A DNA stretch of 64,000 bases, taken from positions 19,043 to 83,042 of the forward strand of contig DASWMS010000058.1 in the NCBI GenBank assembly GCA_036399655.1, written 5' to 3'. The translations under genes and the position numbers were made by a program. Source of the stretch: Allosphingosinicella sp. GTDB taxonomy: Bacteria > Pseudomonadota > Alphaproteobacteria > Sphingomonadales > Sphingomonadaceae. This document shows positions 1-64,000 of this stretch, piece by piece (positions within the stretch are counted from its first letter, which is position 1; every line of letters begins with the position of its first letter). The notes under the pieces are model-generated. The model was not told the origin of the DNA. It ran no database searches and was given only the letters and a program-made list of their open reading frames with translations.

Positions 1-121
1 CAACAGGCGCATTTCGCCGCGCCGGGAACTTGGTTTCAAAGGTTTCAGTGCCGCCCCGGCCTCTTTACGCATGTGTATTGCATGAATAGTACACGCCGCC
101 GAAACGAAGGAGGCCTCGACG

Positions 122-1222
122 ATGACGAGGAAGCTCAGCGCGGCGCTCGCTATGGCGCTGATGGCGGCTCCGGCCGCGGCGGCCGCGCAAGCCACAACCC
201 CCGCGGTGCCGGCACCGCCCGCCACGTTGCGCGCCGCTTCGATCCTGGCGGGAACGAAGGTGCCGAGCGTCGCCGTGGCGCGGATCGAAGGCGGGCGGAT
301 CGCCTGGGCGGGCGCCTGGGGCGAGCAGAGCCCGGGCGTCCCCGCGACTCTCGCCACTGTCTACAACGTGGCGTCGCTCTCCAAGCCGATCTCCGCCGAG
401 ACGGTGCTTCGCGCCGCCTCCGCCGGACGCCTGTCGATCGACGAGCCGATGCACCCCTGGTGGGTCGATCCCGATCTCGCCGCCGATCCCCGCCACCGCC
501 TGCTCACCCCGCGCATCTCGCTCACCCACCGCACCGGCTTTGCCAACTGGCGCCGGATGACCGATGGGAGGCTGCGCTTCGATTCCGAGCCGGGCACGCG
601 GGTCGGCTATTCGGGCGAGGGCTTCGAATATATGGCGCGCTACGCCGAGCGGCGGACCGGCACGCCGTTCGAGCGCCTTGCCGAAGAATTCGTCTTCGGC
701 CCCGCCGGCATGGCCGAAACGGCTTACACGCACCGGCCCTGGTTCGACGCGCGCCTTGCCCGGCCGACGGATGCGGAGGGCCGCTGGATCGAGGTGCAGC
801 GGCGGAGCGAGTACACGGCGTCCGACGAGGTCCACACCACCGTGCTCGATTACGCCCGCTTCCTGATCTCGGTCGCGCAGCGCCAGAATCTCAGCGAAGC
901 CGTCGCTGCCGACCGCGAGCGGCTCCAGGTCAGCATCCGCGACCGGCAATGCCCTCCCGAGCGCGAGGCCGTGTGCCCGAGCGAGGTCGGCTGGGGCCTC
1001 GGCTGGGACCTGGCGGTATTCGGAGCGGACCGCATCCTCTGGCACACCGGCGCCGACCGCGACGAATGGACCTTCGCCTATGTCGTTCCGCGCACCGGCG
1101 AGGGCCTCGTCATCCTCACCAACAACCAGGAAGGCTACCGCGCCGTCATCCCGCTCCTCGAGCAGGTCGGCACGCACCCGCGGTTTTTGGCGTATCTGAG
1201 GGCGCTGGCGACGGCGGGGTAA
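122..1222 (+). CDS. Serine hydrolase, beta-lactamase/PBP family, with signal peptide
   Basis: 366 aa; N-terminal signal peptide; SxxK motif (ASLSKP), YSGEGF, LGWDL and HTG motifs. Confidence 0.85.
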   Translation: MTRKLSAALAMALMAAPAAAAAQATTPAVPAPPATLRAASILAGTKVPSVAVARIEGGRIAWAGAWGEQSPGVPATLATVYNVASLSKPISAETVLRAASAGRLSIDEPMHPWWVDPDLAADPRHRLLTPRISLTHRTGFANWRRMTDGRLRFDSEPGTRVGYSGEGFEYMARYAERRTGTPFERLAEEFVFGPAGMAETAYTHRPWFDARLARPTDAEGRWIEVQRRSEYTASDEVHTTVLDYARFLISVAQRQNLSEAVAADRERLQVSIRDRQCPPEREAVCPSEVGWGLGWDLAVFGADRILWHTGADRDEWTFAYVVPRTGEGLVILTNNQEGYRAVIPLLEQVGTHPRFLAYLRALATAG

Positions 1223-1224
1223 TA

Positions 1225-1380
1225 TCCTCCCGGCGCGAAGCGGGGGGAGGGGGACCATGCGAAGCATGGTGGAGGGGTAAAAGGCGCTGGCTCGAGGGAT
1301 CGGGGGGCAACTCGGAAGCCGAGCCACTTACCCCTCCACCACCCTTCGGGTGGTTCCCCTCCCCATCTTCGATGGGGAGG
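1225..1380. repeat. Intergenic palindromic repeat (CCCTCCCC..GGGGAGGG family)
   Basis: cctcccggcgcgaagcggggggaggggaccat...ggtggttcccctccccatcttcgatggggagg between convergent genes; related copies near 16315-16484 and 26428-26457. Confidence 0.6.
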
Positions 1381-1384
1381 ATAA

Positions 1385-2737
1385 TTAGGCGTCCTCGTCC
1401 CGCGCCAGCCACTCCTCGAGCCACTTGATCGTATACTCTCCCGCGTTGAACTCCGGGTCCTTGATCAGCTTCTGGTGGAGGGGGATGGTGGTCTTCATGC
1501 CTTCGACCACGAACTCCTCGAGGGCGCGGCGCAGGCGCATGATGCAGCGTTCGCGGGTGGTGCCGTAGACGATCAGCTTGGCGATCATCGAATCGTAATA
1601 AGGAGGCACCTTGTAGCCGGCGTAGAGGCCGGAATCGACGCGCACGTGCATGCCGCCGGGCGCGACGTAATTCTTCACCAGGCCGGGCGAGGGGGTGAAG
1701 GTCTTCGGGTCCTCGGCGTTGATCCGGCATTCGATCGCGTGGCCGCGAAGCTGGACCTCGTCCTGGGTGACGGAGAGGCCCTCGCCGGCGGCGACGCGGA
1801 TCTGCTCGCGCACCAGATCGATGCCGGTGATCATCTCGGTCACCGGATGCTCGACCTGGAGGCGGGTGTTCATCTCGATGAAGTAGAATTCCCCGTTCTC
1901 GTAGAGGAACTCGATCGTGCCGGCGCCGCGATATCCCATGTCGGACATGGCGCGGCTGACGATGCCGCCCATGTGGGCGCGCTGCTCGGCCGAGATGACG
2001 GGGGAGGGGGCCTCCTCCAGCACCTTCTGGTGGCGGCGCTGGAGCGAGCAGTCGCGCTCGCCGAGATGAACGGCCTTGCCCGCGCCGTCGCCGAACACCT
2101 GGAATTCGATGTGGCGAGGATTGCCGAGATATTTCTCGATATAGACGGTCTCGTCGCCGAACGCGTTCTTCGCCTCGGAACGCGCCTGCATCATCTGCGC
2201 TTCGAGCTCGTCTTCCGAGCGCACCACCTTCATGCCGCGCCCGCCGCCGCCCGAGGCCGCCTTGATGATGACCGGGTAGCCCGCGGCGTTGGCGACTTCG
2301 CGCGCTTCCTCGAAGCCTTCGACGGGGCCGTCCGAGCCTGGGACGAGCGGCAGGCCGAGCTTGGCGGCGGTGCGCTTCGCCTCGATCTTGTCGCCCATGA
2401 TCCGGATATGCTCGGGCTTGGGGCCGATCCAGATGATGTTGTGGAGCTCGACGATCTCGGCGAAGCGGGCATTCTCGGAGAGGAAGCCGTAGCCGGGGTG
2501 GATCGCGTCGGCGTGACTGAGCTCGGCCGCCGAAATGATGTTCGGGATGTTGAGATAGGATTCGTTCGCCGGCGGCGGGCCGATGCAGATCGCTTCGTCG
2601 GCGAGGCGGACGTGCATCGCCTCGGTATCGGCCGTTGAGTGGACCGCAACCGTCTTGATCCCCATTTCATGGCAGGCGCGGTGGATGCGCAGCGCGATCT
2701 CGCCCCGGTTGGCGATCAGGACCTTCTGGATCTTCAT
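1385..2737 (-). CDS. accC: Acetyl-CoA carboxylase, biotin carboxylase subunit
   Basis: [60 protein letters not shown] motifs. Confidence 0.98.
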
Positions 2738-2766
2738 TGGGAAACCATCATTCTCTGGCTCACTCC

Positions 2767-2859
2767 GTCATTCCCGCGAAAGCGGGAATCCAGCGGGCAG
2801 CCGGCAAAGGGCGCCGCGGGCGGAGAGTCAGACTGGATCCCCGCTTTCGCGGGGATGAC
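2767..2859. repeat. REP-like inverted repeat (GTCATTCCCGCGAAAGCGGGAATCCA family)
   Basis: gtcattcccgcgaaagcgggaatcca...tggatccccgctttcgcggggatgac between accB and accC. Confidence 0.85.
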
Positions 2860-2882
2860 ATGGAGGGGGCTCGCGGCAAGCG

Positions 2883-3380
2883 TCACTCGACGATCACCAG
2901 CGGCTGGTCGAACTCGACCGGCTGGCCGTCCTGGACGAGGACCTGGACCACCGTGCCCGAACGCGGCGCGATGATGGGGTTCATCACCTTCATCGCCTCG
3001 ATGATGACGAGCGTGTCGCCTTCCTTGACCGTGCCGCCGGGCGCGACGAAGGGCCGCGCCCCGGGCTCGCCGGCCAGGTAGACGGTGCCGACCATCGGCG
3101 ACTTGACCGTGCCCGGATGGGCGGCGGGCGGGATGTCGGCGGCGGGCGCGGCGGGCGCCGGCGCGGCTGCGGCGGGAGCGGGAGCGGCCATCGGCGCCGG
3201 CGCGGCGACGGCCTGCGCCACCTGCTGCACCGTCACCTGGCGCTTGATGACGATGCGCCGGTCGCCGTCCTCGACCTCGATCTCGGTCAGGTCGTTCAAG
3301 TTCAGCATCTCGGCGAGCGAGCGGACGAGGTCGGCATCGACCCTCATGCCCCCGTTCGAGCCTTCTTTTTCCTTGGTCAT
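2883..3380 (-). CDS. accB: Biotin carboxyl carrier protein
   Basis: Ala/Pro linker, KSPMVGT, EAMKVMN biotinylation motif; upstream of accC. Confidence 0.97.
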   Translation of the reverse strand: MTKEKEGSNGGMRVDADLVRSLAEMLNLNDLTEIEVEDGDRRIVIKRQVTVQQVAQAVAAPAPMAAPAPAAAAPAPAAPAADIPPAAHPGTVKSPMVGTVYLAGEPGARPFVAPGGTVKEGDTLVIIEAMKVMNPIIAPRSGTVVQVLVQDGQPVEFDQPLVIVE

Positions 3381-3410
3381 TTCAACATTCCCCTGTTGGG
3401 GTGCGCATAC

Positions 3411-3851
3411 TCAAAGGCGGGCGGCCGCGTCCAGAGCAAGCTCGTATCCCAGCGCGCCGAAGCCCGCGATTGTTCCCCTGGCGGCGGCGGCGATGAAGCT
3501 CCTTCGCCGGAAGCTTTCGCGCGCCTGCGGGTTCGAAAGATGCACCTCGATGACGGGCACCGAGACCGACTTCACCGCATCGTGAAGCGCCACCGACGTG
3601 TGCGTGAAGCCGCCCGCGTTGAGGATCACCGCCTTGGCGCCGGTCGCCTGCGCCTCGTGCAGCCAGTCGATCAGATGCCCCTCATGGTTCGATTGGCGCA
3701 TGTCGACCATCAGGCCGAGCCCGCGCCCCCGATCCTCCAGCCGTGTGGCGATATCGTCGAGTGTGTCGGAGCCGTAGATTTCGGGCTCGCGCGTGCCGAG
3801 CAGGTTGAGATTGGGTCCGTTCAGGACGAAGATCACCGGTGGCGTCGCCAT
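3411..3851 (-). CDS. aroQ: Type II 3-dehydroquinate dehydratase
   Basis: [45 protein letters not shown]; classic aroQ-accB-accC order. Confidence 0.97.
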
Positions 3852-3892
3852 GGTCCCGCCCTATATGGGCAGCGCGAACCAAACCCAAGCTC

Positions 3893-3966
3893 GTTCGTGC
3901 CGAGCGAAGTCGAGGCGCGCCGCACCGGCGCCCGCGATGCGCCCCTCGACTTCGCTCGGGACGAAC
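3893..3966. repeat. REP-like palindrome (CGAGCGAAGTCGAG / CTCGACTTCGCTCG family)
   Basis: ttcgtgccgagcgaagtcgaggcgc...gcccctcgacttcgctcgggacgaac. Confidence 0.75.
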
Positions 3967-3982
3967 GATGCGGAGACCGGCA

Positions 3983-4198
3983 TTGAGTGACGACACTTAT
4001 TCCATTCGCGTGAACGGCCAGCACCGGCGGGTGCCGGCAGGCTCCAGCGTTGCCGACCTCGCGCTGGAGCTGGGGCTCGAGCCGACGCGCGTCGCCGTTG
4101 AGCGCAATCTGGACATCGTGCCGCGCTCCACGCTTGCGCAAGTGAAGATCGAAGACGGCGACGACTACGAAATCGTCACCTTCGTGGGCGGCGGCTGA
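3983..4198 (+). CDS. thiS: Sulfur carrier protein ThiS
   Basis: TTG start chosen; 71 aa; VAVERN..IVPRS and C-terminal IVTFVGGG; near thiG. Confidence 0.93.
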   Translation: MSDDTYSIRVNGQHRRVPAGSSVADLALELGLEPTRVAVERNLDIVPRSTLAQVKIEDGDDYEIVTFVGGG

Positions 4199-4205
4199 AG
4201 CGCGC

Positions 4206-4694
4206 TCAGACGGTGCCGCGCAGATCGACGGGTTCTGCCGACGCGGGCAGGGGTACGCCGTAAAGGGTCGCGATCCGCTCCACCTCGTCGAAGGTCGTCC
4301 CGATCGCGGCCTCGGCCTCCAGCAACTCCTCGGCGGCTCGTCTGAATGCGGCGTCGTCGCCGCCACCCTTGGCCTCCGCCGCATCGACGACGGCCTCTGC
4401 CCGCGTCACGGCCTCGCCGAGCCGTTCCCACGCTGCGACATGCGCGCGATAGGCTCCCCAGAAATCGGCAGGAGCGCCGCCGCGGGGGATCGCCCGGATC
4501 GTGGCCGCCACCTGCGCAGGCATCATGTTGCCATTGTCGATGTTGTCGGCGGCGAGGATCCGCGCGATCTCGCTCCGTTGCGCCGCCGTGCCCCGCGACG
4601 GGGCGGCGCTCTCCTGTGCTGCGGCCGGAGCCGGCGCCGCGGCGAGGCTTGCGAAACCGAGCAGTGCCGCACCTGCGATGATGAAATTGCGCAT
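4206..4694 (-). CDS. Hypothetical secreted Ala-rich helical protein
   Basis: 162 aa with clear signal peptide (MRNFIIAGAALLGFASLAAA); GGAG RBS upstream. Confidence 0.7.
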   Translation of the reverse strand: MRNFIIAGAALLGFASLAAAPAPAAAQESAAPSRGTAAQRSEIARILAADNIDNGNMMPAQVAATIRAIPRGGAPADFWGAYRAHVAAWERLGEAVTRAEAVVDAAEAKGGGDDAAFRRAAEELLEAEAAIGTTFDEVERIATLYGVPLPASAEPVDLRGTV

Positions 4695-4812
4695 GTTTTC
4701 CTCCGCTTCCCAACCAGCCTAGGCACAGCGAGGCGAAAGTAAAGCTTACGCGGCGCGCTTCCTGTCCTATATCGCGGAAACGATCACATTCCTCTTCGAT
4801 GGACTCCAGGCC

Positions 4813-5622
4813 TTGAACGCAGAAAGCCGCATCGCCGTCGCAGGCGCCGCCAATGATGATCTCTGGACCGTCGCGGGGCGGACCTTCCGCTCGCGGCTGA
4901 TCGTCGGCACGGGCAAGTACAAGTCGTTCGAGCAGAATGCGGCGGCCGTGGAAGCGTCGGGCGCGGAGATCGTCACCGTGGCCGTGCGGCGGGTCAACAT
5001 CTCCGATCCGAGCCAGCCGATGCTGACCGACTTCATCGATCCCAAACGCTACACATACCTTCCCAACACCGCCGGATGCTTCACCGCGGACGACGCGATC
5101 CGCACGCTGCGCCTCGCGCGCGAGGCGGGCGGCTGGAATTTGGTGAAGCTCGAAGTGCTGGGCGAGGCCAAGACCCTCTATCCCGACATGCGCGAGACGC
5201 TGAAGGCCACCGAGGTCCTCGTGCGCGAAGGCTTCGAGCCGATGGTCTATTGCGTCGACGATCCCATCGCGGCGAAGCAATTGGAAGAGGCCGGCGCGGT
5301 CGCGATCATGCCCTTGGGAGCCCCGATCGGCTCCGGCCTCGGCATCCAGAACCGGGTCACGATCCGCCTCATCGTCGAGGGTGCGGGCGTGCCCGTCCTC
5401 GTCGACGCGGGCGTCGGCACCGCTTCCGACGCCGCGGTGGCGATGGAGCTGGGCTGCGACGGCGTCCTCATGAACACCGCCATCGCCGAAGCCAAGGATC
5501 CAGTCCTGATGGCGAGCGCGATGAAGTCCGCGGTCGAATCCGGCCGCCTCGCCTACCGCGCCGGCCGCATGGGCCAGCGCCGCTACGCCGACCCGTCCAG
5601 CCCGCTCGCCGGGCTGATTTAG
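4813..5622 (+). CDS. thiG: Thiazole synthase
   Basis: [48 protein letters not shown]-type C-terminus; TTG start. Confidence 0.97.
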
Positions 5623-5677
5623 CGGCACGCCCGCTCGCCGGTTTGATCTGAGGCTTGGGGAGGCGTATACCCGCGCC

Positions 5678-5923
5678 ATGACCCGGATCGTCACCAGCCG
5701 AACCTTCCGCAGCGGAGACAGCGAAGCCGTTTGCCTGCCGGAGGAGTTCGCCTTCGGGGAAGGCGTCGAAGTCGAGATCGTCAAGAACGGCGATGAAGTG
5801 ACGATCCGTCGAAAGAAGATGACTCCGCGCGAACTCGTCGAGGAACTTCGCAGGATTGGGCCCCCGCCGGGCGGTGTGCAGAAGCGCGAGCCGATCGAAT
5901 TTCCGGAGCGTCCCGGCCTTTGA
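5678..5923 (+). CDS. vapB: VapB antitoxin (AbrB/MazE-type)
   Basis: FRSGDSEAVCLPEEFAF N-terminus; overlaps PIN gene by 4 nt. Confidence 0.85.
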   Translation: MTRIVTSRTFRSGDSEAVCLPEEFAFGEGVEVEIVKNGDEVTIRRKKMTPRELVEELRRIGPPPGGVQKREPIEFPERPGL

Positions 5924-6315
5924 AGCCGAGTCTGCTCGACACGAGCGTGGCGATTTCGTTGCGTGACAACGACCCTGCCGTGCTGCAGCGTTTCTCAGCA
6001 CTGACAACGCTGCCGCAGATATCTGTCCTGAGCATCGTCGAGCTGCACGGCGGAGTTGCGAACGACCCGGATCCGCAGCAGCGCCGACGCCGCGCACTGG
6101 AGCGGATGATCGAAAATTTCGAAGTCGTCGACTTCGGCGAAGCACATGCCCTCGCTTACGGCCGGATCGTTTCGGCGCTCGGGTTTTCCCGGCGCGCTAT
6201 CATCGATCGCATGATCGCCGCACAGGCGATCGAGAGGGGCGTAACATTGGTGACGCTCAACCCGCGAGACTTCCTGCAGATACCGGACCTTGCTGTTGAG
6301 GATTGGTCTCAGTGA
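5920..6315 (+). CDS. vapC: VapC PIN-domain toxin
   Basis: LLDTSV, IVEL, DRMIAAQA, LVTLNPRDF..IPDLAVEDW PIN signature. Confidence 0.9.
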   Translation: MKPSLLDTSVAISLRDNDPAVLQRFSALTTLPQISVLSIVELHGGVANDPDPQQRRRRALERMIENFEVVDFGEAHALAYGRIVSALGFSRRAIIDRMIAAQAIERGVTLVTLNPRDFLQIPDLAVEDWSQ

Positions 6316-6352
6316 AAGATGGCTGCCGCCGAAGCTTCTCCTGAGTTTGCTC

Positions 6353-6377
6353 GGAACGGTCGTTCCTTCACCTAGTT
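6353..6377 (+). promoter_or_regulatory. Candidate EcfG/SigT general-stress promoter
   Basis: GGAAC-N16-AGTT 22 nt upstream of pcm-ere start; one mismatch to GGAAC-N16/17-CGTT. Confidence 0.4.
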
Positions 6378-6399
6378 GTTGAGCAGGTGAAAGGCAGCG

Positions 6400-8376
6400 A
6401 TGACTGAATTTGAAGCAGCCCGCGAGCGCATGATCGAGCGGCAGATCGCAGGCCGCGGCATCTCCGATCCGCGCATCCTCGCCGCCTTCCGCGCCGTTCC
6501 GCGCGAAGAGTTCGTGGGGGAGAATGCCCGCGCCTCCGCCTATGAGGATATGCCGCTGCCGATCGAGGCGGAGCAGACCATCTCGCAGCCCTATATCGTC
6601 GCGCTCATGGCCGAGGCGGCGGAGATCGGGGCGGGCGACCGCGTGCTCGAAGTGGGTGCGGGCTCCGGTTACGCCGCCGCCATCCTCGCGCAGCTCGCGG
6701 ACCAGGTGTTCACGATCGAGCGGCATGAGGAACTGGCGAAGCAGGCCGGCGCTCGGATGGAGGCGCTCGGCTACGAGAACGTCTCCGTCTATCAAGGCGA
6801 CGGCACGAGCGGCCTTCCTTCCGAAGCGCCGTTCGATGCGATCGTCTGCTCCGCGAGCGGGAGCCATGTGCCGGAGGTGCTGCTCCTCCAGCTCGAGATC
6901 GGCGGACGCCTCGTCATGCCGGTCGGCGAGCCCGACCAGGTCCAGAAACTCTACAAGGTGACCCGCGTCGACGAAGACGATTTCGAGCAGGAGGAAATGG
7001 GCGCCGTCCGCTTCGTGCCGCTGATCGGCGCCCATGCGTGGGACGAGAAAGGCGGGCGCTCGCGTGCGATCGCGGAGGTGGTCGCGGAAGCCGCCGAGCC
7101 GCTGCCGGATATCGACGATCCGGAGTTTGCGGATTTCTTCGACCGCTTCGGGAGCGCCCGCGTGGTCCTCCTCGGCGAAGCGTCCCACGGCACGTCCGAA
7201 TTCTACCGCGCCCGCGCCGCCATCACCCGCCGTCTCGTCGAGCGGCACGGCTTCGACATCGTCGCCGTTGAGGCCGACTGGCCCGACGCCGCCTCGATCG
7301 ACCGCTACGTCCGCCACCGACCTGAGAGGGAAGGGGAGGAAAGCCCCTTTTCCCGCTTCCCGACCTGGATGTGGCGGAACCGCGAGGTGGACGATTTCGT
7401 GCGCTGGCTCGCCGCACACAACCAGCCGCGGGAGCCCGCCGCGCGCACCGGCTTCTACGGGCTCGATCTCTACAATCTGGGCGGCTCGATCCGCGCAGTG
7501 ATCGACTATCTGGACGAGGTCGACCCAGAGGCCGCCGCCATCGCCCGCGAACGCTACGGCTGCCTCGCCCCCTGGCGCGACAATCCGCAGGGCTACGGCC
7601 GGATGGCGATCAGCGAGGGCTATGCGCGCTGCGAAGCGAAGGTCGTCCAGGTGCTCCGCGCGCTTCTCGAAAACCGGCAGGACTATGCCGCCCGGGACGG
7701 CGACGAATGGCTCGATGCCGCCGCCAACGCCCGCCTCGTCAAGAATGCGGAGGGCTATTACCGCGCAATGTATGAAAGCTCGGCCGAGAGCTGGAACCTG
7801 CGCGACACGCACATGTTCGAAACGCTCTGCCAGATCCTCGACGCCAGGGGGCCGGATTCCAAGGCGGTGGTCTGGGCGCACAACAGCCATATCGGCAACG
7901 CCGCTCACACCGAAATGGGCCGGCAGCGCGAGGAGCTGAACATCGGCCAGCTCGTCAAGGAACGGTTCGGCGAAGCCTCGCGCCTGATCGGCTTCGGCAC
8001 GCACACCGGCACCGTGGCCGCCGCCACCGACTGGGACGGAGAGATGGAGGTGAAGCGCGTTCGCCCCTCGCTCCCCGGCTCCTACGAGCGCGTCTGCCAC
8101 GATGCGGGCGTGCCGCGCTTCCTCCTCGACATGCGCCAGGGCGTGAACGAGGAGGCGGTGGAGGCCCTGCTCGAGCCCCGCCTCGAGCGCTTCATCGGCG
8201 TCATCTACCGCCCGGAGACGGAGCGCTGGAGCCATTATGCCGAGGCCGTGCTCCCCAACCAGTTCGACGCCTTCGTCTGGGTCGACGAGACGTCGGCGGT
8301 GACCCCGCTCCCCGGCGAGACCCAGCCGGGCGAGACTTGGCCGGGCGAGGACGACATGTATCCGTTCGGCCTTTGA
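6400..8376 (+). CDS. Protein-L-isoaspartate O-methyltransferase fused to erythromycin-esterase-family domain
   Basis: N-term QTISQPY, VLEVGAGSGY, GDGTSG, PFDAI; C-term LLGEASHGTSEFY, VEADWPD, WAHNSH, ERFIGVIYRPETE. Confidence 0.9.
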   Translation: MTEFEAARERMIERQIAGRGISDPRILAAFRAVPREEFVGENARASAYEDMPLPIEAEQTISQPYIVALMAEAAEIGAGDRVLEVGAGSGYAAAILAQLADQVFTIERHEELAKQAGARMEALGYENVSVYQGDGTSGLPSEAPFDAIVCSASGSHVPEVLLLQLEIGGRLVMPVGEPDQVQKLYKVTRVDEDDFEQEEMGAVRFVPLIGAHAWDEKGGRSRAIAEVVAEAAEPLPDIDDPEFADFFDRFGSARVVLLGEASHGTSEFYRARAAITRRLVERHGFDIVAVEADWPDAASIDRYVRHRPEREGEESPFSRFPTWMWRNREVDDFVRWLAAHNQPREPAARTGFYGLDLYNLGGSIRAVIDYLDEVDPEAAAIARERYGCLAPWRDNPQGYGRMAISEGYARCEAKVVQVLRALLENRQDYAARDGDEWLDAAANARLVKNAEGYYRAMYESSAESWNLRDTHMFETLCQILDARGPDSKAVVWAHNSHIGNAAHTEMGRQREELNIGQLVKERFGEASRLIGFGTHTGTVAAATDWDGEMEVKRVRPSLPGSYERVCHDAGVPRFLLDMRQGVNEEAVEALLEPRLERFIGVIYRPETERWSHYAEAVLPNQFDAFVWVDETSAVTPLPGETQPGETWPGEDDMYPFGL

Positions 8377-8382
8377 TGCGCC

Positions 8383-8408
8383 GGAACCGCAGCCGCATCG
8401 GCGTCGTT
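8383..8408 (+). promoter_or_regulatory. Candidate EcfG/SigT general-stress promoter of csbD
   Basis: GGAAC(8383-8387)-N17-CGTT(8405-8408), exact consensus match. Confidence 0.65.
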
Positions 8409-8469
8409 TCCAACACAGGTTAGCGGCGCCCGTTCCTTGCGTGCCGGACCCTGTAGAAAGGTACGCATC

Positions 8470-8637
8470 ATGGGCGAGATGACCGACAAGCTCAAAGGCA
8501 CCGTCAACAAGACGGTGGGCGCCGCCAAGCAGAGCAGCCCCGACCCCGCCGTGCGCGAAGAAGGCGCCGCCCAGAAGACGAAGGGCCACGGCCAGGAGCT
8601 GAAGGGCGCCGTCAAGGGCGTCATCAACAAGCTCTAA
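8470..8637 (+). CDS. CsbD-like general stress protein
   Basis: MGEMTDKLKGTVNKTVG..EG.AQKTKG..QELKGAVK pattern; 55 aa. Confidence 0.8.
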   Translation: MGEMTDKLKGTVNKTVGAAKQSSPDPAVREEGAAQKTKGHGQELKGAVKGVINKL

Positions 8638-8798
8638 GGCTGCACGCCGACGCGGTCCGGAAGCCCCCGGACCGCGGCCGGCGCTCGCCCGGCGCACCTG
8701 CGACCTGTCATCTCCCCGATTGACAGCGCCCGAGTAAGGGCAGAGCGTTGCCGCGCGTCTTTCCTGGCGCCTAAGCTCTACGGCCGACGGGGGAAGGC

Positions 8799-9287
8799 AT
8801 GGCGGGCACTGTGAGATCTCTGACGCTGGGCGAAGACGAATTGCTGCGCGGCGTCTTCGGCAACATGGTCGATCGTTCGCGCGTGACATTGCGCGCCGGG
8901 CCCGGCCGCAATCCGCTCGCACGCCTCGCGCTCCGGCAGGAGATGGTCTGGGCAATGACCTACCGGTCGACAATCCACTTCAAGCAAGCGCATTACTCGG
9001 ACGATTTCTCCGCTCTCGACGCAGACGCCCGGCTGCTCGTCCACGAGATGGTGCACGTCTGGCAATATGCGAAGCTCGGCCTGCCGCTCTTCGCGCTGCG
9101 TTACGGCTGGAATTACATCGCCTGCGACTGCAATCCGGAAATGACCTACAGGCATTCGGACGCACGTCACTTCAACCAGGCGACGCTCGAAGGCCAGGCA
9201 AGCATCGTGGAGCAATATTTCCATGGCGGCGCGGCCGACCCGGCTTTGAAGGCGAAGCTCGCGCAGACCGGTTTTTTCGGCCTCTGA
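8799..9287 (+). CDS. Small HExxH metallopeptidase-like protein
   Basis: LTLGE N-terminus, YSDDFS, LLVHEMVHVWQ, LEGQASIV. Confidence 0.75.
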   Translation: MAGTVRSLTLGEDELLRGVFGNMVDRSRVTLRAGPGRNPLARLALRQEMVWAMTYRSTIHFKQAHYSDDFSALDADARLLVHEMVHVWQYAKLGLPLFALRYGWNYIACDCNPEMTYRHSDARHFNQATLEGQASIVEQYFHGGAADPALKAKLAQTGFFGL

Positions 9288-9399
9288 TCCTGTGTTCAGG
9301 CGCGTGATCTAGAGCGGCACATTCGTCAGAGAGGCAGCCGAACCGGCCGGCTATCGTCGCGTTCGACCGCGTCGGCGGCCACACCTGGAGGAAGAATCG

Positions 9400-9761
9400 A
9401 TGCCCTTGTGGGTGCCAATCACGGCCGCGCTCCTCGGCGCGCTTGCCGGCGGATTGTTCCAAGCGCTTCTGCGCCTGCTGGACAGGCAGCGAGAGCGGGC
9501 GACCACCCTTGTCGCACTGGTCAGCGAAGTCGGCGTGATCTCGGAAATCGTGCGCAACGAAAGGTATCTGGAGAAGCTGGCCGCGATCGCCGGCGCCGTG
9601 GACAGCGATCCGCGGGTTGCTACCATTTCCGCACTGCAGATGAAGATCGACCGCTTTGCGATCTTCGAGTCGCTTGCGCCGAAACTCGGGCTGTTGGGGG
9701 AGACGCAGGCCCGAAACATAGTTCAATTCTATTCGCTGTTCAGATACGCCGTAGATGCGGC
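9400..9761 (+). pseudogene. 5' part of membrane-anchored gene split by IS1595 element
   Basis: N-terminal TM helix; frame reaches the TSD (GAT GCG GC) at the IS left end; track ORF to 9948 is read-through into the IS. Confidence 0.8.
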
Positions 9762-9826
9762 GGCAATTATATACTTGACGAAACACGACCCGGCCCTAAG
9801 GTGGTTTCAACGCCAAGGGGTTTTCG

Positions 9827-10732
9827 ATGTTCGACCTTACCAATCCGATTTATCACGACGCCAACGCGGCCCGCGAACATCTGGAAGCCTTACATTGGCC
9901 GAACGGCCCGGTTTGCCCGCACTGCGGCGAGGACGAACGCGTTACTAGGTTGACGGCCGCCACGGCGCGCGCCGGGCTCCACAAGTGCAACGCCTGCCGC
10001 AAGCAGTTCACCGTCACCGTTGGAACGATCTTCGAGGATAGCAAGATCGGCCTGAACAAGTGGCTGCTCGGCTTCCGCCTGATGGCCGGATCGAAAAAGG
10101 GCGTCAGCGCCCACCAGCTTCATCGCTCGCTCGGCATCACTTACAAATCGGCGTGGTTCATGGGCCACCGCATCCGCGAGGCGATGAACATTGAAGGCGG
10201 CCCGCTCGGCGGTCCTGACACGGTAGTGGAGGCCGACGAAACCTATGTCGGCGGCAAAGCCCGCAATCGCGCCTTCCGCGCCCCCGCGCCGAAGAAAGCC
10301 GTTGTCGCGCTGGTGGAGCGCGACGGGCGCGTTGCCAGCCAGCATGTTGCGAACGTGACCGCCGCGAACGTGCGCCCGTTGGTCGTTTCGAAGGTGGAGC
10401 GCGCCAGCTACCTCATGACGGACGAAAGCATGATCTACACGCGCATGGGCCGCGAGTTCAGCGGGCACGGCACCGTCAATCACTCGGCTGGCGAGTACGT
10501 CCGCACCGCAGGTTTCCACCATACCAACACGGTCGAGAACTTCTTCTCGATCTTCAAGCGCGGCGTGATCGGCACCTATCACCACATGAGCGAGGCGCAC
10601 CTTGGCCGCTACTGCGCCGAGTTCGATTTCCGCTACAACACCCGCGCGATCGGAGACACCGAGCGCACCGACGCAGCCGTGATTGCCGCGCGCGGCAAGC
10701 GCCTCACCTATCGGCGGCCTCTTGCAGCCTGA
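9827..10732 (+). CDS. IS1595-family DDE transposase
   Basis: Zn ribbon CPHC..CNAC, EADETYVGG, MTDE, HTNTVENFFSIFKR, YCAEFDFRYN. Confidence 0.95.
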   Translation: MFDLTNPIYHDANAAREHLEALHWPNGPVCPHCGEDERVTRLTAATARAGLHKCNACRKQFTVTVGTIFEDSKIGLNKWLLGFRLMAGSKKGVSAHQLHRSLGITYKSAWFMGHRIREAMNIEGGPLGGPDTVVEADETYVGGKARNRAFRAPAPKKAVVALVERDGRVASQHVANVTAANVRPLVVSKVERASYLMTDESMIYTRMGREFSGHGTVNHSAGEYVRTAGFHHTNTVENFFSIFKRGVIGTYHHMSEAHLGRYCAEFDFRYNTRAIGDTERTDAAVIAARGKRLTYRRPLAA

Positions 10733-11003
10733 AAAGGCGCAACCGCCGCGCCGGCCCGGTACGCCGCGCAAGCGATATTATTAGGGCTGGCCCGCTTACC
10801 AGCTGACGGCTAATCAGGCCGCGCAGTCCCGATCTTAGTCGTGAGGGGCCGCCCGCATCTGCGGCGAGCATAGGGTCCTCGACTACGGTCGGGCGGCCTG
10901 CCGAATACAATACCTCCGGGAAATACGCAGGGCGCGTGTTCCTATGCTCACGCGGACTAACCGCCCCGACTGTCGGGGCGGAGCGGCAAGCATAGGAACG
11001 TCT

Positions 11004-11249
11004 ATGCGTGTTATCGCGCTTGCTGCCGTGTGCGGCCTCGCCGCCGCGTGCTCAAACCAAACATCTGAAGCCGAACGGAAATACAGGATGGCTGAGCGGG
11101 CCGGTGAAAGCCCGGCTGAGCTATGTCAACGCGCGCGGGAGGTTGCGGAAGCTTATCTCAATGCGAACCGGGATCTGGAATACCGAACCTGGAGCGCCAC
11201 GGCGGGCCTCAAGTGCAACCAGGCGCTGCTGGACGGGCTTGCGCCCTAG
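11004..11249 (+). CDS. IS passenger: small predicted lipoprotein
   Basis: MRVIALAAVCGLAAAC lipobox; 81 aa with two further Cys; AGGA RBS. Confidence 0.6.
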   Translation: MRVIALAAVCGLAAACSNQTSEAERKYRMAERAGESPAELCQRAREVAEAYLNANRDLEYRTWSATAGLKCNQALLDGLAP

Positions 11250-11386
11250 ATCAGCCGGGCAGTCTGGACTCGCCGTCCGCGGCCCGGCTAGGCCCCTGCT
11301 TTTTAGCGGGGGTGCGCAGGGCCTTGCGAAGCCCGGCCTCCATCCGCCGCTCAATTTCTTCCGGTGGGGACGGCTCGGCAACTGCC

Positions 11387-11971
11387 ATGACGAAATCCTC
11401 CGATCTGAGCGGCCTCCTGCTGGCCATGGGCGTCGGAACCGCGCTATCATCTTGGGCGGGCTTCGAGGTCCGTCTTACCCACCTTTACGCCGTCCTAACG
11501 GACATGCCCGATCAGGCCAAGGCCTGTGCGGTGTTCGACACCATCATCAGCTTCGAAGTCCGGTTGGCCCTGTGCAATCGGCTGATGGAAGCGGAGGCCT
11601 GTAGCGAGCTGGAGAAGGCGGTGTGGCGGGCCTTCAAGCTGCGCGCCGAGAAGCTCTACAAGAAGCGGCACGGCATCGCTCATTTCAGCATTGTCGAGGC
11701 AACCGGCAAGCGCGGCAAAAAGACGGTGCATCTGTCGCCCTTCCTATCGCAATCGAGGCTTGCCGAAGGTCGCGCCAGCCTGCTGTCCGCGAAGGATTTG
11801 AAGCGCCGCTCGGATGAGTTCGATGAGCTAAGGGAGGCTATAGTGTGGTTTTGGGCTCAAGCTCGAAATAGACGCGGATTGCTGTCAGAACCTGACCAGC
11901 CAAGCTCTCCGCCCCCCCTGCTGCTTCGGCTTGAAGCGACAGTATCCCAGACTCTGAAATCTCCTCGGTGA
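11387..11971 (+). CDS. IS passenger: HEPN-like protein
   Basis: 194 aa, helical; WAGFE N-terminal motif and KKRHGIAH (R-x4-H) motif. Confidence 0.55.
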   Translation: MTKSSDLSGLLLAMGVGTALSSWAGFEVRLTHLYAVLTDMPDQAKACAVFDTIISFEVRLALCNRLMEAEACSELEKAVWRAFKLRAEKLYKKRHGIAHFSIVEATGKRGKKTVHLSPFLSQSRLAEGRASLLSAKDLKRRSDEFDELREAIVWFWAQARNRRGLLSEPDQPSSPPPLLLRLEATVSQTLKSPR

Positions 11972-12079
11972 TCGCCGCGAATAGCGGCGTGTCGGGATAG
12001 AACTGGGTTGCGTCGATAGCGCCGGCCTGTCCATCCTCGGTTTGCATCTGGCACCTGTTTCGTCAAGTATATAATTGCC

Positions 12080-12724
12080 GATGCGGCGGCTCGCGAGCCG
12101 ATCGTACAGAACAGCGCATCCGAACGCGCGCGCCGCGACGAGCTTCGACGGCTCCACGAAACGTTCGAGACTCTCCTCGATCTCGCGGATCGCATCGGCA
12201 CTTATATCGACAGGGAGAGGGTGCTCACGAGCGGTGAGAGGAAAATTGCGGCATCTATATTCGGCGACGCGTCGACATTCAGAAACGCCACCATCGCACT
12301 CAGAAGGAATTCAGCGCTGCAGAGCCACAATCTCGTCCTGACCTTCAATGAACGTATCTATGTACGGCCCTCCGCGGGGCTGTGGAGCGAGGATTACGCT
12401 GCCGAGGGCCCGCCTGTACAAGGGATGTTTGTCCACCAGCTCGCGCACGTCTGGCAATTCAAGCAGCTCGGCCGGTGGCGGTTCCTCATCAATTACTTGA
12501 GAGATCTCGCACGGTGCGGGTACAATCAGAGAGCGATGTATCATTACGCGCCCGGCATTACGCTGTTCCATGAGGCAACGCTCGAGGCGCAGGCCCAGAT
12601 GCTTGGCGACCTGCGCGTGGCGCGGCTCACCAGCTCCAGGGAGCGGGCAGAACAGATCGAGGCGAGCCTAACGGGAACGCGCTTTCCGACCTCGTCAGTG
12701 CTCAGCCCTTCGCGCACGCCCTGA
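12080..12724 (+). pseudogene. 3' part of IS-split gene; HExxH-paralog domain with HQLAH
   Basis: Open frame from TSD through 12724, in frame with 9400 fragment; LTSGE, WSEDYA, MFVHQLAHVWQ, ATLEAQA resemble 8799-9287. GTG at 12221 has its own RBS-like sequence and may still be translated. Confidence 0.75.
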
Positions 12725-14366
12725 TCTTCGAGATCGTCGTCGCTGATGTGATCTGCTCCACGTCCGTCCTGAGGTGGAGGAGCCTCACGCCGCGCTCCGC
12801 CTGCGCCCGCGCCAGAGCCGGCGCGAAATCCTCGGTGCGCTCCACCGTCTCCGCCCAGCCGCCGTACGCGCGCGCCAGAGCCGCGAAATCGGGGCTGCGC
12901 AGCGACGTTCCGGAGATGCGCTCGGGATATTCCCGCTCCTGGTGCATGCGGATCGTGCCGTAGCTCGCATTGTCGACGACGATGACGAGCATGTCGGCGC
13001 CGTGCTGGACGGCGGTGGCGAGCTCCTGGCCGTTCATCAGGAAATCGCCGTCGCCCGCCACCGCGATGGCCTGGCGGCCGGGGAAGCGCAAAGCCGCGGC
13101 GACGGCGGCGGGGACTCCGTAGCCCATCGATCCGTTGGTCGGCGCGAGCTGGGAGGGCATCGCCCCGTACCGCCAGAAACGGTGCCACCAGCCCGAGAAA
13201 TTGCCCGCGCCGTTGCAGATGATCGCATCCTGGGCGCCGACCGCTTCGCGCATCGCCGCGACGCACTCGCCGAGGTCGAGCGCGGCGGCGGTCGGCTGCG
13301 GAGTCGTCCAGGCCTCATAGTCGCGGTGCGCTTCGGGGCCGGACGAGAAGGTCACGATCTCGTCCGTCTCCCAGGCGGCGGCGAGCTCGGCGAACTCGCG
13401 CATGTCGGCGCAGATCGGAAGATCGGTGCGGTAGACCCGGCCGAGCTCCTCGGGATCCGGATGGACGTGGACCAGGATCTGGTCACGATGGTCGGGGGTG
13501 ACGAGCGTATAGCCGTCGGTCGTCGCCTCGCCGAGGCGGGCGCCGACGACGAGGAGGAGGTCCGCTTCCTTGACGCGCTGGACGAGCTTCGGGTTCGGTC
13601 CGTAGCCGAGATTGCCGGCATAGACCGGGCTTTCGTTGGGAAAGCTGTCCTGGCGCCGGAACGCCGCCGCCACCGGCAGGCCGATACGCTGTGCGAACTC
13701 CGCGAAATAATGCGCCGTCCCCGCGCACCAGCCCGCCCCGCCGACGATCGCGATGGGCGCGCAGGCGTCCTTCAGCATGTTCATCAAGGCCGCGACCGCC
13801 ATCGGATCGGCCGGCTGGCAGAAGCGCGCCGCCTTCGGCCGGTCGACAGCTTCCACTTCGTCGCGCAGCATGTCCTCGGGCAGCACCAGCACCACCGGGC
13901 CCGGCCGCCCCGCCGTCGCCGTCGCAAAGGCGCGGGCGACATATTCCGGAATCCGCCGCGCATCCTCGATCCGCGCCGTCCACTTCGTGAGCGGCGCGAA
14001 CATCGTCAGGAAATCGACCTCCTGGAAGCCCTCGCGGTCCCGGTCGCCGCGCGCGACGTCGCCGACGAACAGGATCATCGGCGTCGAATCCTGATGCGCG
14101 ACATGGACCCCGACAGACGCGTTGGTCGCGCCCGGCCCGCGCGTCACGAAGGCGATCCCCGGCCGCCCCGTCATCTTCCCGTCCGCTTCCGCCATGTAGG
14201 CGACGCCGCCTTCATGCCGGCAGACGACGAGGTCGATCTCCTTCGTGTCGTGCAGCGCGTCGAGCACCGCGAGATAGCTTTCCCCCGGCACGCAGAAGAT
14301 CCGGTCGCACCCCTGCGCTACGAGATTGTCGACGAGTATCCGGCCGCCGGTCCTGAGGTTCGTCAT
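12702..14366 (-). CDS. Thiamine-pyrophosphate-binding enzyme (acetolactate synthase-like)
   Basis: FCVPGESYL, RHEGG, TRGPGATN, GSMGYG, GDGDFLMNGQELATA..DN. Confidence 0.93.
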   Translation of the reverse strand: MTNLRTGGRILVDNLVAQGCDRIFCVPGESYLAVLDALHDTKEIDLVVCRHEGGVAYMAEADGKMTGRPGIAFVTRGPGATNASVGVHVAHQDSTPMILFVGDVARGDRDREGFQEVDFLTMFAPLTKWTARIEDARRIPEYVARAFATATAGRPGPVVLVLPEDMLRDEVEAVDRPKAARFCQPADPMAVAALMNMLKDACAPIAIVGGAGWCAGTAHYFAEFAQRIGLPVAAAFRRQDSFPNESPVYAGNLGYGPNPKLVQRVKEADLLLVVGARLGEATTDGYTLVTPDHRDQILVHVHPDPEELGRVYRTDLPICADMREFAELAAAWETDEIVTFSSGPEAHRDYEAWTTPQPTAAALDLGECVAAMREAVGAQDAIICNGAGNFSGWWHRFWRYGAMPSQLAPTNGSMGYGVPAAVAAALRFPGRQAIAVAGDGDFLMNGQELATAVQHGADMLVIVVDNASYGTIRMHQEREYPERISGTSLRSPDFAALARAYGGWAETVERTEDFAPALARAQAERGVRLLHLRTDVEQITSATTISKIRACAKG

Positions 14367-14500
14367 GCGCCGCCGACTAATGAACCACGCCCCGGCTGTC
14401 GAGCCGCGGACCGCTTACTGACTCCCGTGTCAGCCTTGACCTGACGTGCGCGTAAAGTAGGGAAGGCGCTCTCATGCGTCTGAACGGAGCGACGAACACC

Positions 14501-14803
14501 ATGAACAAGACCGAGATGGCGGCAGCCTTGAAGGAGCGCAGCGCCTGGCTTCCGGGCAAGCGCGTGAAGCTGGACTTCGGCGGCGAGCAGGGCGTGATCC
14601 TGCTCGACGGCGCCGGCCAGGACGTGACCGAGGAAGACGGGCCTGCCGACACGACGATCAAGGTCGCCTGGGAAGACTGGGAAGCGATGCGCGACGGCAA
14701 GCTCGACGGCATGACCGCCTTCATGCAGGGCAAGCTGAAGGTCGAGGGCGACATGTCCAACGCCATGCAGCTCCAGGGCGTCCTCGCGAAGCTCAAGGGC
14801 TGA
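14501..14803 (+). CDS. SCP2 sterol/lipid-binding domain protein
   Basis: ADTTIKV..D..AM..GKLDGMTAFMQGKLKVEGDMSNAMQL. Confidence 0.92.
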   Translation: MNKTEMAAALKERSAWLPGKRVKLDFGGEQGVILLDGAGQDVTEEDGPADTTIKVAWEDWEAMRDGKLDGMTAFMQGKLKVEGDMSNAMQLQGVLAKLKG

Positions 14804-14826
14804 GCGGGGGAAGGGCGAAGAAGAAG

Positions 14827-14960
14827 GGCAGGGCTTCGACAGGCTCAGCCCGAACGGGTTGTGGGTCTCGAACTCCTCTGGTGACCTCCGCGGATTGGCG
14901 CGCCCACTCCCCTCTTTCAAGAACACCGTTCGGGCTGAGCTCGTCGAAGCCCTGTCCTTC
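14827..14960. repeat. REP-like palindrome (CTTCGACAGGCTCAGCCCGAACGG family)
   Basis: gggcttcgacaggctcagcccgaacggg...ccgttcgggctgagctcgtcgaagccc. Confidence 0.8.
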
Positions 14961-15028
14961 TTTCTGATTTGGAAACGGGAAGCCAGTCGTTCGAAGCCCG
15001 GTTTGCAGCACTCTGAACCCCAAACACG

Positions 15029-15063
15029 AAAAAGGCCCCGGCGATTGCTCGCCGGGGCCTTTT
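15029..15063. terminator. Bidirectional intrinsic terminator
   Basis: aaaaaggccccggcga-ttgc-tcgccggggcctttt between convergent genes. Confidence 0.85.
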
Positions 15064-15107
15064 CCTTGCCTTGTGCGCGGGCTGACGATCCGCGCGAGGG
15101 CGAATGC

Positions 15108-15335
15108 TTAGCGCGCGCCGCGGTCGTCGCCGACGCTGCCTTCCTTGCCGCCGCCGGTCTTGCCGGAACCGCCCGGCGCGGCGAGGTTGGCGTCGGCGCC
15201 GTTGCCGAAGCCGTTATTGCCCTTGCGCTGGCGGGTGGTCGGCGTGGTCGGGCAGCCGCACGGATCGGACGGGGGGGTCGGCGAGCTGCCGGCGCCAGTG
15301 ACGAAACCGAGTTCGAAAGTGTGAAGATCGCGCAT
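15108..15335 (-). CDS. Small peptide with double-glycine-like leader (candidate secreted/RiPP precursor)
   Basis: Strong AGGAGG RBS; 75 aa MRDLHTFELGFVTGAG-SSPTPPSDPCGCPTTPTT..KGNNGFGNG..; terminator downstream. Confidence 0.65.
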   Translation of the reverse strand: MRDLHTFELGFVTGAGSSPTPPSDPCGCPTTPTTRQRKGNNGFGNGADANLAAPGGSGKTGGGKEGSVGDDRGAR

Positions 15336-15448
15336 GGTGTAAGCCTCCTGTTGCGGGCCTTGGACGGGGCGGCCCTGAACCTGTTTCATCCCCGTTTGCA
15401 TGGGGTGAAAACCGGGCTGACACCGCTTCGCTCCGGGCACAATGGGGC

Positions 15449-15474
15449 AAAAAAGGCCAGTCCCGAAGTGGGAC
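15449..15474 (-). terminator. Candidate terminator after 2OG-Fe(II) oxygenase
   Basis: Minus strand gtccc-acttc-gggac hairpin then tggcc-tttttt. Confidence 0.5.
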
Positions 15475-15511
15475 GGGGAGGCGTTTCGGGTTAATCCGCG
15501 GGAGGCAGGGG

Positions 15512-16255
15512 TCAGCGTTCGCTGCGCAGCCACCCGGTGATCGCAAAACGGCGGTGGGGCGCGGCTTTCGTCACCATCGAGACGCTGTGCTGCTGCGGCA
15601 CGCGGAAGAGATCGAGCACGTTGAAGCGCGGCACGTTGCCGGAAACGGTGCGGTCGTGGGCGCCGTGGAAAAGCAGCAGGCCGCCATATTCGAGCCGCCA
15701 GTAAGGCGTCAGGCCGTAGACGTAGGCCGCGAGTCGCCCCTTGCCGGCGACGTCGTCGTCATGGCCGGTCAGGAAGTCGCCGTGGCCGTAGGCGGTCGCC
15801 TGGCCGTCGGTGAAGGCGAGTTCGTCATGGCCGGTGACGTCGCGCAGGAATGCGAGCAACTCGGCGCTCTGCATGAAGCGCGCGAAATCGGCGAGCGGAT
15901 CGTCGCGCAGCGCCTGCTCGGCCGCGTTCACCCGCACCGCCTCGTAGCGATACTGGAAATGATCCTTCACACGCGCATGCGCCGCGTCCTCGATCGCCGC
16001 CCATTCCCCGGGCGGAAGCGCGGCCTTCGCGGCCGGGTCGAGCTCGAGGATGCCCGAATCGCCGTTGATCAGGTGGATCCAGTCGGAGCGTTCGTTGAGA
16101 TGCTCGTAAAGTTGCACCGCCCCGTCCTCGAGCAGCCCGTAGACGCGCACCCGTCCCGCTTCCTCATATTCCCGCCGCAGCGCCGCCCGATCGAGCTCGG
16201 AATTGATGCGGTAGGGGGTGCGGAACGCCGCCTCGTGCTTGAGCTGCTGGAGCAT
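15512..16255 (-). CDS. 2OG-Fe(II) oxygenase (prolyl-hydroxylase-like)
   Basis: FLTGHDD (HxD), WRLEYGGLL, PRFNVL, QHSVS (distal His), RFAITGW; start set at MLQQ with GAGG RBS. Confidence 0.88.
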   Translation of the reverse strand: MLQQLKHEAAFRTPYRINSELDRAALRREYEEAGRVRVYGLLEDGAVQLYEHLNERSDWIHLINGDSGILELDPAAKAALPPGEWAAIEDAAHARVKDHFQYRYEAVRVNAAEQALRDDPLADFARFMQSAELLAFLRDVTGHDELAFTDGQATAYGHGDFLTGHDDDVAGKGRLAAYVYGLTPYWRLEYGGLLLFHGAHDRTVSGNVPRFNVLDLFRVPQQHSVSMVTKAAPHRRFAITGWLRSER

Positions 16256-16314
16256 GGTCGGTGCCTCTTGGTTCGCGCGCAGCGTAGCAGGCGCCGGTTG
16301 CGAGGCCGTTAAAC

Positions 16315-16484
16315 CCCTCTCCCCTTGCGGGAGAGGGAGGGGCCCGCGATGCGGAGCATCGTGGGAGGGTGAGGGCATGACGAAGGGGCCCCGCACCGCC
16401 GCCGACGCGAACCCGCACCCTTCGTTCCCTCACCCTCCCACCGCCTGCGGCGGCGGGCCCCTCCCTCTCCCGAAATGGGAGAGA
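16315..16484. repeat. Intergenic palindromic repeat (CCCTCCCC family)
   Basis: ccctctcccccttgcgggagagggaggg...ccctccctctcccgaaatgggagagg. Confidence 0.6.
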
Positions 16485-16573
16485 GGCAAGAAGTTGAAGC
16501 CTCATTCAGGTTAGCTTGACCCGTTCCGGCGCGCGCCGTATCGGCTGGGCCGCATCTTTCCAGCGGAGCGGCC

Positions 16574-17281
16574 ATGAAGAAGATCTATCCCGATGCCGAT
16601 GCGGCGCTCGACGGGCTGCTGTTCGACGGCATGACGATCTGCGCCGGAGGCTTCGGCCTCTGCGGCATTCCCGAGCGCCTCATCGACTCGATCCAGCGCA
16701 GCGGCGTCAAGAACCTCACCATCGCGTCCAACAATGCCGGCATCGACAATGAGGGCCTGGGCAAGCTGCTGCGCTCCCGCCAAGTCGCCAAGATGATCTC
16801 CTCCTACGTCGGCGAGAACAAGGAGTTCGAGCGGCAGTATCTCGCCGGCGAGCTCGAGGTCGAATTCTGCCCCCAGGGCACGCTCGCCGAGCGTTGCCGC
16901 GCGGGCGGCGCGGGCATTCCCGGCTTCTACACCAAGACCGGCGTCGGCACGGTCGTCGCGGAAGGCAAGGAGCATAAGGAGTTCGACGGCGAGACCTACA
17001 TCCTCGAGCGCGGCATTCGCGCCGACCTCTCGATCGTCAAGGGCTGGAAGGCGGACGAAGCCGGCAACCTCGTCTTCCGCAAGACCGCGCGCAACTTCAA
17101 CCAGCCGATGGCGACGGCGGGCCGCGTCTGCGTCGTCGAAGTGGAGGAGATCGTCCCGGTCGGCAGCCTCGACCCGGACGGCATCCATCTCCCCTCGATC
17201 TACGTGAAGCGCATGATCCTCGGCGCCCCCTACGACAAGAAGATCGAGTTTCGAATGACGAGGCAGCGGGAGACGGCGTGA
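16574..17281 (+). CDS. scoA: 3-oxoacid CoA-transferase subunit A
   Basis: [43 protein letters not shown]. Confidence 0.93.
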
Positions 17282-17826
17282 GGTTCAGGGCGTTCCACGA
17301 GCTCTTCCGTTGGGATGAACGGCAAATCTTCATTTCCCTTGAGGGTTTGAAGATGCGCGGAAACCATCCGGACGAGGCTTGGGGACCGATCCTGGCGAGT
17401 CTCAAGCCGCATCCCGTCGCCCCGCCCGTATGGGTGCGCCTCAGCGACAGCGCCATCGCGCTTCAGCCGGCGAAAAGCGCGGATCAACTGGAACTCGGCG
17501 CGATCGTGTTCGGCCTCCCGGATTGGCGCATCTCGAACCAGCGCGACGTGATCGACCCGACATTGCCGTTTCGCCTGCGCCCGGTTCTGGGGCGGGATGC
17601 CTTTACCAAGGCGAACAGCTGGCGGCGGCGGGTTTACGAGGTGCCCCTGATCATCAGGCGCGACGATCAGCGTTACGTCGCCGGGTGGGACGGCTTCCAC
17701 GCTGCCCTCGCGGAGGATCCCGACAGGCGCTACGAGGTCGGCGAGTTGCGGAGCCTCGGCGAGAAGGCGGTCGGCGCCACGCTCGCCGGCAAGGAAGCAC
17801 AAGATTTCTGGTTGGCTAGAAGGTAG
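17278..17826 (+). CDS. Hypothetical protein between scoA and scoB
   Basis: 182 aa; GTG start overlaps scoA stop (GTGA); no recognised motif. Confidence 0.65.
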
Positions 17827-17833
17827 GACGAAT

Positions 17834-18469
17834 ATGCCCTGGACACGCGATGAAATGGCCGCGCGGGCCGCGAAGGAGCTGCGCGACGGCTATTACGTCA
17901 ATCTCGGGATCGGCATTCCGACGCTCGTCGCGAACAATATCCCGGAAGGGATGGAGGTGACGCTCCAGTCCGAAAACGGGATGCTCGGCATCGGCCCGTT
18001 CCCTTATGAAGACGAGATCGATCCGGACCTCATCAATGCGGGCAAGCAGACCATCTCCGAGCTGCCCTCGTCGAGCTATTTCGGCTCCGAGCAGAGCTTC
18101 GCGATGATCCGCGGCGGTCATATCGACCTCACCGTCCTCGGCGCGATGGAGGTTTCCGAAAAGGGCGACATCGCGAACTGGATGATCCCCGGCAAGATGA
18201 TCAAGGGCATGGGCGGCGCCATGGATCTTGTCGCCGGCGTCAAGAAGATCATCGTCGTCATGGAGCACACGTCCAAGAACGGCGATCCGAAGTTCATCCC
18301 CGCCTGCACTCTGCCGCTCACCGGCCAGAACGTGGTCGACATGATCGTCACCGATCTCTGCGTCTTTCAGCGCCCCGATCACGACAGCGCTTTCCGGCTC
18401 GTCGAGCTGGCGCCGGGAGTCACCGCGGAGGAAGTCGCGGCCAAGACGACGGCGCATTACGAAGCCTGA
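17834..18469 (+). CDS. scoB: 3-oxoacid CoA-transferase subunit B
   Basis: [16 protein letters not shown] (catalytic Glu), [18 protein letters not shown]. Confidence 0.95.
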
Positions 18470-18588
18470 TCTTCATTCGACATTGCGGCTTCGCCATATT
18501 CTGTTAGCCTGACCTCTCGCGGCCCGCTCCGGCGGCCGCGTTTACATCGCCGCGGAGGCATCTCCTCTCGCGAACATGGAGGGGGGCC

Positions 18589-19704
18589 ATGGCTGACCAC
18601 AATGTGGAACATGTGAAGCTCGGCGGCACGGATCGTTCCGGCTACGACGTCACCTGCATCTATGCGCTCAATCCGCCCGAATATGCCGTCTACGGCACGA
18701 AGATCCGCACCTCGATCCAGTACGCCGACGATCCGGTGCTCGCGAAGGAGCAGCGAACGGCGATGTCGGTCTGCAGCCCGCTTCGCGGCCAGATCAACGG
18801 CCTGATCGACGGCTGGCGCGGTGACGGACGACGCGCGCGCAGCCACCGCGTCGCCGATTACGACCGCCGCGTCGCCGACGCCCTCGTCACGGGCTTCGAA
18901 GGCAGCATCTCCAATACGCTCAGCCTCTTGACGGAGATCCGCAACGACATCGTCGCGGAGCGGCGCTCACTGGCGCAGAGCGACTATCTGCTGACGGCGG
19001 TAATAACCGTCGCGGCGCTGCTGATGCTGTTCGCCGGCGTGCGCGCGGGCATCGGCGATACGGACTATGCGAACCCCGCCTGGAATGCGGCGCTGACCGG
19101 CGCGTCGGGCGGAACGCTGGGCGCCTTCTTCTCGATCGCCGTCGGCATGCGCAGCCGCACCGTCCTCGTCGACATCCAGAAGTGGGACAACCGGCGCGAC
19201 GCGATCCTGCGCGTCCTCGTGGGGACGATCGGCGGCGGCATCCTCATCTGCCTGCTCCTCACCAAGCTCGTGACGGTGCTCGGCCTCGACGTCACCCAGG
19301 ACCAGGGGCTGGGCGCCCTCAAGGCCCTGGTGATCGGCTTCCTCGCCGGCTTCTCCGAGCGCGCAGTGCCCGACATCCTGGCCAAGGCGAGTCTGGCGAC
19401 GGACGCGGCGACCGGCGAGAATGCGACCGACGTCGCCGCCGACCAGGCGCGCGCCCACGCCTCCGCCGCCGAAGACGTGCAGGACGGCGCCCCGGGCACA
19501 CGCCAGGGCACCGTCGTGGTGGTCGGCGCCCCTGCCAACGACGAGACCGCTCCGGTGGGGCAGGGCGCCCTCGAACCGGCGGAAGCCGATGCCGCCGGCG
19601 GCTCGAGCGAGGTGGCGGAAACGGCGGCCGGCGATCCCGCTCCGCAGGACGCCGGGGACCCTCCGCAGGGCGGTATGCCGCCGGATCCCGACGCTCCCCG
19701 CTAG
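18589..19704 (+). CDS. Hypothetical multi-pass membrane protein with acidic disordered tail
   Basis: About 4 hydrophobic helices; GGTLGAFFS and GFLAGFSER motifs; Ala/Asp/Pro-rich C-terminus. Confidence 0.7.
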   Translation: MADHNVEHVKLGGTDRSGYDVTCIYALNPPEYAVYGTKIRTSIQYADDPVLAKEQRTAMSVCSPLRGQINGLIDGWRGDGRRARSHRVADYDRRVADALVTGFEGSISNTLSLLTEIRNDIVAERRSLAQSDYLLTAVITVAALLMLFAGVRAGIGDTDYANPAWNAALTGASGGTLGAFFSIAVGMRSRTVLVDIQKWDNRRDAILRVLVGTIGGGILICLLLTKLVTVLGLDVTQDQGLGALKALVIGFLAGFSERAVPDILAKASLATDAATGENATDVAADQARAHASAAEDVQDGAPGTRQGTVVVVGAPANDETAPVGQGALEPAEADAAGGSSEVAETAAGDPAPQDAGDPPQGGMPPDPDAPR

Positions 19705-19761
19705 CGGCGCGCCCGACATGGCGTTAGTGGTGGCGCCCGCCTTGCGCTCAATGGGGGTGTC

Positions 19762-20643
19762 ATGCTGAAGAAACTCGCCGCCTTCGCCGGTCTCCTCGCG
19801 TTGCCGGCCTTCGCCGCGCAAGCCCAGCCCGCCGGGGCGCAGCCCGCCCGCGCGGCGCCCGCCGCCCAGGCCGCCCAGGCCGCGCTGTCGCTCTACCGGC
19901 TCGATTGCGGCGCGTTCACGATCAACCAATATGGCGCCTTCTTCTCCGACACCTTCCAATATCCGGCGGGACCGAAGGACATCGTCGGGAGCTGCTACCT
20001 GATCCGCCATGGCGATCGCTACATGCTGTGGGACACCGGCCTCACCGACGCGCTCGTCGGCCGGGGCTTCTCGAACGCGGCGCAGACGCTTCGCCTCTCC
20101 CGTTCGATCGTCGACCAGCTCCGCCAGATCGGCGTCCGCCCCGATCAAATCGAGTTCGTCGGCATCAGCCACTGGCATTTCGACCATACCGGCCAGGCCC
20201 GCCACTTCCCGGGCGCCCGGCTGCTCGTCGGCCGCGGCGATCTCGATCTCCTCCGCGCCACGCCGCCGGCCGACGCCGACTCGGCGACTGCGCTCGCCCA
20301 CTGGCTGACCGGCGGCGGTGAGGTCACCGAAACGCGCGGCGACCATGACGTGTTCGGCGACGGCAGGGTGGTGATGCTCCGCACGCCCGGCCACACGCCG
20401 GGCCACAATGCCCTGCTCGTCCGCCTGGCCTCGGGTCCGGTGCTCCTGACCGGCGATCTCTACCATTTCACCGAGCAGGTCGCGAACCGCGGCGTCCCGC
20501 CCTTCAACCACGATCGCGCCGATACCCTGGCCTCGATGGACCGCTTCGACCGCATCGCCCGCAATCTCGGCGCCCGCGTCATCATCCAGCACGAGCCGGC
20601 GGACGTCGCCAAGCTCCCGGCGTTTCCCCAGCCGGCGCGGTGA
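19762..20643 (+). CDS. Secreted N-acyl-homoserine-lactonase-family metallo-hydrolase
   Basis: Signal peptide; LWDTG, SHWHFDHTG (HxHxDH), TPGHTPGH, LTGDLYH, QHE. Confidence 0.85.
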   Translation: MLKKLAAFAGLLALPAFAAQAQPAGAQPARAAPAAQAAQAALSLYRLDCGAFTINQYGAFFSDTFQYPAGPKDIVGSCYLIRHGDRYMLWDTGLTDALVGRGFSNAAQTLRLSRSIVDQLRQIGVRPDQIEFVGISHWHFDHTGQARHFPGARLLVGRGDLDLLRATPPADADSATALAHWLTGGGEVTETRGDHDVFGDGRVVMLRTPGHTPGHNALLVRLASGPVLLTGDLYHFTEQVANRGVPPFNHDRADTLASMDRFDRIARNLGARVIIQHEPADVAKLPAFPQPAR

Positions 20644-22115
20644 AGCCGAGGGCGCTGGGGATCGCGGCCGCTGCCGCCGCGCTCCTGCTCCCGGGCGGCC
20701 TGCAGGCGCAGGACCTGACCGCAGCGGGCTGGCGGCAGCTCGCCCAGGGCGACGTCGACGCCGGTCACCGCCTGCTTGCCGAGGATCATCCCGGCGCCGC
20801 GCCGGAGGCGAACGACGCCGCCTTCCGCCGTCGCCTCGCCGAGGCTCATGCCGAAGCTCGACGGCGCGCGGCCGAGGTCGTCTCCTTCGAGGGCTATGCC
20901 GCGACCCTGCGCGGCTTCGCCGCCGCGATGGCGGACAAGCATATCGCGGCGGACCTGCTCGTCGTCCCGGAACAGATGAATTGGGCAGGGCTGGTCGTCG
21001 CCCGGCGCGGCAACGACTGGATCGTCGCCCGCGAGGAGGAAGCGGTCGACGAGTCGCCGCTCGGCGGCTCCCGCCTCGTCTCCTGCGACGGCGTCGGGGC
21101 CGAAGCCTTTGCCGAGCGGCGACTGGGCGGCTTCCGCGCAATCTGGTCGATCCCTGCCCAGCAGATCGAGGCCGCGCCCTATCTCTTCATCGATGACGGA
21201 AATCCATTCCTGACCCGCCCCGCTGCCTGCATTTTCGAACGAGGCGGGCAGCGGCGCGAGGTGGCACTGCGCTGGCGCAGCACCGAATGGTCCCGGCTGG
21301 AGCCGCGTCTGCGCGCCGCCGCCCGCCGCGGCGCCGCAGGCTTCGGCGTCCGCCGTTCCGGCGCCGGCTATTGGATCGCGCTCCAGTCGCTCGGCGAGGA
21401 CGCTGCACCGGTGGTCGAGGCGGTGCGGGCGCAGGCGGCCGACATGCGCCGCGCGCCCTGGGTCGTGCTCGACATGCGCGGCAATGGCGGCGGCAACAGC
21501 GCCTATGGGAGCTTCATCCTCGACGCCCTGCTCGGGCGGGCCGCCTCGCGCGGGGAACAGGTCGTGGGCTGCAACCCCGTCTGGCGTGCGTCGCCGCGCA
21601 ACATCGCGGTGCTCCGCTCGATCGCGGATCGCCCGAACGACCAGCTCGGTGCCGGCGCCACCGTCTACTGGCGCGCGCAGCACCGGCGCGCAGTGGAGGC
21701 GGCGGCGGCCGGACGCGCTCTGTCCGGGCCGCCGGCGTGCGGCGCAACGGCGGCTGCGGAGGCCGGCGAGGGGCCGCGCCGGAGGCCGCGCGGCAGCCTC
21801 TTTTCCGGACGGCTGATCGTGCTCACCGACCATGTCTGCTTCAGCTCCTGCGTCCTCGTCACCTCGGCCTTCCGGCGGCTCGGCGCGCTCCACGTGGGCG
21901 AAGCGACGGACGCGATGACCCGCTATTTCGAAGTCCGCTCGGACGAGCTGCCGTCCGGCCTCGCCGCCTTTTCGACGCTGCAGGCGCTGTCGCCCTCCTC
22001 ACCGGCCCAGATCGGCCCGTTCGTGCCCGACCGCCTCTACGACGGCAATATCGCCGATACCGCCGCGCTCGAGGCCTGGGTTGCAGGCCTCGCACAATCC
22101 GGAGACATTGAATGA
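20640..22115 (+). CDS. S41-family peptidase-like secreted protein
   Basis: Signal peptide; VLDMRGNGGGNS, VLTDHVCFSSC, HVGEAT. Confidence 0.7.
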   Translation: MKPRALGIAAAAAALLLPGGLQAQDLTAAGWRQLAQGDVDAGHRLLAEDHPGAAPEANDAAFRRRLAEAHAEARRRAAEVVSFEGYAATLRGFAAAMADKHIAADLLVVPEQMNWAGLVVARRGNDWIVAREEEAVDESPLGGSRLVSCDGVGAEAFAERRLGGFRAIWSIPAQQIEAAPYLFIDDGNPFLTRPAACIFERGGQRREVALRWRSTEWSRLEPRLRAAARRGAAGFGVRRSGAGYWIALQSLGEDAAPVVEAVRAQAADMRRAPWVVLDMRGNGGGNSAYGSFILDALLGRAASRGEQVVGCNPVWRASPRNIAVLRSIADRPNDQLGAGATVYWRAQHRRAVEAAAAGRALSGPPACGATAAAEAGEGPRRRPRGSLFSGRLIVLTDHVCFSSCVLVTSAFRRLGALHVGEATDAMTRYFEVRSDELPSGLAAFSTLQALSPSSPAQIGPFVPDRLYDGNIADTAALEAWVAGLAQSGDIE

Positions 22116-23110
22116 AGGCTCTTCTCTCACGCGCCCCGGGCGGCCCGGAGACGCTCGAGTTGGCCGAGCTGTCCGATCCCCGGCCCGGCCCCGGCCAGCT
22201 CCTCGTCCGGGTGCGCGCCTGCGCGATCAACTATCCCGACGTGCTGATCATCGAGGACAAATACCAGTTCAAGCCGCCCAGGCCGTTCGCGCCCGGCGGC
22301 GAGATCGCCGGCACCGTCGAAGCGATGGGAGAGGGGGTCTCCGGCTGGGCGGAGGGCGACCGCGTCATCGCCATGATCGGTCATGGCGGCCTCGCCGAAA
22401 GGGTACTGGTCGCCGCGCCGATGGCACTGAAGCTCCCGGAAGGGCGCAGCTTCGAGGAGGGCTCGGCGCTCATCCTCACCTACGCCACGTCCATCCACGC
22501 GCTGCTCGACCGCGGCCGGCTGAAGGAAGGGCAGATTCTGCTCGTTCTCGGCGCCGCGGGTGGCGTCGGCCTAGCCGCCGTGGAGCTCGGCAAGGCTTAC
22601 GGCGCCCGGGTCGTGGCTGCGGTCTCTTCGGAGGAGAAAGCCGAAGCCGTCCGTGCGGCGGGCGCCGACGCCGTGCTCGTCTACCCGCGCGGGCCCTTCG
22701 ACAAGGAGGCGTCGAAAGCGCTGTCGCAGCAGTTCAAGGACGCGGTCGGCGCGGGCGGCGCCGACGTGATCTACGATCCGGTCGGCGGCGACTATGCCGA
22801 GCCGGCGCTCCGCGCCATCGCCTGGGAAGGCCGCTACCTGGTGGTCGGCTTTCCGGCCGGTATCCCCAGGCTGCCGCTCAACCTCACGCTCCTCAAGAGC
22901 TGCGACGTCTGCGGCGTCTTTTGGGGCGCCTTCGCCGCGCGCGACCCGAAGGCGAACGCCGCCCATATCGAGACCCTCTTCCGCCTCTGGGAGGAAGGAA
23001 AGATCGCGCCCCGGGTCAGCGCCACCTGGCCTCTCGAGCGCGCCGGAGAAGCGATCGCCCACATGGCGGCTCGTGGGGCGATCGGAAAGCTCGTGGTGAC
23101 GATGGGCTGA
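22112..23110 (+). CDS. NADPH:quinone oxidoreductase (MDR family)
   Basis: AINYPD, PGGEIAG, VLGAAGGVGLAA, DPVGG, GRYLVVGF. Confidence 0.93.
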   Translation: MKALLSRAPGGPETLELAELSDPRPGPGQLLVRVRACAINYPDVLIIEDKYQFKPPRPFAPGGEIAGTVEAMGEGVSGWAEGDRVIAMIGHGGLAERVLVAAPMALKLPEGRSFEEGSALILTYATSIHALLDRGRLKEGQILLVLGAAGGVGLAAVELGKAYGARVVAAVSSEEKAEAVRAAGADAVLVYPRGPFDKEASKALSQQFKDAVGAGGADVIYDPVGGDYAEPALRAIAWEGRYLVVGFPAGIPRLPLNLTLLKSCDVCGVFWGAFAARDPKANAAHIETLFRLWEEGKIAPRVSATWPLERAGEAIAHMAARGAIGKLVVTMG

Positions 23111-23190
23111 CGGACCGGCGCCGCGCTGCTCAGTTGCGCCCTCCCGCCGCCGCGCCTATCTGAAAGGGCGAAGGCAGAAGAAGGATCGCC

Positions 23191-23508
23191 ATGACCACGT
23201 TCGACGATCGCGAAAGGGCGTTCGAAGCGAAGTTCGCACACGACCAGGAGATGCAGTTCAAGATCGTCGCGCGCCGCAACCGGCTGCTCGGCCTCTGGGC
23301 GGCGAAGCAGATGGGTCTCTCGGACGTCGAGGCGGAGACCTATGCGAGCGAAGTCATCCGCGCCGAGTTCGAGGAAGCGGGCGACGACGAGGTGGTGAAG
23401 AAGCTTCTCGGCGATCTGACCTCGGCCGGCGTCGAGTGCGACGAGGTGCGCATCCGCGAAGCGCTCGAGCACAAGAATGTCGAAGCCCGCCGTCAGATGA
23501 TGGCCTGA
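23191..23508 (+). CDS. DUF1476-family protein
   Basis: MTTFDDRERAFEAKFAHDQE..FK..ARRNRLLGLWAA. Confidence 0.9.
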   Translation: MTTFDDRERAFEAKFAHDQEMQFKIVARRNRLLGLWAAKQMGLSDVEAETYASEVIRAEFEEAGDDEVVKKLLGDLTSAGVECDEVRIREALEHKNVEARRQMMA

Positions 23509-23512
23509 TCCG

Positions 23513-23746
23513 ATGCCGATGGCTTCCGAAGAGATCGAGCGGCTGATCCGCGAGGCGATCCCGGACGCCCGCGTCGAGATCACAGATTTGCGCGGCGACG
23601 GCGATCATTATTCGGCACGCGTCGTGTCGGAGACTTTCAGGGGGCTGCCGCGCGTCCGGCAGCACCAGCGCGTTTACGAGGCGCTCGGCGGACGGATGGG
23701 CGGCGTGCTCCACGCACTCCAGCTCACGACCGCGGCGCCCGATTGA
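23513..23746 (+). CDS. bolA: BolA-family protein
   Basis: GDGDHY..VVSE.F.G..RVRQHQRVY.AL..LHALQL; precedes grxD. Confidence 0.92.
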   Translation: MPMASEEIERLIREAIPDARVEITDLRGDGDHYSARVVSETFRGLPRVRQHQRVYEALGGRMGGVLHALQLTTAAPD

Positions 23747-23757
23747 GGAGACTGTAA

Positions 23758-24084
23758 ATGACCGATGCCAAGCAGCGGATCGACGAAATCGTCCAGGGCC
23801 ACGACGTGGTCCTCTTCATGAAGGGCACCGCGCTCTTCCCGCAATGCGGCTTCTCCAGCCGCGCCGTTTCGATCCTCGACCATCTCGGCGTCGGCTTCGA
23901 GACCGTGGACGTCCTCCAGGACCCCGAGATCCGCAACGGGATCAAGGATTATTCCGACTGGCCGACCATTCCGCAGCTCTACGTCAAGGGCGAGTTCGTC
24001 GGCGGATCGGACATCATGATGGAGATGTTCCAGGCCGGCGAGCTCCAGCAGCTCGTGGACGAGAAGCAGGTCGCCAAGGCATAA
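23758..24084 (+). CDS. grxD: Monothiol glutaredoxin
   Basis: [31 protein letters not shown]. Confidence 0.96.
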
Positions 24085-24130
24085 GCGCGGGGGGCCACTC
24101 CAGCCCGGCTTCGTCGTTGGAGACCTCCAC

Positions 24131-24383
24131 CGTTCGCTCCTGAGCCTGTCGAAGGGCTGTCCTTCACTTCGGGCGCCTGAGAAAGAAAGAAGGGCAGGGC
24201 TTCGACAAGCTCAGCCCGAACGGGCGGAGGCGGCTTACCCGTTACTCAAAAGCGCCTCGTAGCACCGTTCGTCCCGAGTAGCCGTCGAGCTTGTCGAGAC
24301 GGCGTATCGAGGGACGCCTTGCGCGGGTCCTTCGATACGGCCCTCGCTACGGCTTCGCCTACTCGGTCCTACTCAGGACGAAC
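24131..24383. repeat. Two adjacent REP-like palindromic elements
   Basis: cgttcgctcctgagcctgtcgaaggg...cttcgacaagctcagcccgaacg (24131-24225) and ccgttcgtcccgagtag...ctactcaggacgaacg (24264-24383). Confidence 0.75.
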
Positions 24384-24414
24384 GCGCAGGGAATTTTCGG
24401 GAACCCACATATTC

Positions 24415-24513
24415 CAAAAAAGCGCGGGGCGGGCGGCGCGACCAGAAAAGCGCCGGCCCGCCCCTTTCGAGTGGAACCGTGTGGACGCCAATATAGATAC
24501 AAGCGCCGTGCCA
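24415..24513 (-). ncRNA. Candidate sigma54-dependent small RNA (promoter plus ~70-nt transcript)
   Basis: Minus strand TGGCAC-N5-TTGT at 24513-24499; then GC hairpin ggggcgggccggcgc..gcgccgcccgcccc and T6 tract ending near 24415. Confidence 0.4.
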
Positions 24514-24625
24514 GGGTGTGCCATCCGCAGTTTTCCGCGGGGTTCGATGGTGAAGCGAATTTAACCTCTCGCGCAGGTGTAAGCGCCTCCGACAGTTTCG
24601 GGCGTGTCGCAGATTCGTCCCCACA

Positions 24626-24730
24626 CGTCATCCCGGCGAAGGCCGGGAGAAGGGTGCAGGCGTACGTGGAGCGCTCCACAACTGCCTCCGCAACTCACCC
24701 GCTGAGATCCCGGCCTTCGCCGGGATGACG
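24626..24730. repeat. REP-like inverted repeat (GTCATCCCGGCGAAGGCCGGGA variant)
   Basis: cgtcatcccggcgaaggccgggag...tcccggccttcgccgggatgacg. Confidence 0.8.
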
Positions 24731-24804
24731 GTCTGGGCCCCATTCATCCACCGTTCACCGACTGGCTGACTACAACTGTAGCCGGAAGCAGCGGAGAACC
24801 CACG

Positions 24805-25167
24805 ATGGAGCGGATCGGCGATGCCGAGCTGGCGGTGATGGAAGTGCTGTGGGAGGACGCGCCGCTCACCGCGGCCGAAGTCGCCGACCGCGTGCCCGCC
24901 GAGCGCGGCTGGTCGGCGAGCACGGTCAAGACCATGCTGTCGCGCCTTTCGGCCAAGGGCGTTGTCGCCCATGAGGAAGAGGGCCGCCGCTACCTCTACC
25001 GCCCGATGATCACCCGGGAGGATTATGCCGCCCAGGAATCCGGCCGCCTGCTCGATCGCATGTTCGGCGGCCGCCTGACGCCGCTGGTCGCCCAGCTCGC
25101 CCGCCGCGACAAATTGACCGCCCGCGACATCGAAGAGATCGAAGCGCTCCTGAAGGCGCTGAAATAG
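24805..25167 (+). CDS. BlaI/MecI/CopY-family repressor
   Basis: IGDAELAVMEVLW..TVKTMLSRL..KG......GRRYLYRP. Confidence 0.93.
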   Translation: MERIGDAELAVMEVLWEDAPLTAAEVADRVPAERGWSASTVKTMLSRLSAKGVVAHEEEGRRYLYRPMITREDYAAQESGRLLDRMFGGRLTPLVAQLARRDKLTARDIEEIEALLKALK

Positions 25168-26417
25168 TGACCGCCTGGCTCCTTCAGAACATGGCGGCGG
25201 CAAGCGTCATGATGCTGATCGTGCTCGCCATCCGTAACCCCGTCGCCCGCGCGTTCGGGGCGGTCTGGGCCTATGCGCTCTGGCTGCTCCCGCTCGGCCG
25301 CCTGCTCCTTCCGCCGCTGCCGGAAATCGGGCCCGACCTGTCGCTGCCGACTTTCGCCGTCCTGCTCCCAGCGACCGGCGACGCCGCCGCGTCCCTGCCG
25401 GGAGGGGGCAGCATTGACTGGTTGAGCCTAGTCCTTGCCGTTTGGCTCGCCGGTGCCGCCGTCTTCCTGGCGGTGCAATTCTTCTCCTATCGCCGCTTCC
25501 TCACCCGCCTCAGCCTCGCCTCGCGAAGCGCCGGCGCCTTTCGCGGCCTGCCGCTCGTCCAAAGCGACGCGGTGGACGGCCCGATCGCCGTCGGCCTGCT
25601 CGACCGGCGCATCGTCGTCCCCGCCGATTTCGCCACCCGCTACAGCGAGACGGAGCGCCGCCTCGCCGCCGAGCACGAATATATCCACCACCGCCGCGGC
25701 GACATCTGGTGGAACCTCGCGGCCCTGCTCGTCCTGGCGCTGAACTGGTTCAACCCGCTCGCCTGGATCGCATTCATCGCCTTTCGCGCCGACCAGGAAC
25801 TCGCCTGCGACGCCGCCGTCGCCGCCCGCGCCGCGCCTGGCGAACGCGCCGACTACGCACAGGCGCTCGTCAAGTCGGCCAGCCGCCCCGGCCTGATCGC
25901 CGCTTGCCCCCTCAATCACGCCGACCAACTCAAGAGGAGACTGAAGATGATGAACACGCACAGGATTAGCCGCCTTCGCAGCATCGGCGGCGCCGCCGCC
26001 CTCGTCACCCTCGCCGCCGCCGGCCTCGCCGCCGCCGCGCCGGGCATGGCCCAGCCGCAGGCCGGCGCGGAGACCAAGCAGGAGCGGATCATCATCATGG
26101 AGCACAAGGCGGGCGAGGGCGGGCCGGACGGCCACGGCAATCGCGTCATGCGCTTCCGCGCCGGCCCGAACGGCGAGCCCGCGCTTCCGGAGAATTGCAA
26201 CGGCGGCGAGTCTCTCGTCAATGTCGACGAAGGCAGTGGCGAGCAGCGCACCCGCGTCTTCCTTTGCACCACGGGCGCCGCCGACCCGGCGACCCGCCTG
26301 CAGCGCCTCGAGCAGATCCGGGAGCGCATGGCCGCGGGCAGCGAGACCGGCGCGCACCGCGAACGCGTCCTCGCGGCCATCGACCGCGCCATCGCCGAAT
26401 TGAGGGCCGCGCAATAA
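25167..26417 (+). CDS. M56 (BlaR1-type) membrane metallopeptidase
   Basis: TM helices, HEYIHHRRGD, WFNPLAW, DQELACD, LKRRL; no penicillin-binding sensor domain seen. Confidence 0.9.
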   Translation: MTAWLLQNMAAASVMMLIVLAIRNPVARAFGAVWAYALWLLPLGRLLLPPLPEIGPDLSLPTFAVLLPATGDAAASLPGGGSIDWLSLVLAVWLAGAAVFLAVQFFSYRRFLTRLSLASRSAGAFRGLPLVQSDAVDGPIAVGLLDRRIVVPADFATRYSETERRLAAEHEYIHHRRGDIWWNLAALLVLALNWFNPLAWIAFIAFRADQELACDAAVAARAAPGERADYAQALVKSASRPGLIAACPLNHADQLKRRLKMMNTHRISRLRSIGGAAALVTLAAAGLAAAAPGMAQPQAGAETKQERIIIMEHKAGEGGPDGHGNRVMRFRAGPNGEPALPENCNGGESLVNVDEGSGEQRTRVFLCTTGAADPATRLQRLEQIRERMAAGSETGAHRERVLAAIDRAIAELRAAQ

Positions 26418-26509
26418 GCGAAGTTGCCGCTCCCCCTCCCGGTCGGGAGGGGGAGGGCTTTCCGGCCCAGCCCTTCCCTTGGGCACCGCCCAGTGCCACA
26501 TGCCCTTGC

Positions 26510-27370
26510 ATGGACGCGCACCCCACCGGCATTGCCGAACGCCCCCACGGGCTGGTGCGCCGTGTCCTCGCGCCCAATCCTTCCGCCTTCACCTTTACCG
26601 GTACGCAGACCTTCATCATCGGCCACGGCGAAGTGGCGATCATCGATCCGGGCCCGGACGACCCCACCCATGTCGCCGCGCTTCTCGCCGCCGTCGAAGG
26701 CGAGCAGGTCGCCGCCATCGTCTGCACCCACACCCACCGAGATCACAGCCCGGCGAGCCGCGCCCTCGCCGCCGCAACCGGTGCGCAGATCGTCGGCTGC
26801 GCCCCGCTCGCCTTCGAGGACGAAGGCCCCCGCGCCGACGACAGCTTCGACTTCGACTACGCGCCGGACCGCGTCCTCGCCGACGGCGAAGCCCTCGAAG
26901 GCCGCGGCTGGACCCTCGAGGCGGTGGCGACGCCCGGCCACACGTCGAACCACCTCTGCTTCGCGCTCGCCCGCACCGGGATCCTCTTCACGGGCGACCA
27001 TGTCATGGGCTGGTCGACCACCATCGTCTCGCCTCCCGACGGCGACATGAGCGCCTACATGGCGAGCCTCGACCTGCTTCTGACCCGCGAAGACGGCGCT
27101 TATTACCCCGCTCACGGCGCCGCCGTCGAGCGGCCGCAGGCGCATGTCGCCCGTCTCATCGAACACCGCCGCACGCGCGAGCGTCAGATTCTGGATGTCC
27201 TCGCCGCCGGCGGCGCGAGCGGCATCGCCGCCATGGTGCCGACGCTCTACAAGGACGTCGATCCGCGCCTGCATCCCGCCGCCGCGCGCTCCGTGCTCGC
27301 CCATCTGATCGACTTGGAAGCGCGCGGCGTCGTTCGAAGCGAAGGGGAGGAATGGAGACGAACCGCCTGA
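26510..27370 (+). CDS. MBL-fold metallo-hydrolase with C-terminal winged helix
   Basis: APNPSAFTFTGT, THTHRDH, TPGHTSNH, GDHVM, PAHG. Confidence 0.9.
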   Translation: MDAHPTGIAERPHGLVRRVLAPNPSAFTFTGTQTFIIGHGEVAIIDPGPDDPTHVAALLAAVEGEQVAAIVCTHTHRDHSPASRALAAATGAQIVGCAPLAFEDEGPRADDSFDFDYAPDRVLADGEALEGRGWTLEAVATPGHTSNHLCFALARTGILFTGDHVMGWSTTIVSPPDGDMSAYMASLDLLLTREDGAYYPAHGAAVERPQAHVARLIEHRRTRERQILDVLAAGGASGIAAMVPTLYKDVDPRLHPAAARSVLAHLIDLEARGVVRSEGEEWRRTA

Positions 27371-28077
27371 AAGCGCTCGCGATCCGCTGGGCGCCCGGGC
27401 TCCTCGCCGGCCTGATCCTCGGTGCGCTCCTCGCTTTCCTCCTGCTCCCGGGCGGCGCAGTCCGGCCGGCCGTTGCCGACCCACGCGGCATCGCCGACGC
27501 CGCCCTGGTCTCGATCCGCGAGCAGGGCCGCCTCGCAAGCTTCGACGCCCGCTTCGTGGCGGTGGTCACCTCGAGCCAGACGAGCCTCGGCCTCGAAGCG
27601 CGCAAGACCCTGATCCTCCCCGCGCGCGTCCGCTATTCGATCGACCTCCGCCGCCTTCGCAGCGAAAATATGAGCTGGGACGAGTCGACAAGGACACTCT
27701 CCATCTCATTGCCGCCGCTGGAGATTCTGGGTCCGCAAATCGACCTCGAACAGGCGCGGGAATATAGCGAGGGCGGCGTCCTGATGGCGCTGACCGGCAC
27801 CGAGGCGGAACTCGACGAGGAGAATCGCCGCCGCGCCCGCGAGGAGCTGCTGCGTCAGGCGAGGGCGCCCGGGGCGATGGCCGCGGCGCGGGAGGCGGCG
27901 ATGCGGATCGTCGCGCGCGGCTTCGCAGTGCCGCTCCGCGCCGCCGGCGTGGCGGCGAGCGTCAGCGTCCGCTTCACCGCGCCATCGGGCGAGGAGATCG
28001 CGGTCCATCTCGATCGGCCCACGCGCGTCGAAGATGCGGTCGAGCAGCGCCGCGCGGGCGCCGCCAACGGGCTCTGA
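27352..28077 (+). CDS. DUF4230-like membrane-anchored protein
   Basis: N-terminal TM; [20 protein letters not shown] pattern. Confidence 0.65.
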
Positions 28078-28232
28078 CAGGCTTGAATTCCGTCGCTCGG
28101 GAGGCGATATGGGTGCCAGCGCACGCGATCGGCCAGAGCCGGCGTGACCTGCGGGCCCTTTGCCCGACGTTTCTTCGTTCCGACCGGCGGGTACGGCCCA
28201 GGCCGGGACGAGCAGCAAGGGGTTTTCCCAAA

Positions 28233-29234
28233 ATGAACGCACCGACATCGAGCCTGCGCGGCCTCGACCTGCGCGCCGAGATCGACCGCCTCCGCAAGGA
28301 GCGCAACGCCGTCATCCTCGCCCATTATTACCAGGCGCCGGAGATCCAGGACCTCGCGGATTTCGTCGGCGACAGCCTCGATCTCTCGCGCAAGGCGGCG
28401 GCGACCGACGCCGACGTGATCGCCTTTTGCGGCGTGCGCTTCATGGCCGAGACGGCGAAGATCCTGTCGCCCGACAAGACCGTCATCCTCCCCGACATGG
28501 CGGCGGGCTGCAGCCTCGAGGACAGCTGCCCGCCGGACCAGTTCCGCGCCTTTCGCGAGGCGCATCCGGACCATATCGCGCTCACCTACATCAACTGCTC
28601 CACCGAGGTGAAAGCGCTCAGCGACATCATCGTCACCAGCTCGTCCGCCGAGACGATCCTCTCGCAGATCCCGCCGGAGCAGAAGATCATCTTCGGCCCG
28701 GACAAGAATCTCGGCGGCTATCTCGTCCGCAAGTCGGGGCGCGAGATGCTGCTCTGGCCGGGCGTGTGCATCGTGCACGAAGCTTTCTCCGAGACCGAGC
28801 TTTTGAAGCTCAAGGCGAAGCATCCGGGCGCGCCGGTTCTCGCGCACCCGGAATGCCCGCCGCACATCCTCGATCATGCCGATCTGGTCGGATCGACCAA
28901 GGCGATCCTGGATTATGCGCTGTCGTCGCAGTCGGAGGTGATGATCGTCGCGACCGAGCCGCACATCATCCACCAGATGGAGAAAGCGGCGCCGCACAAG
29001 ACCTTCATCGGGGCGCCCGGCGCCGACGGGAACTGCAACTGCAACATGTGCCCGTACATGGCGCTCAACACGCTCGAGAAGCTCTATGTCGCGCTTCGCG
29101 ATCTCCAGCCGCAGATCGTGATCGAGGAAGAGGTCCGCCTCGCCGCAAAGAAGTCGCTCGATCGGATGCTCGACATGGCGGGCCGCACGGTAGGGCAGGG
29201 CGATGTCGGCCGGCCCGTTTTCAAGGCGGCCTAG
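28233..29234 (+). CDS. nadA: Quinolinate synthase A
   Basis: [47 protein letters not shown]. Confidence 0.97.
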
Positions 29235-29241
29235 AACCCCC

Positions 29242-30087
29242 GTGGGTTTCGAGCTCCCCGGCTTCGACCTGGACGTCTTCGTCGCAGCAACGCTGGCGGA
29301 GGATCTCGGCGATTCTGGCGACATCACCTCGCAAGCCGTCATCCCCGCCGAGGCCCGTTTCGACGGGGCGATGAACAGCCGGGACGACATCGTCGTGGCC
29401 GGTCTAGGGATCGCCGAAGCCTTCTTTCGGACGCTCGATCCGGATGCGGAGGTGGAGTGCCTCGCTTCGGATGGCGACCGCGTTGCCGCCGGGGCTGCGC
29501 TGCTGCGTGTGCGGGGAAAGGCGAGGGCGCTCCTCACCGCCGAGCGCTCGGCGCTGAACACGCTGCAGCACCTTTCGGGAGTGGCGACGCTGACTCGCCG
29601 CTATGTCGACGCGATCGCCGGCACCGGCGCGACCCTCCTCGACACGCGTAAGACCATCCCGGGCCTGCGCCTGCTCGAGAAATACGCCACCCGCATCGGC
29701 GGCGCCGAGAACCACCGGATGGGCCTTTGGGACGCGGCGATGATCAAGGACAATCATGTCGGCGTCGCCGGCGGCATCGCGCAGGCCGTCCACCGCGCCG
29801 TCGATGCCGGCATCGCGCGGATCATCGTCGAGGTCGACCGCCTGGATCAGATCGCCCCTGCTCTCGAAGCGGGCGCCACCCACCTGCTGCTCGACAATAT
29901 GGAGCCGCCGGTGCTCCGCGAGGCGGTCGCCCTCGTCGCCGGCCGCGTCCCCACCGAAGCGAGCGGCGGCATCAGCCTCGAGACGATCCGCGCAAAGGCG
30001 GAGACGGGCGTCACCTACGTCTCGGTCGGCCGCATCACCCAGTCCGCGCCGGCCGCCGACATCGGCCTCGATTTCACCAGCCTCTAG
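29242..30087 (+). CDS. nadC: Nicotinate-nucleotide pyrophosphorylase (carboxylating)
   Basis: AED..DIT, ERSALN, LLDTRKTIPG, NHRMGL, MIKDNH, EASGG; start approximate. Confidence 0.96.
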   Translation: MGFELPGFDLDVFVAATLAEDLGDSGDITSQAVIPAEARFDGAMNSRDDIVVAGLGIAEAFFRTLDPDAEVECLASDGDRVAAGAALLRVRGKARALLTAERSALNTLQHLSGVATLTRRYVDAIAGTGATLLDTRKTIPGLRLLEKYATRIGGAENHRMGLWDAAMIKDNHVGVAGGIAQAVHRAVDAGIARIIVEVDRLDQIAPALEAGATHLLLDNMEPPVLREAVALVAGRVPTEASGGISLETIRAKAETGVTYVSVGRITQSAPAADIGLDFTSL

Positions 30088-30524
30088 CGGCGCGCGACGA
30101 CCTCGCCTTCGATGGTCATCGTGTCCGGGTGGTGCTTGTCGAGGTAGCGCTTCAGGATCCTGAGGTTGCGCGTGTTCGACTTGAAGGCGAAGTCGAACAG
30201 GTCGCCGACCACGGGGATCGCACCGACCAGGGTGTCGAGGCCGATATTGCCAGCCATGCGGACGAGCTGGAATTTCGACATGCCGAGGTTGCGCGCCTCC
30301 CAGACGAGCCAAGCGCCCATAGCCGTCGTGACGAGGTCGCCGACCACCGGAACGAGGCCGACGATTGCGTCGAGGCCGACGCGCATGTTCGTGCCCGGGA
30401 TCGCAAAGGCGCTTTCCAGCAGCCGCTCCATGGCCTCGACCCGGCGGCGCACCGAGGCCGGGTCGCGCCCGACCTGAAGCTGCCCTGCGACCCGTTCGAA
30501 TTCCTGCCTGTCGATCCTCGGCAT
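30084..30524 (-). CDS. DUF4112-family membrane protein
   Basis: F.IPGT..RVGLDAIVGLVPVVGD, GAIPVVGDLFDFAFKSN. Confidence 0.9.
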   Translation of the reverse strand: MPRIDRQEFERVAGQLQVGRDPASVRRRVEAMERLLESAFAIPGTNMRVGLDAIVGLVPVVGDLVTTAMGAWLVWEARNLGMSKFQLVRMAGNIGLDTLVGAIPVVGDLFDFAFKSNTRNLRILKRYLDKHHPDTMTIEGEVVARR

Positions 30525-31979
30525 CTATCTCTCTTCTGCGATGAGCTCGCCCGGCGGGTGCCGGCCGAACGGGTTGCGGCGGAAGCCGGTCATCCGCGCC
30601 GACACGAGGTTCCAACGCACGGGCGAGGCGATCGGCACGAAAGCGGCCGTGTCGCGCAGCAACGCGTCGGCAAGCGCGAGCTGCGCCCGGCGCTCCGCGA
30701 CATTCGGCGTCTCGCGCGCCAGCGTCAACGCCTGGTCGGCTTCGGGCGAGCAGACGGCCGCGCGGTCGCAGGTGAAGTTGCGCAGGTACCAGGCCGTCAT
30801 GAAGGCGGGGGCCGCGAGGTCGACGAAGCGCAGCTCGGCGTCCATGCCGAGCGCCACCCGCTCCGCCTCGACTCCGACCGCGCGCCAGTCGCGCCGCAGA
30901 TGCGCGAAGATCAGCCGGTAGCCGGGTCCCTCGGGCATCGCGACGCGCAGCCGGAGCTGCCCGCCGCCCCCGAGCGCGCCGAGCGTCCGAGCCGCCTCCT
31001 GCCGCCGCAGGACGAGAGGCGCCGCGGCCCAGTCCGGCACCGCCGGCTGCGGGACCTCCTCCAGACCTGCCGGCAGCAACGTGACCCGCCCCGCCAGCCC
31101 CGGCACCGCAAGGGCCGCGGCGATCGCATCCCGGTCCACCGCCATCGAAAGCGCCCGCCGCACGCCCACGTCCGCGACCGGGCCGTCGCCGCGCTGAAAG
31201 GCGAGTCCGAAAAGCCCGTCCACCGGATCGAACTGCACCGCCCCAGCCGGGAGGCGTGCCGCGCGGGCGACCGGCAGATCTCCCACCGTTCCGCCGGTCA
31301 CGAAGTCGGCGCCGCCCGCGGCGAACCGCGCCACCGCCAGCGATGCCCGCTCGCCGCGAAGTATCACGGGCGGCGCCTGCTCCTCGGGCTCGTCCTCGTC
31401 CTCCGCCTTCGGCACGGCGAGGAGCATCGTGCCGTCCGGCCGCGGGGTGGCGGTTCGCGGCCCGGTCCCGCGCCCGTCGAGCAGCACCGCCATCTCCGGC
31501 TGGGCGAGGAGCTGGAGGAAATGCGGACGGGGCGCCTTGAGCGTGAATTCCAGCACTTCATCGGTCATCGGCTCGATCGAGGCGACGAGGCCGATGATCG
31601 GCTTGAGCGGATTGCGGCTCGACCTGCTGACCACGGCGCGCAGTCGCTCCACCACCTGCTGGGCCGTGACCCGCCCGCCGCCGATCCATTCGGTGCGCCG
31701 GATCCGGAAGGTGTAGCGAAGCCCGTCGTCCGAGACGATCCAGCTCTGCGCCAGCGCCGGTTCGATCTCGCCCGCGGCGTCGAACCGCACCAGCCCCTGC
31801 GCCGCCGTCTCGAGCAGGATGGCCGACGGCGCGTCTAGCGCGTCGGAGAGGTTGGGGTTGGCAATCTGGGGCGGCGCGCCGATCGCGCTGACCGCCACCG
31901 GCCCCGTTTCCTCCCGCCCGCAGCCGCCGGCGAGCAGGAGAAGCAAGGCGCAGCCGCCGGTGAGCCTGCGAATCGACAT
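30525..31979 (-). CDS. ABC-type substrate-binding lipoprotein (peptide/nickel family)
   Basis: Lipobox LAGGC; GLVRFD..GEIEPALAQSWIVSDDGLRYTF.IR; no permease genes nearby. Confidence 0.85.
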   Translation of the reverse strand: MSIRRLTGGCALLLLLAGGCGREETGPVAVSAIGAPPQIANPNLSDALDAPSAILLETAAQGLVRFDAAGEIEPALAQSWIVSDDGLRYTFRIRRTEWIGGGRVTAQQVVERLRAVVSRSSRNPLKPIIGLVASIEPMTDEVLEFTLKAPRPHFLQLLAQPEMAVLLDGRGTGPRTATPRPDGTMLLAVPKAEDEDEPEEQAPPVILRGERASLAVARFAAGGADFVTGGTVGDLPVARAARLPAGAVQFDPVDGLFGLAFQRGDGPVADVGVRRALSMAVDRDAIAAALAVPGLAGRVTLLPAGLEEVPQPAVPDWAAAPLVLRRQEAARTLGALGGGGQLRLRVAMPEGPGYRLIFAHLRRDWRAVGVEAERVALGMDAELRFVDLAAPAFMTAWYLRNFTCDRAAVCSPEADQALTLARETPNVAERRAQLALADALLRDTAAFVPIASPVRWNLVSARMTGFRRNPFGRHPPGELIAEER

Positions 31980-32085
31980 GGCTGAGAGCCCTAGCCTACC
32001 GCCGCGCCCCTTTACGACCCCCCGAAATGCGGCGGAGCGCGCTCGCTTTTACCGCTCGTTCACTAATCGAAGCCTAGTACCGGCC

Positions 32086-32436
32086 ATGAACAGACGGCGG
32101 CGCGGCATCAGCCCCCCAAATGCGGGCGGCTCATCCTTTCACGAGCGTCGTGCCGAGCGCATGGCGATCGAGGAACGCGCCGCGCTCACTCACGTCTACG
32201 AAATCGAGGTCAAGGTCCGCGACCTGTCGTCGAGCGGCTTCATGGCCGAATGCGCGGAATGGGTGGCGATCGGCAGCCACGTCTCGCTCGAAGTTCCCGG
32301 CATCGGCGAAGTCCGCGCCCAGGTCCGCTGGCAGGTCGGGACGAGGATGGGCGGCATGTTCCTCGATCCGATCAGCCTCGACCTGTGCGAATGGACGGCC
32401 ACGCGCGCCGAAGCCTCGCCCCTCGAGACCTGCTGA
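32086..32436 (+). CDS. PilZ-domain protein
   Basis: RRAER (RxxxR) and DLSSSG motifs, AQVRW..G..MGG.F. Confidence 0.75.
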   Translation: MNRRRRGISPPNAGGSSFHERRAERMAIEERAALTHVYEIEVKVRDLSSSGFMAECAEWVAIGSHVSLEVPGIGEVRAQVRWQVGTRMGGMFLDPISLDLCEWTATRAEASPLETC

Positions 32437-32563
32437 AGACGCGTTCACGGCGCCGCCGCACGTTGACGGCGCTTGCTATTTCCACGCCTTTTCGCCGCCG
32501 CCTGCAACCAAGAGCAAGGCGGACGGTTGGCGCTCGAAGCGGGAGGGCTGATGGGAGGCCCTT

Positions 32564-33106
32564 ATGTTGAGTGCTCTGGTTGCCCTGTCTCTTCTCCAGG
32601 CCGCCGCGGCCGCGCCGGTCCCGGCGCCGCAGGGCTGGACCGTCGCATCGAGCGACGACGGTTGCCTCCTCCACACGGAGCAGCGCGCCGGAACGGTGCT
32701 CTCCGTCATGGCTCTGCCCGAGCAGGAGGGCATCGGCTTCCTCCTCCAGAATCCGAAATGGACGGGGCTGGAGGACGGCCAGGTCTATCCGCTCTCGATC
32801 CGCTTCGACGACGGCAGCGAATGGCCGGTCCCGGCGCTCGCCCGCACGGAGATCGACGACGACGGCCCGGGACTTTTCTTCGCGGTGCGGCCCGGACGCG
32901 AGGACGGAGGCCGCGACTTCATCGACGATTTCAGCCGTGCCCGCGGCATGCGGATCGCCAATGACGGGGTCGCCTACGGCAATCTCCGCCTGACCGACAG
33001 CCGCGCCGCGACGCTTGCGCTCGCCCAATGCCTCAGGACGATGATCGAAGGCGAGGCGAACCCCTTCTCGAACAGCGAAGGCGCGAAGTCGGCCACGCGC
33101 ATTTGA
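32564..33106 (+). CDS. Hypothetical secreted protein
   Basis: Signal peptide, two Cys, GGAGG RBS. Confidence 0.7.
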   Translation: MLSALVALSLLQAAAAAPVPAPQGWTVASSDDGCLLHTEQRAGTVLSVMALPEQEGIGFLLQNPKWTGLEDGQVYPLSIRFDDGSEWPVPALARTEIDDDGPGLFFAVRPGREDGGRDFIDDFSRARGMRIANDGVAYGNLRLTDSRAATLALAQCLRTMIEGEANPFSNSEGAKSATRI

Positions 33107-33144
33107 CCGCGCTGCCGCGATCGCTACCTTGAGCTCCGGAAGAC

Positions 33145-33507
33145 ATGTGGAAAGGCGCGCCCGCCGTGCATCCGGAGCTCACCGCCGCACTCCTGGCCGC
33201 TGCGCAGGCCGCCGCCGCAGCGCCGGTGATGCTCGCGCCCGAGCGTCCGCAGATCGTCGTTCCCCGCGCGTTGGAAGGCTGCACGGAGGCCGCGGGGAGC
33301 GAGATCGTCGTCTGCGGCCGTCGCGATGCCGATGCGCGTCACCGCCTTACGGAGAGCGTTCCCGCGCCTAACATCGACGCACCGCGGAACGTCATGGGCC
33401 TTCAAATATCCGAGAACGTGCGCGCCGAGATCGATCCCGTGCAGTACCAGCTTCCGAACGGCATGATCGCCCGCGGCCTCGTCGCGCGAGTCCGTATCGC
33501 TTTCTGA
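33145..33507 (+). CDS. Hypothetical secreted protein
   Basis: C......EIVVCGRR pattern typical of small sphingomonad exported proteins; start uncertain. Confidence 0.55.
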   Translation: MWKGAPAVHPELTAALLAAAQAAAAAPVMLAPERPQIVVPRALEGCTEAAGSEIVVCGRRDADARHRLTESVPAPNIDAPRNVMGLQISENVRAEIDPVQYQLPNGMIARGLVARVRIAF

Positions 33508-33535
33508 TCCCGGGTCGTCGGCGAACGCGCTTCGC

Positions 33536-33928
33536 TTACCGCGCGCGGCGGTACGGGACGAAGTCGCCGAGGAAAACCGCGCCCGTCTCCATCCGGGTCG
33601 ACGAATCGTAAAGGCGCACCACATCGCCGCTGCACAGCTCGTTCGAGAACTGGCGGGTCACCAGCACGTCCCACCGGTCGAGACCGCGGGCGCCGCCGCG
33701 CGGGCGATTGACCCAGAGGGTGCCGCCGGACTCGTAGACGATGGCGGTTCCGTCGATGATCCGAGTCGAGGTGAAGCGAAGATTGTTGAGGCAGCGGATG
33801 GGCTCGCCTTCGACACGGCCTTCGACCGCGCGCGCGAGCTGGACCTCGGGCGAGGCGCGCTCCGCGGAGGCGGCGGCCGGCACGGCGGCGGAAGCGAGGG
33901 CGGCAAGAGCGAGGAGGGGGGTGCGCAT
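33536..33928 (-). CDS. Hypothetical secreted protein
   Basis: Signal peptide; GRVEGEPIRC, LCSGD..G.FVPY. Confidence 0.7.
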   Translation of the reverse strand: MRTPLLALAALASAAVPAAASAERASPEVQLARAVEGRVEGEPIRCLNNLRFTSTRIIDGTAIVYESGGTLWVNRPRGGARGLDRWDVLVTRQFSNELCSGDVVRLYDSSTRMETGAVFLGDFVPYRRAR

Positions 33929-34070
33929 GATCTGTCTCCCGAGTCGATTTGCGCCATTCTAATGGCTCGCGAGGCTGAACGCACGATGACCTTGCTTGGG
34001 TGCGGTGCGTCGGGGATTGCGCTTCCCCGTGTGTTAGCTTTACACAACACCCCCAGCGGGAGGAATTCGG

Positions 34071-34568
34071 GTGCAGGATCAGAATCAACCGGGCCACGGT
34101 GCCGCGGGCGCGGCGACGCCGGCGACCACGGCCGAGATCGTCGAGCGCATGACCAGCCGGCTCGCCAACAGCCTGGTGATCGCCGCCGGCATCCTCGCGC
34201 TCGGCATCTACTGGAGCGGCGACCATGTCGAGGCGCAGACCTACCAGGCGGTGGCGACGCCGGACGGGCGCGTGATCCGCGTCAACACGGAGAGCGGCTC
34301 CATCGTCTCGTGCGACGCGACCCGCTGCGGCCTCGTCTGGCTGCAGGGCGACGATCTCGATCGCGTCGGCGAAGAGGTGGGCGAGCGCGTGCGCGAAGCG
34401 ATGGAAGGCCGCGAGCCCGGTGCGCAGGACCCTGCCGCAAAGGGCGGGCAGGCGCCACAGCAGGCGCTCCCCGCGCCCTCAGGCCAGGTCCCGCAGCAGT
34501 CGCAGCCGGCGCCCGCCCCGGCACAGCCACAGCCCCAGCTCCAGTCGCAGCCGCAACCCGAGCGCTGA
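34071..34568 (+). CDS. Hypothetical membrane protein with Gln/Pro tail
   Basis: One TM helix, RVNTESGSIVSC, QP-rich C-terminus; GGAGG RBS. Confidence 0.65.
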   Translation: MQDQNQPGHGAAGAATPATTAEIVERMTSRLANSLVIAAGILALGIYWSGDHVEAQTYQAVATPDGRVIRVNTESGSIVSCDATRCGLVWLQGDDLDRVGEEVGERVREAMEGREPGAQDPAAKGGQAPQQALPAPSGQVPQQSQPAPAPAQPQPQLQSQPQPER

Positions 34569-34572
34569 CGGC

Positions 34573-35748
34573 TCAGCCGCCGCGCGAGAGCCGGATCGCT
34601 TCCGCCGCAGTGGTCACTCCGGCGCGGACCAGCGCCCGCGCCGCCGCCCCGAGGTTCGGTGCGCCGCGAAAGGCGATGCTTGCGATCACGGCCGCATCGC
34701 CGCCGTTCATGATCAGCCGGCGGAGCGCATCGTCGGGCTCGATCGCCTCGAAGACGCCGGTGCGCCCGGCAAAGCCGCTTCCCGCACAGTCGACGCAGCC
34801 GCGCGGCGCGAAGGTGACGGTGCCGCTGTCGAAGCCGAGCAGCGAGGCGGCCGAGCCGCCCGTCTGGACGGGCTTGCGGCACGCGCACAGCTTCGCGACC
34901 AGATGCTGGCCGACGACCAGCCGAAGCGCGCCGGCCAATGCGAACGGGTCGGCCCTCAGCGCTTTCAGCCGGACGATCGCCTGCACGGCGTCGGCGGCAT
35001 CGACGGTCGCCACCACCAGCCTCCCGTCGCGCGCCGCCGCAACCGCGAGGGCGGCGATCTCCGGCGTCGCGATGGTGCCGGGAAGAACCACGTCGGGATC
35101 CTGGCGCAGAATGGCCGACAGGACGGCGGCCGGGCCGCGCCTGCGACACAGGGCACCATCCACTTCGCGTACATGAGGGGAGGGCCGCTTGCTCCAGCCT
35201 GCTGCCGCCACGATCTCGCGCCCGCTGCCGCCGAGCTGCGCGACCCCGGCCTTGAGGGTCGTGCTGCGGCCCGATCCGCCGCACCCCGCGAGCAGGATCA
35301 GCCCCTCGCGTCTCGAAAGCGCGCGCGCGTAGAGATCCGCCATATCCGCGGTCATCCCGATCTCTTCGAAGCGTGCCCGGTGGTCGTTCTCACGATGGAG
35401 GCGGAGGACAACCCGGTCTCCGCCCGCCATCGGCAGCGCCGCGACGTCGATCTCGGTATCGGCGGCGGTGGTAAAGGACCCGTCCTGCGGCAGATCATTG
35501 GCTTCCGGCGCAAGGCCGGCGATCGAGCGCAGGTGCGCCATGAACTGTGCCGGAGCCTCCCGAATGCGGACCGCCTTGCGCAGCACGCCGCCGACGCGGA
35601 GCCGCGCCGTGACCCGGTCTCCGCTCGATTCCACATGCACGGCGGACGCGCCGCGCCGCACGGCGTCGGCCACGATCGCGAGCAGCGGCTCGCCGGGCGC
35701 GTCACCCTCGGCCGCGCTGGCCGCAGGGCGGCGCTTCAGTCGGTCCAT
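34573..35748 (-). CDS. GspE/PilB-like protein with degenerate ATPase motifs
   Basis: ASAVHVE, LPQDG, DVAALP, GLILLAG.GGSGRSTT, LRQDPDVV, GFAGRTGVFE. Confidence 0.8.
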   Translation of the reverse strand: MDRLKRRPAASAAEGDAPGEPLLAIVADAVRRGASAVHVESSGDRVTARLRVGGVLRKAVRIREAPAQFMAHLRSIAGLAPEANDLPQDGSFTTAADTEIDVAALPMAGGDRVVLRLHRENDHRARFEEIGMTADMADLYARALSRREGLILLAGCGGSGRSTTLKAGVAQLGGSGREIVAAAGWSKRPSPHVREVDGALCRRRGPAAVLSAILRQDPDVVLPGTIATPEIAALAVAAARDGRLVVATVDAADAVQAIVRLKALRADPFALAGALRLVVGQHLVAKLCACRKPVQTGGSAASLLGFDSGTVTFAPRGCVDCAGSGFAGRTGVFEAIEPDDALRRLIMNGGDAAVIASIAFRGAPNLGAAARALVRAGVTTAAEAIRLSRGG

Positions 35749-35766
35749 CCGCTCAGGCTACGACCG

Positions 35767-35900
35767 GGACGTGACAAACGGGCGCAATTTTCGTGACGGC
35801 ATCATGACAGTACAAGTAGATTTATGTTACATGCCGACGCAGTACAGTCATATTTCCGCATACCGTAGTCAACAACGCACGATGTAACAATCATATCACA
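35767..35900. promoter_or_regulatory. AT-rich divergent promoter region with Pho-box-like 11-bp repeats
   Basis: Plus: TGTAAC-N5-TATCAC at 35883-35899; minus: TGTCAT-N5-CGTCAC-N16-TGTCAC at about 35808-35770. Confidence 0.35.
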
Positions 35901-35974
35901 ATCCGCATCTAGTCCGGTCCTCGGAAGGCGAATCGATCAACCCTTCGCCTCGTCATTGAATCGGGGGATCCGAA

Positions 35975-38407
35975 ATGCTCAAAGTCCGTCTGCTGCTCGG
36001 CGCAGCCACCCTGGCGCTCACCACGCCGGTTCACGCCCAGGTCGAGGCCGGCGATGCGGCTCCGTCCACCGGCGGCAATGCCGAGGCGCAGCCCTCTGGA
36101 GGCAGCGAGGAAGCCGCCGCGCCCGCCGAAGCGGCGCCCGACTCGGAAGACCAGGGACTGACCGACATCGTGGTCACCGCGCTGCGCCGCGAGACCAACC
36201 TCCAGGACACGCCCATCTCGATCTCGGTGATGAGCGATCAGGACCTCCAGAACCGGCACGTCCAAAGCCTCCTCGACCTCGGCGACGGTTCGATCCCGGG
36301 CCTGCGCGTGGCGACCTACGAATCGCGCCAGTCCGCCCTCACCATCGGCATCCGCGGCATCGTGCCGGGCGACGCCAACCAGCCTGCGCGCGAACAGGGC
36401 GTCGGCGTCTACATCGACGGCGTCTATCTCGGCCGGCAGCACGGCCTTAACGCCGCCTTGTTCGACGTCGAACGGATCGAAGTGCTGAAGGGGCCGCAGG
36501 GAACCCTGTTCGGCCGCAACACCGAGGGCGGCGCACTCAACATCGTGACGCGGGCGCCCACCGGCGAATTCGGCGGCCGCCTCACGACCGGCATCGGCAA
36601 TTACAACGCCTATAATGGCGCGCTCCATCTCGATCTGCCGGCCTTCGCGAACGTCGCGGTCAAGGTCGACGCCGTCGTCCAGCACCAGGGCGCGACGACG
36701 GACAATCCGCTCTCCGGCCAGCTCGGCTGGAATTCCTATCACCGCTACGGCGGGCGCGTCGCGGCGCGCTGGCGCCCGAACGAGGATTTCACCGCCGACA
36801 TCGCCTACGATATCGCCCGGGACGAGAACACGTCCTTCTACAGCCAGCTCATCAACTACAATCCGAACAATTATCCCGTCGCAACGCTGGCGCAGATCGC
36901 GGCCAATGGAAACCGGCTGCCCGCCGGCACCATCGCGCCGCTGCCGCCGATCGTCACCGTGTCCGACCGCCGCATGGGCACGGCCGACATCGGCGTCCCG
37001 CAGCAGCCGAGCATCGACCGCACGAACGGCGTCATGGCGCGCTTCGCCTGGGATGTCGCCGAGGGGCTGGAGCTTCGCTCGATCAGCGCGCGGCGCACCG
37101 TGGACGCGGAGCAATGGGACAATTCGGGCGGCGCGCACCGGACGCCGAGCTTCCTCCCGAACGGCAATTTCAGCCGCTACAGCCTTTCGCACCTGAAGCA
37201 GCGCCAGCTCAGCCAGGAATTTCAGGCTGTCGGCAGCTTCCCTGAGGTCGATTACGTCGCCGGCCTCTATTATTTCAACGAGCGCGTCTCCGAGCGCGCG
37301 GCGACACCGAACACCAACCGCTGGAACGCGACGGGCACCGCGTACACGATCAACGACGCGCGGACCTGGGACCCCGCCAACTGGTCCATCTCCCGGTCGA
37401 GCTATGCCCGCTCCACCAGCTATGCCGCCTTCGGCCAGTTCACCTGGACTCCGGCCGCGCTCGAGACCGTGCACATCACGGCCGGAGGCCGCATCACGCA
37501 CGACCGCAAGCGCGGCGACCTCGTCACCGTCAACAATGCGCCGACCAGCTTCCCGTTCGAGATTTCGAGCACGCGCTTCGATCCGCTCCTGACGGTCGCC
37601 TGGGATGTGATTCGCGACATCAACCTCTACGCGCGTTACGCAACGGGCTACCGCGCCGGCGGGGCGAGCTCGCGCTCGCTCACCTTCCGCACCTTCGGCC
37701 CCGAAACCGCGGCTGCCTATGAAGTCGGCGCGAAGATCGACTTCCTCGACCGCCGCGGCCGGTTCAACATCGCGGCCTATGCCATGAACCGCAGCGACAG
37801 TCAGTTCGACTTCGATTTCTACTTCATCCAGCCCAACGGCCAGATCCGCCACACGCTCGAAACCGTGAACGCGTCCGGCACGACGAAAATCCGCGGCATC
37901 GAGGCGGACTTCGCCTTCCAGGCCGCGGAAGGGCTGACCTTCGGCGCCTCCTACGCGTTTACCGACTGGCAGGTGCCGCCGACGGCCAATCCGCTCGTTA
38001 CCGGCAATCCGCTGCAGCCCCTCTTCATCGTCTATACGCCGCGCCACGCCGCGTCGGGTTCGGTGGACTATGCGATGCCGATCGGCGCCGGCGACATGGC
38101 GGTGCGCGTCCACCTCGACGGCAATTATGCGAGCAGCGCCTATTCGTTCGACAATGAGGACGTGAAGGCGGAGCCGAGCTTCATCCTGAACGGCCGCCTC
38201 TCGCTTGCCGACATTTCGATGGGCGCGGGCGGACAGACGCTCACGGTCTCGGCCTGGGCGCGCAACCTCTTGAACGAGCAGCATATCTACCGCCGCTCCA
38301 ACGCGAATCGCGATCCGATCGACGGAAATTTCGGGGCCGTGATCGGCGATTACGCCAATTTCAACGCGCCGCGCACCTTCGGCGTCGAAGCGCGCCTGGC
38401 GTTCTGA
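35975..38407 (+). CDS. TonB-dependent outer-membrane receptor
   Basis: Signal peptide; DIVVTALRRE, IRG, VYIDGVY, ERIEVLKGPQGTLFGRN; C-terminal PRTFGVEARLAF. Confidence 0.96.
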   Translation: MLKVRLLLGAATLALTTPVHAQVEAGDAAPSTGGNAEAQPSGGSEEAAAPAEAAPDSEDQGLTDIVVTALRRETNLQDTPISISVMSDQDLQNRHVQSLLDLGDGSIPGLRVATYESRQSALTIGIRGIVPGDANQPAREQGVGVYIDGVYLGRQHGLNAALFDVERIEVLKGPQGTLFGRNTEGGALNIVTRAPTGEFGGRLTTGIGNYNAYNGALHLDLPAFANVAVKVDAVVQHQGATTDNPLSGQLGWNSYHRYGGRVAARWRPNEDFTADIAYDIARDENTSFYSQLINYNPNNYPVATLAQIAANGNRLPAGTIAPLPPIVTVSDRRMGTADIGVPQQPSIDRTNGVMARFAWDVAEGLELRSISARRTVDAEQWDNSGGAHRTPSFLPNGNFSRYSLSHLKQRQLSQEFQAVGSFPEVDYVAGLYYFNERVSERAATPNTNRWNATGTAYTINDARTWDPANWSISRSSYARSTSYAAFGQFTWTPAALETVHITAGGRITHDRKRGDLVTVNNAPTSFPFEISSTRFDPLLTVAWDVIRDINLYARYATGYRAGGASSRSLTFRTFGPETAAAYEVGAKIDFLDRRGRFNIAAYAMNRSDSQFDFDFYFIQPNGQIRHTLETVNASGTTKIRGIEADFAFQAAEGLTFGASYAFTDWQVPPTANPLVTGNPLQPLFIVYTPRHAASGSVDYAMPIGAGDMAVRVHLDGNYASSAYSFDNEDVKAEPSFILNGRLSLADISMGAGGQTLTVSAWARNLLNEQHIYRRSNANRDPIDGNFGAVIGDYANFNAPRTFGVEARLAF

Positions 38408-38437
38408 CGGCACGAGCGCCCGCTTCCGCCCCGAGGT

Positions 38438-38935
38438 TCAGCCCGGACGGAAGCGGAGCGCGGCGCCGTTCATGCAGTAGCGCTTTCCGGCCGGGCGCGG
38501 GCCGTCGTCGAAGACGTGGCCGAGATGCCCGCCGCAGCGCGCGCAGTGCACCTCCGTACGCGCGCCGAGGAGGCCGTCGTCCGGGCGCGTGCGGACCGCG
38601 CCGGGAATCGGCGCGGTGAAGCTCGGCCAGCCCGTTCCGCTCTCGAACTTCGCCTGCGACCGGTAAAGAGCGTGGCCGCAGCCGGCGCAGGCATAGGTGC
38701 CGCGGCGATGCTCGCGGTTGAGCGGGCTCGATCCGGCGCGCTCGGTCGAGCCGCGGCGAAGCACCGCATAGGCGGCCGGGCTGAGCATGCGCCGCCATTC
38801 GGCGTCCGTGCGCGTGATCGCGAAGCGTCCCTGCGGCGGGGCCGCCGCGGCGGAAGCCGCGGTGCCGGCGGCGAGGCTGAGCCCCGCCGCCGCGCCGCAG
38901 CACAGCGCCTGGCGGCGCGTGAAGACCGGCGTCAT
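38438..38935 (-). CDS. msrB: Peptide-methionine (R)-S-oxide reductase, Tat-like signal
   Basis: TRRQAL leader; CAGC, KFESGTGWPSF, CARC..HLGHVFDDGP..RYCMNG. Confidence 0.93.
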   Translation of the reverse strand: MTPVFTRRQALCCGAAAGLSLAAGTAASAAAAPPQGRFAITRTDAEWRRMLSPAAYAVLRRGSTERAGSSPLNREHRRGTYACAGCGHALYRSQAKFESGTGWPSFTAPIPGAVRTRPDDGLLGARTEVHCARCGGHLGHVFDDGPRPAGKRYCMNGAALRFRPG

Positions 38936-38945
38936 CGCTTCGGCC

Positions 38946-39545
38946 TCAGCCGGGGACCGAGACGGCGTTGGTGACGTGGATGACGCCGTTCGACTGCATG
39001 ACGTCGGCCTGGGTCACGGTGGCCATGCCGCCGCGCGCGTCGGTGAGGACGATCGAATTGCCGGACATCCGCGCGGTGAGCGTGCCGCCCGACGCGGTGG
39101 TGAGCCGCGCGGTGCCGCCGCCGGCGCGGATGCGGGTCATGAGGTCCGCCGCGGTGAGACGGCCGGGCACGACGTGGTAGGTGAGAACGTTCTGCAACAT
39201 CTGCCGGTTGGCGGGCTGGAGCAGGGTGTCCACCGTGCCGGCCGGCAGCCGCGCGAAGGCGGCGTTGGTCGGCGCGAAGACGGTGAACGGCCCGGCGCCC
39301 GAAAGCGTGTCGACGAGGCCGGCCGCCTGGACCGCGGCGACGAGGGTGGTGTGGTCTCGCGAGTTGGCGGCGTTCTGGACTATGTTGCGGTTCGTGAACA
39401 TTTCGGCGCCGCCGACCATCACGGTGCCGCCGGCATTCGCCGAGGCGCCCATCGCCTCCATATCGGCTTCGGCGCCGGTCATGCATGCGGAAAGCGAAAG
39501 CGTGGAAGCGGCGGCGAGCATGAGCCCGCTGATACGGTGAACCAT
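38946..39545 (-). CDS. Fasciclin (FAS1) domain lipoprotein
   Basis: Lipobox LSAC; TLVAAVQAAGLVDTL..PFTVFAPTNAAF, YHVV, SNGVIHV. Confidence 0.92.
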   Translation of the reverse strand: MVHRISGLMLAAASTLSLSACMTGAEADMEAMGASANAGGTVMVGGAEMFTNRNIVQNAANSRDHTTLVAAVQAAGLVDTLSGAGPFTVFAPTNAAFARLPAGTVDTLLQPANRQMLQNVLTYHVVPGRLTAADLMTRIRAGGGTARLTTASGGTLTARMSGNSIVLTDARGGMATVTQADVMQSNGVIHVTNAVSVPG

Positions 39546-39592
39546 GGATTTTCCTCCTTTGGCAGCATCGGGGGGTGTGCTGCAGGAGGAGC

Positions 39593-39619
39593 TACGGAGC
39601 CGCCGCCGCGCCGGATGCA
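39593..39619 (-). promoter_or_regulatory. Candidate ECF promoter TGCATCC-N16-CGTA for fasciclin-msrB
   Basis: Identical architecture to the motif at 41040-41066. Confidence 0.6.
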
Positions 39620-39640
39620 GGCGCCGGCGCATAAAAGTCG

Positions 39641-40393
39641 TCAGACGACGAGGAGGGCGCCGGAGGCCACCACGGGACCGGTGGGCCGGCCGGTCGGCGA
39701 GCCGCCCGTCGGCTCGACGGAAAGGGCGACCGCCGACTGAGCGCGGAAATGCGGCGCGACCTCGACCGGCACCCGGAAGCGTTGCGGCTCTCCTGCGCGC
39801 ACCAGCCCGAGCGAGACCGGCGCGCCGCCCGCCGGGATGACCCACAGCTCGTGATCGTGGCCGGCGGCGCCGGTCAGCCGCCCCGGCGTCACGACCAGGC
39901 TGCGATCCTCCAAATCATAGGCGACCGACAGCGACGTCTCCTCCTCGGGCGAGGCGAGGGCGGCGACCAGCACGCGCGGCCGCTCCGGCTGAGCGGCCGG
40001 CTGGCGCTCGGCGACCGCCGGACGGTCGGTCGTGGCATCGAGGCCGACGACGAGGGCGAGCGAGGCCGCGGCCGCCAGCGCTCCCACCGCGATCGTCCGC
40101 CAGACGCGCAGGCGCCGCTTCAGCGCGACGACGTTGGCCCCCGCGGCCGGAGCCTCCCCGATCGCGCGGCGCACCCGGTCCCAGAGCGCCGGATCGGGCA
40201 CGACCGCTGGCGCTTCGCCGGCGAGCGGCATCAGCCGTTCCTGCCACTGCGCGACGGCGCGCGCGAAACCCTCGTCCGCCGCCTCCAGCCGCCGCACCTC
40301 GGCGAGCGCGCCGCCGTCCAGCAGCCCCAGCGCATATTCCGCGGCGAGCAGGTCCCTCTCGTCCTCGGGCGCGACGGGATCGTCGGCGCTCAT
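39641..40393 (-). CDS. Anti-sigma factor (RskA-like)
   Basis: LAAEYALGLL, W.ERL.PL, one TM, HELWVIP..PVSLG, ALSVEPTGGSPTG.PTGPV. Confidence 0.9.
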   Translation of the reverse strand: MSADDPVAPEDERDLLAAEYALGLLDGGALAEVRRLEAADEGFARAVAQWQERLMPLAGEAPAVVPDPALWDRVRRAIGEAPAAGANVVALKRRLRVWRTIAVGALAAAASLALVVGLDATTDRPAVAERQPAAQPERPRVLVAALASPEEETSLSVAYDLEDRSLVVTPGRLTGAAGHDHELWVIPAGGAPVSLGLVRAGEPQRFRVPVEVAPHFRAQSAVALSVEPTGGSPTGRPTGPVVASGALLVV

Positions 40394-40971
40394 CGATCGA
40401 GACAATCGCGAAGGCGCAGGAGGCCACGGCGGATCCAGCTCTTCATCGTGCCCAGCGGCACGCCTGCGCCCGCGGCGAGCTCGGGATAGGAGAGGCCGCC
40501 GAAGAAGGCGGAGCGGATCGCCGCCGCCTGCCGCGTCTCCAGCTCGTCGACGCAGCCGGTGAGGCGGGCGCGGTCCTCGCCGGCCTGGAGCCGGGCGAGC
40601 GCGTCTTCGCCGCCGTCGGCGACGTCCCGCGCCGCCTCGATCGGCTCGGCCGGCCGCGGGCGGCCGGAGGCGCGCAGCCGGTCGATCGCGCGATTGCGGG
40701 CGATGGCCGCGAGCCAGGTGACGGGGCTCGCCCGCGCGGCATCGAAGCTTCCCGCCCGCCGCCAGACGCTGACATAGACTTCCTGCAACGCGTCCTCCGC
40801 CTCTCCCCTGTCGCCCAAGATACGCAGGATGAGGCCGAACAGCTTCGCGGACGTGCTTTGATAAACTTCCTGGAGTGCGCTTTCGCTGCCCGCCGCGACG
40901 CGGGCGAGCGCTTCCGACAATCGCCGGCGCGCTTCGTTTCCGCTGCTGATGCTGCTTGCCGGCCGGTCCAC
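40390..40971 (-). CDS. ECF sigma factor (SigK/RpoT-like)
   Basis: AEDALQEVYVSVW, WLAAIARNRAIDRLR, GLSYPELA..PLGTMKSWIRRGL; start approximate. Confidence 0.93.
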   Translation of the reverse strand: MDRPASSISSGNEARRRLSEALARVAAGSESALQEVYQSTSAKLFGLILRILGDRGEAEDALQEVYVSVWRRAGSFDAARASPVTWLAAIARNRAIDRLRASGRPRPAEPIEAARDVADGGEDALARLQAGEDRARLTGCVDELETRQAAAIRSAFFGGLSYPELAAGAGVPLGTMKSWIRRGLLRLRDCLDR

Positions 40972-41039
40972 GCAAGGCGTGTCGCACGCGCGCCCGCGCC
41001 CGGCAACCCGGCCGAAAGACGGTGGCTGCATCCGTCCGG

Positions 41040-41066
41040 TGCATCCGCCGACGCCCGCACGCCGTA
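41040..41066 (+). promoter_or_regulatory. Candidate ECF promoter TGCATCC-N16-CGTA
   Basis: 29 nt upstream of small ORF at 41096. Confidence 0.6.
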
Positions 41067-41095
41067 CCTCCATCGAAAACAGCGAGGAGAGACGG

Positions 41096-41332
41096 ATGAC
41101 CTGCTTGAGCCCCCGCCACACGCCGCGCCGCGCGACCGGCCGCTTCGCCACGCGCGGCGAGCTCGTCGGCCACGTCTGGGCGATCCGCCGCCAGCAGCTC
41201 TACCCGAACCTCAGGAAGATCGCCGAAGCCTGCAACGCGACGCTCGACGTCGTGCGCACGATCCTCAATTCGGAGGAAGGCCTGGACGATTATCTGGAGC
41301 GCGGCCTCGCTTTGGGGGCGCCTGCAGCCTGA
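41096..41332 (+). CDS. Small hypothetical protein, possible HTH
   Basis: GAGGAG RBS; 78 aa; LRKIAEACNATLDVVRTIL resembles an HTH. Confidence 0.6.
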   Translation: MTCLSPRHTPRRATGRFATRGELVGHVWAIRRQQLYPNLRKIAEACNATLDVVRTILNSEEGLDDYLERGLALGAPAA

Positions 41333-41405
41333 GCTGCGGGAGCAGAAGGCCGGGATCGGGTCCGGCGCCCGGGAGCAGCCGGGCGGCCGTATTGCTGAGC
41401 TGGAA

Positions 41406-41480
41406 TGGTGACCCCTACGAGAATCGAACTCGTGTTTTCGCCGTGAGAGGGCGACGTCCTAACCGCTAGACGAAGGGGCC
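41406..41480 (-). tRNA. tRNA-Glu (CUC)
   Basis: GGCCCCT..GTCTAGCGGTTAGGAC..TCGCC-CTCTCAC-GGCGA..GTTCGATTC..AGGGGTCA-CCA; 75 nt. Confidence 0.96.
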
Positions 41481-41574
41481 ATCGGGCCATCGCGGCGCGC
41501 GAGCGAAGCGAGGAGGGCCGCATATGGGCGGGAGGGGCTTCGTGTCAAGCGCCGGGGTGGCGCCCGAGCGCCGG

Positions 41575-42018
41575 TCAGGGTGCGCACATGGGCGGGTTCG
41601 GGATGTCGGCGCCCGCCGGGGCGACGGCGAGGAGGAAGCGGTAGCGCGCCTCAGCGGGCGCGGGGCCGGGCGCCCCGCGCGACGGGCAGGCGCCGTAGAA
41701 ATGGAGGAGGCGGCCGCCCGAGAGCGGCTCGGTGCCGCGCAGGCGCAGCACCGCCTCGCGCGCCGCGCCGTTCTGGCTGAGGCGCACGGCGATGCGGACG
41801 GTGCCCGCCTGGATGCACTGCACCGACGCCGGGCAGCGGCTGTCCTCGACGAGGCGAAGCACGCGGAGCGACAGGCCGCCGAGCCGGGCCTCGCCGCCGA
41901 TGCCGACGCTCGCCTCGCCCTGCGCCGGCTGCGGCGAGACTTCACCTGCGTCCATGCCCGTCGCGGGAGCGCAGGCGGCAAGCGGGAGGGCGAAGGCGGC
42001 GGCGAGAACCCGGATCAT
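41575..42018 (-). CDS. Hypothetical lipoprotein
   Basis: Lipobox LAAC; VEDSRCPASVQCIQAG motif. Confidence 0.7.
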   Translation of the reverse strand: MIRVLAAAFALPLAACAPATGMDAGEVSPQPAQGEASVGIGGEARLGGLSLRVLRLVEDSRCPASVQCIQAGTVRIAVRLSQNGAAREAVLRLRGTEPLSGGRLLHFYGACPSRGAPGPAPAEARYRFLLAVAPAGADIPNPPMCAP

Positions 42019-42290
42019 TGGGCCTGGCCGTTGCCGCTCGGGTTCAGCATCTGGGCGTTGCCGGCGTCCTGGAGGACGTTCTGGACCTCCTGGGCCGGAT
42101 CGGCGGCGCCCTGCGCGTCGATCCGCTCGGCGCCGTTTTCGAGGACGTTGGCGGCCTCCGGCGTGCTGGCGCCGGCCGCCTCGCGGAGCTGGTCTGCGGC
42201 GTTGCTCTGCGCGGTTTCTCCGCTGCCGCCGCAGGCGGAGAGGGCGAACGCGGCGGCAAGGAGGGCGGCGGCGGCTGGGCTCGGTTTCAT
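42015..42290 (-). CDS. Small hypothetical lipoprotein
   Basis: Lipobox LSAC; polar helical body; GGAG RBS. Confidence 0.65.
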   Translation of the reverse strand: MKPSPAAAALLAAAFALSACGGSGETAQSNAADQLREAAGASTPEAANVLENGAERIDAQGAADPAQEVQNVLQDAGNAQMLNPSGNGQAQ

Positions 42291-42319
42291 CGAAAAGGCT
42301 CCTGTTCGGGTTCGCGCGG

Positions 42320-43549
42320 TCAACAAACGGCGGCAGCACGGGTTTCAGGCGGGCGCGCGCTCCGGCGCGCTGCGGCAAGGAGGCACCCGGCGAGCGCCGC
42401 GATTTCCATCGCCTGGCCGGCATTGAGGCGCGGGTCGCAATGGCTGTCGTAGCGGGCGCCGAGATCGCTCTCGGCAACGCGCGCGGCGCCGCCGGTGCAT
42501 TCGGCAACGTCGCGGCCGGTGGTTTCGACATGGATGCCGCCGGGAACCGCGCCCTCCGCCAGGATGGCGGCGAAGAAGCCGCGAAGCTCCTGCGCAATGT
42601 GGCCGAGCGGCCGGGTCTTGAGCCCCGATGCGGTCTCGATCGTGTTGCCGTGCATCGGATCGCAGGACCAGAGCACCGGGCGCCCCTCGCGGCGGACCGC
42701 GCGGATGAGCGGCGGCAGGCGGCGCGCGACCTCGCCGCGGCCCATTCGGGCGATCAGCGTGATCTTGCCCGGCTCCCGCTCCGGATCGAGCGTGTCGAGG
42801 AGGCGCAGCAGGGTGTCGGCGTCCAGCGACGGGCCGCACTTGACGCCGAGCGGGTTGGCAAGGCCGCGGGCGAGCTCGACATGCGCCGATCCGGGGAAGC
42901 GGGTGCGGTCGCCGATCCACAGGAAATGGCCGGAGCTTCCCCAGTGGCGGCCGCTCGCCGGTTCGAGGCGGACGAGCGCTTCCTCGAAGCCGAGGAGCAG
43001 CGCTTCGTGGCTGGTGTAGAGGCACGCGCGCTCGGCTTCCGCGAGGATGCGGATGTGACTCAAGGTGGCGGCCGATTGCGACCAGGCGCGGAACATGCGC
43101 TCGGGATCTGCGCGGCGCGCGGCAGGGGTGAAGGGGAGTGCGTTCACGATGTCGCCGCGATAGGCGGGTAGGGCCTCGCCCGCGCGCACCTCCGGGTCGG
43201 CGGTGCGGGGCTTGGCGAACTGCCCGGCAATGCGCCCGACGCGGACCGCCGGCACACCCGAGGCTTCGGCGATTTCGCGCGCCATGGCCATGATGAGCCC
43301 CGCGCTGCTCGCGATGGTCTCGGGCGAGAATTCGGCGAAGCTTTCGGCGCAATCGCCGCCCTGGACGAGGAAGGCGCGGCCGGCCTGCGCGTCGGCAAGC
43401 GCGGCCTTGAGTGCATCGCACTCGGCGATGGGAACGAGCGGCGGATAGGCCGCGAGCTCGCGCGCAGCCGCTTCGAAGGCCGCGCGCTCCTCGTAGGCGG
43501 GCTGCTGCCGCGCCTCGAAGCTCCGCCAGCGCGTCGGTGACCAGTCCAT
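42320..43549 (-). CDS. Class II DAHP synthase (compact form)
   Basis: QQPAY, QGGDCAESF, GRIAGQFAKPR, LWIGDRTR, CDPMHGNT, CDPRLN. Confidence 0.92.
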   Translation of the reverse strand: MDWSPTRWRSFEARQQPAYEERAAFEAAARELAAYPPLVPIAECDALKAALADAQAGRAFLVQGGDCAESFAEFSPETIASSAGLIMAMAREIAEASGVPAVRVGRIAGQFAKPRTADPEVRAGEALPAYRGDIVNALPFTPAARRADPERMFRAWSQSAATLSHIRILAEAERACLYTSHEALLLGFEEALVRLEPASGRHWGSSGHFLWIGDRTRFPGSAHVELARGLANPLGVKCGPSLDADTLLRLLDTLDPEREPGKITLIARMGRGEVARRLPPLIRAVRREGRPVLWSCDPMHGNTIETASGLKTRPLGHIAQELRGFFAAILAEGAVPGGIHVETTGRDVAECTGGAARVAESDLGARYDSHCDPRLNAGQAMEIAALAGCLLAAARRSARPPETRAAAVC

Positions 43550-43593
43550 GCCCGCGCTTTCGCGGATCAGGGGCGGCTGTGCAAGCGATCCGG

Positions 43594-43680
43594 GCTTCGA
43601 CAGGCTCAGCCCAAGCGGGCTCGGGAGCTCACAATCCCTTGCGGTTTAAACCGCCGCTAGCCCTGAGCCTGTCGAAGGGC
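43594..43680. repeat. REP-like palindrome (CTTCGACAGGCTCAG family)
   Basis: cttcgacaggctcagcccaagcgg...ccgctagccctgagcctgtcgaag. Confidence 0.75.
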
Positions 43681-43698
43681 GAGTCACCCGCACCGGCC

Positions 43699-44631
43699 TT
43701 ACGCGCCGGGCACCCCGAGCTCGCGCGCAGCGCCGCGCAGGCGTTGCTGGGCGGCCGCGTCGCCATTGAAGGCCGCCACGCCCGTGCGCAGCGCCTCCGC
43801 CGCACGCTGCGGCTCGCCAAGCATCATCCGGGAACGCATCAGCATGATCCAGCCGTCGGCATCGCGCGGGTTGGTGCCGAGGCGCGCCGCGAGGCGGTCG
43901 ACCATGCCGCGGGCCATTTCGTTCTGCCGGCTCGGCGGAATGGCGCGTGCCGCTTCGAGCTGCTCGCGGGTCGGGCCGGGAATGCCCGCGGTTGCGGTCG
44001 AGGGTGCGGGCGCGGCGGGGAGGCGGCCCGCCAGCGCGATGCCGTTCGCCGCGGCGATCCGCTCGGCGGCCTCGCGGACCTGAGGAACCCACGGCGCGGC
44101 TGCGGGGGCGGTGCGCAGAAGCGCGAGGAGATCGTCGACGGCGCCGCGATGGTCGCCCCTCATGTCGCGCATCGTGGCGAGATAATAGCGCGCCTGCGGG
44201 TGGCCGGGCTCGATCTCGAGCGCGCGGCGGAACAGCCGCTCGGCCTCCGGCGGCGGGTTCCCGCGAGACGTGAGGACCAGCGACTCGGCAAGATAGCCGA
44301 GGTAATCGGCTTTCTCGGGTCTCAGCTCCATCGCGCGGCGGAAGGCGCGTTCGGCGCCTGCCGCGTCGCCGGTTTCGCGAAGGAGAAAGCCGAGGCTGAA
44401 CCAGCCTTCGTCATTGTCCGGATCCTGCCGCAGCCGCTGCTGCAGGCCCGCAATGGTCTCCTCGACGCTCGCCGGCTGCTGCGCGTTCGAAGGCGCCGCT
44501 TCGTTCGCGCTCTCGCCGCCGCCGCTCGAGCGGACGATCGCGGTGCCGACCGCCACCAGCGCGATCAGCCCCGCCGCGGCGAGGGCGAGGGTCGCGGCGC
44601 CCGGGCGGGCGGTCTTGTTCGTGTCCGGCAT
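43699..44631 (-). CDS. Membrane-anchored TPR protein, CcmI/CycH-like
   Basis: One TM; LQQRLRQDPDNDEGW, TPR repeats, MVDRLAARL..NPRDADGWIMLMRS.MMLG. Confidence 0.8.
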   Translation of the reverse strand: MPDTNKTARPGAATLALAAAGLIALVAVGTAIVRSSGGGESANEAAPSNAQQPASVEETIAGLQQRLRQDPDNDEGWFSLGFLLRETGDAAGAERAFRRAMELRPEKADYLGYLAESLVLTSRGNPPPEAERLFRRALEIEPGHPQARYYLATMRDMRGDHRGAVDDLLALLRTAPAAAPWVPQVREAAERIAAANGIALAGRLPAAPAPSTATAGIPGPTREQLEAARAIPPSRQNEMARGMVDRLAARLGTNPRDADGWIMLMRSRMMLGEPQRAAEALRTGVAAFNGDAAAQQRLRGAARELGVPGA

Positions 44632-44750
44632 GGCGCGGATCATCGCGGCAAAAAGATCGAGGTCAAGTCTGGCGCCGCCGCCGCCTGCTGCTAGACTGCG
44701 CCGCCGGGGACTACGCACGCGGGGGCTGCGTAGACAGGGGGCCGGCGGCT

Positions 44751-47291
44751 GTGACGACTTCGTTCAAGATCGCGATCGTCGGCTCGGGTCCCGCGGGCCT
44801 CAGCGCCGCCGCGCGTGCCGCGCAGCTCGGCCTTTCCCACGTGCTGCTCGAAAAGACCGACCACCTTTCCGACACCATCTACAAATATCAGAAGGGCAAG
44901 CACGTCATGGCGACGCCGAGCCAGCTCGTGCTGCGCTCGGACATGGATTTCGAAGCCGGCAAGCGCGAGGCGATCCTCGGCACGTGGGACCGGATGGCCG
45001 CCGAGCACAAGATCAACGTGATGCTCAACGCCGAGGTTAAAGCGATCCGCGGCACAGGACCCGCCATCGAAGGCTCGGTCCAGAAGATCGTCTCGCGGGC
45101 GCGGGACGGCACGACGACGACCAAGGAAATCCAGCGCCACGCGCCGCCCTACGAGATCGTCATGACGAGCGGCGAGACGATCCTGGCCGAAAACGTCATC
45201 CTTGCCATCGGCACGCAGGGCAATCCGAACCTGATGCGCTGCGAAGGGGCGAGCCTGCCGCACGTCACCTACCAGCTCGACGATCCGTACGCGATTTTCG
45301 ACGAGCACATCCTCGTCGTCGGCACGGGCGATGCGGGGATCGAGAATGCGCGCGCGCTCGCCGAGGATCCGGCGCAGGGCAATGTCGTCACCATCCTCAA
45401 TCGCCAGCCTCGCTCGGCGAACGTGCGCGAAAGCTTCGCCACCGCCAAGGAGCCCAACGCCAAGGCGCTCATCCAGGACGACGCCGACGGCCGCCTCACC
45501 ATCCGCTACGAAACCGAGACCAAGGCGGTGGAGCCGGGCTGGGCAATCCTCAACACGCGCGACGGCGAGGAGCGCATCCGCTGCGACCGGATCATCGCCC
45601 GCATCGGCTCCGCGCCGCCGCGCGCCTTCGTCGAGAATTGCGGCATCGAGTTCGCGAGTTCGGACCGGACGGCCTTTCCCAAGCTTTCGCCGGTGTTTGA
45701 GACGACGGCGCCGGGCATCTTCGTGATCGGCGCGCTGGCCGGATACCCGCTGATCAAGCATTGCATGAACCAGGGCTACGACGTCGTCGAATTCGTCAAC
45801 GGCAACCGCGATCTGAAGCCCGCCGACGAGCCGATCCTGGAGCAGAAATTCGCAGGGCTCCCCGGCCGCCGCAGCGTCGACGAGTGGCTCGAATTCCTGC
45901 GCACCAGCGTCTCGATCCTGGAAGGCGTCTCTCCGCTTCAGATGCGCGAGTTCATGCTCGATTCGAAGGTCGAGCATTACCGCGCCGGCGAAGTCATTTT
46001 CGAGCGCAGCGACCCCGGCTCTTCCCTGTTCGGCATCGCCCAAGGCTCGGTCCTCGTCGAGGTGGACGCAAAAGACCGGAAGAAAGTCGTACCCATCGGC
46101 ACGGGCTCGATCTTCGGCGAGGTGGGACTCATCTCCGGCCGCCGCCGGGGCGCGACGGTGCGCGCCGGCGAGGATGCGATCGTCGTCGAAGTGTCGCGCC
46201 TCGCGGCGTTAAAGCTCATGTCGCAGGTCCCGGCCGCCAAGCGCGCGATCACCCGCATCTCGATCGAGCGGCAATTGCTGCAGATGTTCGGCTCAGGCCT
46301 GACGGCGGAAGACCTCACCGAAGTGATCGAAACGGCCAAGGTCGAATCGGTGAAAGCCGGCGAGGCAATCATCGAGGAAGGGGGCGAAGGCTACGACATC
46401 TTCGTCATCCGGCAGGGTTCGATGGTCGTCCAGAAGACGATCGGCGGGAAGCCGGTTTTCCTCTCCTATCTCCCGGCCGGCTCCTATGTCGGCGAAATGG
46501 CGCTGATCGACGGCGGGCGGCGCACCGCGACGGTGCGCGCCGCGGTCAAATCCGAAGTCATCCGCCTCGACGGCGACGCCTTCCGCCGCCTCCTTGGCGC
46601 CAAGCCCGATCTCCTCGCCAAGGCCGAGATCGACATGGCCGGGCGCAAGGCGATCAATGCGCTGATCGAGGAGAAGAAGCACGAATATGGCGGCGTCGTG
46701 GACATGTACTCGTCCATCGCCTCCTTCCTGGTCGAAAACGGCATCGGCGAAGCGACCGACGTGCTCCTCATCGACGAGAAACTCTGCGTCGGCTGCGACA
46801 ATTGCGAGAAGGCCTGCGCCGACAGCCACGAGGGCCTGTCCCGCCTCAACCGCGAGGCCGGCAAGACCTACGCCCACCTCCACGTGCCGACGTCATGCCG
46901 CCACTGCGAGCATCCGCACTGCATGGCCGATTGCCCGCCCAACGCGATCCACCGCGGCGCCGACGGCGAGGTCTTCATCGACGACACCTGCATCGGCTGC
47001 GGCAATTGCCAGAGGAACTGCCCCTACGGCGTCATTCGGATGGAAAAGGTGCCGCCGAGGAAGCCGCCGATGCTCTCCTGGCTGATGTTCGGCTTTGGCC
47101 CCGGCCCCGGGGAGCCGCCGAAGAAATGGACCGAGAAAAGGGTCAGCGCCGAGACTCCGAAGAAGGCGATCAAGTGCGACATGTGCGCCGGCATACGCGG
47201 CGGCCCGGCCTGCGTGCGCGCCTGCCCGACGGGCGCCGCGATCCGCGTCTCGCCGGAGCAGTTTCTTTCCGTGTCACGGCTGGGGGAGTGA
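44751..47291 (+). CDS. FAD/NAD(P)H oxidoreductase + 2 cNMP-binding domains + 4x[4Fe-4S] domain
   Basis: GSGPAGLSAA, VVGTGDAGIE, GIFVIG; FGEVGL..RGATVRA and VGEMAL..RTATVRA; CVGCDNCEKAC, CRHCEHPHCMADCP, CIGCGNCQRNCP, CDMC..PACVRACP. Confidence 0.9.
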   Translation: MTTSFKIAIVGSGPAGLSAAARAAQLGLSHVLLEKTDHLSDTIYKYQKGKHVMATPSQLVLRSDMDFEAGKREAILGTWDRMAAEHKINVMLNAEVKAIRGTGPAIEGSVQKIVSRARDGTTTTKEIQRHAPPYEIVMTSGETILAENVILAIGTQGNPNLMRCEGASLPHVTYQLDDPYAIFDEHILVVGTGDAGIENARALAEDPAQGNVVTILNRQPRSANVRESFATAKEPNAKALIQDDADGRLTIRYETETKAVEPGWAILNTRDGEERIRCDRIIARIGSAPPRAFVENCGIEFASSDRTAFPKLSPVFETTAPGIFVIGALAGYPLIKHCMNQGYDVVEFVNGNRDLKPADEPILEQKFAGLPGRRSVDEWLEFLRTSVSILEGVSPLQMREFMLDSKVEHYRAGEVIFERSDPGSSLFGIAQGSVLVEVDAKDRKKVVPIGTGSIFGEVGLISGRRRGATVRAGEDAIVVEVSRLAALKLMSQVPAAKRAITRISIERQLLQMFGSGLTAEDLTEVIETAKVESVKAGEAIIEEGGEGYDIFVIRQGSMVVQKTIGGKPVFLSYLPAGSYVGEMALIDGGRRTATVRAAVKSEVIRLDGDAFRRLLGAKPDLLAKAEIDMAGRKAINALIEEKKHEYGGVVDMYSSIASFLVENGIGEATDVLLIDEKLCVGCDNCEKACADSHEGLSRLNREAGKTYAHLHVPTSCRHCEHPHCMADCPPNAIHRGADGEVFIDDTCIGCGNCQRNCPYGVIRMEKVPPRKPPMLSWLMFGFGPGPGEPPKKWTEKRVSAETPKKAIKCDMCAGIRGGPACVRACPTGAAIRVSPEQFLSVSRLGE

Positions 47292-47315
47292 GCGCACCGG
47301 CGCCCGCTCCTCACC

Positions 47316-47409
47316 GTCATGCCGGACTTGATCCGGCATCCATGAACACCGGCCTGCGCGTTATCGCGCGGCCTCCTTGTTCATGGATCCTGACTTTCGT
47401 CAGGATGAC
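47316..47409. repeat. Composite REP-like element between oxidoreductase and membrane gene
   Basis: gtcatgccggacttgatccggcatccatgaaca...tgttcatggatcctgactttcgtcaggatgac. Confidence 0.8.
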
Positions 47410-47485
47410 TGCGGACTAGTTGTTGCGTCGGGGTAACAAACGCGCTTTGAGTAGGCGCGGGGCGACAGGGGACGACGCCGCGGCG

Positions 47486-48358
47486 ATGGCGACGGGGGCA
47501 GGCAGGACACATCTGGGGAGCGGCGGGACCCATGAGGGCTTCCTGCGGCACCGCCGATTCCGCTGGCTGAAGCTCGCCGTCCTGCTCTCGCTTATTACGA
47601 TCGCTGCCTACGCCCTTTCCGACGTCCAGCCGCGCCACAATGGCGGCTCCTGGCTCGGCTACACGCTGGGGACGATCGGCGCGCTGCTCATCCTCTGGCT
47701 GACCATGCTCGGCATCCGCAAGCGGGCGATGACCCGCGGGCGCTGGTCGCTCAAGTCATGGACCTCTGCGCACGTCTATCTCGGCCTGAGCCTCGTCGTG
47801 ATCGCGACGCTCCACACCGGTTTCCAGTTCGGCTGGAACGTCCACACGCTCGCTTATGCGCTGATGATGCTGGTGATCCTGTCGGGCGTGTACGGCATCT
47901 TCGTCTATGCGACGCTTCCCGATGCGCTGAGCGACAACCGCGCCGAGATGACACGGCCGCAGATGATCGACGCCGTCGCCAAGATCGACCAGCAGCTCCA
48001 GGCCGCCGCCCAGCCGCTTTCCGTCGAGGACGCCCGCCTCGTCACCTTGTCGCTGAAGGAGGATCCGTTCCGCGCCGGCCTCTACCGCCGCCTTTCGGGC
48101 AATCACGGCAATTGCCGCAACGGCAAGGCGCTGAAGCGGATGCGCCTGCGCGCCGCCGGGGCTTCGGGAGGGGAGAAAGAGGCGGCCGCCAGGGTCATCG
48201 AGCTGATGGAGCGCAAGGCCGCCGCGCTCGGGCGCATCCGGCGGCACCTCCGGATCAAGGCGCTGCTCGAAGTCTGGCTCTACGTCCACGTGCCGATCAC
48301 CTTCGCGACGATCGCCGCGCTCGCCGCGCACGTCGTCAGCGTCTTCTTCTACTGGTAG
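47486..48358 (+). CDS. Integral membrane protein, ferric-reductase/heme-b-like
   Basis: About 5-6 TM helices; two H-x13-H pairs (AHVYLG..TLHTG; VHVP..AAHVV). Confidence 0.75.
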   Translation: MATGAGRTHLGSGGTHEGFLRHRRFRWLKLAVLLSLITIAAYALSDVQPRHNGGSWLGYTLGTIGALLILWLTMLGIRKRAMTRGRWSLKSWTSAHVYLGLSLVVIATLHTGFQFGWNVHTLAYALMMLVILSGVYGIFVYATLPDALSDNRAEMTRPQMIDAVAKIDQQLQAAAQPLSVEDARLVTLSLKEDPFRAGLYRRLSGNHGNCRNGKALKRMRLRAAGASGGEKEAAARVIELMERKAAALGRIRRHLRIKALLEVWLYVHVPITFATIAALAAHVVSVFFYW

Positions 48359-48365
48359 CGGCGCG

Positions 48366-50213
48366 GTGGCCTATCTCCTCCGCACCGTCTCGCACAGCGC
48401 CGAAGGGCGCGAGATCGTCCGCACCGCCCGCATTGAAGGTGACGTGCTGACGGTCGGCCGCGATCCAGCCTCCAACGTCCACCTGACCGACCTTGCCGTC
48501 GCACTCCGCCACGCGACCGTCACCCGCACCTCGCCGACGCGGCTCGACGTCCTGGCGGGGGAGGGGCTTACCCTCGAATTGAGCGGCCGCAGCGTCGCTG
48601 GCGGCGCCATCCACCTCGGCCAGGGCGGCGACCTTCGCATCGGCAGCCACATCCTGCGCTTCATGCCGACGGAAGCCGGTGCGCCCGATATCGAGGTCAA
48701 TGTCGAGCGGGTGACGGAAGGCGAAACCGCGCTCGGCAAGGCCGACGAGCGCCGCTTTTCGCTCGTCTCGGTCATGCCCGGCAAGCGCCCGCTCGCCTGG
48801 CTCCTCGCCGCCGCCGTGCTGGTCGTCTTCCTCGCCTGGCCGGTGAACGAATTCTACCAGCGCCGCGAGCGCGAGCAGGCCGCCGCCGAGCGCTACAACC
48901 CAGACCGGATGTGGCTGAGCGGGCACCTCAGCGGCGTGCACAAGGGCCTCGAGAACAATTGCACCGCCTGTCACGCCGAGCCCTTCGTCGCGGTGCGCGA
49001 CACCGAATGCCAGGCCTGCCACACGCGGGTCCACGACCACGCCGACAAGGCGCGCCTCGCCCGCGCCCGGCCGGACCTCGACCGCTGGGGCCGCTTCCGC
49101 CTCGCCGTCCAGGAGACGTTCGGCGTGCCGGCGGGGCGCTGCGTCGACTGCCATACCGAGCATGAAGGCCCGCAGGAAATGACGCCGACGCCGCAGCGTT
49201 TCTGCAGCGACTGTCACACAGCGCTCACCGATCGCCTCCCCGACACGCGCCTCGGCAATGCCGGCGACTTCGGCACCGCCCATCCCGAATTCCAGCCCTC
49301 CGTGCTGATCCGCTGGGACAATGAAACGCCGGTGATGCAGCGCGTCTCGCTCGCGAACCGCCCGCCCGAGAATTCGAACCTGCGCTTCCCGCATGCGCTC
49401 CATCTTTCGCGCACCGGCGGCGTCGCGCAGATGGGGCGGCGGCTCGGCCGGCAGCACGGCTTCGGGGCAAGCCTCGTCTGCGCAGACTGCCACCTGCCGA
49501 CGCCGGACGGCACCCGCTTCCAGCCCGTCGACATGGAAGGCGACTGCGCCATGTGCCACGACCTCGCCTTCGACCGGGTCGGCGGCACCACGCGCACGCT
49601 CCGCCACGGCTCGCCCGAGCAGGTCGTCGCCGATCTTCGCGAATATTTCCGGGGGCGGGTTCCGCCACGGCCCTCGATCCTCGGCCCGGACGCGCGCCGC
49701 CGCCCGGGCGACGTCATGCAGATCCGCAACACGATCCAGTACGCCCGCGCCGTGCAGGGGGCCGGCTCGGCCGCCGACCAGGCGATCCGCGGTGTCTTCT
49801 CGCCGAACGGCGCCTGCTACGATTGCCACGTCGTCCAACTCCCGCCGCCCGGCAATTCGCACGCCTACCGGATCCGCCCCGTCGCCTTCCCGACGCGCTA
49901 CATGCAGCACGGCTGGTTCGATCACCGCCCGCATGCGCAGACCGAGTGCGCGACCTGCCACAATGCGGCGGGCTCGCAATCCGCCAACGACCTGCTCCTC
50001 CCGAGGCTGGAAACCTGCCGGACCTGCCACGGCGGCGAGAGCTCCGGCGAGGTTCCTTCCACCTGCGCCATGTGCCACGATTACCATATGGACGAAGGCA
50101 CGCCCGCCATGCTGCTGCGCCAGCGCGTCCGCGGCCGGCGGTGGGAAACGACCACCATCCCCGTCACGCCGCAGCCCGCTGCAGGCATGCCTCCGAGGAG
50201 GGCCCCGCGTTGA
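48366..50213 (+). CDS. FHA-like domain + TM helix + decaheme c-type cytochrome
   Basis: TVGRD..ALRHA; TM LAWLLAAAVLVVFLAWP; 10 CxxCH (CTACH, CQACH, CVDCH, CSDCH, CADCH, CAMCH, CYDCH, CATCH, CRTCH, CAMCH). Confidence 0.9.
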   Translation: MAYLLRTVSHSAEGREIVRTARIEGDVLTVGRDPASNVHLTDLAVALRHATVTRTSPTRLDVLAGEGLTLELSGRSVAGGAIHLGQGGDLRIGSHILRFMPTEAGAPDIEVNVERVTEGETALGKADERRFSLVSVMPGKRPLAWLLAAAVLVVFLAWPVNEFYQRREREQAAAERYNPDRMWLSGHLSGVHKGLENNCTACHAEPFVAVRDTECQACHTRVHDHADKARLARARPDLDRWGRFRLAVQETFGVPAGRCVDCHTEHEGPQEMTPTPQRFCSDCHTALTDRLPDTRLGNAGDFGTAHPEFQPSVLIRWDNETPVMQRVSLANRPPENSNLRFPHALHLSRTGGVAQMGRRLGRQHGFGASLVCADCHLPTPDGTRFQPVDMEGDCAMCHDLAFDRVGGTTRTLRHGSPEQVVADLREYFRGRVPPRPSILGPDARRRPGDVMQIRNTIQYARAVQGAGSAADQAIRGVFSPNGACYDCHVVQLPPPGNSHAYRIRPVAFPTRYMQHGWFDHRPHAQTECATCHNAAGSQSANDLLLPRLETCRTCHGGESSGEVPSTCAMCHDYHMDEGTPAMLLRQRVRGRRWETTTIPVTPQPAAGMPPRRAPR

Positions 50214-51082
50214 CCGACCAGCGCTTCCTGATCGCCCAGATCACCGACGTCCACCTCGGTTTCGACCAGGGGAATCCCGACGAATATAACCGCCAGCGGC
50301 TCGACCGCACCTTGCGCACGCTGATGGAGATGCAGCCGCGCCCGGACATGCTGCTCATCACAGGCGACCTTGCCGAGGAAGGCGACGACAGCGACTCCTA
50401 CGCGCGGCTCAAGGAGGCGATCGCGCCGCTGCCATTTCCCGTGCACATGGCAATGGGCAATCACGACAGCCGCGGCCCGTTCCTCGCCGCCTTTCCCGGG
50501 ACCGGCCACGCCGACGGCTTCATCCAATATGCGATCGAGGACGCGCCGCTGCGTATCCTCATGCTCGATACGCTGGAGGAAGGGCGGCATGGCGGCGGCT
50601 TCTGCGAAGTGCGCGCCGCCTGGCTCGCCGCGCGTCTCGCAGAAGCGCCGGAGCGCCCCACGCTCATCGTCCTCCACCACCCGCCGATCGAAACGGGCCT
50701 GAGCTGGATGACCGAGGACCCGGACGCCGCCTGGGTGCAGCGCCTGCGCGCCGTGATCGAGGCTCACACGAACATTCTCGCGATGATCGGCGGTCATCTC
50801 CACCGGCCGGTCATCACCGGCTGGGCGGGAACGATTCTGGCCGTCTGCCCGTCGACGGCGCCGCAGGTCGCGCTCGATCTCGCGCCGATCGATCCCGAGC
50901 GCCCGGACGGCCGCGCGATGATCGTGGCCGACCATCCCGCTTTCGCGCTGCACCTCTGGAACGGCCGCCAGCTCGTCACCCATTTCGACACGGCCGAGGA
51001 CCACAATGTCCTCGCGAGCTACACCCCGAAGCTCCAGCCGCTCGTGCGCCTGCTCACCGACGAGAGGAACAACCCCTCCTGA
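50210..51082 (+). CDS. Metallophosphoesterase, CpdA/Icc/GpdQ-like phosphodiesterase
   Basis: TTG overlaps upstream stop; QITDVH, TGDL, GNHD, HHPP, GHLH. Confidence 0.88.
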   Translation: MTDQRFLIAQITDVHLGFDQGNPDEYNRQRLDRTLRTLMEMQPRPDMLLITGDLAEEGDDSDSYARLKEAIAPLPFPVHMAMGNHDSRGPFLAAFPGTGHADGFIQYAIEDAPLRILMLDTLEEGRHGGGFCEVRAAWLAARLAEAPERPTLIVLHHPPIETGLSWMTEDPDAAWVQRLRAVIEAHTNILAMIGGHLHRPVITGWAGTILAVCPSTAPQVALDLAPIDPERPDGRAMIVADHPAFALHLWNGRQLVTHFDTAEDHNVLASYTPKLQPLVRLLTDERNNPS

Positions 51083-51103
51083 ACGACGGGCTGGCCGAGC
51101 TCT

Positions 51104-51367
51104 TCAGTTGGTCTTGATCCAGCTTCGAACGGCGGGCTGCATCCCGGCCTGCGGGTCGCCGGAGAGCTTCGCCACCACATAGTGGAACGTTCCTTCGACG
51201 GAGACGTGATGCTCGCCGAAATGAATGTCGGTGAACGGCCCGAGGGAGGAGCGGACGTAGGTGACCAGTTCGGTATTGATCGCGATGTTTCCGGGCTGGC
51301 CCCCGCGTTTCAATACGATGAGCGGCACCGGCGAAGCTCCCTGATCTGCATCAATTCCGGTTACCAC
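51104..51367 (-). CDS. Small hypothetical protein (FlbD-like pattern)
   Basis: LIVLKRGG....IAINTELVTYV; VSVEG....VVAKL. Confidence 0.5.
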   Translation of the reverse strand: MVTGIDADQGASPVPLIVLKRGGQPGNIAINTELVTYVRSSLGPFTDIHFGEHHVSVEGTFHYVVAKLSGDPQAGMQPAVRSWIKTN

Positions 51368-51385
51368 CCGCGGCTTAAGCGAAGG

Positions 51386-51895
51386 TTACGGTTGGAGCCG
51401 CGCGAGGATCGCCTCGACGCCCGCTTTCACGCCCGCATCGGGAGCGTGGGCGCTCATGCCGGGCAGGATCTCCATTCGGATGATCTGCGCGGCCGTTTCG
51501 TCCGGAAGCGCCTGCCTGAGACCGTCGCCGACTGCAATTCGCACGCGCCGGTCGTCCATGGCGAAGAGCAGGATGACACCGTCGTCGTGCCCGCGCCGGC
51601 CGATGCCCCAGCGGTTGCCGAGATCGCGGGTATAGTCGGCAATGCCGCGGCCGTTCGTGGTCCGGACCGTGACGAGGATGAACTGGTGCCCCGTCCGCCG
51701 CTCGAAGCCGCGGAGGCGCTCCGCGATCCTGTGCTCGTCGGCGGCGAGGAGCATGCCGGCCGAGTCGACGACATAGGCCGGACGCTCGAGAGTGGAGCTG
51801 ACCGCCGCCCGCCCCGGCGCCTGCGCATTGCCGCCGTCGGCGGCGGGCGTGCAGGCCGCGGCGACTGCGAGCGCGGCGAACAGGACGCGCCTCAA
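51386..51895 (-). CDS. TPM-domain lipoprotein
   Basis: TTG overlaps upstream stop; AAAC lipobox; VVDSAGML, TGHQFILVT, WGIGRRGHDDGVILLFA..DRRVRIAVG.GL. Confidence 0.85.
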   Translation of the reverse strand: MRRVLFAALAVAAACTPAADGGNAQAPGRAAVSSTLERPAYVVDSAGMLLAADEHRIAERLRGFERRTGHQFILVTVRTTNGRGIADYTRDLGNRWGIGRRGHDDGVILLFAMDDRRVRIAVGDGLRQALPDETAAQIIRMEILPGMSAHAPDAGVKAGVEAILARLQP

Positions 51896-54800
51896 CGCGC
51901 CGGCACCCAGTCGGCGAGGGAGCCGCGGTCGGTCACGCGGTAGGGCAGGCCGCGGCGGTTGAGGAACAGGCGCTCCATCTCGCTGCGGGTAAAGGGACGC
52001 GAGCCGAGACGGCCGAAGACGGCGATCTGGTTGCCGGTCTCGTCGACGCCGCGGTCGCGGTCGAGCCCCTTGGACAAAGCAAGGGCGGGGGAGGGGGTGC
52101 GCGCCCAGGCGATAAGCTCGGGCACCGGCCGCGGCGAGAAGCCGTAGAAATTGGGCTGGCTCTCCGGGCTGGTGAGCTGGAACAGTTTGAACCCGTTCAG
52201 CCCGTCCGCGACGTAGGCGAAGAGCGAGGCGTTGGTCGAGCCGACGATCACGTCCTGCGCGTCCGGCGCCTGCCCCGCTGGCCAGGCCACGGCAGGTCCG
52301 GCGGCGGGCCGCTCGGGATTGGTGATGTCGAGGATCACGAGCCCGTCGCGCCCGCCCGCCACGTAAGCGTAGGTGCGGGCGAGATAGAGCCGCCGCGCGT
52401 CCGCCATCCGGTGCGTCGCTTCCGGGATCAGGCGCGGCGCGCGCAGGTCGGTGACGTCGATGAGCTGCACGCCCTCGGCGCTTGTGACCCAAAGGTAGCG
52501 GAACTGGATCGCGGACGCGCGCGCGTCGCGGAGCGGGATCGTCGTCACATGCCGCGGCGCGAGCGGCTCGTTAAGATCGACGACGACGAGCCCCGCATCG
52601 GCGGCGATGTAGGCGACGGTGCCGGCAAGCGTGATGTGCCGCGCGCCCGCGAGCACACCGCCCTCGTTCCAGGCGGTACCGCCCGCCGTGAAGGTCGCGC
52701 GACGGATGAAATTGTTGCGCGGGTCGGCGTCGGCGAGGGTGTCGACGTCGACCAGGATCAGGCCTTCCTCGGCGTCGGTGACGACGGCGTAATCGTAGAT
52801 GGGGTGGAAGCCCTGCTCCTGGTTCTCGGCAAGGAGGCTGGTCGTCGTCCCGTCCGGCTGCGGCCGCGTCGTGGCGGCCATGGCGCGGTTGCGGTCCGGC
52901 GCGATCGGCTGGTTGGTGGGGAGCGCCATGCAGGTCGCGTTGCGGCTTGCGACCCGCGTGTCCTGGCCCATGGACGAGAAGGGCGCGGTGACGATCCGCT
53001 CGGACGTGCCCTTGTTGCCGATGTTCGCGACGTCGTAGACCCGGAAGCCGCCGCTTCCTTCCGCCACGAACATATATTCGCCGCGCTGCTGGAGGCAGCG
53101 GACCGCGCCGTCCGTTCCTTGCACGACGTTGCGGAATTCCTCGAGCGGCCGCGTCTCGCCGCTGCGGTTCCGGTCGAACGTGCGCCCGCGCGTCCAGTTG
53201 ACGAGCTCCCGCCGGTTCCGCTCGACATGCATCCGGTAATAATCCGGATAGGCCATGCGCTGGAGGTAGGAGCCGATCACCGCCTGCGGCTCGTCCCATT
53301 CCGTCACCCGCACCGCTTCGAAGCCTGAGTTCAGCCCGACCCACGAGTGCATGCCGACGAAGTTGACGAAGTTCGTCCCCTGCAAAAGGAGCTGCGCCAT
53401 GATCGCATTGTTGTCGTTCGCTGCCGACACATGGCAGTCGCTGCACGTCTTGGTCTCGGTGCGGCGCACGGTGTGCGGGAAGTGCGGCGCGAAGGCCTGG
53501 CTCGAAAAGCCGGACGCCGAGATCGGCGGCTGCTGGACGTAGATGCGCTCGCGATTGATGTTGGTCGACGACAGGATCAGCGCCGAGGTCGATCGGATCG
53601 GCGCGATGATGTTGCCGCGCGTCGTCATGTGGCGGCCGAGCTGGAACATGTCCTCGCGCGCCACCTGCGGATTGTAGGTTGCGAAGTTGCGCGTCTCTTC
53701 GCCGTCGTAGCGGTGCGACGTCGTCCGCCAGTTCGCCTCGATCGGGAGGTGGCAGCCGGCGCAGCTCGTCGTCCATGAAAGGTGGCAGGTGAAGCAGGCC
53801 ATCTCGTCGTCGGGATGGGCGAGCGCGTCGTCGGCGACGCCTGCTCCAAACACGAACCGCCCGGTGTCCGCGCCCTCCCGCGACATGAGCTTGGAGCGCG
53901 CCGAAAGTTCGTTGAAGCACGGGCCGGTGCTCATCCCCTGCGACGCCGGTCCGCAGGGCGGCAAGTCCCGGTCGACACTGTCGCGGACCTGGCTCACCAC
54001 CCACTCGATCTGCGGATCGACGATCGAGCGCTGGATGAGCACGCGGCGCCCCGCATCGTCCTGCATCCATTCGAAGCGCCGTCGCCCGTCCTCGTTCCTG
54101 ATCAGCTCCAGGTTCGTGCCGTTGGGGGGCGCGGCCGGTCCGGAGGTGCGCAGGTTGGCGAAGGCGCGCGCGGTGCCGTGGCAATCCTTGCAGCTGATCT
54201 CGATGGCGTTCGCGACTTCGCCGTAGATGAAGCCGGTGCCGTGGCTGTCGCGCGAGAAATGGCAGTCCGCGCATTGCATGCCGCGCTCGGCATGGATGTC
54301 CATCATGTGCACCGCGCGCCCCGGATTGGTGCCGGGCGGGACGAACAGCCCTTCATTTTCGCGGCGGAAGGTGTTCGGGTCGCCGGGCGGAATCCGCTGG
54401 CCGTCCTCGTCGACGAGATTGCCCTCGCGGTCGCGGCGGAAGATGGCGCGGAAGTTCCAGCCGTGGCCGTGATAGTCGGCGAACTGGGTGTGGCGCGCGA
54501 GCGGGTTCACCCGGTCGTACACTTCGCGAAGGAAATCGGTCTCCGCCCAAAGCCCGCGCGGGGCCGCGCCTTCCGGATTGCGGTTGAGCACTTCCAGCGT
54601 CTCCGCCGCCGTCGGATAGCGCTGCTGGCGGAAGCGCGCTTCCTCCTCGGCATTGCGCGCGGGCAGGCGGTTCTCCGGCCCCGGCCACATCAGATCGGCG
54701 TCGGATTCGTAGTCCCACATCGTGTAGCCGAGATACGAGTTCAGGAAGATGTTCGGCTGGTGCATGTGGCAGACCATGCATTGCGACGTCGGTATCGCGC

Positions 54801-56142
54801 GCGTGAAGACGTGGCGGATCGGATGCCCGCGTTCGCGCATTGCGGCGTGATTTGTGTCCGTTGGAGCGTCGCTATGCTGCGCAGCATTTTGCGGCTCTGC
54901 GCTCGCAGTTTCCGGCCCGTGAGCGCCGCGCTCAGTCAGCCCTGAGATCGTCGGATCGACCGTCGCCGTCTGCCCGTCGCGCCCGTGCTCGGCATAAGCG
55001 AGGCTGTGCCGCGGCTCGCGGTCGTTGGCGTAGACGACATGGCAGCCCGAGCAGCCGGAGTGGCGATAATCGCCCGGCTGGTCGTTCGTCCCCATGAACC
55101 ACATGAAGGGATCGTTGAGCCGCGTCTTGTGGATGTTGAGCACGGGGATGGCGACGCGCAGCCCTGTGCCGGGTCCGCGGTTCGACTGGCGGATGTCGGG
55201 CCGCCCCGCTTCCTCCAGCCGCTGGATCGATCCCGAAGGAGAGGGGAGGCCGATCTCCGGAAATTGCGTCCCGATCGTCCGCCCGCCGCGCTCGAAGACG
55301 CGGAACACGTCGCCCGGCGGAATGACGTGCCAGGTCGGCAGCGGATAGAGTTCGGCGATCACGCCGCGCGCGCGCTGCTCCGGCGTGATCTCGCCCGGAA
55401 TCGTCCCCGGCGACTGGATGCGCGCCGGCTGGCCGGAGCGCGTATAGGCCTCGCCGAACAGATAATTCTTATAAGGGACGATGCCGTTATTGTAGGCGGC
55501 CCCGCCCCACAGCATCGCGCCCGTCGCCATGAGCGAGCGCTCGGCCGCTTCGATGATCTCGATATGGCAGGCGCCGCACGCTTCGCGCGCCGCGCGGTAA
55601 TCGGACGGGTTGTTGAAGCGCACGAACTCCGGCGATTCGATGTTGAGCAGGGTGTAGCTTTGCCGCGGGTTGGCGGAGGAGGGGAAGTGCCAGGCGGCCG
55701 GATAGCGCGGCAGCACGTGAGCGAGATCGCGCGCCGCCACATAAGCGGGATCGTTCGCGGCGAGGTTTCCCGCCGGCGCGGTGACCCGCGGATTGCCGCC
55801 GTGGCAATCGACGCAGCCGAGCACCACCGCGGGCGTCCGGTGCATCGTGTGCGAGTCGCTCCCCGTGTGGCACGACACGCAGCCCGAGCTCTGCGCTTCC
55901 GCCGCCACCGGGTCCTGCGTCCGCGGCGCCGGCGCCGCGCGCACGAGGCTGTAATCCCGCGCGACCGCCTTCTCCTTTTCGGACGCACCGGCGGGCCCGG
56001 CCAGCATCCCCGCCAACTCCGTCATTCCCGCGAAAGCGGGAATCCAGGCCCAGCCTTTCCACCCGCTTCGGCGCCCCGCGGAAACGCTCGCTGGATTCCC
56101 GCTTTCGCGGGAATGACGGCGGAGGGCGAACAGGCGCCGCAT
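51892..56142 (-). CDS. Giant decaheme c-type cytochrome with C-terminal LVIVD repeats (1416 aa)
   Basis: ATG coupled to upstream TGA (TGATG); 10 CxxCH (CVSCH, CVDCH, CGACH, CSGCH, CMVCH, CADCH, CKDCH, CFTCH, CAGCH, CSDCH); about 6 repeats like YAYVAGGRDGLVILDITNP. Confidence 0.88.
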   Translation of the reverse strand: MRRLFALRRHSRESGNPASVSAGRRSGWKGWAWIPAFAGMTELAGMLAGPAGASEKEKAVARDYSLVRAAPAPRTQDPVAAEAQSSGCVSCHTGSDSHTMHRTPAVVLGCVDCHGGNPRVTAPAGNLAANDPAYVAARDLAHVLPRYPAAWHFPSSANPRQSYTLLNIESPEFVRFNNPSDYRAAREACGACHIEIIEAAERSLMATGAMLWGGAAYNNGIVPYKNYLFGEAYTRSGQPARIQSPGTIPGEITPEQRARGVIAELYPLPTWHVIPPGDVFRVFERGGRTIGTQFPEIGLPSPSGSIQRLEEAGRPDIRQSNRGPGTGLRVAIPVLNIHKTRLNDPFMWFMGTNDQPGDYRHSGCSGCHVVYANDREPRHSLAYAEHGRDGQTATVDPTISGLTERGAHGPETASAEPQNAAQHSDAPTDTNHAAMRERGHPIRHVFTRAIPTSQCMVCHMHQPNIFLNSYLGYTMWDYESDADLMWPGPENRLPARNAEEEARFRQQRYPTAAETLEVLNRNPEGAAPRGLWAETDFLREVYDRVNPLARHTQFADYHGHGWNFRAIFRRDREGNLVDEDGQRIPPGDPNTFRRENEGLFVPPGTNPGRAVHMMDIHAERGMQCADCHFSRDSHGTGFIYGEVANAIEISCKDCHGTARAFANLRTSGPAAPPNGTNLELIRNEDGRRRFEWMQDDAGRRVLIQRSIVDPQIEWVVSQVRDSVDRDLPPCGPASQGMSTGPCFNELSARSKLMSREGADTGRFVFGAGVADDALAHPDDEMACFTCHLSWTTSCAGCHLPIEANWRTTSHRYDGEETRNFATYNPQVAREDMFQLGRHMTTRGNIIAPIRSTSALILSSTNINRERIYVQQPPISASGFSSQAFAPHFPHTVRRTETKTCSDCHVSAANDNNAIMAQLLLQGTNFVNFVGMHSWVGLNSGFEAVRVTEWDEPQAVIGSYLQRMAYPDYYRMHVERNRRELVNWTRGRTFDRNRSGETRPLEEFRNVVQGTDGAVRCLQQRGEYMFVAEGSGGFRVYDVANIGNKGTSERIVTAPFSSMGQDTRVASRNATCMALPTNQPIAPDRNRAMAATTRPQPDGTTTSLLAENQEQGFHPIYDYAVVTDAEEGLILVDVDTLADADPRNNFIRRATFTAGGTAWNEGGVLAGARHITLAGTVAYIAADAGLVVVDLNEPLAPRHVTTIPLRDARASAIQFRYLWVTSAEGVQLIDVTDLRAPRLIPEATHRMADARRLYLARTYAYVAGGRDGLVILDITNPERPAAGPAVAWPAGQAPDAQDVIVGSTNASLFAYVADGLNGFKLFQLTSPESQPNFYGFSPRPVPELIAWARTPSPALALSKGLDRDRGVDETGNQIAVFGRLGSRPFTRSEMERLFLNRRGLPYRVTDRGSLADWVPAR
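56019..56119. repeat. REP-like element in frame within N-terminus of giant cytochrome
   Basis: Same family as 2767-2859; translates RHSRESGNP...WIPAFAGMT. Confidence 0.85.
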
Positions 56143-58160
56143 CAGTAAGTCACGATCGCGTTCAGGAGCACGGAATAGTATCGGTCGTGCCGGGGCTGGT
56201 TGGCGAACAGGTCGCGAAAGCCGGTGCCGGGCTGCAGCGCCGCCGCCGAGGCGCGGAAGACGAGGTTCTGAGTCATGCGCGGCCGCCAGATCGCCGCCGC
56301 CGACACGTCGAAGCCGATGTCGTTGCGGATGGTCCCCTGCATCCGCAGCGCCTCCATCGTGCCCGTCCGCGCGAACCAGAGGTGGTTCAAGTTCGCCGAC
56401 AGCCGGAAGGTCGGCGTGATGTCGAAGTCCGCGCCGGCCCCCAAGAGGATCGTTCCCGGATTGACGAAGTTCGACTGCCCCTGCTCCTTGGAGGAGCGCA
56501 GCGAATTCAGGATGCCGTTGCGCCCGCTGAGGACGATCGCCCGCCCGCCGCCGGCAAACGGGATGGACTGGCGGATCCAATAGCTCGTGTCGGCGCCTGC
56601 GAAGATCGGGTTCTCGAAGATCGAATCGAACCCGCTTTCGACATTGTCGTAAGGATCGCCGTCCCCGCTCGCGAACAGGGCGGCCCCGCGCACCCTGATC
56701 CAGTTCATGTCGTAGCTCGGCTCCGCGGCGGCGAAGAAGCTCGTAATCCGCGCATTCTCGCCGGTGAAGATGTTCTTCCGGTTGTGCCCCAGCGCCGCAT
56801 AGGTCTGCGCCGAAAGGTTCACCCGCCCGATCCGCCCGTCGGCGGCATAGCCGACGTACAGGACGTCGTAATTGCGCCCGCGCAGGTTTCCGATCAGCGC
56901 CGGCCGCACCGGAAAGCCGTTGTCGTCCACCTCGACATCGCCGCGCTCGCGGTTGACGTTCAAGGTGACGCTCGCCTGGCTCGTCATGCCGACGAAGGGG
57001 AAATCCTGGCGGTAGACGTTCGCCGCCAGGATCCAGTCGCTCCGCGGCCATTGCAGGATGTTGTTGAGGCCGGAATTCGTGTCCTTTTCCAGCCGCCAGA
57101 TCGCCATGACATTGTACTGGAACCGGTTGTTGTCCCGATTGCCGAACAGGCGGACGCCGAGCTGGTTGTCGTTGAACAGGAAGCCGCGGAAATCGAACTG
57201 GAAGGGCTGGATGCCGACGCGGACCGAGTCGAAGTCGTAGCGGTCCGACACGTTGCGCAGATGGTCGTCGACGAACAGTTCCTGGACGCCGATCGCGTAA
57301 TCGAAGCGGTTGGTGCCCTTGGACGGCTCCACGAAGAGCACCCGCCGCTCCGGCACATCGACATAGTTGGCCTGCACCGCCAGGGTGACCCGATATTCGC
57401 GGTGCGGCGGCATGTAGGCGGTCGAGCCCTCGATCAGCGCGGCGCCGACGATGAACGTCTGGGCGAGGACCAGGCTCTCGCTGCGCCCGAAGACGTCGAG
57501 GCTTCCGGGACGCTGCGTCGTCTGCACGCCGACGGGGATCGGAAAGTTGCGCGGCTCGATCACCGTGTCCGAGACGGCGTTCGCGACCAGGAACCAGCCG
57601 TCGCCGTGGAGGCCGAGCGCGCGCGTCAGCCGGCAGCCGTAGCTGCGCGGCCGCTCCTCGCCGACGCAGAGCGGCCTGTCGCCCTTCAGCGTGTTCTGGT
57701 TGTAGGGATCGAACCAGCGTTCCCGCACCACGCCCAGCGACTCGATGAGCCGCCAGCGGTCCGGAACCGGAATCTGGTCGGTTGGAAACGCTTCGGGCGG
57801 CGGCGATCGGATTGCGCCCGGATTCTCCTGCACGACCGGATCGGGAAGCTCATGCTGCGGCGTTCCGGGGCGGCGTCGGCCTTCTTCGTCCGGCGTCTGC
57901 TCCTCCGGGCGCTCGGCGGGCGGCACCTGCCCGGGCCACCAGCCCGGCTCCTGCTGCGTCGGCGGCGTCGAGGGAGGCTGCGCCGCCTGAGCCCACACCG
58001 CGTCATTCCCGCGAAAGCGGGAATCCATGAACACCGCGTGCGCAAATCTTTCCCCGCCTGTGTTCATGGATGCCGGATCAAGTCCGGCATGACGGGGAAG
58101 GGCTGCACCGCCCGGATCGAGGGCGGCGGCGAGGTGGAGGAGCGGGCCTGCAACCTGCAC
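56142..58160 (-). CDS. Predicted outer-membrane beta-barrel protein
   Basis: GTG 2 nt after upstream stop; Pro/Glu-rich N-region, then amphipathic strand patterns; C-terminus YYSVLLNAIVTY ending in an aromatic residue. Confidence 0.72.
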   Translation of the reverse strand: MQVAGPLLHLAAALDPGGAALPRHAGLDPASMNTGGERFAHAVFMDSRFRGNDAVWAQAAQPPSTPPTQQEPGWWPGQVPPAERPEEQTPDEEGRRRPGTPQHELPDPVVQENPGAIRSPPPEAFPTDQIPVPDRWRLIESLGVVRERWFDPYNQNTLKGDRPLCVGEERPRSYGCRLTRALGLHGDGWFLVANAVSDTVIEPRNFPIPVGVQTTQRPGSLDVFGRSESLVLAQTFIVGAALIEGSTAYMPPHREYRVTLAVQANYVDVPERRVLFVEPSKGTNRFDYAIGVQELFVDDHLRNVSDRYDFDSVRVGIQPFQFDFRGFLFNDNQLGVRLFGNRDNNRFQYNVMAIWRLEKDTNSGLNNILQWPRSDWILAANVYRQDFPFVGMTSQASVTLNVNRERGDVEVDDNGFPVRPALIGNLRGRNYDVLYVGYAADGRIGRVNLSAQTYAALGHNRKNIFTGENARITSFFAAAEPSYDMNWIRVRGAALFASGDGDPYDNVESGFDSIFENPIFAGADTSYWIRQSIPFAGGGRAIVLSGRNGILNSLRSSKEQGQSNFVNPGTILLGAGADFDITPTFRLSANLNHLWFARTGTMEALRMQGTIRNDIGFDVSAAAIWRPRMTQNLVFRASAAALQPGTGFRDLFANQPRHDRYYSVLLNAIVTY
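58001..58094. repeat. Composite REP-like element in frame within beta-barrel N-terminus
   Basis: cgtcattcccgcgaaagcgggaatccatgaaca...tgttcatggatgccggatcaagtccggcatgacg; translates RHAGLDPAS...MDSRFRGND. Confidence 0.85.
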
Positions 58161-58162
58161 GC

Positions 58163-60118
58163 CTATCGCCCCTGGCAGACATTCTGGTCGTTCGATCCGA
58201 GGAACGGCGTGAACGGGCAGCCGACATAGCGCAGCCGCACCTGATCGTTGCCGACCCGGCCGAATATCTGGTCCGATCGGATTGCCGGATCGGCATTGTT
58301 GACGCTCGTCGTGCGCACGCCCGCATTGTGGATGCCGAGGAACGAGATCATGTCGTCCTGGTCGATGCCGTCGCCCGAGACGCCGAGTCCGCCGATGAGC
58401 TGGTTGCCGCGATAGACGGGGACCGAGCCCGGAAAGATCTGGATGCCGTTCGCAATCCGGTTCGTGCCGGGAAGGCCGGTGCACTGGCTCGGCGCGTCCG
58501 CGCCGCCGCCGAGGATGAAGCCGACATGGGCGCGCACGTCCTGCTCGATCAGCGCCGATTGCAGCCCGGTCGAGAAGGGGTTGAACTCGGCGATGCTGCG
58601 CGACAGCGGCCCCGGCGGGCGGCCGAGCTCGCCGTCCGGGAAATAAGGGCGGTGGATGTTGCCGATGGCGCGATCGGACCAGGCGGTCTGGCCGGTGAAG
58701 ATCGCGTTCGTGCCGAAGAAGGCGCGCGACGCGGCGACGAACTGCCGCACGTCGGGATCGGCGTGCATGTCGAGCTGCGCCGCCGCCATCGGGTGGCTGA
58801 AGTACATCGCCGTGCGCGCCTTTTGCAGCGACACGTCGATGCCGAAGATGGGCGCGTCGGGCGAGCGGACGATGCCGAGCACGGCACCGTTCGTGTCCAC
58901 CAGCGAGATCGTCACTTCCGCGCGGCTGTCGAGCGGGCGGCGGATCTGCGCCCGCGCTGCTGACATGATCCGGAACGCCTCTTCGAGCAAAGCCCGCGAC
59001 TCCGCTGCGGTGATCGGCTGCGGGATCGAGTCCAGCGCGGCGCGCACCGGGAAGCGGTTGGTGCCCCCGCCGTCGGAAAGGACGAACGCGTCGGGGTTCG
59101 AGAATTCCGCCAGCGTCGCCGCGCGGATGCCGGAGCCTTCGCTCCCGTAGGCGCGGCCCGCCTGCATGCCGAAACTGGGGTCGTAATAGCCGCGCACCGG
59201 AACGAGGCTGCCCGGGATCGAGCCGAAGGCCGGCGCGCTCCCGCCCTTGAGGTCGTTCGCCTCGACGTCGCTGTAGCGCAGCAATGTGCCGTCCACGCTG
59301 ATCCGCTCTGCGCGAATGCCTTCGGGCGCTTCGAAGCCGCGCGTCGCGGCGAGCGCGATCGCTTCCTCGTCGTCCTTGTCGGTGTCGCGCACTTCGGGAT
59401 CGAAGCCGTAGACCCCGTCCGCCATGATCCCGACGCCGCCGATCAGGACTCCGTTCCGGTAGAGCGGGAAGCCTCCGGGATCGGCGGCCAGGCCGAGCGG
59501 CGAGCGCTTCGGCCCGATGAAGGCGCTGCCGCCGCCGACGCCGTTATAGCGGGTGTTGAGGTCCGAGCAGGGAAGCTGGCTGAACTGCACGCCGAACAAA
59601 GGCCCGCTTTCCAGCCCGCGCGTGGCGGCCGACGGCGGGAAATGTTCCTGCACGATCATGCTCGCCGTGCGCGTCGAAAAGGCATTGCCGCCCGAGGAGA
59701 GATAGGCGCCGGTCACCGCCTTGGCGATCGCCCCCGCCACCGCGCCCGGCACGTCGATGCCCTGGAGATCGTTCATGCTCCCGTTCGGGGCGTTCGGCAC
59801 CCGGAGCTGCTGGTTGGCCCCGGTCATTGAAAAGACGGCAAGCACGTTGCCGACCCGGTCGACCACAGCGATGTTGGCGGGCCGCCCGCGCGCCGCCGCT
59901 TCGCCGGCCGCATTGGCGATGACCTGCTGGACGTCGGCGACGCTCAGCGCTTCGGGGGCCGGCACCGAATAGAGCCTGGCGGCCGGCGGCGGGTTCGGCG
60001 GGGGAGGGGGCGAGGGGGGTGCCTCGCCGCCGCCGCCTCCGCCCCCTCCGCCGCCGCCTCCCCCGCACGAAGCTAGGAGCAGGGCCGCGATGGCGAGGGC
60101 GGAGGCGGCGCCGCGCAT
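58163..60118 (-). CDS. Lipoprotein with two GlcG/HbpS-like heme-binding domains
   Basis: Lipobox LASC, Gly13/Pro linker; IAVVDRVGNVL..AIAKA.T, ISLVDTNG..SLQKARTA, GGFPLY..IGGVG, GSVPVY..IGGLGVSG. Confidence 0.82.
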   Translation of the reverse strand: MRGAASALAIAALLLASCGGGGGGGGGGGGGEAPPSPPPPPNPPPAARLYSVPAPEALSVADVQQVIANAAGEAAARGRPANIAVVDRVGNVLAVFSMTGANQQLRVPNAPNGSMNDLQGIDVPGAVAGAIAKAVTGAYLSSGGNAFSTRTASMIVQEHFPPSAATRGLESGPLFGVQFSQLPCSDLNTRYNGVGGGSAFIGPKRSPLGLAADPGGFPLYRNGVLIGGVGIMADGVYGFDPEVRDTDKDDEEAIALAATRGFEAPEGIRAERISVDGTLLRYSDVEANDLKGGSAPAFGSIPGSLVPVRGYYDPSFGMQAGRAYGSEGSGIRAATLAEFSNPDAFVLSDGGGTNRFPVRAALDSIPQPITAAESRALLEEAFRIMSAARAQIRRPLDSRAEVTISLVDTNGAVLGIVRSPDAPIFGIDVSLQKARTAMYFSHPMAAAQLDMHADPDVRQFVAASRAFFGTNAIFTGQTAWSDRAIGNIHRPYFPDGELGRPPGPLSRSIAEFNPFSTGLQSALIEQDVRAHVGFILGGGADAPSQCTGLPGTNRIANGIQIFPGSVPVYRGNQLIGGLGVSGDGIDQDDMISFLGIHNAGVRTTSVNNADPAIRSDQIFGRVGNDQVRLRYVGCPFTPFLGSNDQNVCQGR

Positions 60119-61512
60119 CAGCGCAATCTGCGGATCGCAGTGGCCGCCCGGCCGAGCGCGGCGCGGAAGACCCTCGGATCATATTCGTTGGGATCGCGCA
60201 CCGCCTGGTAGGCGACGTTGATGTCGGCCCGGATCGTATTCGCCCGCTCGGTGGTGACGGTACCGCCCGAGACGAGCGCGGAGAGCAATGTGTCGGTCGC
60301 CATCACCGCCTGCACGCTGCCGGCATAATCGGTGAAGCGCTCGGAGATGGCGCTGGTCGTGATCGCGTCGATGATCGCGAAGGTCTGCGCCGCGCCCATG
60401 GTGGCCGACCCGAAGGCGCTGGACAGTGCCCGCGCGGTTTCGCGCAGCGCCGCCGCCGCACGCACCGCGCTGATCCGGTCGCTGGCGACGGCGCGGTGGA
60501 ATGCGCGGCTGTCCCGCTCGAAGCGCGCCGCGATCTCGGGCGAGACGACCCGCGCCGCCGCGGCGAGCATGATCATGTTCTCGTCATTGTAGGGCGGCAT
60601 GCCGAGCGGGATCGGGCGGCCGGGATTGCCGATCGCGGTCGGCTCGAAAGCCGGATTGTCCGAGATGCGTCGGTGGCAGGAGTGGCAATCGAGGAAATAG
60701 AATTCCGGGAAGATGCCCTCCGTCCCGCGCTCCGACGACGCGAACAGGGTCAGCGACCGCTCCAGCGCCATCGCCTGGCCGACCGCCCAGGTCTGGACCG
60801 GGCTCGGTCGTCCCTTGCGCGCGGCGTAGTCGGCATCTTCGGTGTGGTGCGCCTGGAGGGTCGTGAACAGGTCGAGCTCGAATGCGATGCGCGGGTGGCC
60901 GGCCGCCATCATCCGGTGGTTGACGAACTGTCCCTCGTCGGCGCTTCCGAAGTGGCAGTCGAGGCAGACGCCCGCCCGCGCGCGCGGGTTCTCGAGCGGC
61001 GTCATGCCGCGCTGGACGTTGTTGGCGTGGGTTCCGCCGACCGCATAATGGCTCGCCAGCCAGCCGCCGGCCGGCCCGTGGCAGCCTTCGCAGCCCACCC
61101 CGTCCGTCACCTGGAACCTCGGCCCCCGCCGCGAGGGCGCGGCCGGCGTCGCGTGGCAGCCGACGCACATCTCCGCCCGGGTCGCGTCGCCGCCCGCAAG
61201 CCCCAGCCGCTGCGCGATTAGCCGCGAGCGCGGAGAAGCGAGCACCGCATGGGCGCGGCTGTGGGCGCCGGCGGGACTTGCCGGGTCCTGCCAGATCATG
61301 AGTTCGTCCTGGCGCACGACCGCGCCATTGCCTTCGCTGCGCCCGTGGCAGGTGGTCCCGCCGCAGCTCGCCGTGCCGACGAAGGCGCCGCTGCTCGCGG
61401 GCGCCGTGTTCTGCGCCTCGGCGGAGGGCACGCCGGCGAGGAACAGCACCAGCCCCGCCAGGGCGAGCCCCAGCGTGCCGAACCCGATCGCAACGTCGCG
61501 ATTTCGCCCCAT
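60118..61512 (-). CDS. Multiheme cytochrome, c554-like N-domain (4 CxxCH + 1 Cx4CH)
   Basis: Signal/TM; FVGTASCGGTTCH, CVGCH, GVGCEGCHGP, CLDCH, CHSCH; helical C-terminus. Confidence 0.85.
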   Translation of the reverse strand: MGRNRDVAIGFGTLGLALAGLVLFLAGVPSAEAQNTAPASSGAFVGTASCGGTTCHGRSEGNGAVVRQDELMIWQDPASPAGAHSRAHAVLASPRSRLIAQRLGLAGGDATRAEMCVGCHATPAAPSRRGPRFQVTDGVGCEGCHGPAGGWLASHYAVGGTHANNVQRGMTPLENPRARAGVCLDCHFGSADEGQFVNHRMMAAGHPRIAFELDLFTTLQAHHTEDADYAARKGRPSPVQTWAVGQAMALERSLTLFASSERGTEGIFPEFYFLDCHSCHRRISDNPAFEPTAIGNPGRPIPLGMPPYNDENMIMLAAAARVVSPEIAARFERDSRAFHRAVASDRISAVRAAAALRETARALSSAFGSATMGAAQTFAIIDAITTSAISERFTDYAGSVQAVMATDTLLSALVSGGTVTTERANTIRADINVAYQAVRDPNEYDPRVFRAALGRAATAIRRLR

Positions 61513-61683
61513 CGTCCCCCCTCCGCGCCGCCCCCTTGAGCGGGCCGCCGGAACCTCGCTGCGACTATGGAAAATCGCCCGGAGCGGCGCAAGCGCGATT
61601 CCGGCTCCGGTCAGGCGCGGATCGGATGACATGCGAAACGAAAGCTTCTAGCCTCCTGCTGCACGCAAAGGGGGAGTAGGGCC

Positions 61684-63333
<1,650 letters not shown>

Positions 63334-63359
63334 CGGGCGCGTGGAGCAGCAAAGATTTC

Positions 63360-63483
63360 CGTTCGTCCTGAGTAGGGATCGAGTAGGCGAAGCCGTATCG
63401 AGAGCCCGTATCGAAGGACATCCGCCGCGCGCGGTCCCTCGATATGCCGTCTCGACAAGCTCGACGGCTACTCGGGACGAACG
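63360..63483. repeat. REP-like palindrome related to 24264-24383
   Basis: ccgttcgtcctgagtag...ctactcgggacgaacgg. Confidence 0.75.
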
Positions 63484-63501
63484 GACGTGGCGGAGACGAA
63501 C

Positions 63502-64000
63502 ATGACGAAGCTCAAGGACACCTACCCCCTCTACCTCGCCAACGAGGCGAAGCAGCCCAATGCCGACCTCGAAGTCACCGACAAGTACACAGGCGAAGTC
63601 GCCTTCCGCGTCGCCCTCGCCGATGCCGCCACGATCGACGCCGGAATCGCCGCCGCCGCGGCCGCCGCCGAGCCGATGGCGAGGATGGCGTCCTACGAGC
63701 GCCAGAACGTCCTCATGCACTGCGTCGCCCGTTTCAAGGAACGCTTCGACGAGCTCGCCTACGCGCTCTGCGTCGAAGCCGGAAAGCCGATCAAGGACGC
63801 GGAAGGCGAAGTCACCCGCCTGATCGACACCTTCCGCATCGCCGCCGAGGAATCGGTGCGCATGACCGGCGAAGTCCAGCCGCTCGACATCAGCCCGCGC
63901 GCCAAGGGCTACCAGGGCATCTGGAAGCGAGTCCCCATCGGCCCGTGCAGCTTCATCTCGCCCTTCAACTTCCCGCTCAATCTCGCCGCCCACAAGATCG
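63502..64000 (+). CDS. Aldehyde dehydrogenase family protein (runs off window end)
   Basis: MTKLKDTYPLY..EAGKPIKDAEGEV..ISPFNFPLNLAAHKI; GGAG RBS; absent from ORF track because incomplete. Confidence 0.9.
   Translation, partial: MTKLKDTYPLYLANEAKQPNADLEVTDKYTGEVAFRVALADAATIDAGIAAAAAAAEPMARMASYERQNVLMHCVARFKERFDELAYALCVEAGKPIKDAEGEVTRLIDTFRIAAEESVRMTGEVQPLDISPRAKGYQGIWKRVPIGPCSFISPFNFPLNLAAHKI

Follow-up and report, generated by a model that had tools for sequence, protein, structure and literature searches.

The window analysed here, a stretch of 64,000 nucleotides from Allosphingosinicella sp. (contig DASWMS010000058.1), carries two convergent groups of genes rich in heme-binding motifs (Table 1). 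A preliminary description, made from the letters alone, had proposed that they encode a cyclic-nucleotide-gated electron conduit spanning the cell envelope. All of the genes that it named were recovered in their places, each as a full-length intact ORF, and the expected domains were found (Metallophos, TPM_phosphatase, LVIVD, HbpS-like, TPR_CcmH_CycH, Pyr_redox, cNMP_binding, and Fer4). Its count of 25 heme-c motifs also held. The motifs comprise 24 CxxCH, distributed over the FHA-decaheme (10), the LVIVD decaheme (10; hereafter the big cytochrome) and the pentaheme (4), and a lone CX4CH (CGGTTCH) that brings the pentaheme to five, and they are conserved in every orthologue recovered. Counts in orthologues from the retrieved loci were uniform: 10 CxxCH in 51/51 FHA-decahemes, 10 CxxCH in 73/73 big cytochromes (72/73 with an identical count and one with an additional CX4CH), and 4 CxxCH plus CX4CH in 59/59 pentahemes.

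The genes had been described as tightly coupled, and this stands for the minus strand, where neighbours overlap by 1-4 nt or are separated by 2 nt, and for the neighbours of the FHA-decaheme gene, which begins 7 nt after the membrane protein gene and overlaps the phosphodiesterase gene by 4 nt. It does not stand for the flavoprotein and membrane protein genes, whose gap of 129-195 nt leaves the pair without tight coupling.

Table 1. Genes and repeat elements of the cluster, with positions in the window.
Feature	Position	Strand	Evidence
CcmI/CycH-like TPR protein	43699..44631	-	Pfam TPR_CcmH_CycH
Flavo/cNMP/FeS protein, 846 aa	44751..47291	+	Pfam and NCBIfam matches
Membrane protein, read as di-heme cytochrome b	47486 (or 47420)..48358	+	Two invariant His pairs
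FHA-decaheme cytochrome c	48366..50213	+	10 CxxCH, FHA profile
Class-III-type phosphodiesterase-like metallophosphoesterase, TTG start	50210..51082	+	Pfam Metallophos
TPM-domain protein	51386..51895	-	Pfam TPM_phosphatase
LVIVD decaheme (big cytochrome), 1416 aa	51892..56142	-	10 CxxCH, LVIVD
Outer-membrane beta-barrel candidate, 672 aa	56142..58160	-	AlphaFold2 model, Foldseek
HbpS/GlcG lipoprotein, 651 aa	58163..60118	-	Pfam HbpS-like, lipobox
Pentaheme cytochrome c	60118..61512	-	4 CxxCH + CX4CH, Pfam Cytochrome_C554
Repeat element in big cytochrome gene	56019..56119	none	Inverted 25-mers 56021-56045 and 56093-56117
Repeat element in barrel gene, 129 nt	57990..58118	none	Alignment with L081 and P0122/P0123

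The inner-membrane module

The flavoprotein combines three kinds of domain in one chain: a thioredoxin-reductase-like FAD/NAD(P)H domain, a pair of cNMP-binding domains, and, at the C-terminus, an FeS domain whose four Cys groups are of the DmsB/NrfC/HybA type (Pfam and NCBIfam matches to Pyr_redox_2/3, cNMP_binding, and Fer4 groups). The cNMP-binding domains lie between the FAD and FeS domains. The FeS domain matches HmcB and DsrO weakly. The Cys groups, the GxGxxG motifs, and the phosphate-binding cassette GEMALIDGGRRTATV are kept across 48 sequences, with an orthologue identity of 98% in the closest relative (locus L081) and of 49-50% in two loci from metagenome-assembled genomes (MAGs), L084 and L085. 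The cNMP-binding domains of the preliminary description are borne out, and the gene for its phosphodiesterase, here a class-III-type phosphodiesterase-like metallophosphoesterase, is co-conserved in 46/48 loci bearing the inner-membrane module and absent from L084 and L085. Its product keeps the motifs DxH, GD, GNHD, HHPP, and GHxH and matches Pfam Metallophos; against NCBIfam, it falls below the cut-offs of both SpdA (131.8 bits, cut-off 400) and CpdA (87.4 bits, cut-off 225). As judged from its distribution, the phosphodiesterase looks like an accessory part. Neither this protein nor the flavoprotein has a signal peptide, and both are read as cytoplasmic.

The membrane protein has about five hydrophobic segments by eye, and the four histidines noted in it resolve into two pairs, H96/H110 and H268/H282, that do not vary among 10 sequences, the most distant of them 20% identical. 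The spacing of 14 residues within each pair agrees with the ~13-14 of the di-heme cytochrome b clan. Sub-threshold Pfam similarities to Ni_hydr_CYTB (9/10 members, E 3e-4), Ferric_reduct (4/10, E 7e-4), and DUF4405 were also recorded, and a PDB sequence search with this protein returned no relative. It is read as a putative di-heme cytochrome b of the b561/ferric-reductase-domain clan.

In the FHA-decaheme, an FHA domain (approximately residues 1-100) is followed by one membrane helix (approximately 141-160) and then by the 10-heme domain, with a predicted topology that places the FHA domain in the cytoplasm and the hemes in the periplasm. The C-terminus has c7/GSU1996-type similarity. The FHA match is weak with the window protein alone. 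The orthologue profile, however, matches the FHA domains of OdhI/GarA (E 6.5e-7), and 18/18 orthologues match PF00498, which upholds the domain assignment made earlier. Residues G31, R32, and H49 are invariant, and the canonical phosphothreonine-binding Ser is not conserved.

The outer module and the flanking genes

The big cytochrome carries a C-terminal LVIVD region (Pfam, E 2.8e-13), presumed to be a beta-propeller, and is itself presumed to be the terminal redox protein. Its heme region holds one heme per ~85 residues and matches the 12-heme ExtM family (NF040943) in two stretches (75.6 bits, E 2.6e-21); with a cut-off of 800, this score indicates distant homology and not family membership. 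Some relatives show a faint match to MtrC domain II/IV. The protein belongs to a family of at least 7785 database clusters, none of them functionally named, and a search of solved structures found no relative and no match to 5ze8. The predicted model had a pLDDT of 31. Orthologues carry Sec-type signal peptides at the N-terminus, and neither a lipobox Cys nor a recognisable sorting signal was seen in the N-termini of the big cytochrome and its orthologues.

The preliminary description had predicted a transmembrane barrel, and the AlphaFold2 model of the candidate does contain 18 long strands (residues 189-671), at low confidence (pLDDT 51, pTM 0.54). Foldseek matched this model best to AlgE (E 1e-12) and to OccK/OprD porins, with probability 1.00 for both. 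The protein also has a Pro-rich linker and a conserved N-terminal region (approximately residues 95-185) that is probably periplasmic. Orthologues have hydrophobic N-terminal leaders, and the C-terminal Tyr is nearly invariant. The signal peptide and C-terminal aromatic residue expected of an outer-membrane beta-barrel are present, as is, in the low-confidence model, an even number of long antiparallel strands closing a barrel. Searches of Pfam, NCBIfam, and PDB sequences gave no family and no match for this protein.

The HbpS-like lipoprotein consists of repeated HbpS/GlcG (DUF336) domains, matched by Pfam HbpS-like in three stretches, with a Gly/Pro-rich tether and a lipobox L-A-S-C whose Cys is conserved; among solved structures, it is closest to EfgA, the PduO-associated domain, and NahX. 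The gene is syntenic with the barrel gene in 60/61 loci and also in distant variants. The pentaheme is predicted to be periplasmic and has a helical, heme-free C-terminal half. In the PDB, it matches c554 (E 4e-4) and, faintly, T. tepidum c552 (5ze8, E 0.08). On the evidence of its distribution, it looks like an accessory of the arrangement found in Sphingomonadales and Caulobacteraceae.

Two genes flank these modules. The TPM gene adjoins the big cytochrome gene and is translationally coupled to it, and had been counted as a member of the system. A match to this gene was sought in 80 related loci and none was found, and its membership was rejected. In L081, the corresponding position is occupied by a TPM gene of only 44% identity amid neighbours of 83-98% identity, and the gene looks like a variable cassette. 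The CcmI-like protein scores above the gathering threshold of TPR_CcmH_CycH (PF23914, 75.9 bits, cut-off 42), has an N-terminal membrane anchor, and is encoded in 43/48 loci bearing the inner-membrane module but not in L084 and L085. A role as a dedicated chaperone of apocytochrome c is probable, and the gene counts as accessory.

Conservation and synteny

The big cytochrome is carried by at least 598 species-level genomes, and the best 80 of these are mostly from Sphingomonadales, so that the cluster is not the unexpected find in a sphingomonad that it had been taken for. Carriers include Sphingomonadales, Caulobacteraceae, one Lysobacteraceae MAG, one Rhodospirillaceae MAG, and unassigned marine metagenome contigs. 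By record titles they are mostly aerobic heterotrophs, and several are cultured.

In 68/69 loci, the big cytochrome gene has a homologue of the barrel gene upstream. The inner-membrane module adjoins the outer module in 48/63 loci with sufficient flank; in the remaining 15/63 loci it does not lie within 10 kb, and the outer module may consequently also use another donor. In L084 (Lysobacteraceae) and L085 (Rhodospirillaceae), the six core genes all run in one direction as a single operon, in the order flavo-cNMP-FeS protein, di-heme-b membrane protein, FHA-decaheme, HbpS-like lipoprotein, barrel, and LVIVD decaheme. Since the core genes fuse into one operon in these two distant lineages, the two convergent operons of the window are one system, as the preliminary description had supposed. 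Of the genes that it grouped, conservation together extends to the six core genes; TPM had no match in the 80 related loci, and the pentaheme, the phosphodiesterase, and also the CcmI-like protein are missing from L084 and L085 and so look like accessories of the Sphingomonadales/Caulobacteraceae arrangement.

In deeply diverged loci (L129, L145, L155, and others), the big cytochrome, barrel, and HbpS-like protein again occur together with a cNMP-FeS protein, the membrane protein, and an FHA-multiheme. Elsewhere, the inner-membrane module is paired with other outer sets. In L119 it accompanies a 9-heme protein and a 14-heme protein with an MtrC-type domain in a classic-looking porin-cytochrome set, and in L127 it accompanies a c552-like pentaheme with a lipobox-like N-terminus and a barrel-like ORF. 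L129 and L127 have the inner-membrane module and a 17-heme protein in common and differ by a swapped outer set. Compared with one another, these loci show a reusable inner-membrane unit combined with different outer modules, both Ptd-like and classic-looking porin-cytochrome sets. It follows that the big cytochrome, the barrel, and the HbpS-like protein together fill the position of a terminal module at the outer membrane. The electrons appear to end at an outer-membrane-associated complex; a crossing of that membrane by the big cytochrome is at most putative, since its signal peptide is a plain Sec one without a lipobox.

Proposed electron path and its alternatives

We consider that there is about an even chance that the two modules together export electrons outward at the expense of NAD(P)H, with the barrel as a channel or docking site. 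The FAD domain of the flavoprotein (thioredoxin-reductase/ferredoxin-NADP-reductase type) would accept electrons from NAD(P)H and pass them along the protein's own four [4Fe-4S] clusters to the di-heme-b protein, which would carry them across the cytoplasmic membrane to the anchored decaheme in the periplasm. The two cNMP-binding domains would make this flow cyclic-nucleotide-dependent, the co-transcribed phosphodiesterase would remove the cyclic nucleotide, and the cytoplasmic FHA domain might dock or regulate the complex. Periplasmic hemes, here also those of the pentaheme, would then reduce the LVIVD cytochrome, which would work with the 18-strand barrel and the HbpS-like lipoprotein in the reduction of an extracytoplasmic acceptor. 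The barrel would be a channel or docking site, for a substrate or for one segment of a partner, and not an MtrB-type sheath around a decaheme. Gene content, motif conservation, synteny, and operon fusion are observed, and cofactor loading, flow direction, cNMP gating, the substrate, and the place of the big cytochrome are features that we infer; for the direction, the grounds are thermodynamics and a cluster with no energy-coupling part. A search for RNA runs gave none. Outward flow of this kind would not conserve energy because it would bypass the quinone pool. Of the continuous wire first envisaged, the stretch from cytoplasm to periplasm is supported in that it fits domain content and topology, whereas the stretch from a barrel sheath to a surface decaheme is not supported, given a barrel modelled with 18 AlgE/OprD-like strands and a cytochrome in which neither a lipobox nor a sorting signal was seen.

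A genuine conduit through the outer membrane, like Mtr or Pcc, would place the LVIVD decaheme at the surface, with the barrel passing a heme-bearing segment or partner, and would reduce acceptors that are insoluble or lie outside the cell, such as Fe(III)/Mn oxides or humics, or O2 (to superoxide). The barrel gene lies directly upstream of the big cytochrome gene and is coupled to it, an order kept in almost all loci surveyed; LVIVD repeats typically occur in cell-surface proteins; related inner-membrane modules adjoin classic porin-cytochrome triads (L119, L127); and the exchange of outer sets between L129 and L127 points the same way. We nevertheless regard this conduit as rather unlikely, given a modelled barrel of 18 AlgE/OprD-like strands where MtrB has 26 around MtrA, a big cytochrome with no lipobox and no recognisable sorting signal, a heme spacing more enzyme-like than wire-like, and no Mtr/Pcc homology at curated thresholds. 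Electrons could also run inward, from a donor such as Fe(II), Mn(II), reduced humics, or sulfur or nitrogen compounds oxidised by the outer module to NAD(P)+ at the inner one. Multiheme/porin sets do serve Fe(II) oxidation (Mto, Pio, Cyc2), FNR-type flavoproteins are reversible, and the pentaheme resembles cytochrome c554, an acceptor from hydroxylamine oxidoreductase. However, reduction of NAD(P)+ (~-320 mV) from such donors requires energy input, the cluster encodes no proton-motive or ion-coupled part, and the carriers are mostly aerobic heterotrophs, which makes inward flow very improbable.

Repeat elements at the 5' ends of two core genes raise a further alternative, namely that the cluster is decaying in this organism and does not work. 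The element in the big cytochrome gene is MITE/REP-like and lies in frame within the part coding for the signal peptide, which is uninterrupted in P0001 (96% identical); the Kyte-Doolittle value of the hydrophobic core is 1.2 here and 2.6-3.0 in orthologues. The barrel element adds 43 codons in frame just after the hydrophobic core of the signal peptide and leaves that core unchanged. Both insertions are real: independent contigs of run X1 enter the first element from unique flanks and the second from both sides. The weakened signal peptide means that the system may be impaired in this strain. Against general decay, neither insertion introduces a stop codon, all cluster ORFs are intact, protein identity to the closest relative is 83-98% with every heme motif kept, and the argument bears on this strain alone and not on the family. 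Decay is therefore improbable.

Whether the cluster is a dedicated exporter, powered by NAD(P)H, gated by second messengers (cNMP, FHA/phosphothreonine), independent of the quinone pool, and reaching the outer membrane or cell surface in many aerobic heterotrophs, is in our estimate doubtful. If it were, it could be the missing enzyme basis for processes such as reductive iron/manganese acquisition or the widespread extracellular superoxide production by heterotrophic bacteria. What is understood of electron export to the periplasm or the cell exterior comes mainly from anaerobic metal reducers, in which the path leaves the quinone pool as a branch. The cluster is distinct in its proposed direct draw on NAD(P)H, its built-in cyclic-nucleotide and FHA modules, and its conservation in hundreds of aerobic soil and marine species. 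Its function, if found, could explain extracytoplasmic redox chemistry of aerobes and would supply an annotation for thousands of proteins now called 'hypothetical': the big cytochrome and the barrel each account for more than 7,700 database clusters.

Comparison with known systems

The cluster resembles MtrCAB and Pcc of Shewanella and Geobacter in having a barrel gene beside multiheme genes and a periplasmic relay, and the working model of export is the same. The input differs, being NAD(P)H through flavo-FeS and heme b in the window and quinol dehydrogenases (CymA, ImcH, CbcL) in MtrCAB/Pcc. None of the window proteins reaches the curated Mtr, Dms, Nrf, or Ext family scores, in agreement with the earlier failure to recognise them as Mtr- or Nrf-type orthologues. 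The only match to the MtrA/DmsE decaheme family (TIGR03508) was that of the pentaheme, with 18.3 bits (cut-off 192.2). The low-confidence barrel model, with 18 strands and matches to AlgE and OccK/OprD, falls short of an MtrB/PioB-type sheath (at least 26 strands), and big cytochrome orthologues, with Sec signals lacking a lipobox Cys, differ from MtrC/OmcA-type surface lipoproteins.

Hmc/Tmc of sulfate reducers, NOX/ferric-reductase-domain proteins, and MsrQ-type systems follow the same logic of a cytoplasmic FeS/flavin donor, a di-heme b, and a periplasmic acceptor, and the window membrane protein has His pairs on two helices as in ferric-reductase-domain proteins; similarities to these systems are sub-threshold only, and the partners differ. 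ExtM is the only named sequence relative of the heme region of the big cytochrome. In Geobacter, the extHIJKLMNOPQS cluster brings together a porin-like protein, several multiheme cytochromes, a cytochrome b, and an FeS protein; its porin-like ExtI is required for selenite/tellurite reduction, and a porin that admits soluble substrate to periplasmic cytochromes is discussed (PMC5877670). As described there, ext has no reported beta-propeller, rhodanese, or selenoprotein counterpart to the window cluster and no reported cNMP part, FHA part, or NAD(P)H input (PMC5877670). It is found in anaerobes.

The suggestion that the system is undescribed held only in part. A cluster related in composition and with the same kind of inner-membrane module, ptdABCDEFG, has been described in a 2023-24 preprint from marine Alphaproteobacteria (order UBA11136) and other phyla, and there too it was named without an assigned function (bioRxiv 10.1101/2023.11.21.568154). 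It comprises an FAD/NAD(P) oxidoreductase, a cNMP-binding 4Fe-4S protein, a ferric-reductase-like membrane protein, a periplasmic decaheme, a porin, and more multiheme cytochromes; the terminal PtdA, a pentaheme with a beta-sandwich related to T. tepidum c552, lies beside the porin PtdB (bioRxiv 10.1101/2023.11.21.568154). The outer parts diverge. The terminal cytochrome of the window is a 1416-aa decaheme with LVIVD instead of a c552-related pentaheme with a beta-sandwich, the window's own pentaheme matches 5ze8 only at E 0.08, and the window barrel and the barrel-like ORF of L127 are not homologous (hhalign probability 1.5%). FAD, cNMP, and FeS parts are fused here in one 846-aa protein and separate in ptd; the window's FAD domain belongs to the thioredoxin-reductase type, that of L127 to the FNR type (FAD_binding_6/NAD_binding_1/Fer2). 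The window also adds the HbpS-like lipoprotein, the phosphodiesterase, and the CcmI-like gene. The inner parts, in turn, match the ptd parts list. Homology was gauged through the Ptd-like metagenome locus L127, a look-alike, whose cNMP-FeS protein (27% identity, E 2e-30) and membrane protein (23% identity, E 5e-8) are homologous to those of the window and which also has an FHA-multiheme. Domain content and this homology thus bring together in the window the cNMP-4Fe-4S protein, the ferric-reductase-like membrane protein, and the decaheme that make up the inner part of Ptd, and a function established for it would be the first for ptd-type clusters, which are seen in ocean oxygen-deficient zones.

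Gene content and unity of the cluster

Gene calls placed ten genes at positions 43699-61512 of the window, which originates from a biocrust metagenome (see table), with neighbouring genes on the minus strand overlapping by 1-4 nt or separated by a 2-nt gap. The 25 heme-c motifs counted in the preliminary description were borne out as 24 CxxCH motifs and one CGGTTCH distributed over three cytochromes. Heme-motif counts were unchanged across orthologues of the FHA-decaheme (51), the 1416-aa LVIVD decaheme, here the big cytochrome (73), and the pentaheme cytochrome (59); the big-cytochrome count was exact in 72 of its 73 orthologues, the remaining one carrying an extra CX4CH. A scan for promoters and terminators returned nothing above chance level, and no RNA run containing the region was found.

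Features of the cluster, of the rest of the window and of related loci (window positions unless a locus is named)
Feature	Position	Strand	Size	Characteristics
CcmI/CycH-type TPR gene				divergent from flavoprotein gene
Flavoprotein		+	846 aa	thioredoxin-reductase-type pyridine-nucleotide/FAD oxidoreductase domain, two cNMP-binding domains, C-terminal 4Fe-4S domain
Membrane protein		+	290 aa	129-195 nt downstream of flavoprotein gene
FHA-decaheme		+	615 aa	10 CxxCH; 7 nt after membrane-protein gene
Metallophosphoesterase		+	290 aa	4-nt overlap with decaheme gene
TPM protein	51386-51895; L081 14173-14670	-	169 aa	
Big cytochrome	51892-56142	-	1416 aa	10 CxxCH, LVIVD repeat
MITE/REP-like element	56019-56119		~100 nt	within big-cytochrome signal peptide
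Barrel	56142-58160	-	672 aa	no family
MITE/REP-like element	57990-58118		129 nt	just past hydrophobic core of barrel signal peptide
Lipoprotein		-	651 aa	HbpS/GlcG domains
Pentaheme cytochrome		-	464 aa	4 CxxCH and CGGTTCH
Other copies of the terminal repeat	2767-2791; 2835-2859		25 nt	
Fused ORF	6400-8376	+	658 aa	protein-L-isoaspartate O-methyltransferase and erythromycin-esterase-family domains
IS1595-family transposase	9827-10732	+		ISXO2-like; local G+C 0.63-0.65 vs about 0.68
Second thiamine-diphosphate enzyme paralogue	12702-14366	-		
Type II/IV secretion ATPase-family gene	34573-35748	-		6-10 kb upstream of cluster, with the next
TonB-dependent receptor	35975-38407	+		
Thiamine-diphosphate enzyme	61684-63333	+		acetolactate-synthase-like; divergent from pentaheme gene
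FHA on parts of diverged relatives	L127 5655-8609; L129 6951-8666, 15989-18397; L119 12296-14191			

In a scan with one genome per species the big cytochrome was present in at least 598 genomes, the best 80 of which were mainly Sphingomonadales with a few Caulobacteraceae and included cultured strains. Among the latter, the complete cluster is present in Sphingobium sp. R-21, Qipengyuania sp. DGS5-3, Erythrobacter cryptus DSM 12079, Sphingobium algorifonticola TLA-22, Sphingomonas caeni LB-2 and Novosphingobium profundi F72. Among these best 80 loci, synteny of the pentaheme, lipoprotein, barrel and big-cytochrome genes was retained in 60 of the 61 with enough flank, and the flavoprotein, membrane protein and decaheme genes (the inner-membrane module) adjoined the outer genes in 48 of 63, accompanied by the phosphodiesterase in 46 of the 48 and by the TPR gene in 43. 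The module was not found within 10 kb in the other 15. The preliminary description had suggested that the two convergent operons could form one system, and on this point we regard two metagenome-assembled genomes, from Lysobacteraceae (L084) and Rhodospirillaceae (L085), as decisive. In both, six genes at 31-53% identity form a single co-directional operon in the order flavoprotein, membrane protein, FHA-decaheme, HbpS-like lipoprotein, barrel and big cytochrome, the L085 contig stopping inside the barrel gene. A chance neighbourhood of the two operons was rejected on these grounds. Since the pentaheme, phosphodiesterase and TPR genes are absent from both loci, the core of the system consists of the six genes.

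The TPM gene, previously listed with the system, had to be removed from it. A homologue was missing from all 80 related loci, and the TPM gene that occupies the same slot in the closest relative locus (L081) is 44% identical, as against 83-98% for its neighbours. It is a variable passenger outside the system, apparently a cassette that has been replaced or evolves fast. The nucleotide alignment of the window with L081 is interrupted at 51424-51888, just within the ends of this gene. On the other side of the cluster, homologues of the thiamine-diphosphate enzyme divergent from the pentaheme gene were found at 78-87% identity in many cluster-bearing Sphingomonadales loci, at varying distance and orientation to that gene, and also at loci without the inner-membrane module.

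Inner-membrane module and its relatives

Of the named families, DmsB, NrfC, HybA, ArrB and HmcB come closest to the 4Fe-4S domain of the flavoprotein, in which four Cys groups are present. The cNMP domains are flanked by the FAD domain on one side and the FeS domain on the other, and a canonical phosphate-binding cassette is present in one of them. Cyclic-nucleotide gating of electron transfer is therefore a plausible prediction, and so is a regulatory role of the phosphodiesterase and of the FHA domain described below. Among named families, the metallophosphoesterase most resembles SpdA and CpdA, two cyclic-nucleotide phosphodiesterases, with a score under the curated cut-off in each case. 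In the membrane protein, H96/H110 and H268/H282 are invariant, each pair being spaced by 14 residues on one helix, and all four His are retained down to a 20%-identical relative. This pattern is the signature of a predicted transmembrane di-heme b protein; matches to cytochrome b561 and ferric-reductase families were sub-threshold, and a PDB sequence search with the membrane-protein profile gave nothing useful. The FHA match of the window decaheme is weak by itself. As a profile, 18 orthologues matched OdhI/GarA FHA domains at E 6.5e-7, and each of them also gave a Pfam FHA match. A hydrophobic helix follows this domain, which places the FHA domain in the cytoplasm and the decaheme hemes in the periplasm.

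Representative sequences matching the cNMP-FeS half of the flavoprotein at E <=1e-30 number 506 and include both fused and split forms. The contexts of split forms were mostly decayed, IS-rich or very short contigs; in two IS-rich metagenome contigs (L083 and L086), where the system has apparently decayed, the flavoprotein is split into a FAD part and a cNMP-FeS part, and transposases stand directly after it in place of the membrane protein and cytochrome. An inner-membrane unit of three proteins recurred in metagenome loci: a cNMP-FeS protein is accompanied by a membrane protein from the family described above and by a multiheme cytochrome that is anchored in the membrane, carries 3 to 15 hemes and often has an FHA domain. 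The outer sets paired with this unit differ. In L129, L145, L155 and others the outer set includes big cytochrome, barrel and HbpS-like protein, at 43-45%, 36% and 27% identity, respectively. In L119 a barrel-like ORF stands beside two multiheme proteins, one with 9 hemes and the other with 14 hemes and an MtrC-type domain. The Ptd-like metagenome locus L127 holds a barrel-like ORF with terminal Phe, a 17-heme protein, an FHA-FNR-Fer2 flavoprotein and a pentaheme cytochrome that has a lipobox-like N-terminus and is related to T. tepidum c552 (PDB 5ze8, E 9e-8). FHA domains in these diverged relatives are carried by FNR-Fer2 and Pyr_redox flavoproteins, by stand-alone FHA proteins and by multiheme cytochromes, one of which has two. 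The presence of FHA on so many different parts points to assembly through FHA, or control through phosphothreonine, as a hallmark of such electron-transfer systems.

Outer module and the proposed route of electrons

Searches of Pfam, NCBIfam and, with a profile, the PDB returned no sequence relative of the barrel. Its AlphaFold2 model, of low confidence (pLDDT 51, pTM 0.54), has 18 long strands spanning residues 189-671, and Foldseek matched this model to AlgE (E 1e-12) and to 18-strand OccK/OprD porins, not to MtrB. The C-terminal residue is an almost invariant Tyr. Homology with the barrel-like ORFs of L119 (517 aa) and L127 (514 aa) was rejected by comparison. Profile search of the PDB likewise found no solved relative of the big cytochrome, and its only named relative, with a score far under cut-off, was ExtM, a 12-heme protein encoded in the ext cluster of Geobacter (PMC5877670). 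Its 966-aa heme region, modelled from a shallow alignment (32 rows, all >=75% identical to the query), reached a pLDDT of 31 and yielded no fold comparison. For each of the two proteins there are more than 7,700 database clusters, none of which bears a functional name.

The data establish which parts exist, how far they are conserved and that they are linked. In the route that we propose from them, electrons would pass in the cytoplasm from NAD(P)H to FAD and four [4Fe-4S] clusters, then cross the membrane through two hemes b to ten periplasmic hemes c and, in the window strain, proceed over five further hemes of the pentaheme cytochrome to the big cytochrome, whose ten hemes would receive them at the outer membrane. 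Outward flow is favoured, given that this route bypasses quinones without an energy-coupling part and that reduction of NAD(P)+ from typical external donors costs energy. The chain as a whole, with the barrel as a channel or docking site, is a reading on which we are evenly balanced. A true surface conduit across the outer membrane, as the preliminary description envisaged, seems rather unlikely, even though the tight coupling of the barrel and big-cytochrome genes, the LVIVD region of the latter and the swapping of modules among related loci all speak for it; a conduit of the sheath type is opposed by the 18 strands of the low-confidence barrel model and by the plain Sec signal and low heme density of the big cytochrome. 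The swapping is best seen between L129 and L127, which have the inner-membrane unit and the 17-heme protein in common, the outer set of L129 being that of the big cytochrome. The big-cytochrome/barrel/lipoprotein set thus holds the place of outer-membrane porin-cytochrome sets in sister systems. A terminal role associated with the outer membrane finds its best indirect support in this position.

Signal peptides are clean across the family as a whole. In the window, those of the adjacent exported barrel and big cytochrome harbour in their regions two in-frame, stop-free repeat elements that share a 25-nt inverted terminal repeat, GGATTCCCGCTTTCGCGGGAATGAC, present in five copies in the window. 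Word depth of the elements in the source run is ~200x that of their flanks, and independently assembled contigs from this run extend from unique flanks into both. The hydrophobic core of the big-cytochrome signal peptide scores 1.2 in the window and 2.6-3.0 in orthologues, and export of this cytochrome may consequently be impaired in the window strain.

Comparison with known systems

Whether the cluster is undescribed, a matter the preliminary description had raised, receives a divided answer. Literature searches (LVIVD with multiheme or cytochrome; Sphingomonadales multiheme cytochromes) found no description of the LVIVD-decaheme/barrel/HbpS set. The kind of inner-membrane unit, however, is already part of ptdABCDEFG, which its authors introduced as a hitherto undescribed cluster with no known function (bioRxiv 10.1101/2023.11.21.568154). 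The interest of the present cluster lies in its very wide distribution in aerobes and in its being testable in cultured strains. L127 agrees with the published ptd description, and it is through this look-alike locus, not through Ptd sequences, that the cNMP-FeS and membrane proteins of ptd were judged homologous to those of the window. The two clusters share the same kind of inner-membrane unit; that of the window differs in its fused flavoprotein, terminal cytochrome, barrel and lipoprotein.

Follow-up and report, generated by a model that had tools for sequence, protein, structure and literature searches.

A gene in the 64,000-nucleotide stretch of Allosphingosinicella sp. DNA analyzed here (the window) encodes a protein in which an FHA-fold domain, a single transmembrane (TM) helix, and ten c-type haem motifs follow one another. 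This domain architecture is that of a whole family, the phosphothreonine pocket of the FHA domain is degenerate, and the gene lies in a conserved order with its neighbors. With slightly better than even confidence, we take the decahaem part to be the periplasmic wire of a trans-envelope conduit fed from the cytoplasm, and the FHA domain to be a phospho-independent docking/regulatory module. The gene and its domains are as follows, the Ptd names here and below referring to the ptd cluster discussed in the last section.

48366..50213, + strand: gene for the FHA-TM-decahaem c-type cytochrome, PtdG-like (ORF, Pfam, homologues)
48366..48680, + strand: FHA-fold domain, predicted cytoplasmic, residues 1-105 (PDB profile search, AF2, Foldseek, column statistics)
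48789..48845, + strand: single TM helix, residues 142-160, PLAWLLAAAVLVVFLAWPV, predicted N-in signal anchor (hydrophobicity, charge, conservation)
48936..50105, + strand: decahaem domain, predicted periplasmic, residues 191-580 (CxxCH, invariant His, Pfam)

Architecture, topology, and family of the cytochrome

The ORF has a GTG start codon, in agreement with the conserved 'MAFLLR' N terminus of the homologues, and a 615-aa product. A chance ORF in GC-rich DNA is ruled out by the homologues, by the Pfam matches, and by the presence of every Cys within a CxxCH motif. Because all 20 cysteines are used in this way, the set of ten motifs (at residues 199, 215, 259, 280, 372, 394, 484, 528, 551, and 567) is not a chance one either. 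In 63 relatives with identities as low as 26%, all ten motifs are unchanged, and so are ten further His in distal positions (H192, 225, 266, 306, 343, 346, 414, 520, 523, and 574). Three Pfam families score above their gathering cut-offs, Cytochrome_C7 (46.2 versus 24.8 bits), Paired_CXXCH_1 (43.6 versus 20.6 bits), and Cytochrom_c3_2 (42.1 versus 25 bits). The domain thus combines the two features of c3/c7-type multihaem cytochromes, a distal His for each CxxCH and matches to curated families, and its weak sequence matches in the PDB are to Geobacter c7 and dodecahaem GSU1996-type domains. The gene was not found in the RNA runs searched.

The protein has a single hydrophobic segment, residues 142-160, and no signal-like segment at the N terminus; the flanking net charge is +3 ahead of the helix and 0 behind it. 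Since 141 folded residues precede this segment, a signal peptide that is cleaved off is ruled out. Attachment of haem c by Ccm takes place on the periplasmic side. The only topology compatible with such attachment, which the charge bias also fits, would place the FHA domain in the cytoplasm and the haems in the periplasm, as the first-pass annotation had it. The protein would then be anchored in the inner membrane by one helix, with residues 1-105 as a cytoplasmic FHA fold and ten bis-His c haems in the periplasm. Among distant relatives the helix is the best-conserved region of the cytochrome (39% identity), consistent with packing against a partner.

Homologues of the cytochrome number 908, are mostly from Allosphingosinicella, and are labelled 'cytochrome c3 family protein'. 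Relatives fall into at least 534 clusters at 50% identity (E < 1e-30) and occur in at least 562 GTDB species; the best 80 of the 562 genome-scan loci are all from Sphingomonadales, and the phylum-level breadth of the family is drawn from a representative library and the literature. Exactly ten haem motifs are found in 129 of the 150 best representatives, most of which also have the FHA domain (their alignments begin at query residues 1-28). The ORF, the profile search, Foldseek, and the motif count therefore confirm what had been noticed at first, i.e. an FHA-like N-domain, one TM helix, and ten CxxCH. The added remark that such a pairing is unusual does not hold, as the pairing is typical of a very large family of hundreds of 50% clusters. 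The pairing has, moreover, already been noted (PMC10734462; bioRxiv 10.1101/2023.11.21.568154; bioRxiv 10.64898/2026.01.22.701106).

The FHA-fold domain and its degenerate pocket

Two approaches, a profile search of the PDB and structure prediction followed by Foldseek, agree that the N-domain has an FHA fold. The profile yielded 19 PDB matches at E ≤ 10, and 18 of these are FHA-domain proteins (among them GarA, OdhI, Rad53, EmbR, and KIF13B), with a best E of ~1e-4; the remaining match is a pectate lyase (E = 0.66). The AlphaFold (AF2) model is an 11-strand β structure with a pLDDT of 80. As assessed by Foldseek against the PDB, the 50 best matches listed are all FHA or FHA-like, with a probability of 0.99-1.00 and a TM-score of at most 0.70 on the target. 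The only Pfam match of the N-domain is Yop-YscD_cpl, which we take to be an FHA-like family and which stays below threshold (E = 8e-4, 20 bits versus a cut-off of 33.2), and PF00498 is absent from the Pfam matches reported for this protein. Of the checks proposed at the outset, structure prediction and the family profile thus bear out the fold, whereas Pfam is sub-threshold in this protein.

The core signature of FHA domains (G-R...D...H-A...G) is present. Our protein keeps G31-R32, D42, H49-A50, and G93, and among 128 diverse relatives the same residues are found at G31 in 127, R32 in 126, D42 in 120, H49 in 107, A50 in 112, and G93 in 121. The binding pocket is another matter. Where canonical domains have V-S-R-x-H, this one has V45-A46-L47-R48-H49, just as the first-pass annotation described it (GR kept, A-L-R-H for S-x-x-H), and the canonical Asn is Ser73. 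The Ser, the adjacent Arg, and the conserved Asn by which phosphothreonine-binding FHA domains are recognized are therefore all replaced (A46, L47, and S73). The degeneracy of the pocket extends across the 128 relatives, in which the Ser position is occupied by A (48), S (17), G (13), P (10), L (9), R (9), or E (6), and the Arg position is L in 96. The Asn position is N in 73 and D in 34.

These substitutions make it improbable, in our view, that the domain is a working phosphothreonine reader, in which case a kinase encoded elsewhere would phosphorylate the neighboring oxidoreductase, the membrane subunit, or the cytochrome's own linker and thereby switch the conduit. Here Ser, Arg, and Asn have become Ala, Leu, and Ser, and the Ser position is unconstrained across the family, which is set against the near-invariance of G31-R32 and H49, the N or D at position 73 in 107 of 128 sequences, and a V-S-L-x-H in some relatives. 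Relatives also exceed the PF00498 cut-off of 20.7 bits (P0241, 30.1; P0172, 26.6; P0209, 26.4), and some family members may bind phosphorylated ligands, since G-R and the His are kept and 17 of 128 have the canonical Ser. On the other hand, neither a kinase nor a PP2C was found in the window or in the loci with inspected gene tables. In the window, a regular expression search of all six frames found no Hanks-kinase or PP2C motifs, and no kinase, PP2C, or nucleotide cyclase was found among the 34 proteins scanned against Pfam, a combined search by which small or atypical kinases could be missed. This agrees with the first impression that no Ser/Thr kinase is encoded there. Moreover, FHA-like domains that act independently of phosphate are well known, e.g. 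the cytoplasmic domain of the T3SS protein YscD.

At the other extreme, the domain might have no ligand, and either be a relic or serve as a folded plug on the cytoplasmic side that holds the signal anchor in its N-in topology. A TM-decahaem variant that lacks the FHA domain does exist, which suggests that the domain is accessory to haem function, and, with 24% versus 30-36% identity among distant relatives, the FHA domain evolves faster than the haem domain. We nevertheless consider a plug or relic very improbable. Most of the 150 best representatives have the domain, G31-R32, D42, H49-A50, and G93 are near-invariant over 128 sequences, and 18 N-domain positions are invariant among close relatives. 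In one lineage a PilZ domain is fused ahead of it, which fits a functional cytoplasmic module. Hence a scaffold or docking role, already suggested by the first-pass annotation, is the best reading of the FHA domain. Having lost the phosphate-binding Ser-Arg, it would not read phosphothreonine and would instead connect the haem subunit with a partner in the cytoplasm, which could be the oxidoreductase or the large insert of the adjacent membrane protein.

The candidate membrane partner and the gene neighborhood

The genes next to that of the cytochrome, which we refer to as the inner module, encode the following proteins.

43699..44718, - strand: divergent TPR protein of the CcmH/CycH (CcmI-like) cytochrome c maturation type (Pfam)
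44751..47291, + strand: oxidoreductase of 846 aa, predicted cytoplasmic, PtdC and PtdE fused (Pfam, NCBIfam, PDB relatives)
47486..48358, + strand: 5-TM protein of 290 aa, candidate dihaem-b subunit, PtdF-like (His pattern, adjacency)
50210..51082, + strand: class III metallophosphoesterase, CpdA/SpdA/Rv0805/GpdQ-like (Pfam, NCBIfam)

The 5-TM protein, for which we use the ATG start at 47486 (the mechanical ORF begins at TTG 47420), has H96/H110 in TM3 and H268/H282 in TM5, each pair spaced as H-x13-H, as well as H120 and a cytoplasmic insert of ~120 aa at residues 141-262. All five His are invariant. The two pairs are unchanged in 40 close and five distant relatives, and the distant proteins, 40-54% identical, keep H120 too. 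Two such His pairs are characteristic of ferric-reductase-domain and dihaem cytochrome b membrane proteins. The haem-b-like four-His pattern had been missed in the first-pass annotation. In 78 of 82 close loci a match to the 5-TM gene lies directly upstream of the cytochrome gene, and the two are still adjacent where the cytochrome is only 30-34% identical. The only Pfam match of the protein is Ni_hydr_CYTB (20.5 bits versus a cut-off of 30.1). No PDB sequence match was found, and the AF2 model is poor (pLDDT 66) with no significant Foldseek match. Judging from its His, the protein may bind haem b, and its two H-x13-H helices would hold two b haems stacked across the membrane. Transmembrane electron transfer is plausible because of this pattern.

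In the oxidoreductase, a FAD/NAD(P) domain of the TrxR/YpdA type that lacks CxxC is joined to two cNMP-binding domains and to a HycB/NrfC-like one bearing four Cys groups. The PDB relatives of the protein are PKA R-subunits, HycB, NrfC, and YpdA. Both the oxidoreductase and the phosphodiesterase, whose TTG start overlaps the cytochrome stop codon (GCGTTGACC), are matched in 75 of 82 loci, most of the loci without a neighbor match being short contigs that end near the gene. The oxidoreductase is also found in distant loci (L084 and L087), and it is adjacent in two of the three distant loci with a visible upstream region. The TPR protein scores 75.5 bits with TPR_CcmH_CycH (cut-off of 42), and its gene occupies the same position in 65 of 82 loci and is accompanied by CcmA/B in L083. 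We propose that electrons would pass from NAD(P)H to FAD, a [4Fe-4S] chain, the inner haem b, the outer haem b, and finally the ten c haems.

Alternatively, the 5-TM protein and the FHA-decahaem protein could be a quinol:cytochrome c (or cytochrome c:quinone) oxidoreductase, like Geobacter CbcL or CymA/NapC. The conduit would then join the quinone pool, possibly inward as proposed for Fe(II) oxidizers, with the flavo-FeS protein as a regulator or an alternative input. This has, we think, a modest chance of being right. The 5-TM family has weak Pfam matches to prokaryotic cytochrome b561 and Ni_hydr_CYTB, and two H-x13-H helices are also found in quinol-oxidizing cytochromes b. The distant locus L083 has the 5-TM protein and the FHA-cytochrome without an adjacent oxidoreductase, so some members may do without a feed from the cytoplasm, and the oxidoreductase cannot be the sole partner of the FHA domain. 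A preprint on Ferrigenium likewise suggests a quinone link (bioRxiv 10.64898/2026.01.22.701106). Against a quinone connection stands the regular presence of the oxidoreductase in close loci and in two of the three viewable distant ones. Its HycB/NrfC-type domain is, furthermore, of the kind that docks onto membrane subunits. In the cytochrome, every haem motif lies at least 39 residues past the helix and none would sit at the membrane surface, unlike in CymA/NrfH. Neither Cytochrom_NNT (NapC/NirT) nor DmsE/MtrA or comparable Pfam/NCBIfam families were reported for the protein at E ≤ 0.1, most weaker matches being dropped by HMMER filters.

In our preferred reading of a conduit fed from the cytoplasm, the c haems would hand electrons on to an outer module.

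51892..56142, - strand: large decahaem cytochrome with LVIVD beta-propeller region, putative outer/periplasmic partner, PtdA analogue
56142..58000, - strand: candidate outer-membrane beta-barrel, PtdB analogue (position, C-terminal aromatic residue)
58163..60118, - strand: HbpS-like (PF03928) lipoprotein, 651 aa (Pfam, 76.5 bits)
60118..61632, - strand: tetrahaem cytochrome, c554-like, PtdD analogue (4 CxxCH, Pfam Cytochrome_C554)

The LVIVD protein has ten CxxCH, a Pfam LVIVD match, and a weak ExtM-like match, and it was found in 61 of 82 loci as well as in L083, L084, and L085, where the tetrahaem cytochrome is also conserved. The candidate barrel, which has no Pfam match, ends in ...LLNAIVTY, and its start is approximate, downstream of REP-like repeats at 58001-58103. 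Proteins of 597-696 aa occupy its position in L002, L083, L084, and L085, and a sequence match was found in just 21 of 82 loci, its orthology being mainly positional. The HbpS-like protein, whose N terminus we read as carrying a lipobox (LLASC), is conserved in the same four loci. The ten c haems would connect with the neighboring tetrahaem cytochrome, the LVIVD-decahaem protein, and the candidate outer-membrane barrel to form the trans-envelope conduit.

The inner module further suggests a means of control. Electron flow would be gated by a cyclic nucleotide, for which the oxidoreductase would be the sensor and which the co-transcribed phosphodiesterase would remove. A bolder version, which we regard as rather unlikely, is a conduit driven by NAD(P)H and gated by a second messenger in aerobic sphingomonads of the soil. 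Binding of cNMP would alter the engagement of the flavo-FeS protein with the FHA domain and switch export, the phosphodiesterase would reset it, and PilZ/c-di-GMP would serve elsewhere. The first-pass annotation described the protein as linking cytoplasmic signalling to periplasmic haems. The context found here is that of an electron-transfer module, and any input from signalling, through cNMP or, in a relative, through PilZ, is something that we infer. Its interpretation thus stands as to fold, topology, degenerate pocket, missing kinase, and scaffold, but not as to rarity and the signalling link.

Known systems and biological meaning

The ptdABCDEFG cluster of marine Alphaproteobacteria UBA11136 and others is suspected of extracellular electron transfer; in its ptdC-G gene set, PtdF is termed 'ferric reductase-like' and PtdG 'periplasmic', and the FHA domain is unmentioned (bioRxiv 10.1101/2023.11.21.568154). 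The same gene content is found within the window, namely a FAD/NAD(P) oxidoreductase, a cNMP plus 4Fe-4S protein, a 'ferric reductase-like' TM protein, decahaem and tetrahaem cytochromes, a porin (assigned from position and C-terminal aromatic residue only), and a beta-rich multihaem protein. Homology to ptd is judged from this architecture, not from sequence. There are also differences. PtdC and PtdE are one fused protein here, ten haems and LVIVD repeats take the place of five haems and a beta-sandwich in the PtdA analogue, and the cluster also includes the phosphodiesterase and the HbpS-like lipoprotein. The outer module is on the opposite strand, and the host is a soil/biocrust sphingomonad, whereas the ptd host is marine. 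Two other leads from the literature, the Tenderiales uet cluster (LVIVD plus multihaem) and Rhodovulum, proved to be unrelated.

Several better-known proteins share parts of the design. In YscD/EscD-type T3SS proteins and in T7SS EssC, as proposed here, an N-terminal FHA-like domain in the cytoplasm precedes a membrane anchor and serves in structural docking that is free of phosphothreonine. Yop-YscD_cpl (T3SS) is the best Pfam match of our N-domain, and the EssC FHA domain is among the Foldseek matches. The extracytoplasmic part of these proteins is, however, a secretion machine and not a cytochrome, and homology is confined to the FHA fold. GarA and OdhI, actinobacterial regulators of 2-oxoglutarate dehydrogenase and the best matches by both sequence and structure, have FHA domains that bind metabolic redox enzymes directly. 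Both are soluble, are switched by kinase phosphorylation, and keep the Ser-Arg pocket; our domain has a degenerate pocket and is part of a membrane cytochrome.

Geobacter CbcL combines a dihaem b with a multihaem c part. The logic proposed here is shared with CbcL/ImcH and Shewanella CymA, which couple periplasmic c haems to an anchor or haem-b element in the membrane, and with NOX/ferric-reductase-domain proteins, in which electrons pass from a cytoplasmic NAD(P)H-flavin via two stacked b haems to the outside. Unlike our system, in which donor, membrane, and haem-c functions would be divided among three proteins, these have no cytoplasmic FHA or cNMP-binding domains. The NapC/NirT, DmsE/MtrA, and Ferric_reduct families are absent from the Pfam/NCBIfam matches reported.

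Ferrigenium straubiae has a membrane FHA-TM-nonahaem cytochrome (NHC) beside a 5-TM protein and a 4Fe-4S protein (bioRxiv 10.64898/2026.01.22.701106), and a 'Forkhead-associated protein, 10 CXXCH' cluster is listed in a Gallionellaceae pangenome table (PMC10734462). The likeness extends to the cytosolic FHA domain, the single TM helix, the periplasmic multihaem part, and the 5-TM and 4Fe-4S neighbors. In the isolate described NHC has nine haems, as against ten here, and it lies in a nirK/SHP neighborhood. Its authors found no redox motif in their 5-TM protein, which has four invariant His here, and reported neither a FAD/cNMP part nor a phosphodiesterase, both of which are present here. Ferrigenium is an Fe(II) oxidizer, for which inward electron flow is favored (bioRxiv 10.64898/2026.01.22.701106), whereas outward flow is proposed here.

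If our model holds, many soil/biocrust Sphingomonadales own a dedicated route by which cytoplasmic reducing power crosses both membranes. Carriers include the cultured aerobes Sphingosinicella terrae, Sphingomonas cavernae, S. laterariae, and S. fennica, and electron exchange with minerals, humics, or partner cells would be expected from a wider range of organisms. With a cNMP sensor, a phosphodiesterase for reset, a flavin/Fe-S donor, putative b haems, and a wire of ten c haems, the locus is an unusually complete candidate for a regulated gate. Because relatives occur in cultured isolates, which may be genetically amenable, the questions that the preprints on ptd and Ferrigenium raise can be put to a direct test. 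The FHA domain of this family offers a clean case in which to study phospho-independent FHA function. Were the gated-conduit reading true, it would represent a new use of the FHA fold, in which, like a clutch and without phosphorylation, it couples a redox enzyme of the cytoplasm to a haem wire in the periplasm.

Haem domain and topology of the cytochrome

The open reading frame at 48366-50213 (+) encodes a protein of 615 aa with a GTG start, the N terminus of which can be aligned position by position with the 'MAFLLR...' beginning of its homologues. Its ten CxxCH motifs (at residues 199, 215, 259, 280, 372, 394, 484, 528, 551, and 567) account for all 20 of its Cys, and it scores above the curated cut-offs of three Pfam families (Cytochrome_C7, Paired_CXXCH_1, and Cytochrom_c3_2). 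All ten motifs are invariant in 63 relatives, with identities down to 26%, as are ten extra His (H192, H225, H266, H306, H343, H346, H414, H520, H523, and H574), which is the pattern expected of ten bis-His haems.

There is a single hydrophobic segment (residues 142-160), with a net charge of +3 on its N-terminal side and 0 on its C-terminal side, and the sequence has no signal peptide-like N terminus. Because c-type cytochromes receive their haems on the periplasmic side, only a topology with the FHA domain inside, one helix, and the haems outside is consistent. The ten CxxCH and the single transmembrane (TM) helix reported in the first-pass annotation are thus confirmed, and its placement of the N-domain in the cytoplasm and the haems in the periplasm is judged right. 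Among distant relatives, identity is highest in the TM helix (39%), compared with 30-36% in the haem domain and 24% in the FHA domain, which fits packing of the helix onto the membrane partner.

Fold and pocket of the FHA domain

In Pfam, the N-domain gives only a sub-threshold match, to the FHA-like Yop-YscD_cpl; more distant members of the cytochrome family pass the FHA threshold. A profile built from 28 N-domains found 19 matches in the PDB (E<=10, the best at about 1e-4), 18 of which are FHA-domain proteins, including GarA, OdhI, Rad53, EmbR, and KIF13B, the other being a weak match to a pectate lyase (E=0.66). The AlphaFold model has 11 strands (pLDDT 80), and the 50 best matches listed by Foldseek in the PDB are all FHA or FHA-like (probability 0.99-1.00), with TM-scores on the target of up to 0.70. 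The proposed FHA fold therefore holds. In a HMMER alignment with GarA, G31-R32 falls on the canonical GR, and V45-A46-L47-R48-H49 lies opposite V-S-R-x-H, so that both the retention of GR and the reading of A-L-R-H in place of S-x-x-H were correct.

Across 128 diverse full-length relatives, G31, R32, D42, H49, A50, and G93 are near-invariant. At the Ser site of the pocket, we found Ala (48 relatives), Ser (17), Gly (13), Pro (10), Leu (9), Arg (9), and Glu (6), the Arg site next to it is Leu in 96, and the Asn site is Asn or Asp in 107, being Ser in the window protein. The fold is therefore conserved and the phosphate pocket not under selection, and the degeneracy suspected earlier extends to the whole cytochrome family. 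As also stated earlier, no Ser/Thr kinase is seen in the window: a six-frame search found no Hanks-kinase or PP2C motif, and no kinase, PP2C, or cyclase was found among 34 window proteins run against Pfam. Both this result and the altered Ser and Arg sites speak against the rival explanation that the FHA domain is a working phosphothreonine reader served by a distant kinase.

The FHA domain is accessory, in that a variant without it exists (TM-decahaem). In one lineage, it is preceded by a PilZ domain (PilZ-FHA-TM-decahaem protein P0234, locus L085 620-2704; 49 bits vs a cut-off of 22.5), which is a c-di-GMP receptor domain. The FHA domain might alternatively be an inert topogenic plug. However, because the core motif is near-invariant and a PilZ domain has been added ahead of it, the domain looks functional, and we therefore read it as a putative phospho-independent docking or regulatory module.

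Two relatives differ at the N terminus. The FHA-less variant is P0227 (438 aa), which has its start shortly ahead of the TM helix and retains ten haems. In P0151, encoded on a short contig (L086), an unrelated region of ~250 aa replaces the FHA domain, either through a fusion or possibly as an artefact of assembly.

Gene neighbourhood and distribution

The cytochrome gene is the third of four in a plus-strand operon, on which a minus-strand operon of five genes with start/stop overlaps of 1-2 nt converges.

Genes of the cluster
44751-47291, +, oxidoreductase (846 aa): TrxR/YpdA-like FAD/NAD(P) domain without CxxC, two cNMP-binding domains, HycB/NrfC-like domain
47486-48358, +, membrane protein (290 aa, 5-TM)
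48366-50213, +, cytochrome
50210-51082, +, class III metallophosphoesterase (CpdA/SpdA/Rv0805/GpdQ-like), TTG start overlapping the cytochrome stop codon
Divergent, upstream of the plus-strand operon, CcmI-like TPR gene
Within 51386-61632, -, tetrahaem c554-like protein
Within 51386-61632, -, HbpS-like lipoprotein
Within 51386-61632, -, probable outer-membrane (OM) barrel, ending ...AIVTY
Within 51386-61632, -, LVIVD-repeat decahaem cytochrome (ten haems)
Within 51386-61632, -, TPM-domain lipoprotein

Over 82 loci, neighbours matched were the membrane gene (78), oxidoreductase (75), phosphodiesterase (75), CcmI-like gene (65), and LVIVD cytochrome (61), loci without a match being mostly short contigs ending near the cytochrome gene. 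Where cytochrome identity is 30-34%, the membrane gene is still directly upstream in every informative locus, and its product is better conserved (40-54%) than the cytochrome. In such loci, HbpS-like, roughly 600-aa, LVIVD-cytochrome, and c554 genes directly follow the FHA-cytochrome, and in three distant loci (L083, L084, and L085) the minus-strand gene set of the window does so. L083, with a cytochrome in this range, is without an adjacent oxidoreductase, an arrangement compatible with a rival scheme, a quinone-linked gate of the CbcL/CymA type, possibly running inward; the frequency of the oxidoreductase over the 82 loci points instead to a three-protein module.

Family and fold searches with the membrane protein gave no confirmed membership. 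In the loci where cytochrome identity is 30-34%, it still has two H-x13-H pairs, H96/H110 on TM3 and H268/H282 on TM5, and also H120. Dihaem membrane cytochromes b have the same spacing, as do ferric-reductase-domain proteins. Candidate surfaces for docking of the ferredoxin or FHA domain are a conserved and basic stretch of ~120 residues inserted on the cytoplasmic side between TM4 and TM5 (residues 141-262), an invariant N-terminal H-E-G-F-L-R-H motif (residues 16-22), and the basic loop RKRAMTRGRW with an invariant Thr.

Because of short REP-like repeats of two kinds (47306-47353, 56019-56119, and 58001-58103), mechanical ORFs come out too long; in the transcripts of the operons, these repeats may serve as hairpins. 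One is a 48-nt palindrome between the oxidoreductase and membrane genes (47306-47353; inverted copy 58056-58103), the other a palindrome of 27-29 nt (CGTCATTCCCGCGAAAGCGGGAATCCA) with three copies around the 5' ends of the genes encoding the LVIVD decahaem and the OM barrel. Elsewhere, the window encodes an IS1595-family transposase (9800-10732), an ECF sigma factor accompanied by a probable anti-sigma factor (39641-41151), and a BlaR1-type M56 peptidase (24975-26417), the remainder being housekeeping functions (AccB/AccC, ThiG, NadA/NadC, CoA transferase, DAHP synthase, and a TonB-dependent receptor).

A word-indexed search found 908 homologues, the bulk of which belong to MAGs of Allosphingosinicella and further Sphingomonadales and are labelled 'cytochrome c3 family protein'. 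In an exhaustive search of 50% representatives, 2449 clusters passed E<1e-3, of which 534 also passed E<1e-30. Among the 150 best, exactly ten CxxCH occur in 129, and in most the alignment begins at query residues 1-28 and so takes in the FHA domain. With two peptide patterns alone, 562 GTDB species (one genome each) are carriers, the best 80 of which are Sphingomonadales throughout and include the cultured Sphingosinicella terrae KCTC 52780, Sphingomonas cavernae, S. laterariae, and S. fennica. An Allosphingosinicella MAG is 94% identical to the window at the cytochrome gene, and a biocrust metagenome run contains the same stretch in full. Carriage of the system is near-universal among soil Allosphingosinicella and Sphingosinicella and extends to cultured Sphingomonas.

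A putative inner-membrane electron module

The best-supported model is a three-protein inner-membrane electron module of oxidoreductase, membrane protein, and cytochrome. Cytoplasmic NAD(P)H would reduce the FAD of the oxidoreductase, from which electrons would move along an Fe-S chain (its HycB/NrfC-like domain has four Cys groups), cross the membrane via two b haems of the 5-TM protein, and enter the ten-haem wire, which would pass them to the outer module on the minus strand. What we infer in this scheme is that haem b is bound, that the three proteins form a complex, which way electrons flow, what the FHA domain partners with, and that cyclic nucleotides act as a gate.

Gating is suggested by the two cNMP-binding domains, which are similar to PKA R-subunits and CRP, the co-transcribed phosphodiesterase, in which class III motifs were found by eye, and a CHASE2-nucleotide cyclase adjoining one distant cluster (L084 1-1140). 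The second cNMP-binding domain carries the motif GEMALIDGGRRTATVRA, apparently a canonical phosphate-binding cassette; because it has R-T-A where domain A has R-G-A, only this domain B looks fully canonical. The two cassettes correspond to a direct DNA repeat (46114-46167/46489-46542, 76% identity). Another distant cluster also has signalling genes beside it, namely KaiC-like and KaiB genes and a 1177-aa PAS/GAF sensor (L083 3021-8741).

The gene set matches in content ptdC-G and ptdA, B, and D, in which PtdF is 'ferric reductase-like' and PtdG a 'periplasmic decahaem' (bioRxiv 10.1101/2023.11.21.568154, a 2023-24 preprint). In Ferrigenium straubiae, a nonahaem cytochrome that has one TM helix and an FHA domain in the cytosol adjoins a 5-TM and a 4Fe-4S protein, a combination of FHA and multihaem described there as previously unreported (2026 preprint, bioRxiv 10.64898/2026.01.22.701106); in a 2023 Gallionellaceae pangenome, 27 genomes are given a 'Forkhead-associated protein' that has 10 CXXCH (PMC10734462). 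The architecture was thus already in the literature, and calling the pairing unusual was an overstatement, as was the signalling link to periplasmic haems; the original observation is confirmed and its interpretation partly supported. Our analysis adds the family-wide degenerate pocket, the four invariant His of the membrane partner, which the Ferrigenium study did not see, the fusion nature of the oxidoreductase, the inclusion of the phosphodiesterase in the cluster, the PilZ-fused and FHA-less variants, and the range in soil Allosphingosinicella/Sphingosinicella and cultured Sphingomonas. A regulated electron gate is plausible, and cultured isolates make the questions testable.

Follow-up and report, generated by a model that had tools for sequence, protein, structure and literature searches.

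Extracellular electron transfer is known mainly from anaerobic metal reducers and iron oxidisers. The porin-cytochrome conduits MtrCAB and OmaB-OmbB-OmcB are each encoded by one operon that supplies a multiheme cytochrome of the periplasm, a barrel and a large outer multiheme cytochrome, while the Geobacter extHIJKLMNOPQS cluster (ExtI, ExtKL, ExtM, ExtN, ExtS) associates a porin-like barrel with multiheme cytochromes and a b-type membrane cytochrome. ExtI resembles phosphate porins and has been proposed as a channel in the reduction of selenite and tellurite by Geobacter (PMC5877670). A further arrangement is found in Desulfovibrio ferrophilus IS5 and Ca. Tenderia (uet cluster), where multiheme cytochromes are paired with beta-propellers and extracellular electron transfer has been proposed (PMC5815863; bioRxiv 10.1101/2022.05.06.490989).

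The window analysed here (64,000 nucleotides from an Allosphingosinicella sp., a sphingomonad of soil) harbours a locus that shares with MtrCAB and OmaB-OmbB-OmcB the combination of periplasmic cytochrome, barrel and large multiheme cytochrome in one operon, and with the ext cluster the company of a barrel, multiheme cytochromes and a candidate b-type membrane protein. As in MtrCAB, the barrel and cytochrome genes are adjacent and co-oriented. The barrel and the decaheme protein encoded next to it are the core of an uncharacterised module; neither protein falls in a described family, and no description of either family was found in the searchable literature. With roughly an even chance of being correct, we read this pair as the outer-membrane end of a conserved candidate electron-transfer module and as a non-homologous analogue of the porin-cytochrome conduits. 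The features concerned are as follows (positions in the window).

44751-47291, plus strand: single-chain fusion (846 aa) of a cytoplasmic FAD/NAD(P)H oxidoreductase with two cNMP-binding domains and one 4Fe-4S dicluster domain
47486-48358, plus strand: four-His membrane protein, a candidate di-heme b electron carrier
48366-50213, plus strand: decaheme cytochrome anchored in the membrane, its cytoplasmic N-terminus FHA-like
51386-51895, minus strand: TPM-domain lipoprotein (169 aa; PF04536, E 3e-34), its TTG start overlapping the decaheme stop
51892-56142, minus strand: gene of the decaheme-LVIVD protein (1416 aa), overlapping the end of the barrel gene in a TGATG
51895-53115, minus strand: LVIVD beta-propeller region at the C-terminus (six or more repeats, aa ~1010-1330), then a conserved tail of ~90 aa
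53143-55980, minus strand: heme domain, aa 55-1000, containing all ten CXXCH motifs
56019-56119, no strand: REP/MITE-like palindromic element of 101 bp with 29-nt perfect inverted arms
56142-58160, minus strand: outer-membrane beta-barrel gene (672 aa, GTG start at 58160)
58002-58093, no strand: second REP-like element, related to the first and also in frame, directly behind the hydrophobic N-terminal segment of the barrel protein
58163-60118, minus strand: lipoprotein of 651 aa with HbpS/GlcG-like repeats (three stretches matching PF03928, E 2.4e-21)
60118-61512, minus strand: c554-like pentaheme cytochrome of the periplasm, with four CXXCH motifs and one CX4CH; the first gene of the operon

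The operon runs from the pentaheme cytochrome (464 aa in locus L001, with homologues in L084 and L085) through the HbpS-like lipoprotein, in which the lipobox LLASC is followed by a Gly/Pro linker, to the barrel and decaheme genes. Its junctions are, in order, TGATG (pentaheme/HbpS-like), a 2-nt gap (HbpS-like/barrel), TGATG (barrel/decaheme) and TTGA (decaheme/TPM). The TPM-domain lipoprotein was considered as a member of the module and rejected, being lineage-specific and found only in the closest relatives. The oxidoreductase gene is the first of a convergent inner-membrane module, in which the four-His protein carries two conserved His pairs, each with a 14-residue spacing, located in two transmembrane helices. 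Next to the cluster lies a CcmH-like gene for cytochrome maturation.

In all Sphingomonadales loci long enough to show it (82 fetched), the pentaheme gene is followed by the HbpS-like, barrel and decaheme genes without a change of order. At least 562 species-level genomes encode the barrel, and four or more bacterial phyla keep the barrel and decaheme genes next to each other. Homologues of the barrel (39-40% identity, E 1e-111 to 1e-120) stand directly upstream of decaheme-LVIVD homologues in three loci sampled from Planctomycetota, Acidobacteriota and Rokubacteria; a fourth non-Sphingomonadales locus has a toxin-antitoxin pair between the two genes. The functional link between barrel and decaheme protein implied by the earlier sequence-only reading is supported, more strongly than the sequence alone could show, by their adjacency, which holds in every Sphingomonadales locus examined as well as in these three other phyla. 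HbpS-like and c554-like partners also occur near the pair in other phyla, sometimes on the opposite strand. The inner-membrane module adjoins in about half of the Sphingomonadales loci and is absent within 10 kb in about half, the latter counting against a conduit; analogous cNMP-binding NAD(P)H modules are present in L084, L085 and L086.

At the junction itself, the barrel ORF ends on the minus strand in ACT TAC TGA, with the stop at 56144-56142, and the decaheme ATG occupies 56142-56140 (1-nt overlap), exactly where the sequence-only reading had placed a TGATG (56140-56144). Of 80 Sphingomonadales loci, 53-55 have this TGATG between the two genes, and a gap of 0-3 nt is usual in the remainder; therefore, the overlap is not a matter of chance. 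Relatives support the start codon, P0001 (96% identical) beginning MRRL at the same overlapping ATG. Furthermore, REP inserts located just after this ATG are in frame with it in 13 of 13 loci checked, which argues that it is the real start and disfavours the alternative ATG at 56025, inside the REP element. In Sphingomonadales, translation of the decaheme protein would thus begin at the ATG overlapping the barrel stop, and we propose that, for this reason, both proteins could be made from one ribosome run. The step from this overlap to stoichiometric production, taken in the sequence-only reading, was nevertheless overstated, since the 1-nt overlap is a habit of the Sphingomonadales (the spacer is 23-60 nt in the three sampled non-Sphingomonadales loci where the genes abut) and a hairpin of -93 kcal/mol begins 18 nt past the decaheme ATG in the window.

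This hairpin is formed by the 101-bp REP-like element, which interrupts the n-region of the decaheme signal peptide and keeps the reading frame. The element is absent from a relative. A separate, independent assembly from the source metagenome backs both junctions of the element; its contigs pass from unique sequence into each of the two REP arms, for which reason an assembly artefact was rejected as the source of the inserts. An insert of the kind seen in the barrel gene of the window occupies the same place in P0148 and P0212. It could be argued that the insertions have damaged both signal peptides and that the pair is disabled and decaying in this genome, as the 23-residue hydrophobic stretch after the REP element of the window contains a Glu and is weaker than that of relatives, and the strong hairpin lies close behind the decaheme start codon. 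However, both ORFs are intact (672 and 1416 codons) and 96% identical to those of an insert-free relative, and similar in-frame inserts occur in many other species with the n-h-c layout of the signal preserved, making such decay very improbable.

The barrel protein consists of a short signal-like N-terminus, a conserved Pro-rich periplasmic extension of ~130 aa and an 18-strand barrel. In the AlphaFold2 model (mean pLDDT 61, with 70-85 in the strands, i.e., moderate confidence), 18 long antiparallel strands are joined by alternating long and short connections, strands 13 and 14 are linked by a highly conserved loop of 72 aa, and the C-terminal residue is aromatic. Foldseek searches with this model retrieved 18-strand outer-membrane barrels with AlgE first (E 1.8e-14), and the predicted strands and this match together uphold the initial call of a barrel. 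No Pfam match at E <= 0.1, no NCBIfam family and, in sequence and profile searches, nothing in the PDB was found for the protein. Three motifs (DFRGFLF, GFDxIxxxPxFAG and KxEGQxNFxNPG) are invariant across phyla, while the cross-phylum comparison revealed no conserved His, Cys or Met, a point that was counted against a conduit. MtrB is a barrel of 26 strands and a barrel of 18 strands is much narrower, which likewise counts against it.

The structural matches bear on two other interpretations of the pair. AlgE, chitoporin and members of the OccK/OprD family, the best of them, are channels specific for their substrates. With 18 strands and a highly conserved 72-aa loop as a possible constriction, the AlgE/OprD-like barrel may import a substrate for, or export a product of, a soluble or membrane-tethered periplasmic multiheme oxidoreductase, namely the decaheme-propeller protein; ExtI offers a precedent for such a channel. 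Alternatively, the barrel might be a dedicated translocon or anchor that exports the decaheme-propeller protein or holds it at the surface and carries no electrons itself. The strict adjacency of the two genes across phyla would fit this proposal, the conserved extracellular loop and the periplasmic N-terminal extension are possible docking sites, and no other export route is evident. Yet the barrel has no similarity to known protein-translocating barrels, its top 50 Foldseek matches are solute channels (AlgE, OccK and porins, MtrB not being among them), and a folded, heme-loaded protein of ~150 kDa is unlikely to pass an 18-strand pore. A role as translocon or anchor is, on balance, improbable.

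Turning to the partner, the decaheme protein carries ten CXXCH motifs (aa 88, 110, 189, 364, 455, 624, 651, 783, 794 and 900; span aa 88-904), all within the first 64% of its length, in agreement with the ten hemes that had been assigned to its N-terminal two thirds. The long heme-free inserts described at the same time are stretches of 171, 165, 128 and 102 aa, and the overall density is low (~95 aa per heme). All ten motifs are kept across phyla as plain CXXCH, except that one is CX4CH in Acidobacteria. The heme domain contains a further 11 invariant and one near-invariant His across phyla, which would be sufficient to provide ten distal ligands (bis-His ligation of all ten hemes). Together with the Sec or lipoprotein signals of its relatives, the ten motifs identify the protein as a multiheme c-type cytochrome. 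Searches against the PDB by sequence and profile gave borderline local matches only, and an AlphaFold2 model of the heme domain (aa 55-1010, alignment of 47 sequences) was discarded (pLDDT 34, pTM 0.24).

About six LVIVD repeats had also been predicted at the C-terminus. The PF08309 model gives 49-58 bits (cut-off 20.2; 57.7 bits with E 7e-16 in one scan), six repeats are readable by eye from aa 1016 to 1325, and the fusion is retained in seven of seven distant full-length homologues in a Pfam scan. No His or Cys of the propeller is conserved across phyla. LVIVD repeats were defined in cell-surface proteins (PMC2447325). With respect to location, the Sphingomonadales decaheme proteins, that of the window included, have a plain Sec signal with no lipobox, whereas homologues in Planctomycetota, Rokubacteria and others are lipoproteins and two from Acidobacteria have a C-terminal membrane anchor. 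No route across the outer membrane was identified for the Sphingomonadales protein.

Several of these properties would suit the periplasmic oxidoreductase, namely the low heme density, the plain Sec signal in Sphingomonadales, profile similarity, weak and colinear, to NrfA and octaheme nitrite reductase (E 0.001), and the local similarity to ExtM. The heme density and the nitrite reductase match would equally suit the sequence-only suggestion of a terminal redox enzyme in place of a simple wire, against which the plain motifs, the sufficient His and the propeller count as well. Against it stand the lack of CXXCK or any other atypical catalytic heme motif in the decaheme protein, conserved His that suffice for bis-His ligation at ten hemes, a propeller with no conserved His or Cys, the typical occurrence of LVIVD domains in surface proteins and the lipid or membrane anchors in many lineages. 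In addition, a dedicated chain of more than 25 hemes from NAD(P)H to the periplasm would be unusual for the reduction of a soluble substrate. A periplasmic enzyme with its own channel is possible but rather unlikely.

The conduit reading, for its part, draws on the architecture of the locus, its conserved gene order, the tight packing of the operon and the in-frame REP inserts after the overlapping ATG, as well as on the lipid or membrane tethers of the decaheme homologues (MtrC and OmcB are likewise lipoproteins), the link of LVIVD domains to the cell surface, the two His pairs of the membrane protein and the flanking CcmH-like gene. On the opposite side, no component scores as a member of any known conduit family, and the Sphingomonadales decaheme protein has no lipobox and no visible export route. 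In the proposed chain, electrons would leave cytoplasmic NAD(P)H, cross the inner membrane via two b-type hemes and then pass along the anchored decaheme and the pentaheme cytochromes to the decaheme-propeller protein, which may be held at the barrel or partly threaded through it. The propeller and the long heme-free inserts could bind the final partner (a mineral, an organic acceptor, oxygen or another protein). More tentatively, and as a suggestion we would rate below an even chance, the module can be viewed as a multi-phylum envelope conduit in which a cyclic-nucleotide-gated NAD(P)H oxidoreductase feeds the di-heme b protein and ~25 c-type hemes up to the barrel/decaheme-propeller pair, bypassing the quinone pool. 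It would serve the regulated reduction of extracellular Fe(III), Mn(IV), humic substances or oxygen (to superoxide) by common aerobic soil heterotrophs of the Sphingomonadales, Acidobacteriota, Planctomycetota and Rokubacteria.

The carriers include cultured, tractable aerobes (Sphingobium, Sphingopyxis, Novosphingobium and Erythrobacter) along with major uncultured soil phyla. If the pair is a conduit, the range of organisms and environments with redox chemistry at the cell surface would widen (for example, to oxic soils and biocrusts), a candidate would be at hand for the unknown machinery of extracellular reduction or superoxide production by heterotrophs, and the porin-cytochrome theme would gain a new barrel architecture. 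Should the pair prove to be a periplasmic enzyme and its dedicated channel, a new class of multiheme oxidoreductase would have been found.

Compared component by component, the locus departs from each of the described systems. Relative to MtrCAB, the barrel is AlgE-like with 18 strands and lies outside the MtrB/PioB family (~26 strands), the periplasmic cytochrome of the operon has five hemes and scores 18.3 bits against a cut-off of 192 for MtrA/DmsE (TIGR03508), and the decaheme protein, with no lipobox in the window, reaches 12.6 bits against a cut-off of 30 for MtrC/OmcA (PF22113). The similarity to AlgE (PDB 3RBH; TM-score 0.63 on the target) is confined to the fold, as sequence identity is 8-11%, there is no match to Pfam Alginate_exp, the neighbours are cytochromes with no polysaccharide genes near, and the barrel described here has the extra 130-aa N-terminal extension as well as the conserved 72-aa loop. 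Among multiheme enzymes, the octaheme nitrite reductase TvNiR (E 0.001) and NrfA (E 0.06-0.08) give weak, borderline local colinear matches that cover an N-terminal heme pair and the 'IH..G..C.DCH ... C..CH' pair, and their heme density is similarly low; however, the decaheme protein has no CXXCK and is about three times larger. ExtM (NF040943) matches it locally with E 2.6e-21, the 75.6 bits lying far under the cut-off of 800, and this match is confined to one heme-pair region (best stretch aa 614-660). The Geobacter ext cluster has neither a propeller fusion nor an HbpS-like protein. Unlike the porin-cytochrome conduits, the present locus fuses an LVIVD propeller to the outer cytochrome and comes with two further parts, an HbpS-like lipoprotein and inner-membrane components linked to NAD(P)H. 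In the clusters of D. ferrophilus IS5 and Ca. Tenderia, the propellers are separate NHL-repeat proteins proposed to replace barrels, whereas the present cytochrome carries its own LVIVD propeller as a fusion and is accompanied by a barrel.

The barrel/decaheme pair sits inside a densely packed minus-strand operon of a biocrust-metagenome sequence (G+C of the window ~68%), the near relatives of which are Allosphingosinicella and Sphingosinicella (Sphingomonadales). A CcmH-like cytochrome-maturation gene borders the cluster, which comprises:

61512-60118, minus strand: pentaheme c554-like cytochrome with a signal peptide, one CX4CH and four CXXCH motifs
60118-58163, minus strand: HbpS/GlcG-like repeat lipoprotein (651 aa), lipobox LLASC followed by a Gly/Pro linker
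58160-56142, minus strand: barrel gene, separated from the HbpS-like gene by 2 nt
56142-51892, minus strand: decaheme-LVIVD gene, start overlapping the barrel stop (TGATG)
51895-51386, minus strand: TPM-domain lipoprotein gene, start overlapping the decaheme stop (TTGA)

The start of the HbpS/GlcG-like gene overlaps the pentaheme stop, again as TGATG. The first pentaheme heme motif (aa 90 of the long ORF, 60118-61512, minus strand) is CGGTTCH, i.e. CX4CH instead of CXXCH. The TPM gene is not assigned to the core, since it is confined to the closest relatives. A 74-aa ORF downstream of it (51160-51384, minus strand) is likewise found only in the closest relatives (67-90% identity).

The barrel ORF runs from GTG at 58160 to ACT TAC TGA at 56144-56142 (minus strand), and its 672-aa product has no sequence match in Pfam, NCBIfam or PDB. 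The AlphaFold2 model, built from 49 homologues (mean pLDDT 61, pTM 0.62, strands mostly 70-85), comprises 18 long antiparallel strands with alternating long and short connections, as is expected in outer-membrane barrels, along with a disordered N-terminal extension of ~130 aa and a 72-aa insert joining strands 13 and 14; the C-terminal residue is aromatic. Foldseek places AlgE, an alginate exporter with 18 strands, at the top of its matches (E 1.8e-14; target TM-score 0.63), with Campylobacter MOMP, chitoporins and OccK/OprD channels next, which bears out the beta-barrel assignment made in the sequence-only reading. Conservation is strongest in the 72-aa loop (GFDxIxxxPxFAG ... KxEGQxNFxNPG), which is predicted to be extracellular from strand parity, and in a motif directly before strand 1 (DRW ... 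DPYxQNxLKGDxP); no conserved His, Cys or Met was found in the barrel. Acidobacteria barrels bear an N-terminal CarboxypepD_reg domain. The Foldseek neighbours of the barrel, and the precedent of ExtI (PMC5877670), favour the main rival explanation, a periplasmic multiheme oxidoreductase with the barrel as its substrate-specific channel, which is considered possible, if doubtful. A barrel acting solely as a translocon or anchor is regarded as improbable.

The partner protein (1416 aa) carries ten CXXCH motifs at aa 88-904, with heme-free stretches of 102-171 aa, while its C-terminal region matches the Pfam LVIVD model (E 7e-16) with six repeats legible at aa 1016-1325; the heme count and the approximately six repeats proposed earlier are thus upheld. 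The accompanying proposal of an enzyme rather than a wire meets evidence on both sides. In its favour, the density of ~1 heme per 95 aa resembles multiheme enzymes more than wires of the MtrA type, the cross-phylum profile aligns colinearly, in two segments and at borderline significance, with octaheme nitrite reductase (E 0.001) and NrfA (E 0.06-0.08), and a local ExtM match is present (75.6 bits, cut-off 800). Against it, the heme domain has 11 invariant extra His and one nearly invariant in the cross-phylum comparison, a number sufficient to supply each heme with a distal His; furthermore, no His or Cys of the propeller is shared between the phyla, and neither CXXCK nor any other unusual heme motif occurs in the window protein. 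All ten heme motifs are kept across phyla (motif 3 being CX4CH in Acidobacteria). For the heme domain, AlphaFold2 gave an unusable model (pLDDT 34).

The decaheme ORF begins at the ATG at 56142-56140, so the TGATG overlap reported earlier is exact. Its N-terminus lacks a normal signal peptide, with SEKEK following the cleavage point, whereas P0001, a 96% identical relative, has a classic signal peptide, MRRLAKLVLAAAGLVAAAAVGTSAGA|SEKEK, from the same overlapping ATG. This difference is due to the first of three REP/MITE-like elements:

56019-56119: REP/MITE-like palindrome of 101 bp whose 29-nt inverted arms match perfectly; it lies in frame within the decaheme signal n-region
58002-58093: related REP-like element early in the barrel gene, again in frame
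2767-2859: further copy of the element

Logan contigs assembled independently from the source metagenome pass from unique sequence into both arms of the 56019-56119 element, which is missing from a related strain in a different run; therefore, the insertion is real and polymorphic. REP-type inserts lie directly after the overlapping ATG in at least 13 loci and in 11 of 46 aligned homologous proteins (window excluded). They are of several sequence types, and in every case an open frame leads into a hydrophobic stretch and cleavage site. Such a pattern speaks for the overlapping ATG as the start in use, since translation beginning beyond the REP would place no constraint on the frame. That the inserts have disabled the pair in this genome is judged very unlikely. 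The window element, beginning 18 nt past the ATG, folds at -93 kcal/mol (z = -6.8), and re-initiation by the ribosome finishing the barrel gene would help it to pass this hairpin. TGATG is found at the barrel/decaheme junction in 53-55 of 80 Sphingomonadales loci (the remainder mostly having 0-3 nt gaps). The earlier claim of stoichiometric production exceeds the evidence: the three sampled loci of other phyla with abutting genes have spacers of 23-60 nt.

The element also occurs in relatives' loci L006, L008, L009, L012, L014, L019, L027, L035, L036, L045, L050 and L074. Many Sphingomonadales species show recurrent insertions of it, invariably in frame, in the decaheme signal n-region and near the barrel N-terminus; the n-region of a signal peptide seems to tolerate such landings. 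Its arms hold the hairpin ATTCCCGC-TTTC-GCGGGAAT (translation RHSRESGNP...IPAFAGMT), and its word depth in biocrust and soil metagenomes is 2000-13000, compared with ~9 for the flanks. Three Allosphingosinicella-like loci (L005, L007, L017) have 0.7-3 kb inserted between barrel stop and decaheme start, including transposase-like sequence in L005; the junction seems to be a mobile-DNA hotspot.

A plus-strand operon (44751-51082) converges on the cytochrome/barrel operon and encodes:

plus strand: FAD/NAD(P)H oxidoreductase of 846 aa that also has a pair of cNMP-binding domains and one 4Fe-4S dicluster domain
plus strand: membrane protein of ~290 aa with two His pairs in two transmembrane helices
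plus strand: membrane-anchored decaheme cytochrome with an FHA-like cytoplasmic N-terminus
plus strand: metallophosphoesterase

The His within each pair are 14 residues apart and are kept even in the Rokubacteria homologue; two such pairs in two helices are the usual signature of di-heme b transmembrane electron carriers. The operon resembles an inner-membrane electron-export module, and adjoins the core in about half of the Sphingomonadales loci.

Homologues of barrel and decaheme number thousands each, all annotated as hypothetical. Barrel relatives occur in at least 562 genomes (one genome per species), the best 80 of which are all Sphingomonadales (one deposited as Enterovirga) and include cultured Sphingobium, Sphingopyxis, Novosphingobium, Sphingomonas, Erythrobacter-group and Tsuneonella strains. 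The pentaheme/HbpS-like/barrel/decaheme order holds in every Sphingomonadales locus long enough to show it. An exhaustive search for heme-domain relatives gave 2741 clusters (50%-identity representatives), 545 at E <= 1e-30, with distant members in Planctomycetota, Acidobacteriota, Rokubacteria and Ca. Xenobia; the heme-LVIVD fusion is present in all seven distant full-length members subjected to Pfam scan. In three loci of these phyla the gene directly preceding decaheme-LVIVD encodes a barrel homologue, 39-40% identical over ~550-630 aa (E 1e-111 to 1e-120), and HbpS-like, c554-like and cNMP-binding NAD(P)H-oxidising genes are found close by. In L086, an Acidobacteria-like contig, the upstream gene matches in size and shares the N-terminal domain of the confirmed barrel of L084, without aligning to the window barrel by BLAST; a HicA/HicB toxin-antitoxin pair alone (9546-9985) parts it from the decaheme-LVIVD gene. 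As the pair recurs in Planctomycetota, Acidobacteriota and Rokubacteria loci, the pairing is ancient. Outside Sphingomonadales, NuoEF/NuoG-like or NDH-2-like proteins that retain cNMP-binding domains take the place of the cytoplasmic partner; the wider module thus recurs, its cytoplasmic electron-input proteins being interchangeable.

The decaheme proteins of Sphingomonadales and of most Acidobacteria bear a plain Sec signal; a lipobox is present in all nine aligned Planctomycetota-clade homologues, the Rokubacteria homologue and several others. Planctomycetota proteins P0248 and P0396-P0411 combine the lipobox with a long, coiled-coil-like Lys/Glu-rich tail, and the Acidobacteria-like P0427 and P0432 end in a hydrophobic/transmembrane helix and a basic tail. 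These last two ends resemble a sorting signal. The original definition of LVIVD repeats came from cell-surface proteins of archaea and bacteria (PMC2447325). These features, together with the conserved barrel motifs, fit a membrane-tethered, barrel-associated cytochrome, though they do not prove surface exposure.

The most economical reading, with a roughly even chance of being correct, is that the pair would be a functional analogue of porin-cytochrome conduits assembled from unrelated parts. Tests for membership of MtrB/PioB, MtrA/DmsE, MtrC/OmcA, ExtM, Alginate_exp and NrfA were negative, gene adjacency being the sole conduit-type feature found. None of the parts is unusual in type; the surprise lies in the breadth of conservation, the common aerobic soil bacteria as hosts, the apparent NAD(P)H link and the absence of characterisation, and the system is directly testable in existing isolates. 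Full-text searches brought up no paper on the decaheme-LVIVD/barrel family; the nearest published ideas concern Desulfovibrio ferrophilus and Ca. Tenderia, whose outer-membrane cytochrome clusters include separate NHL-propeller proteins.
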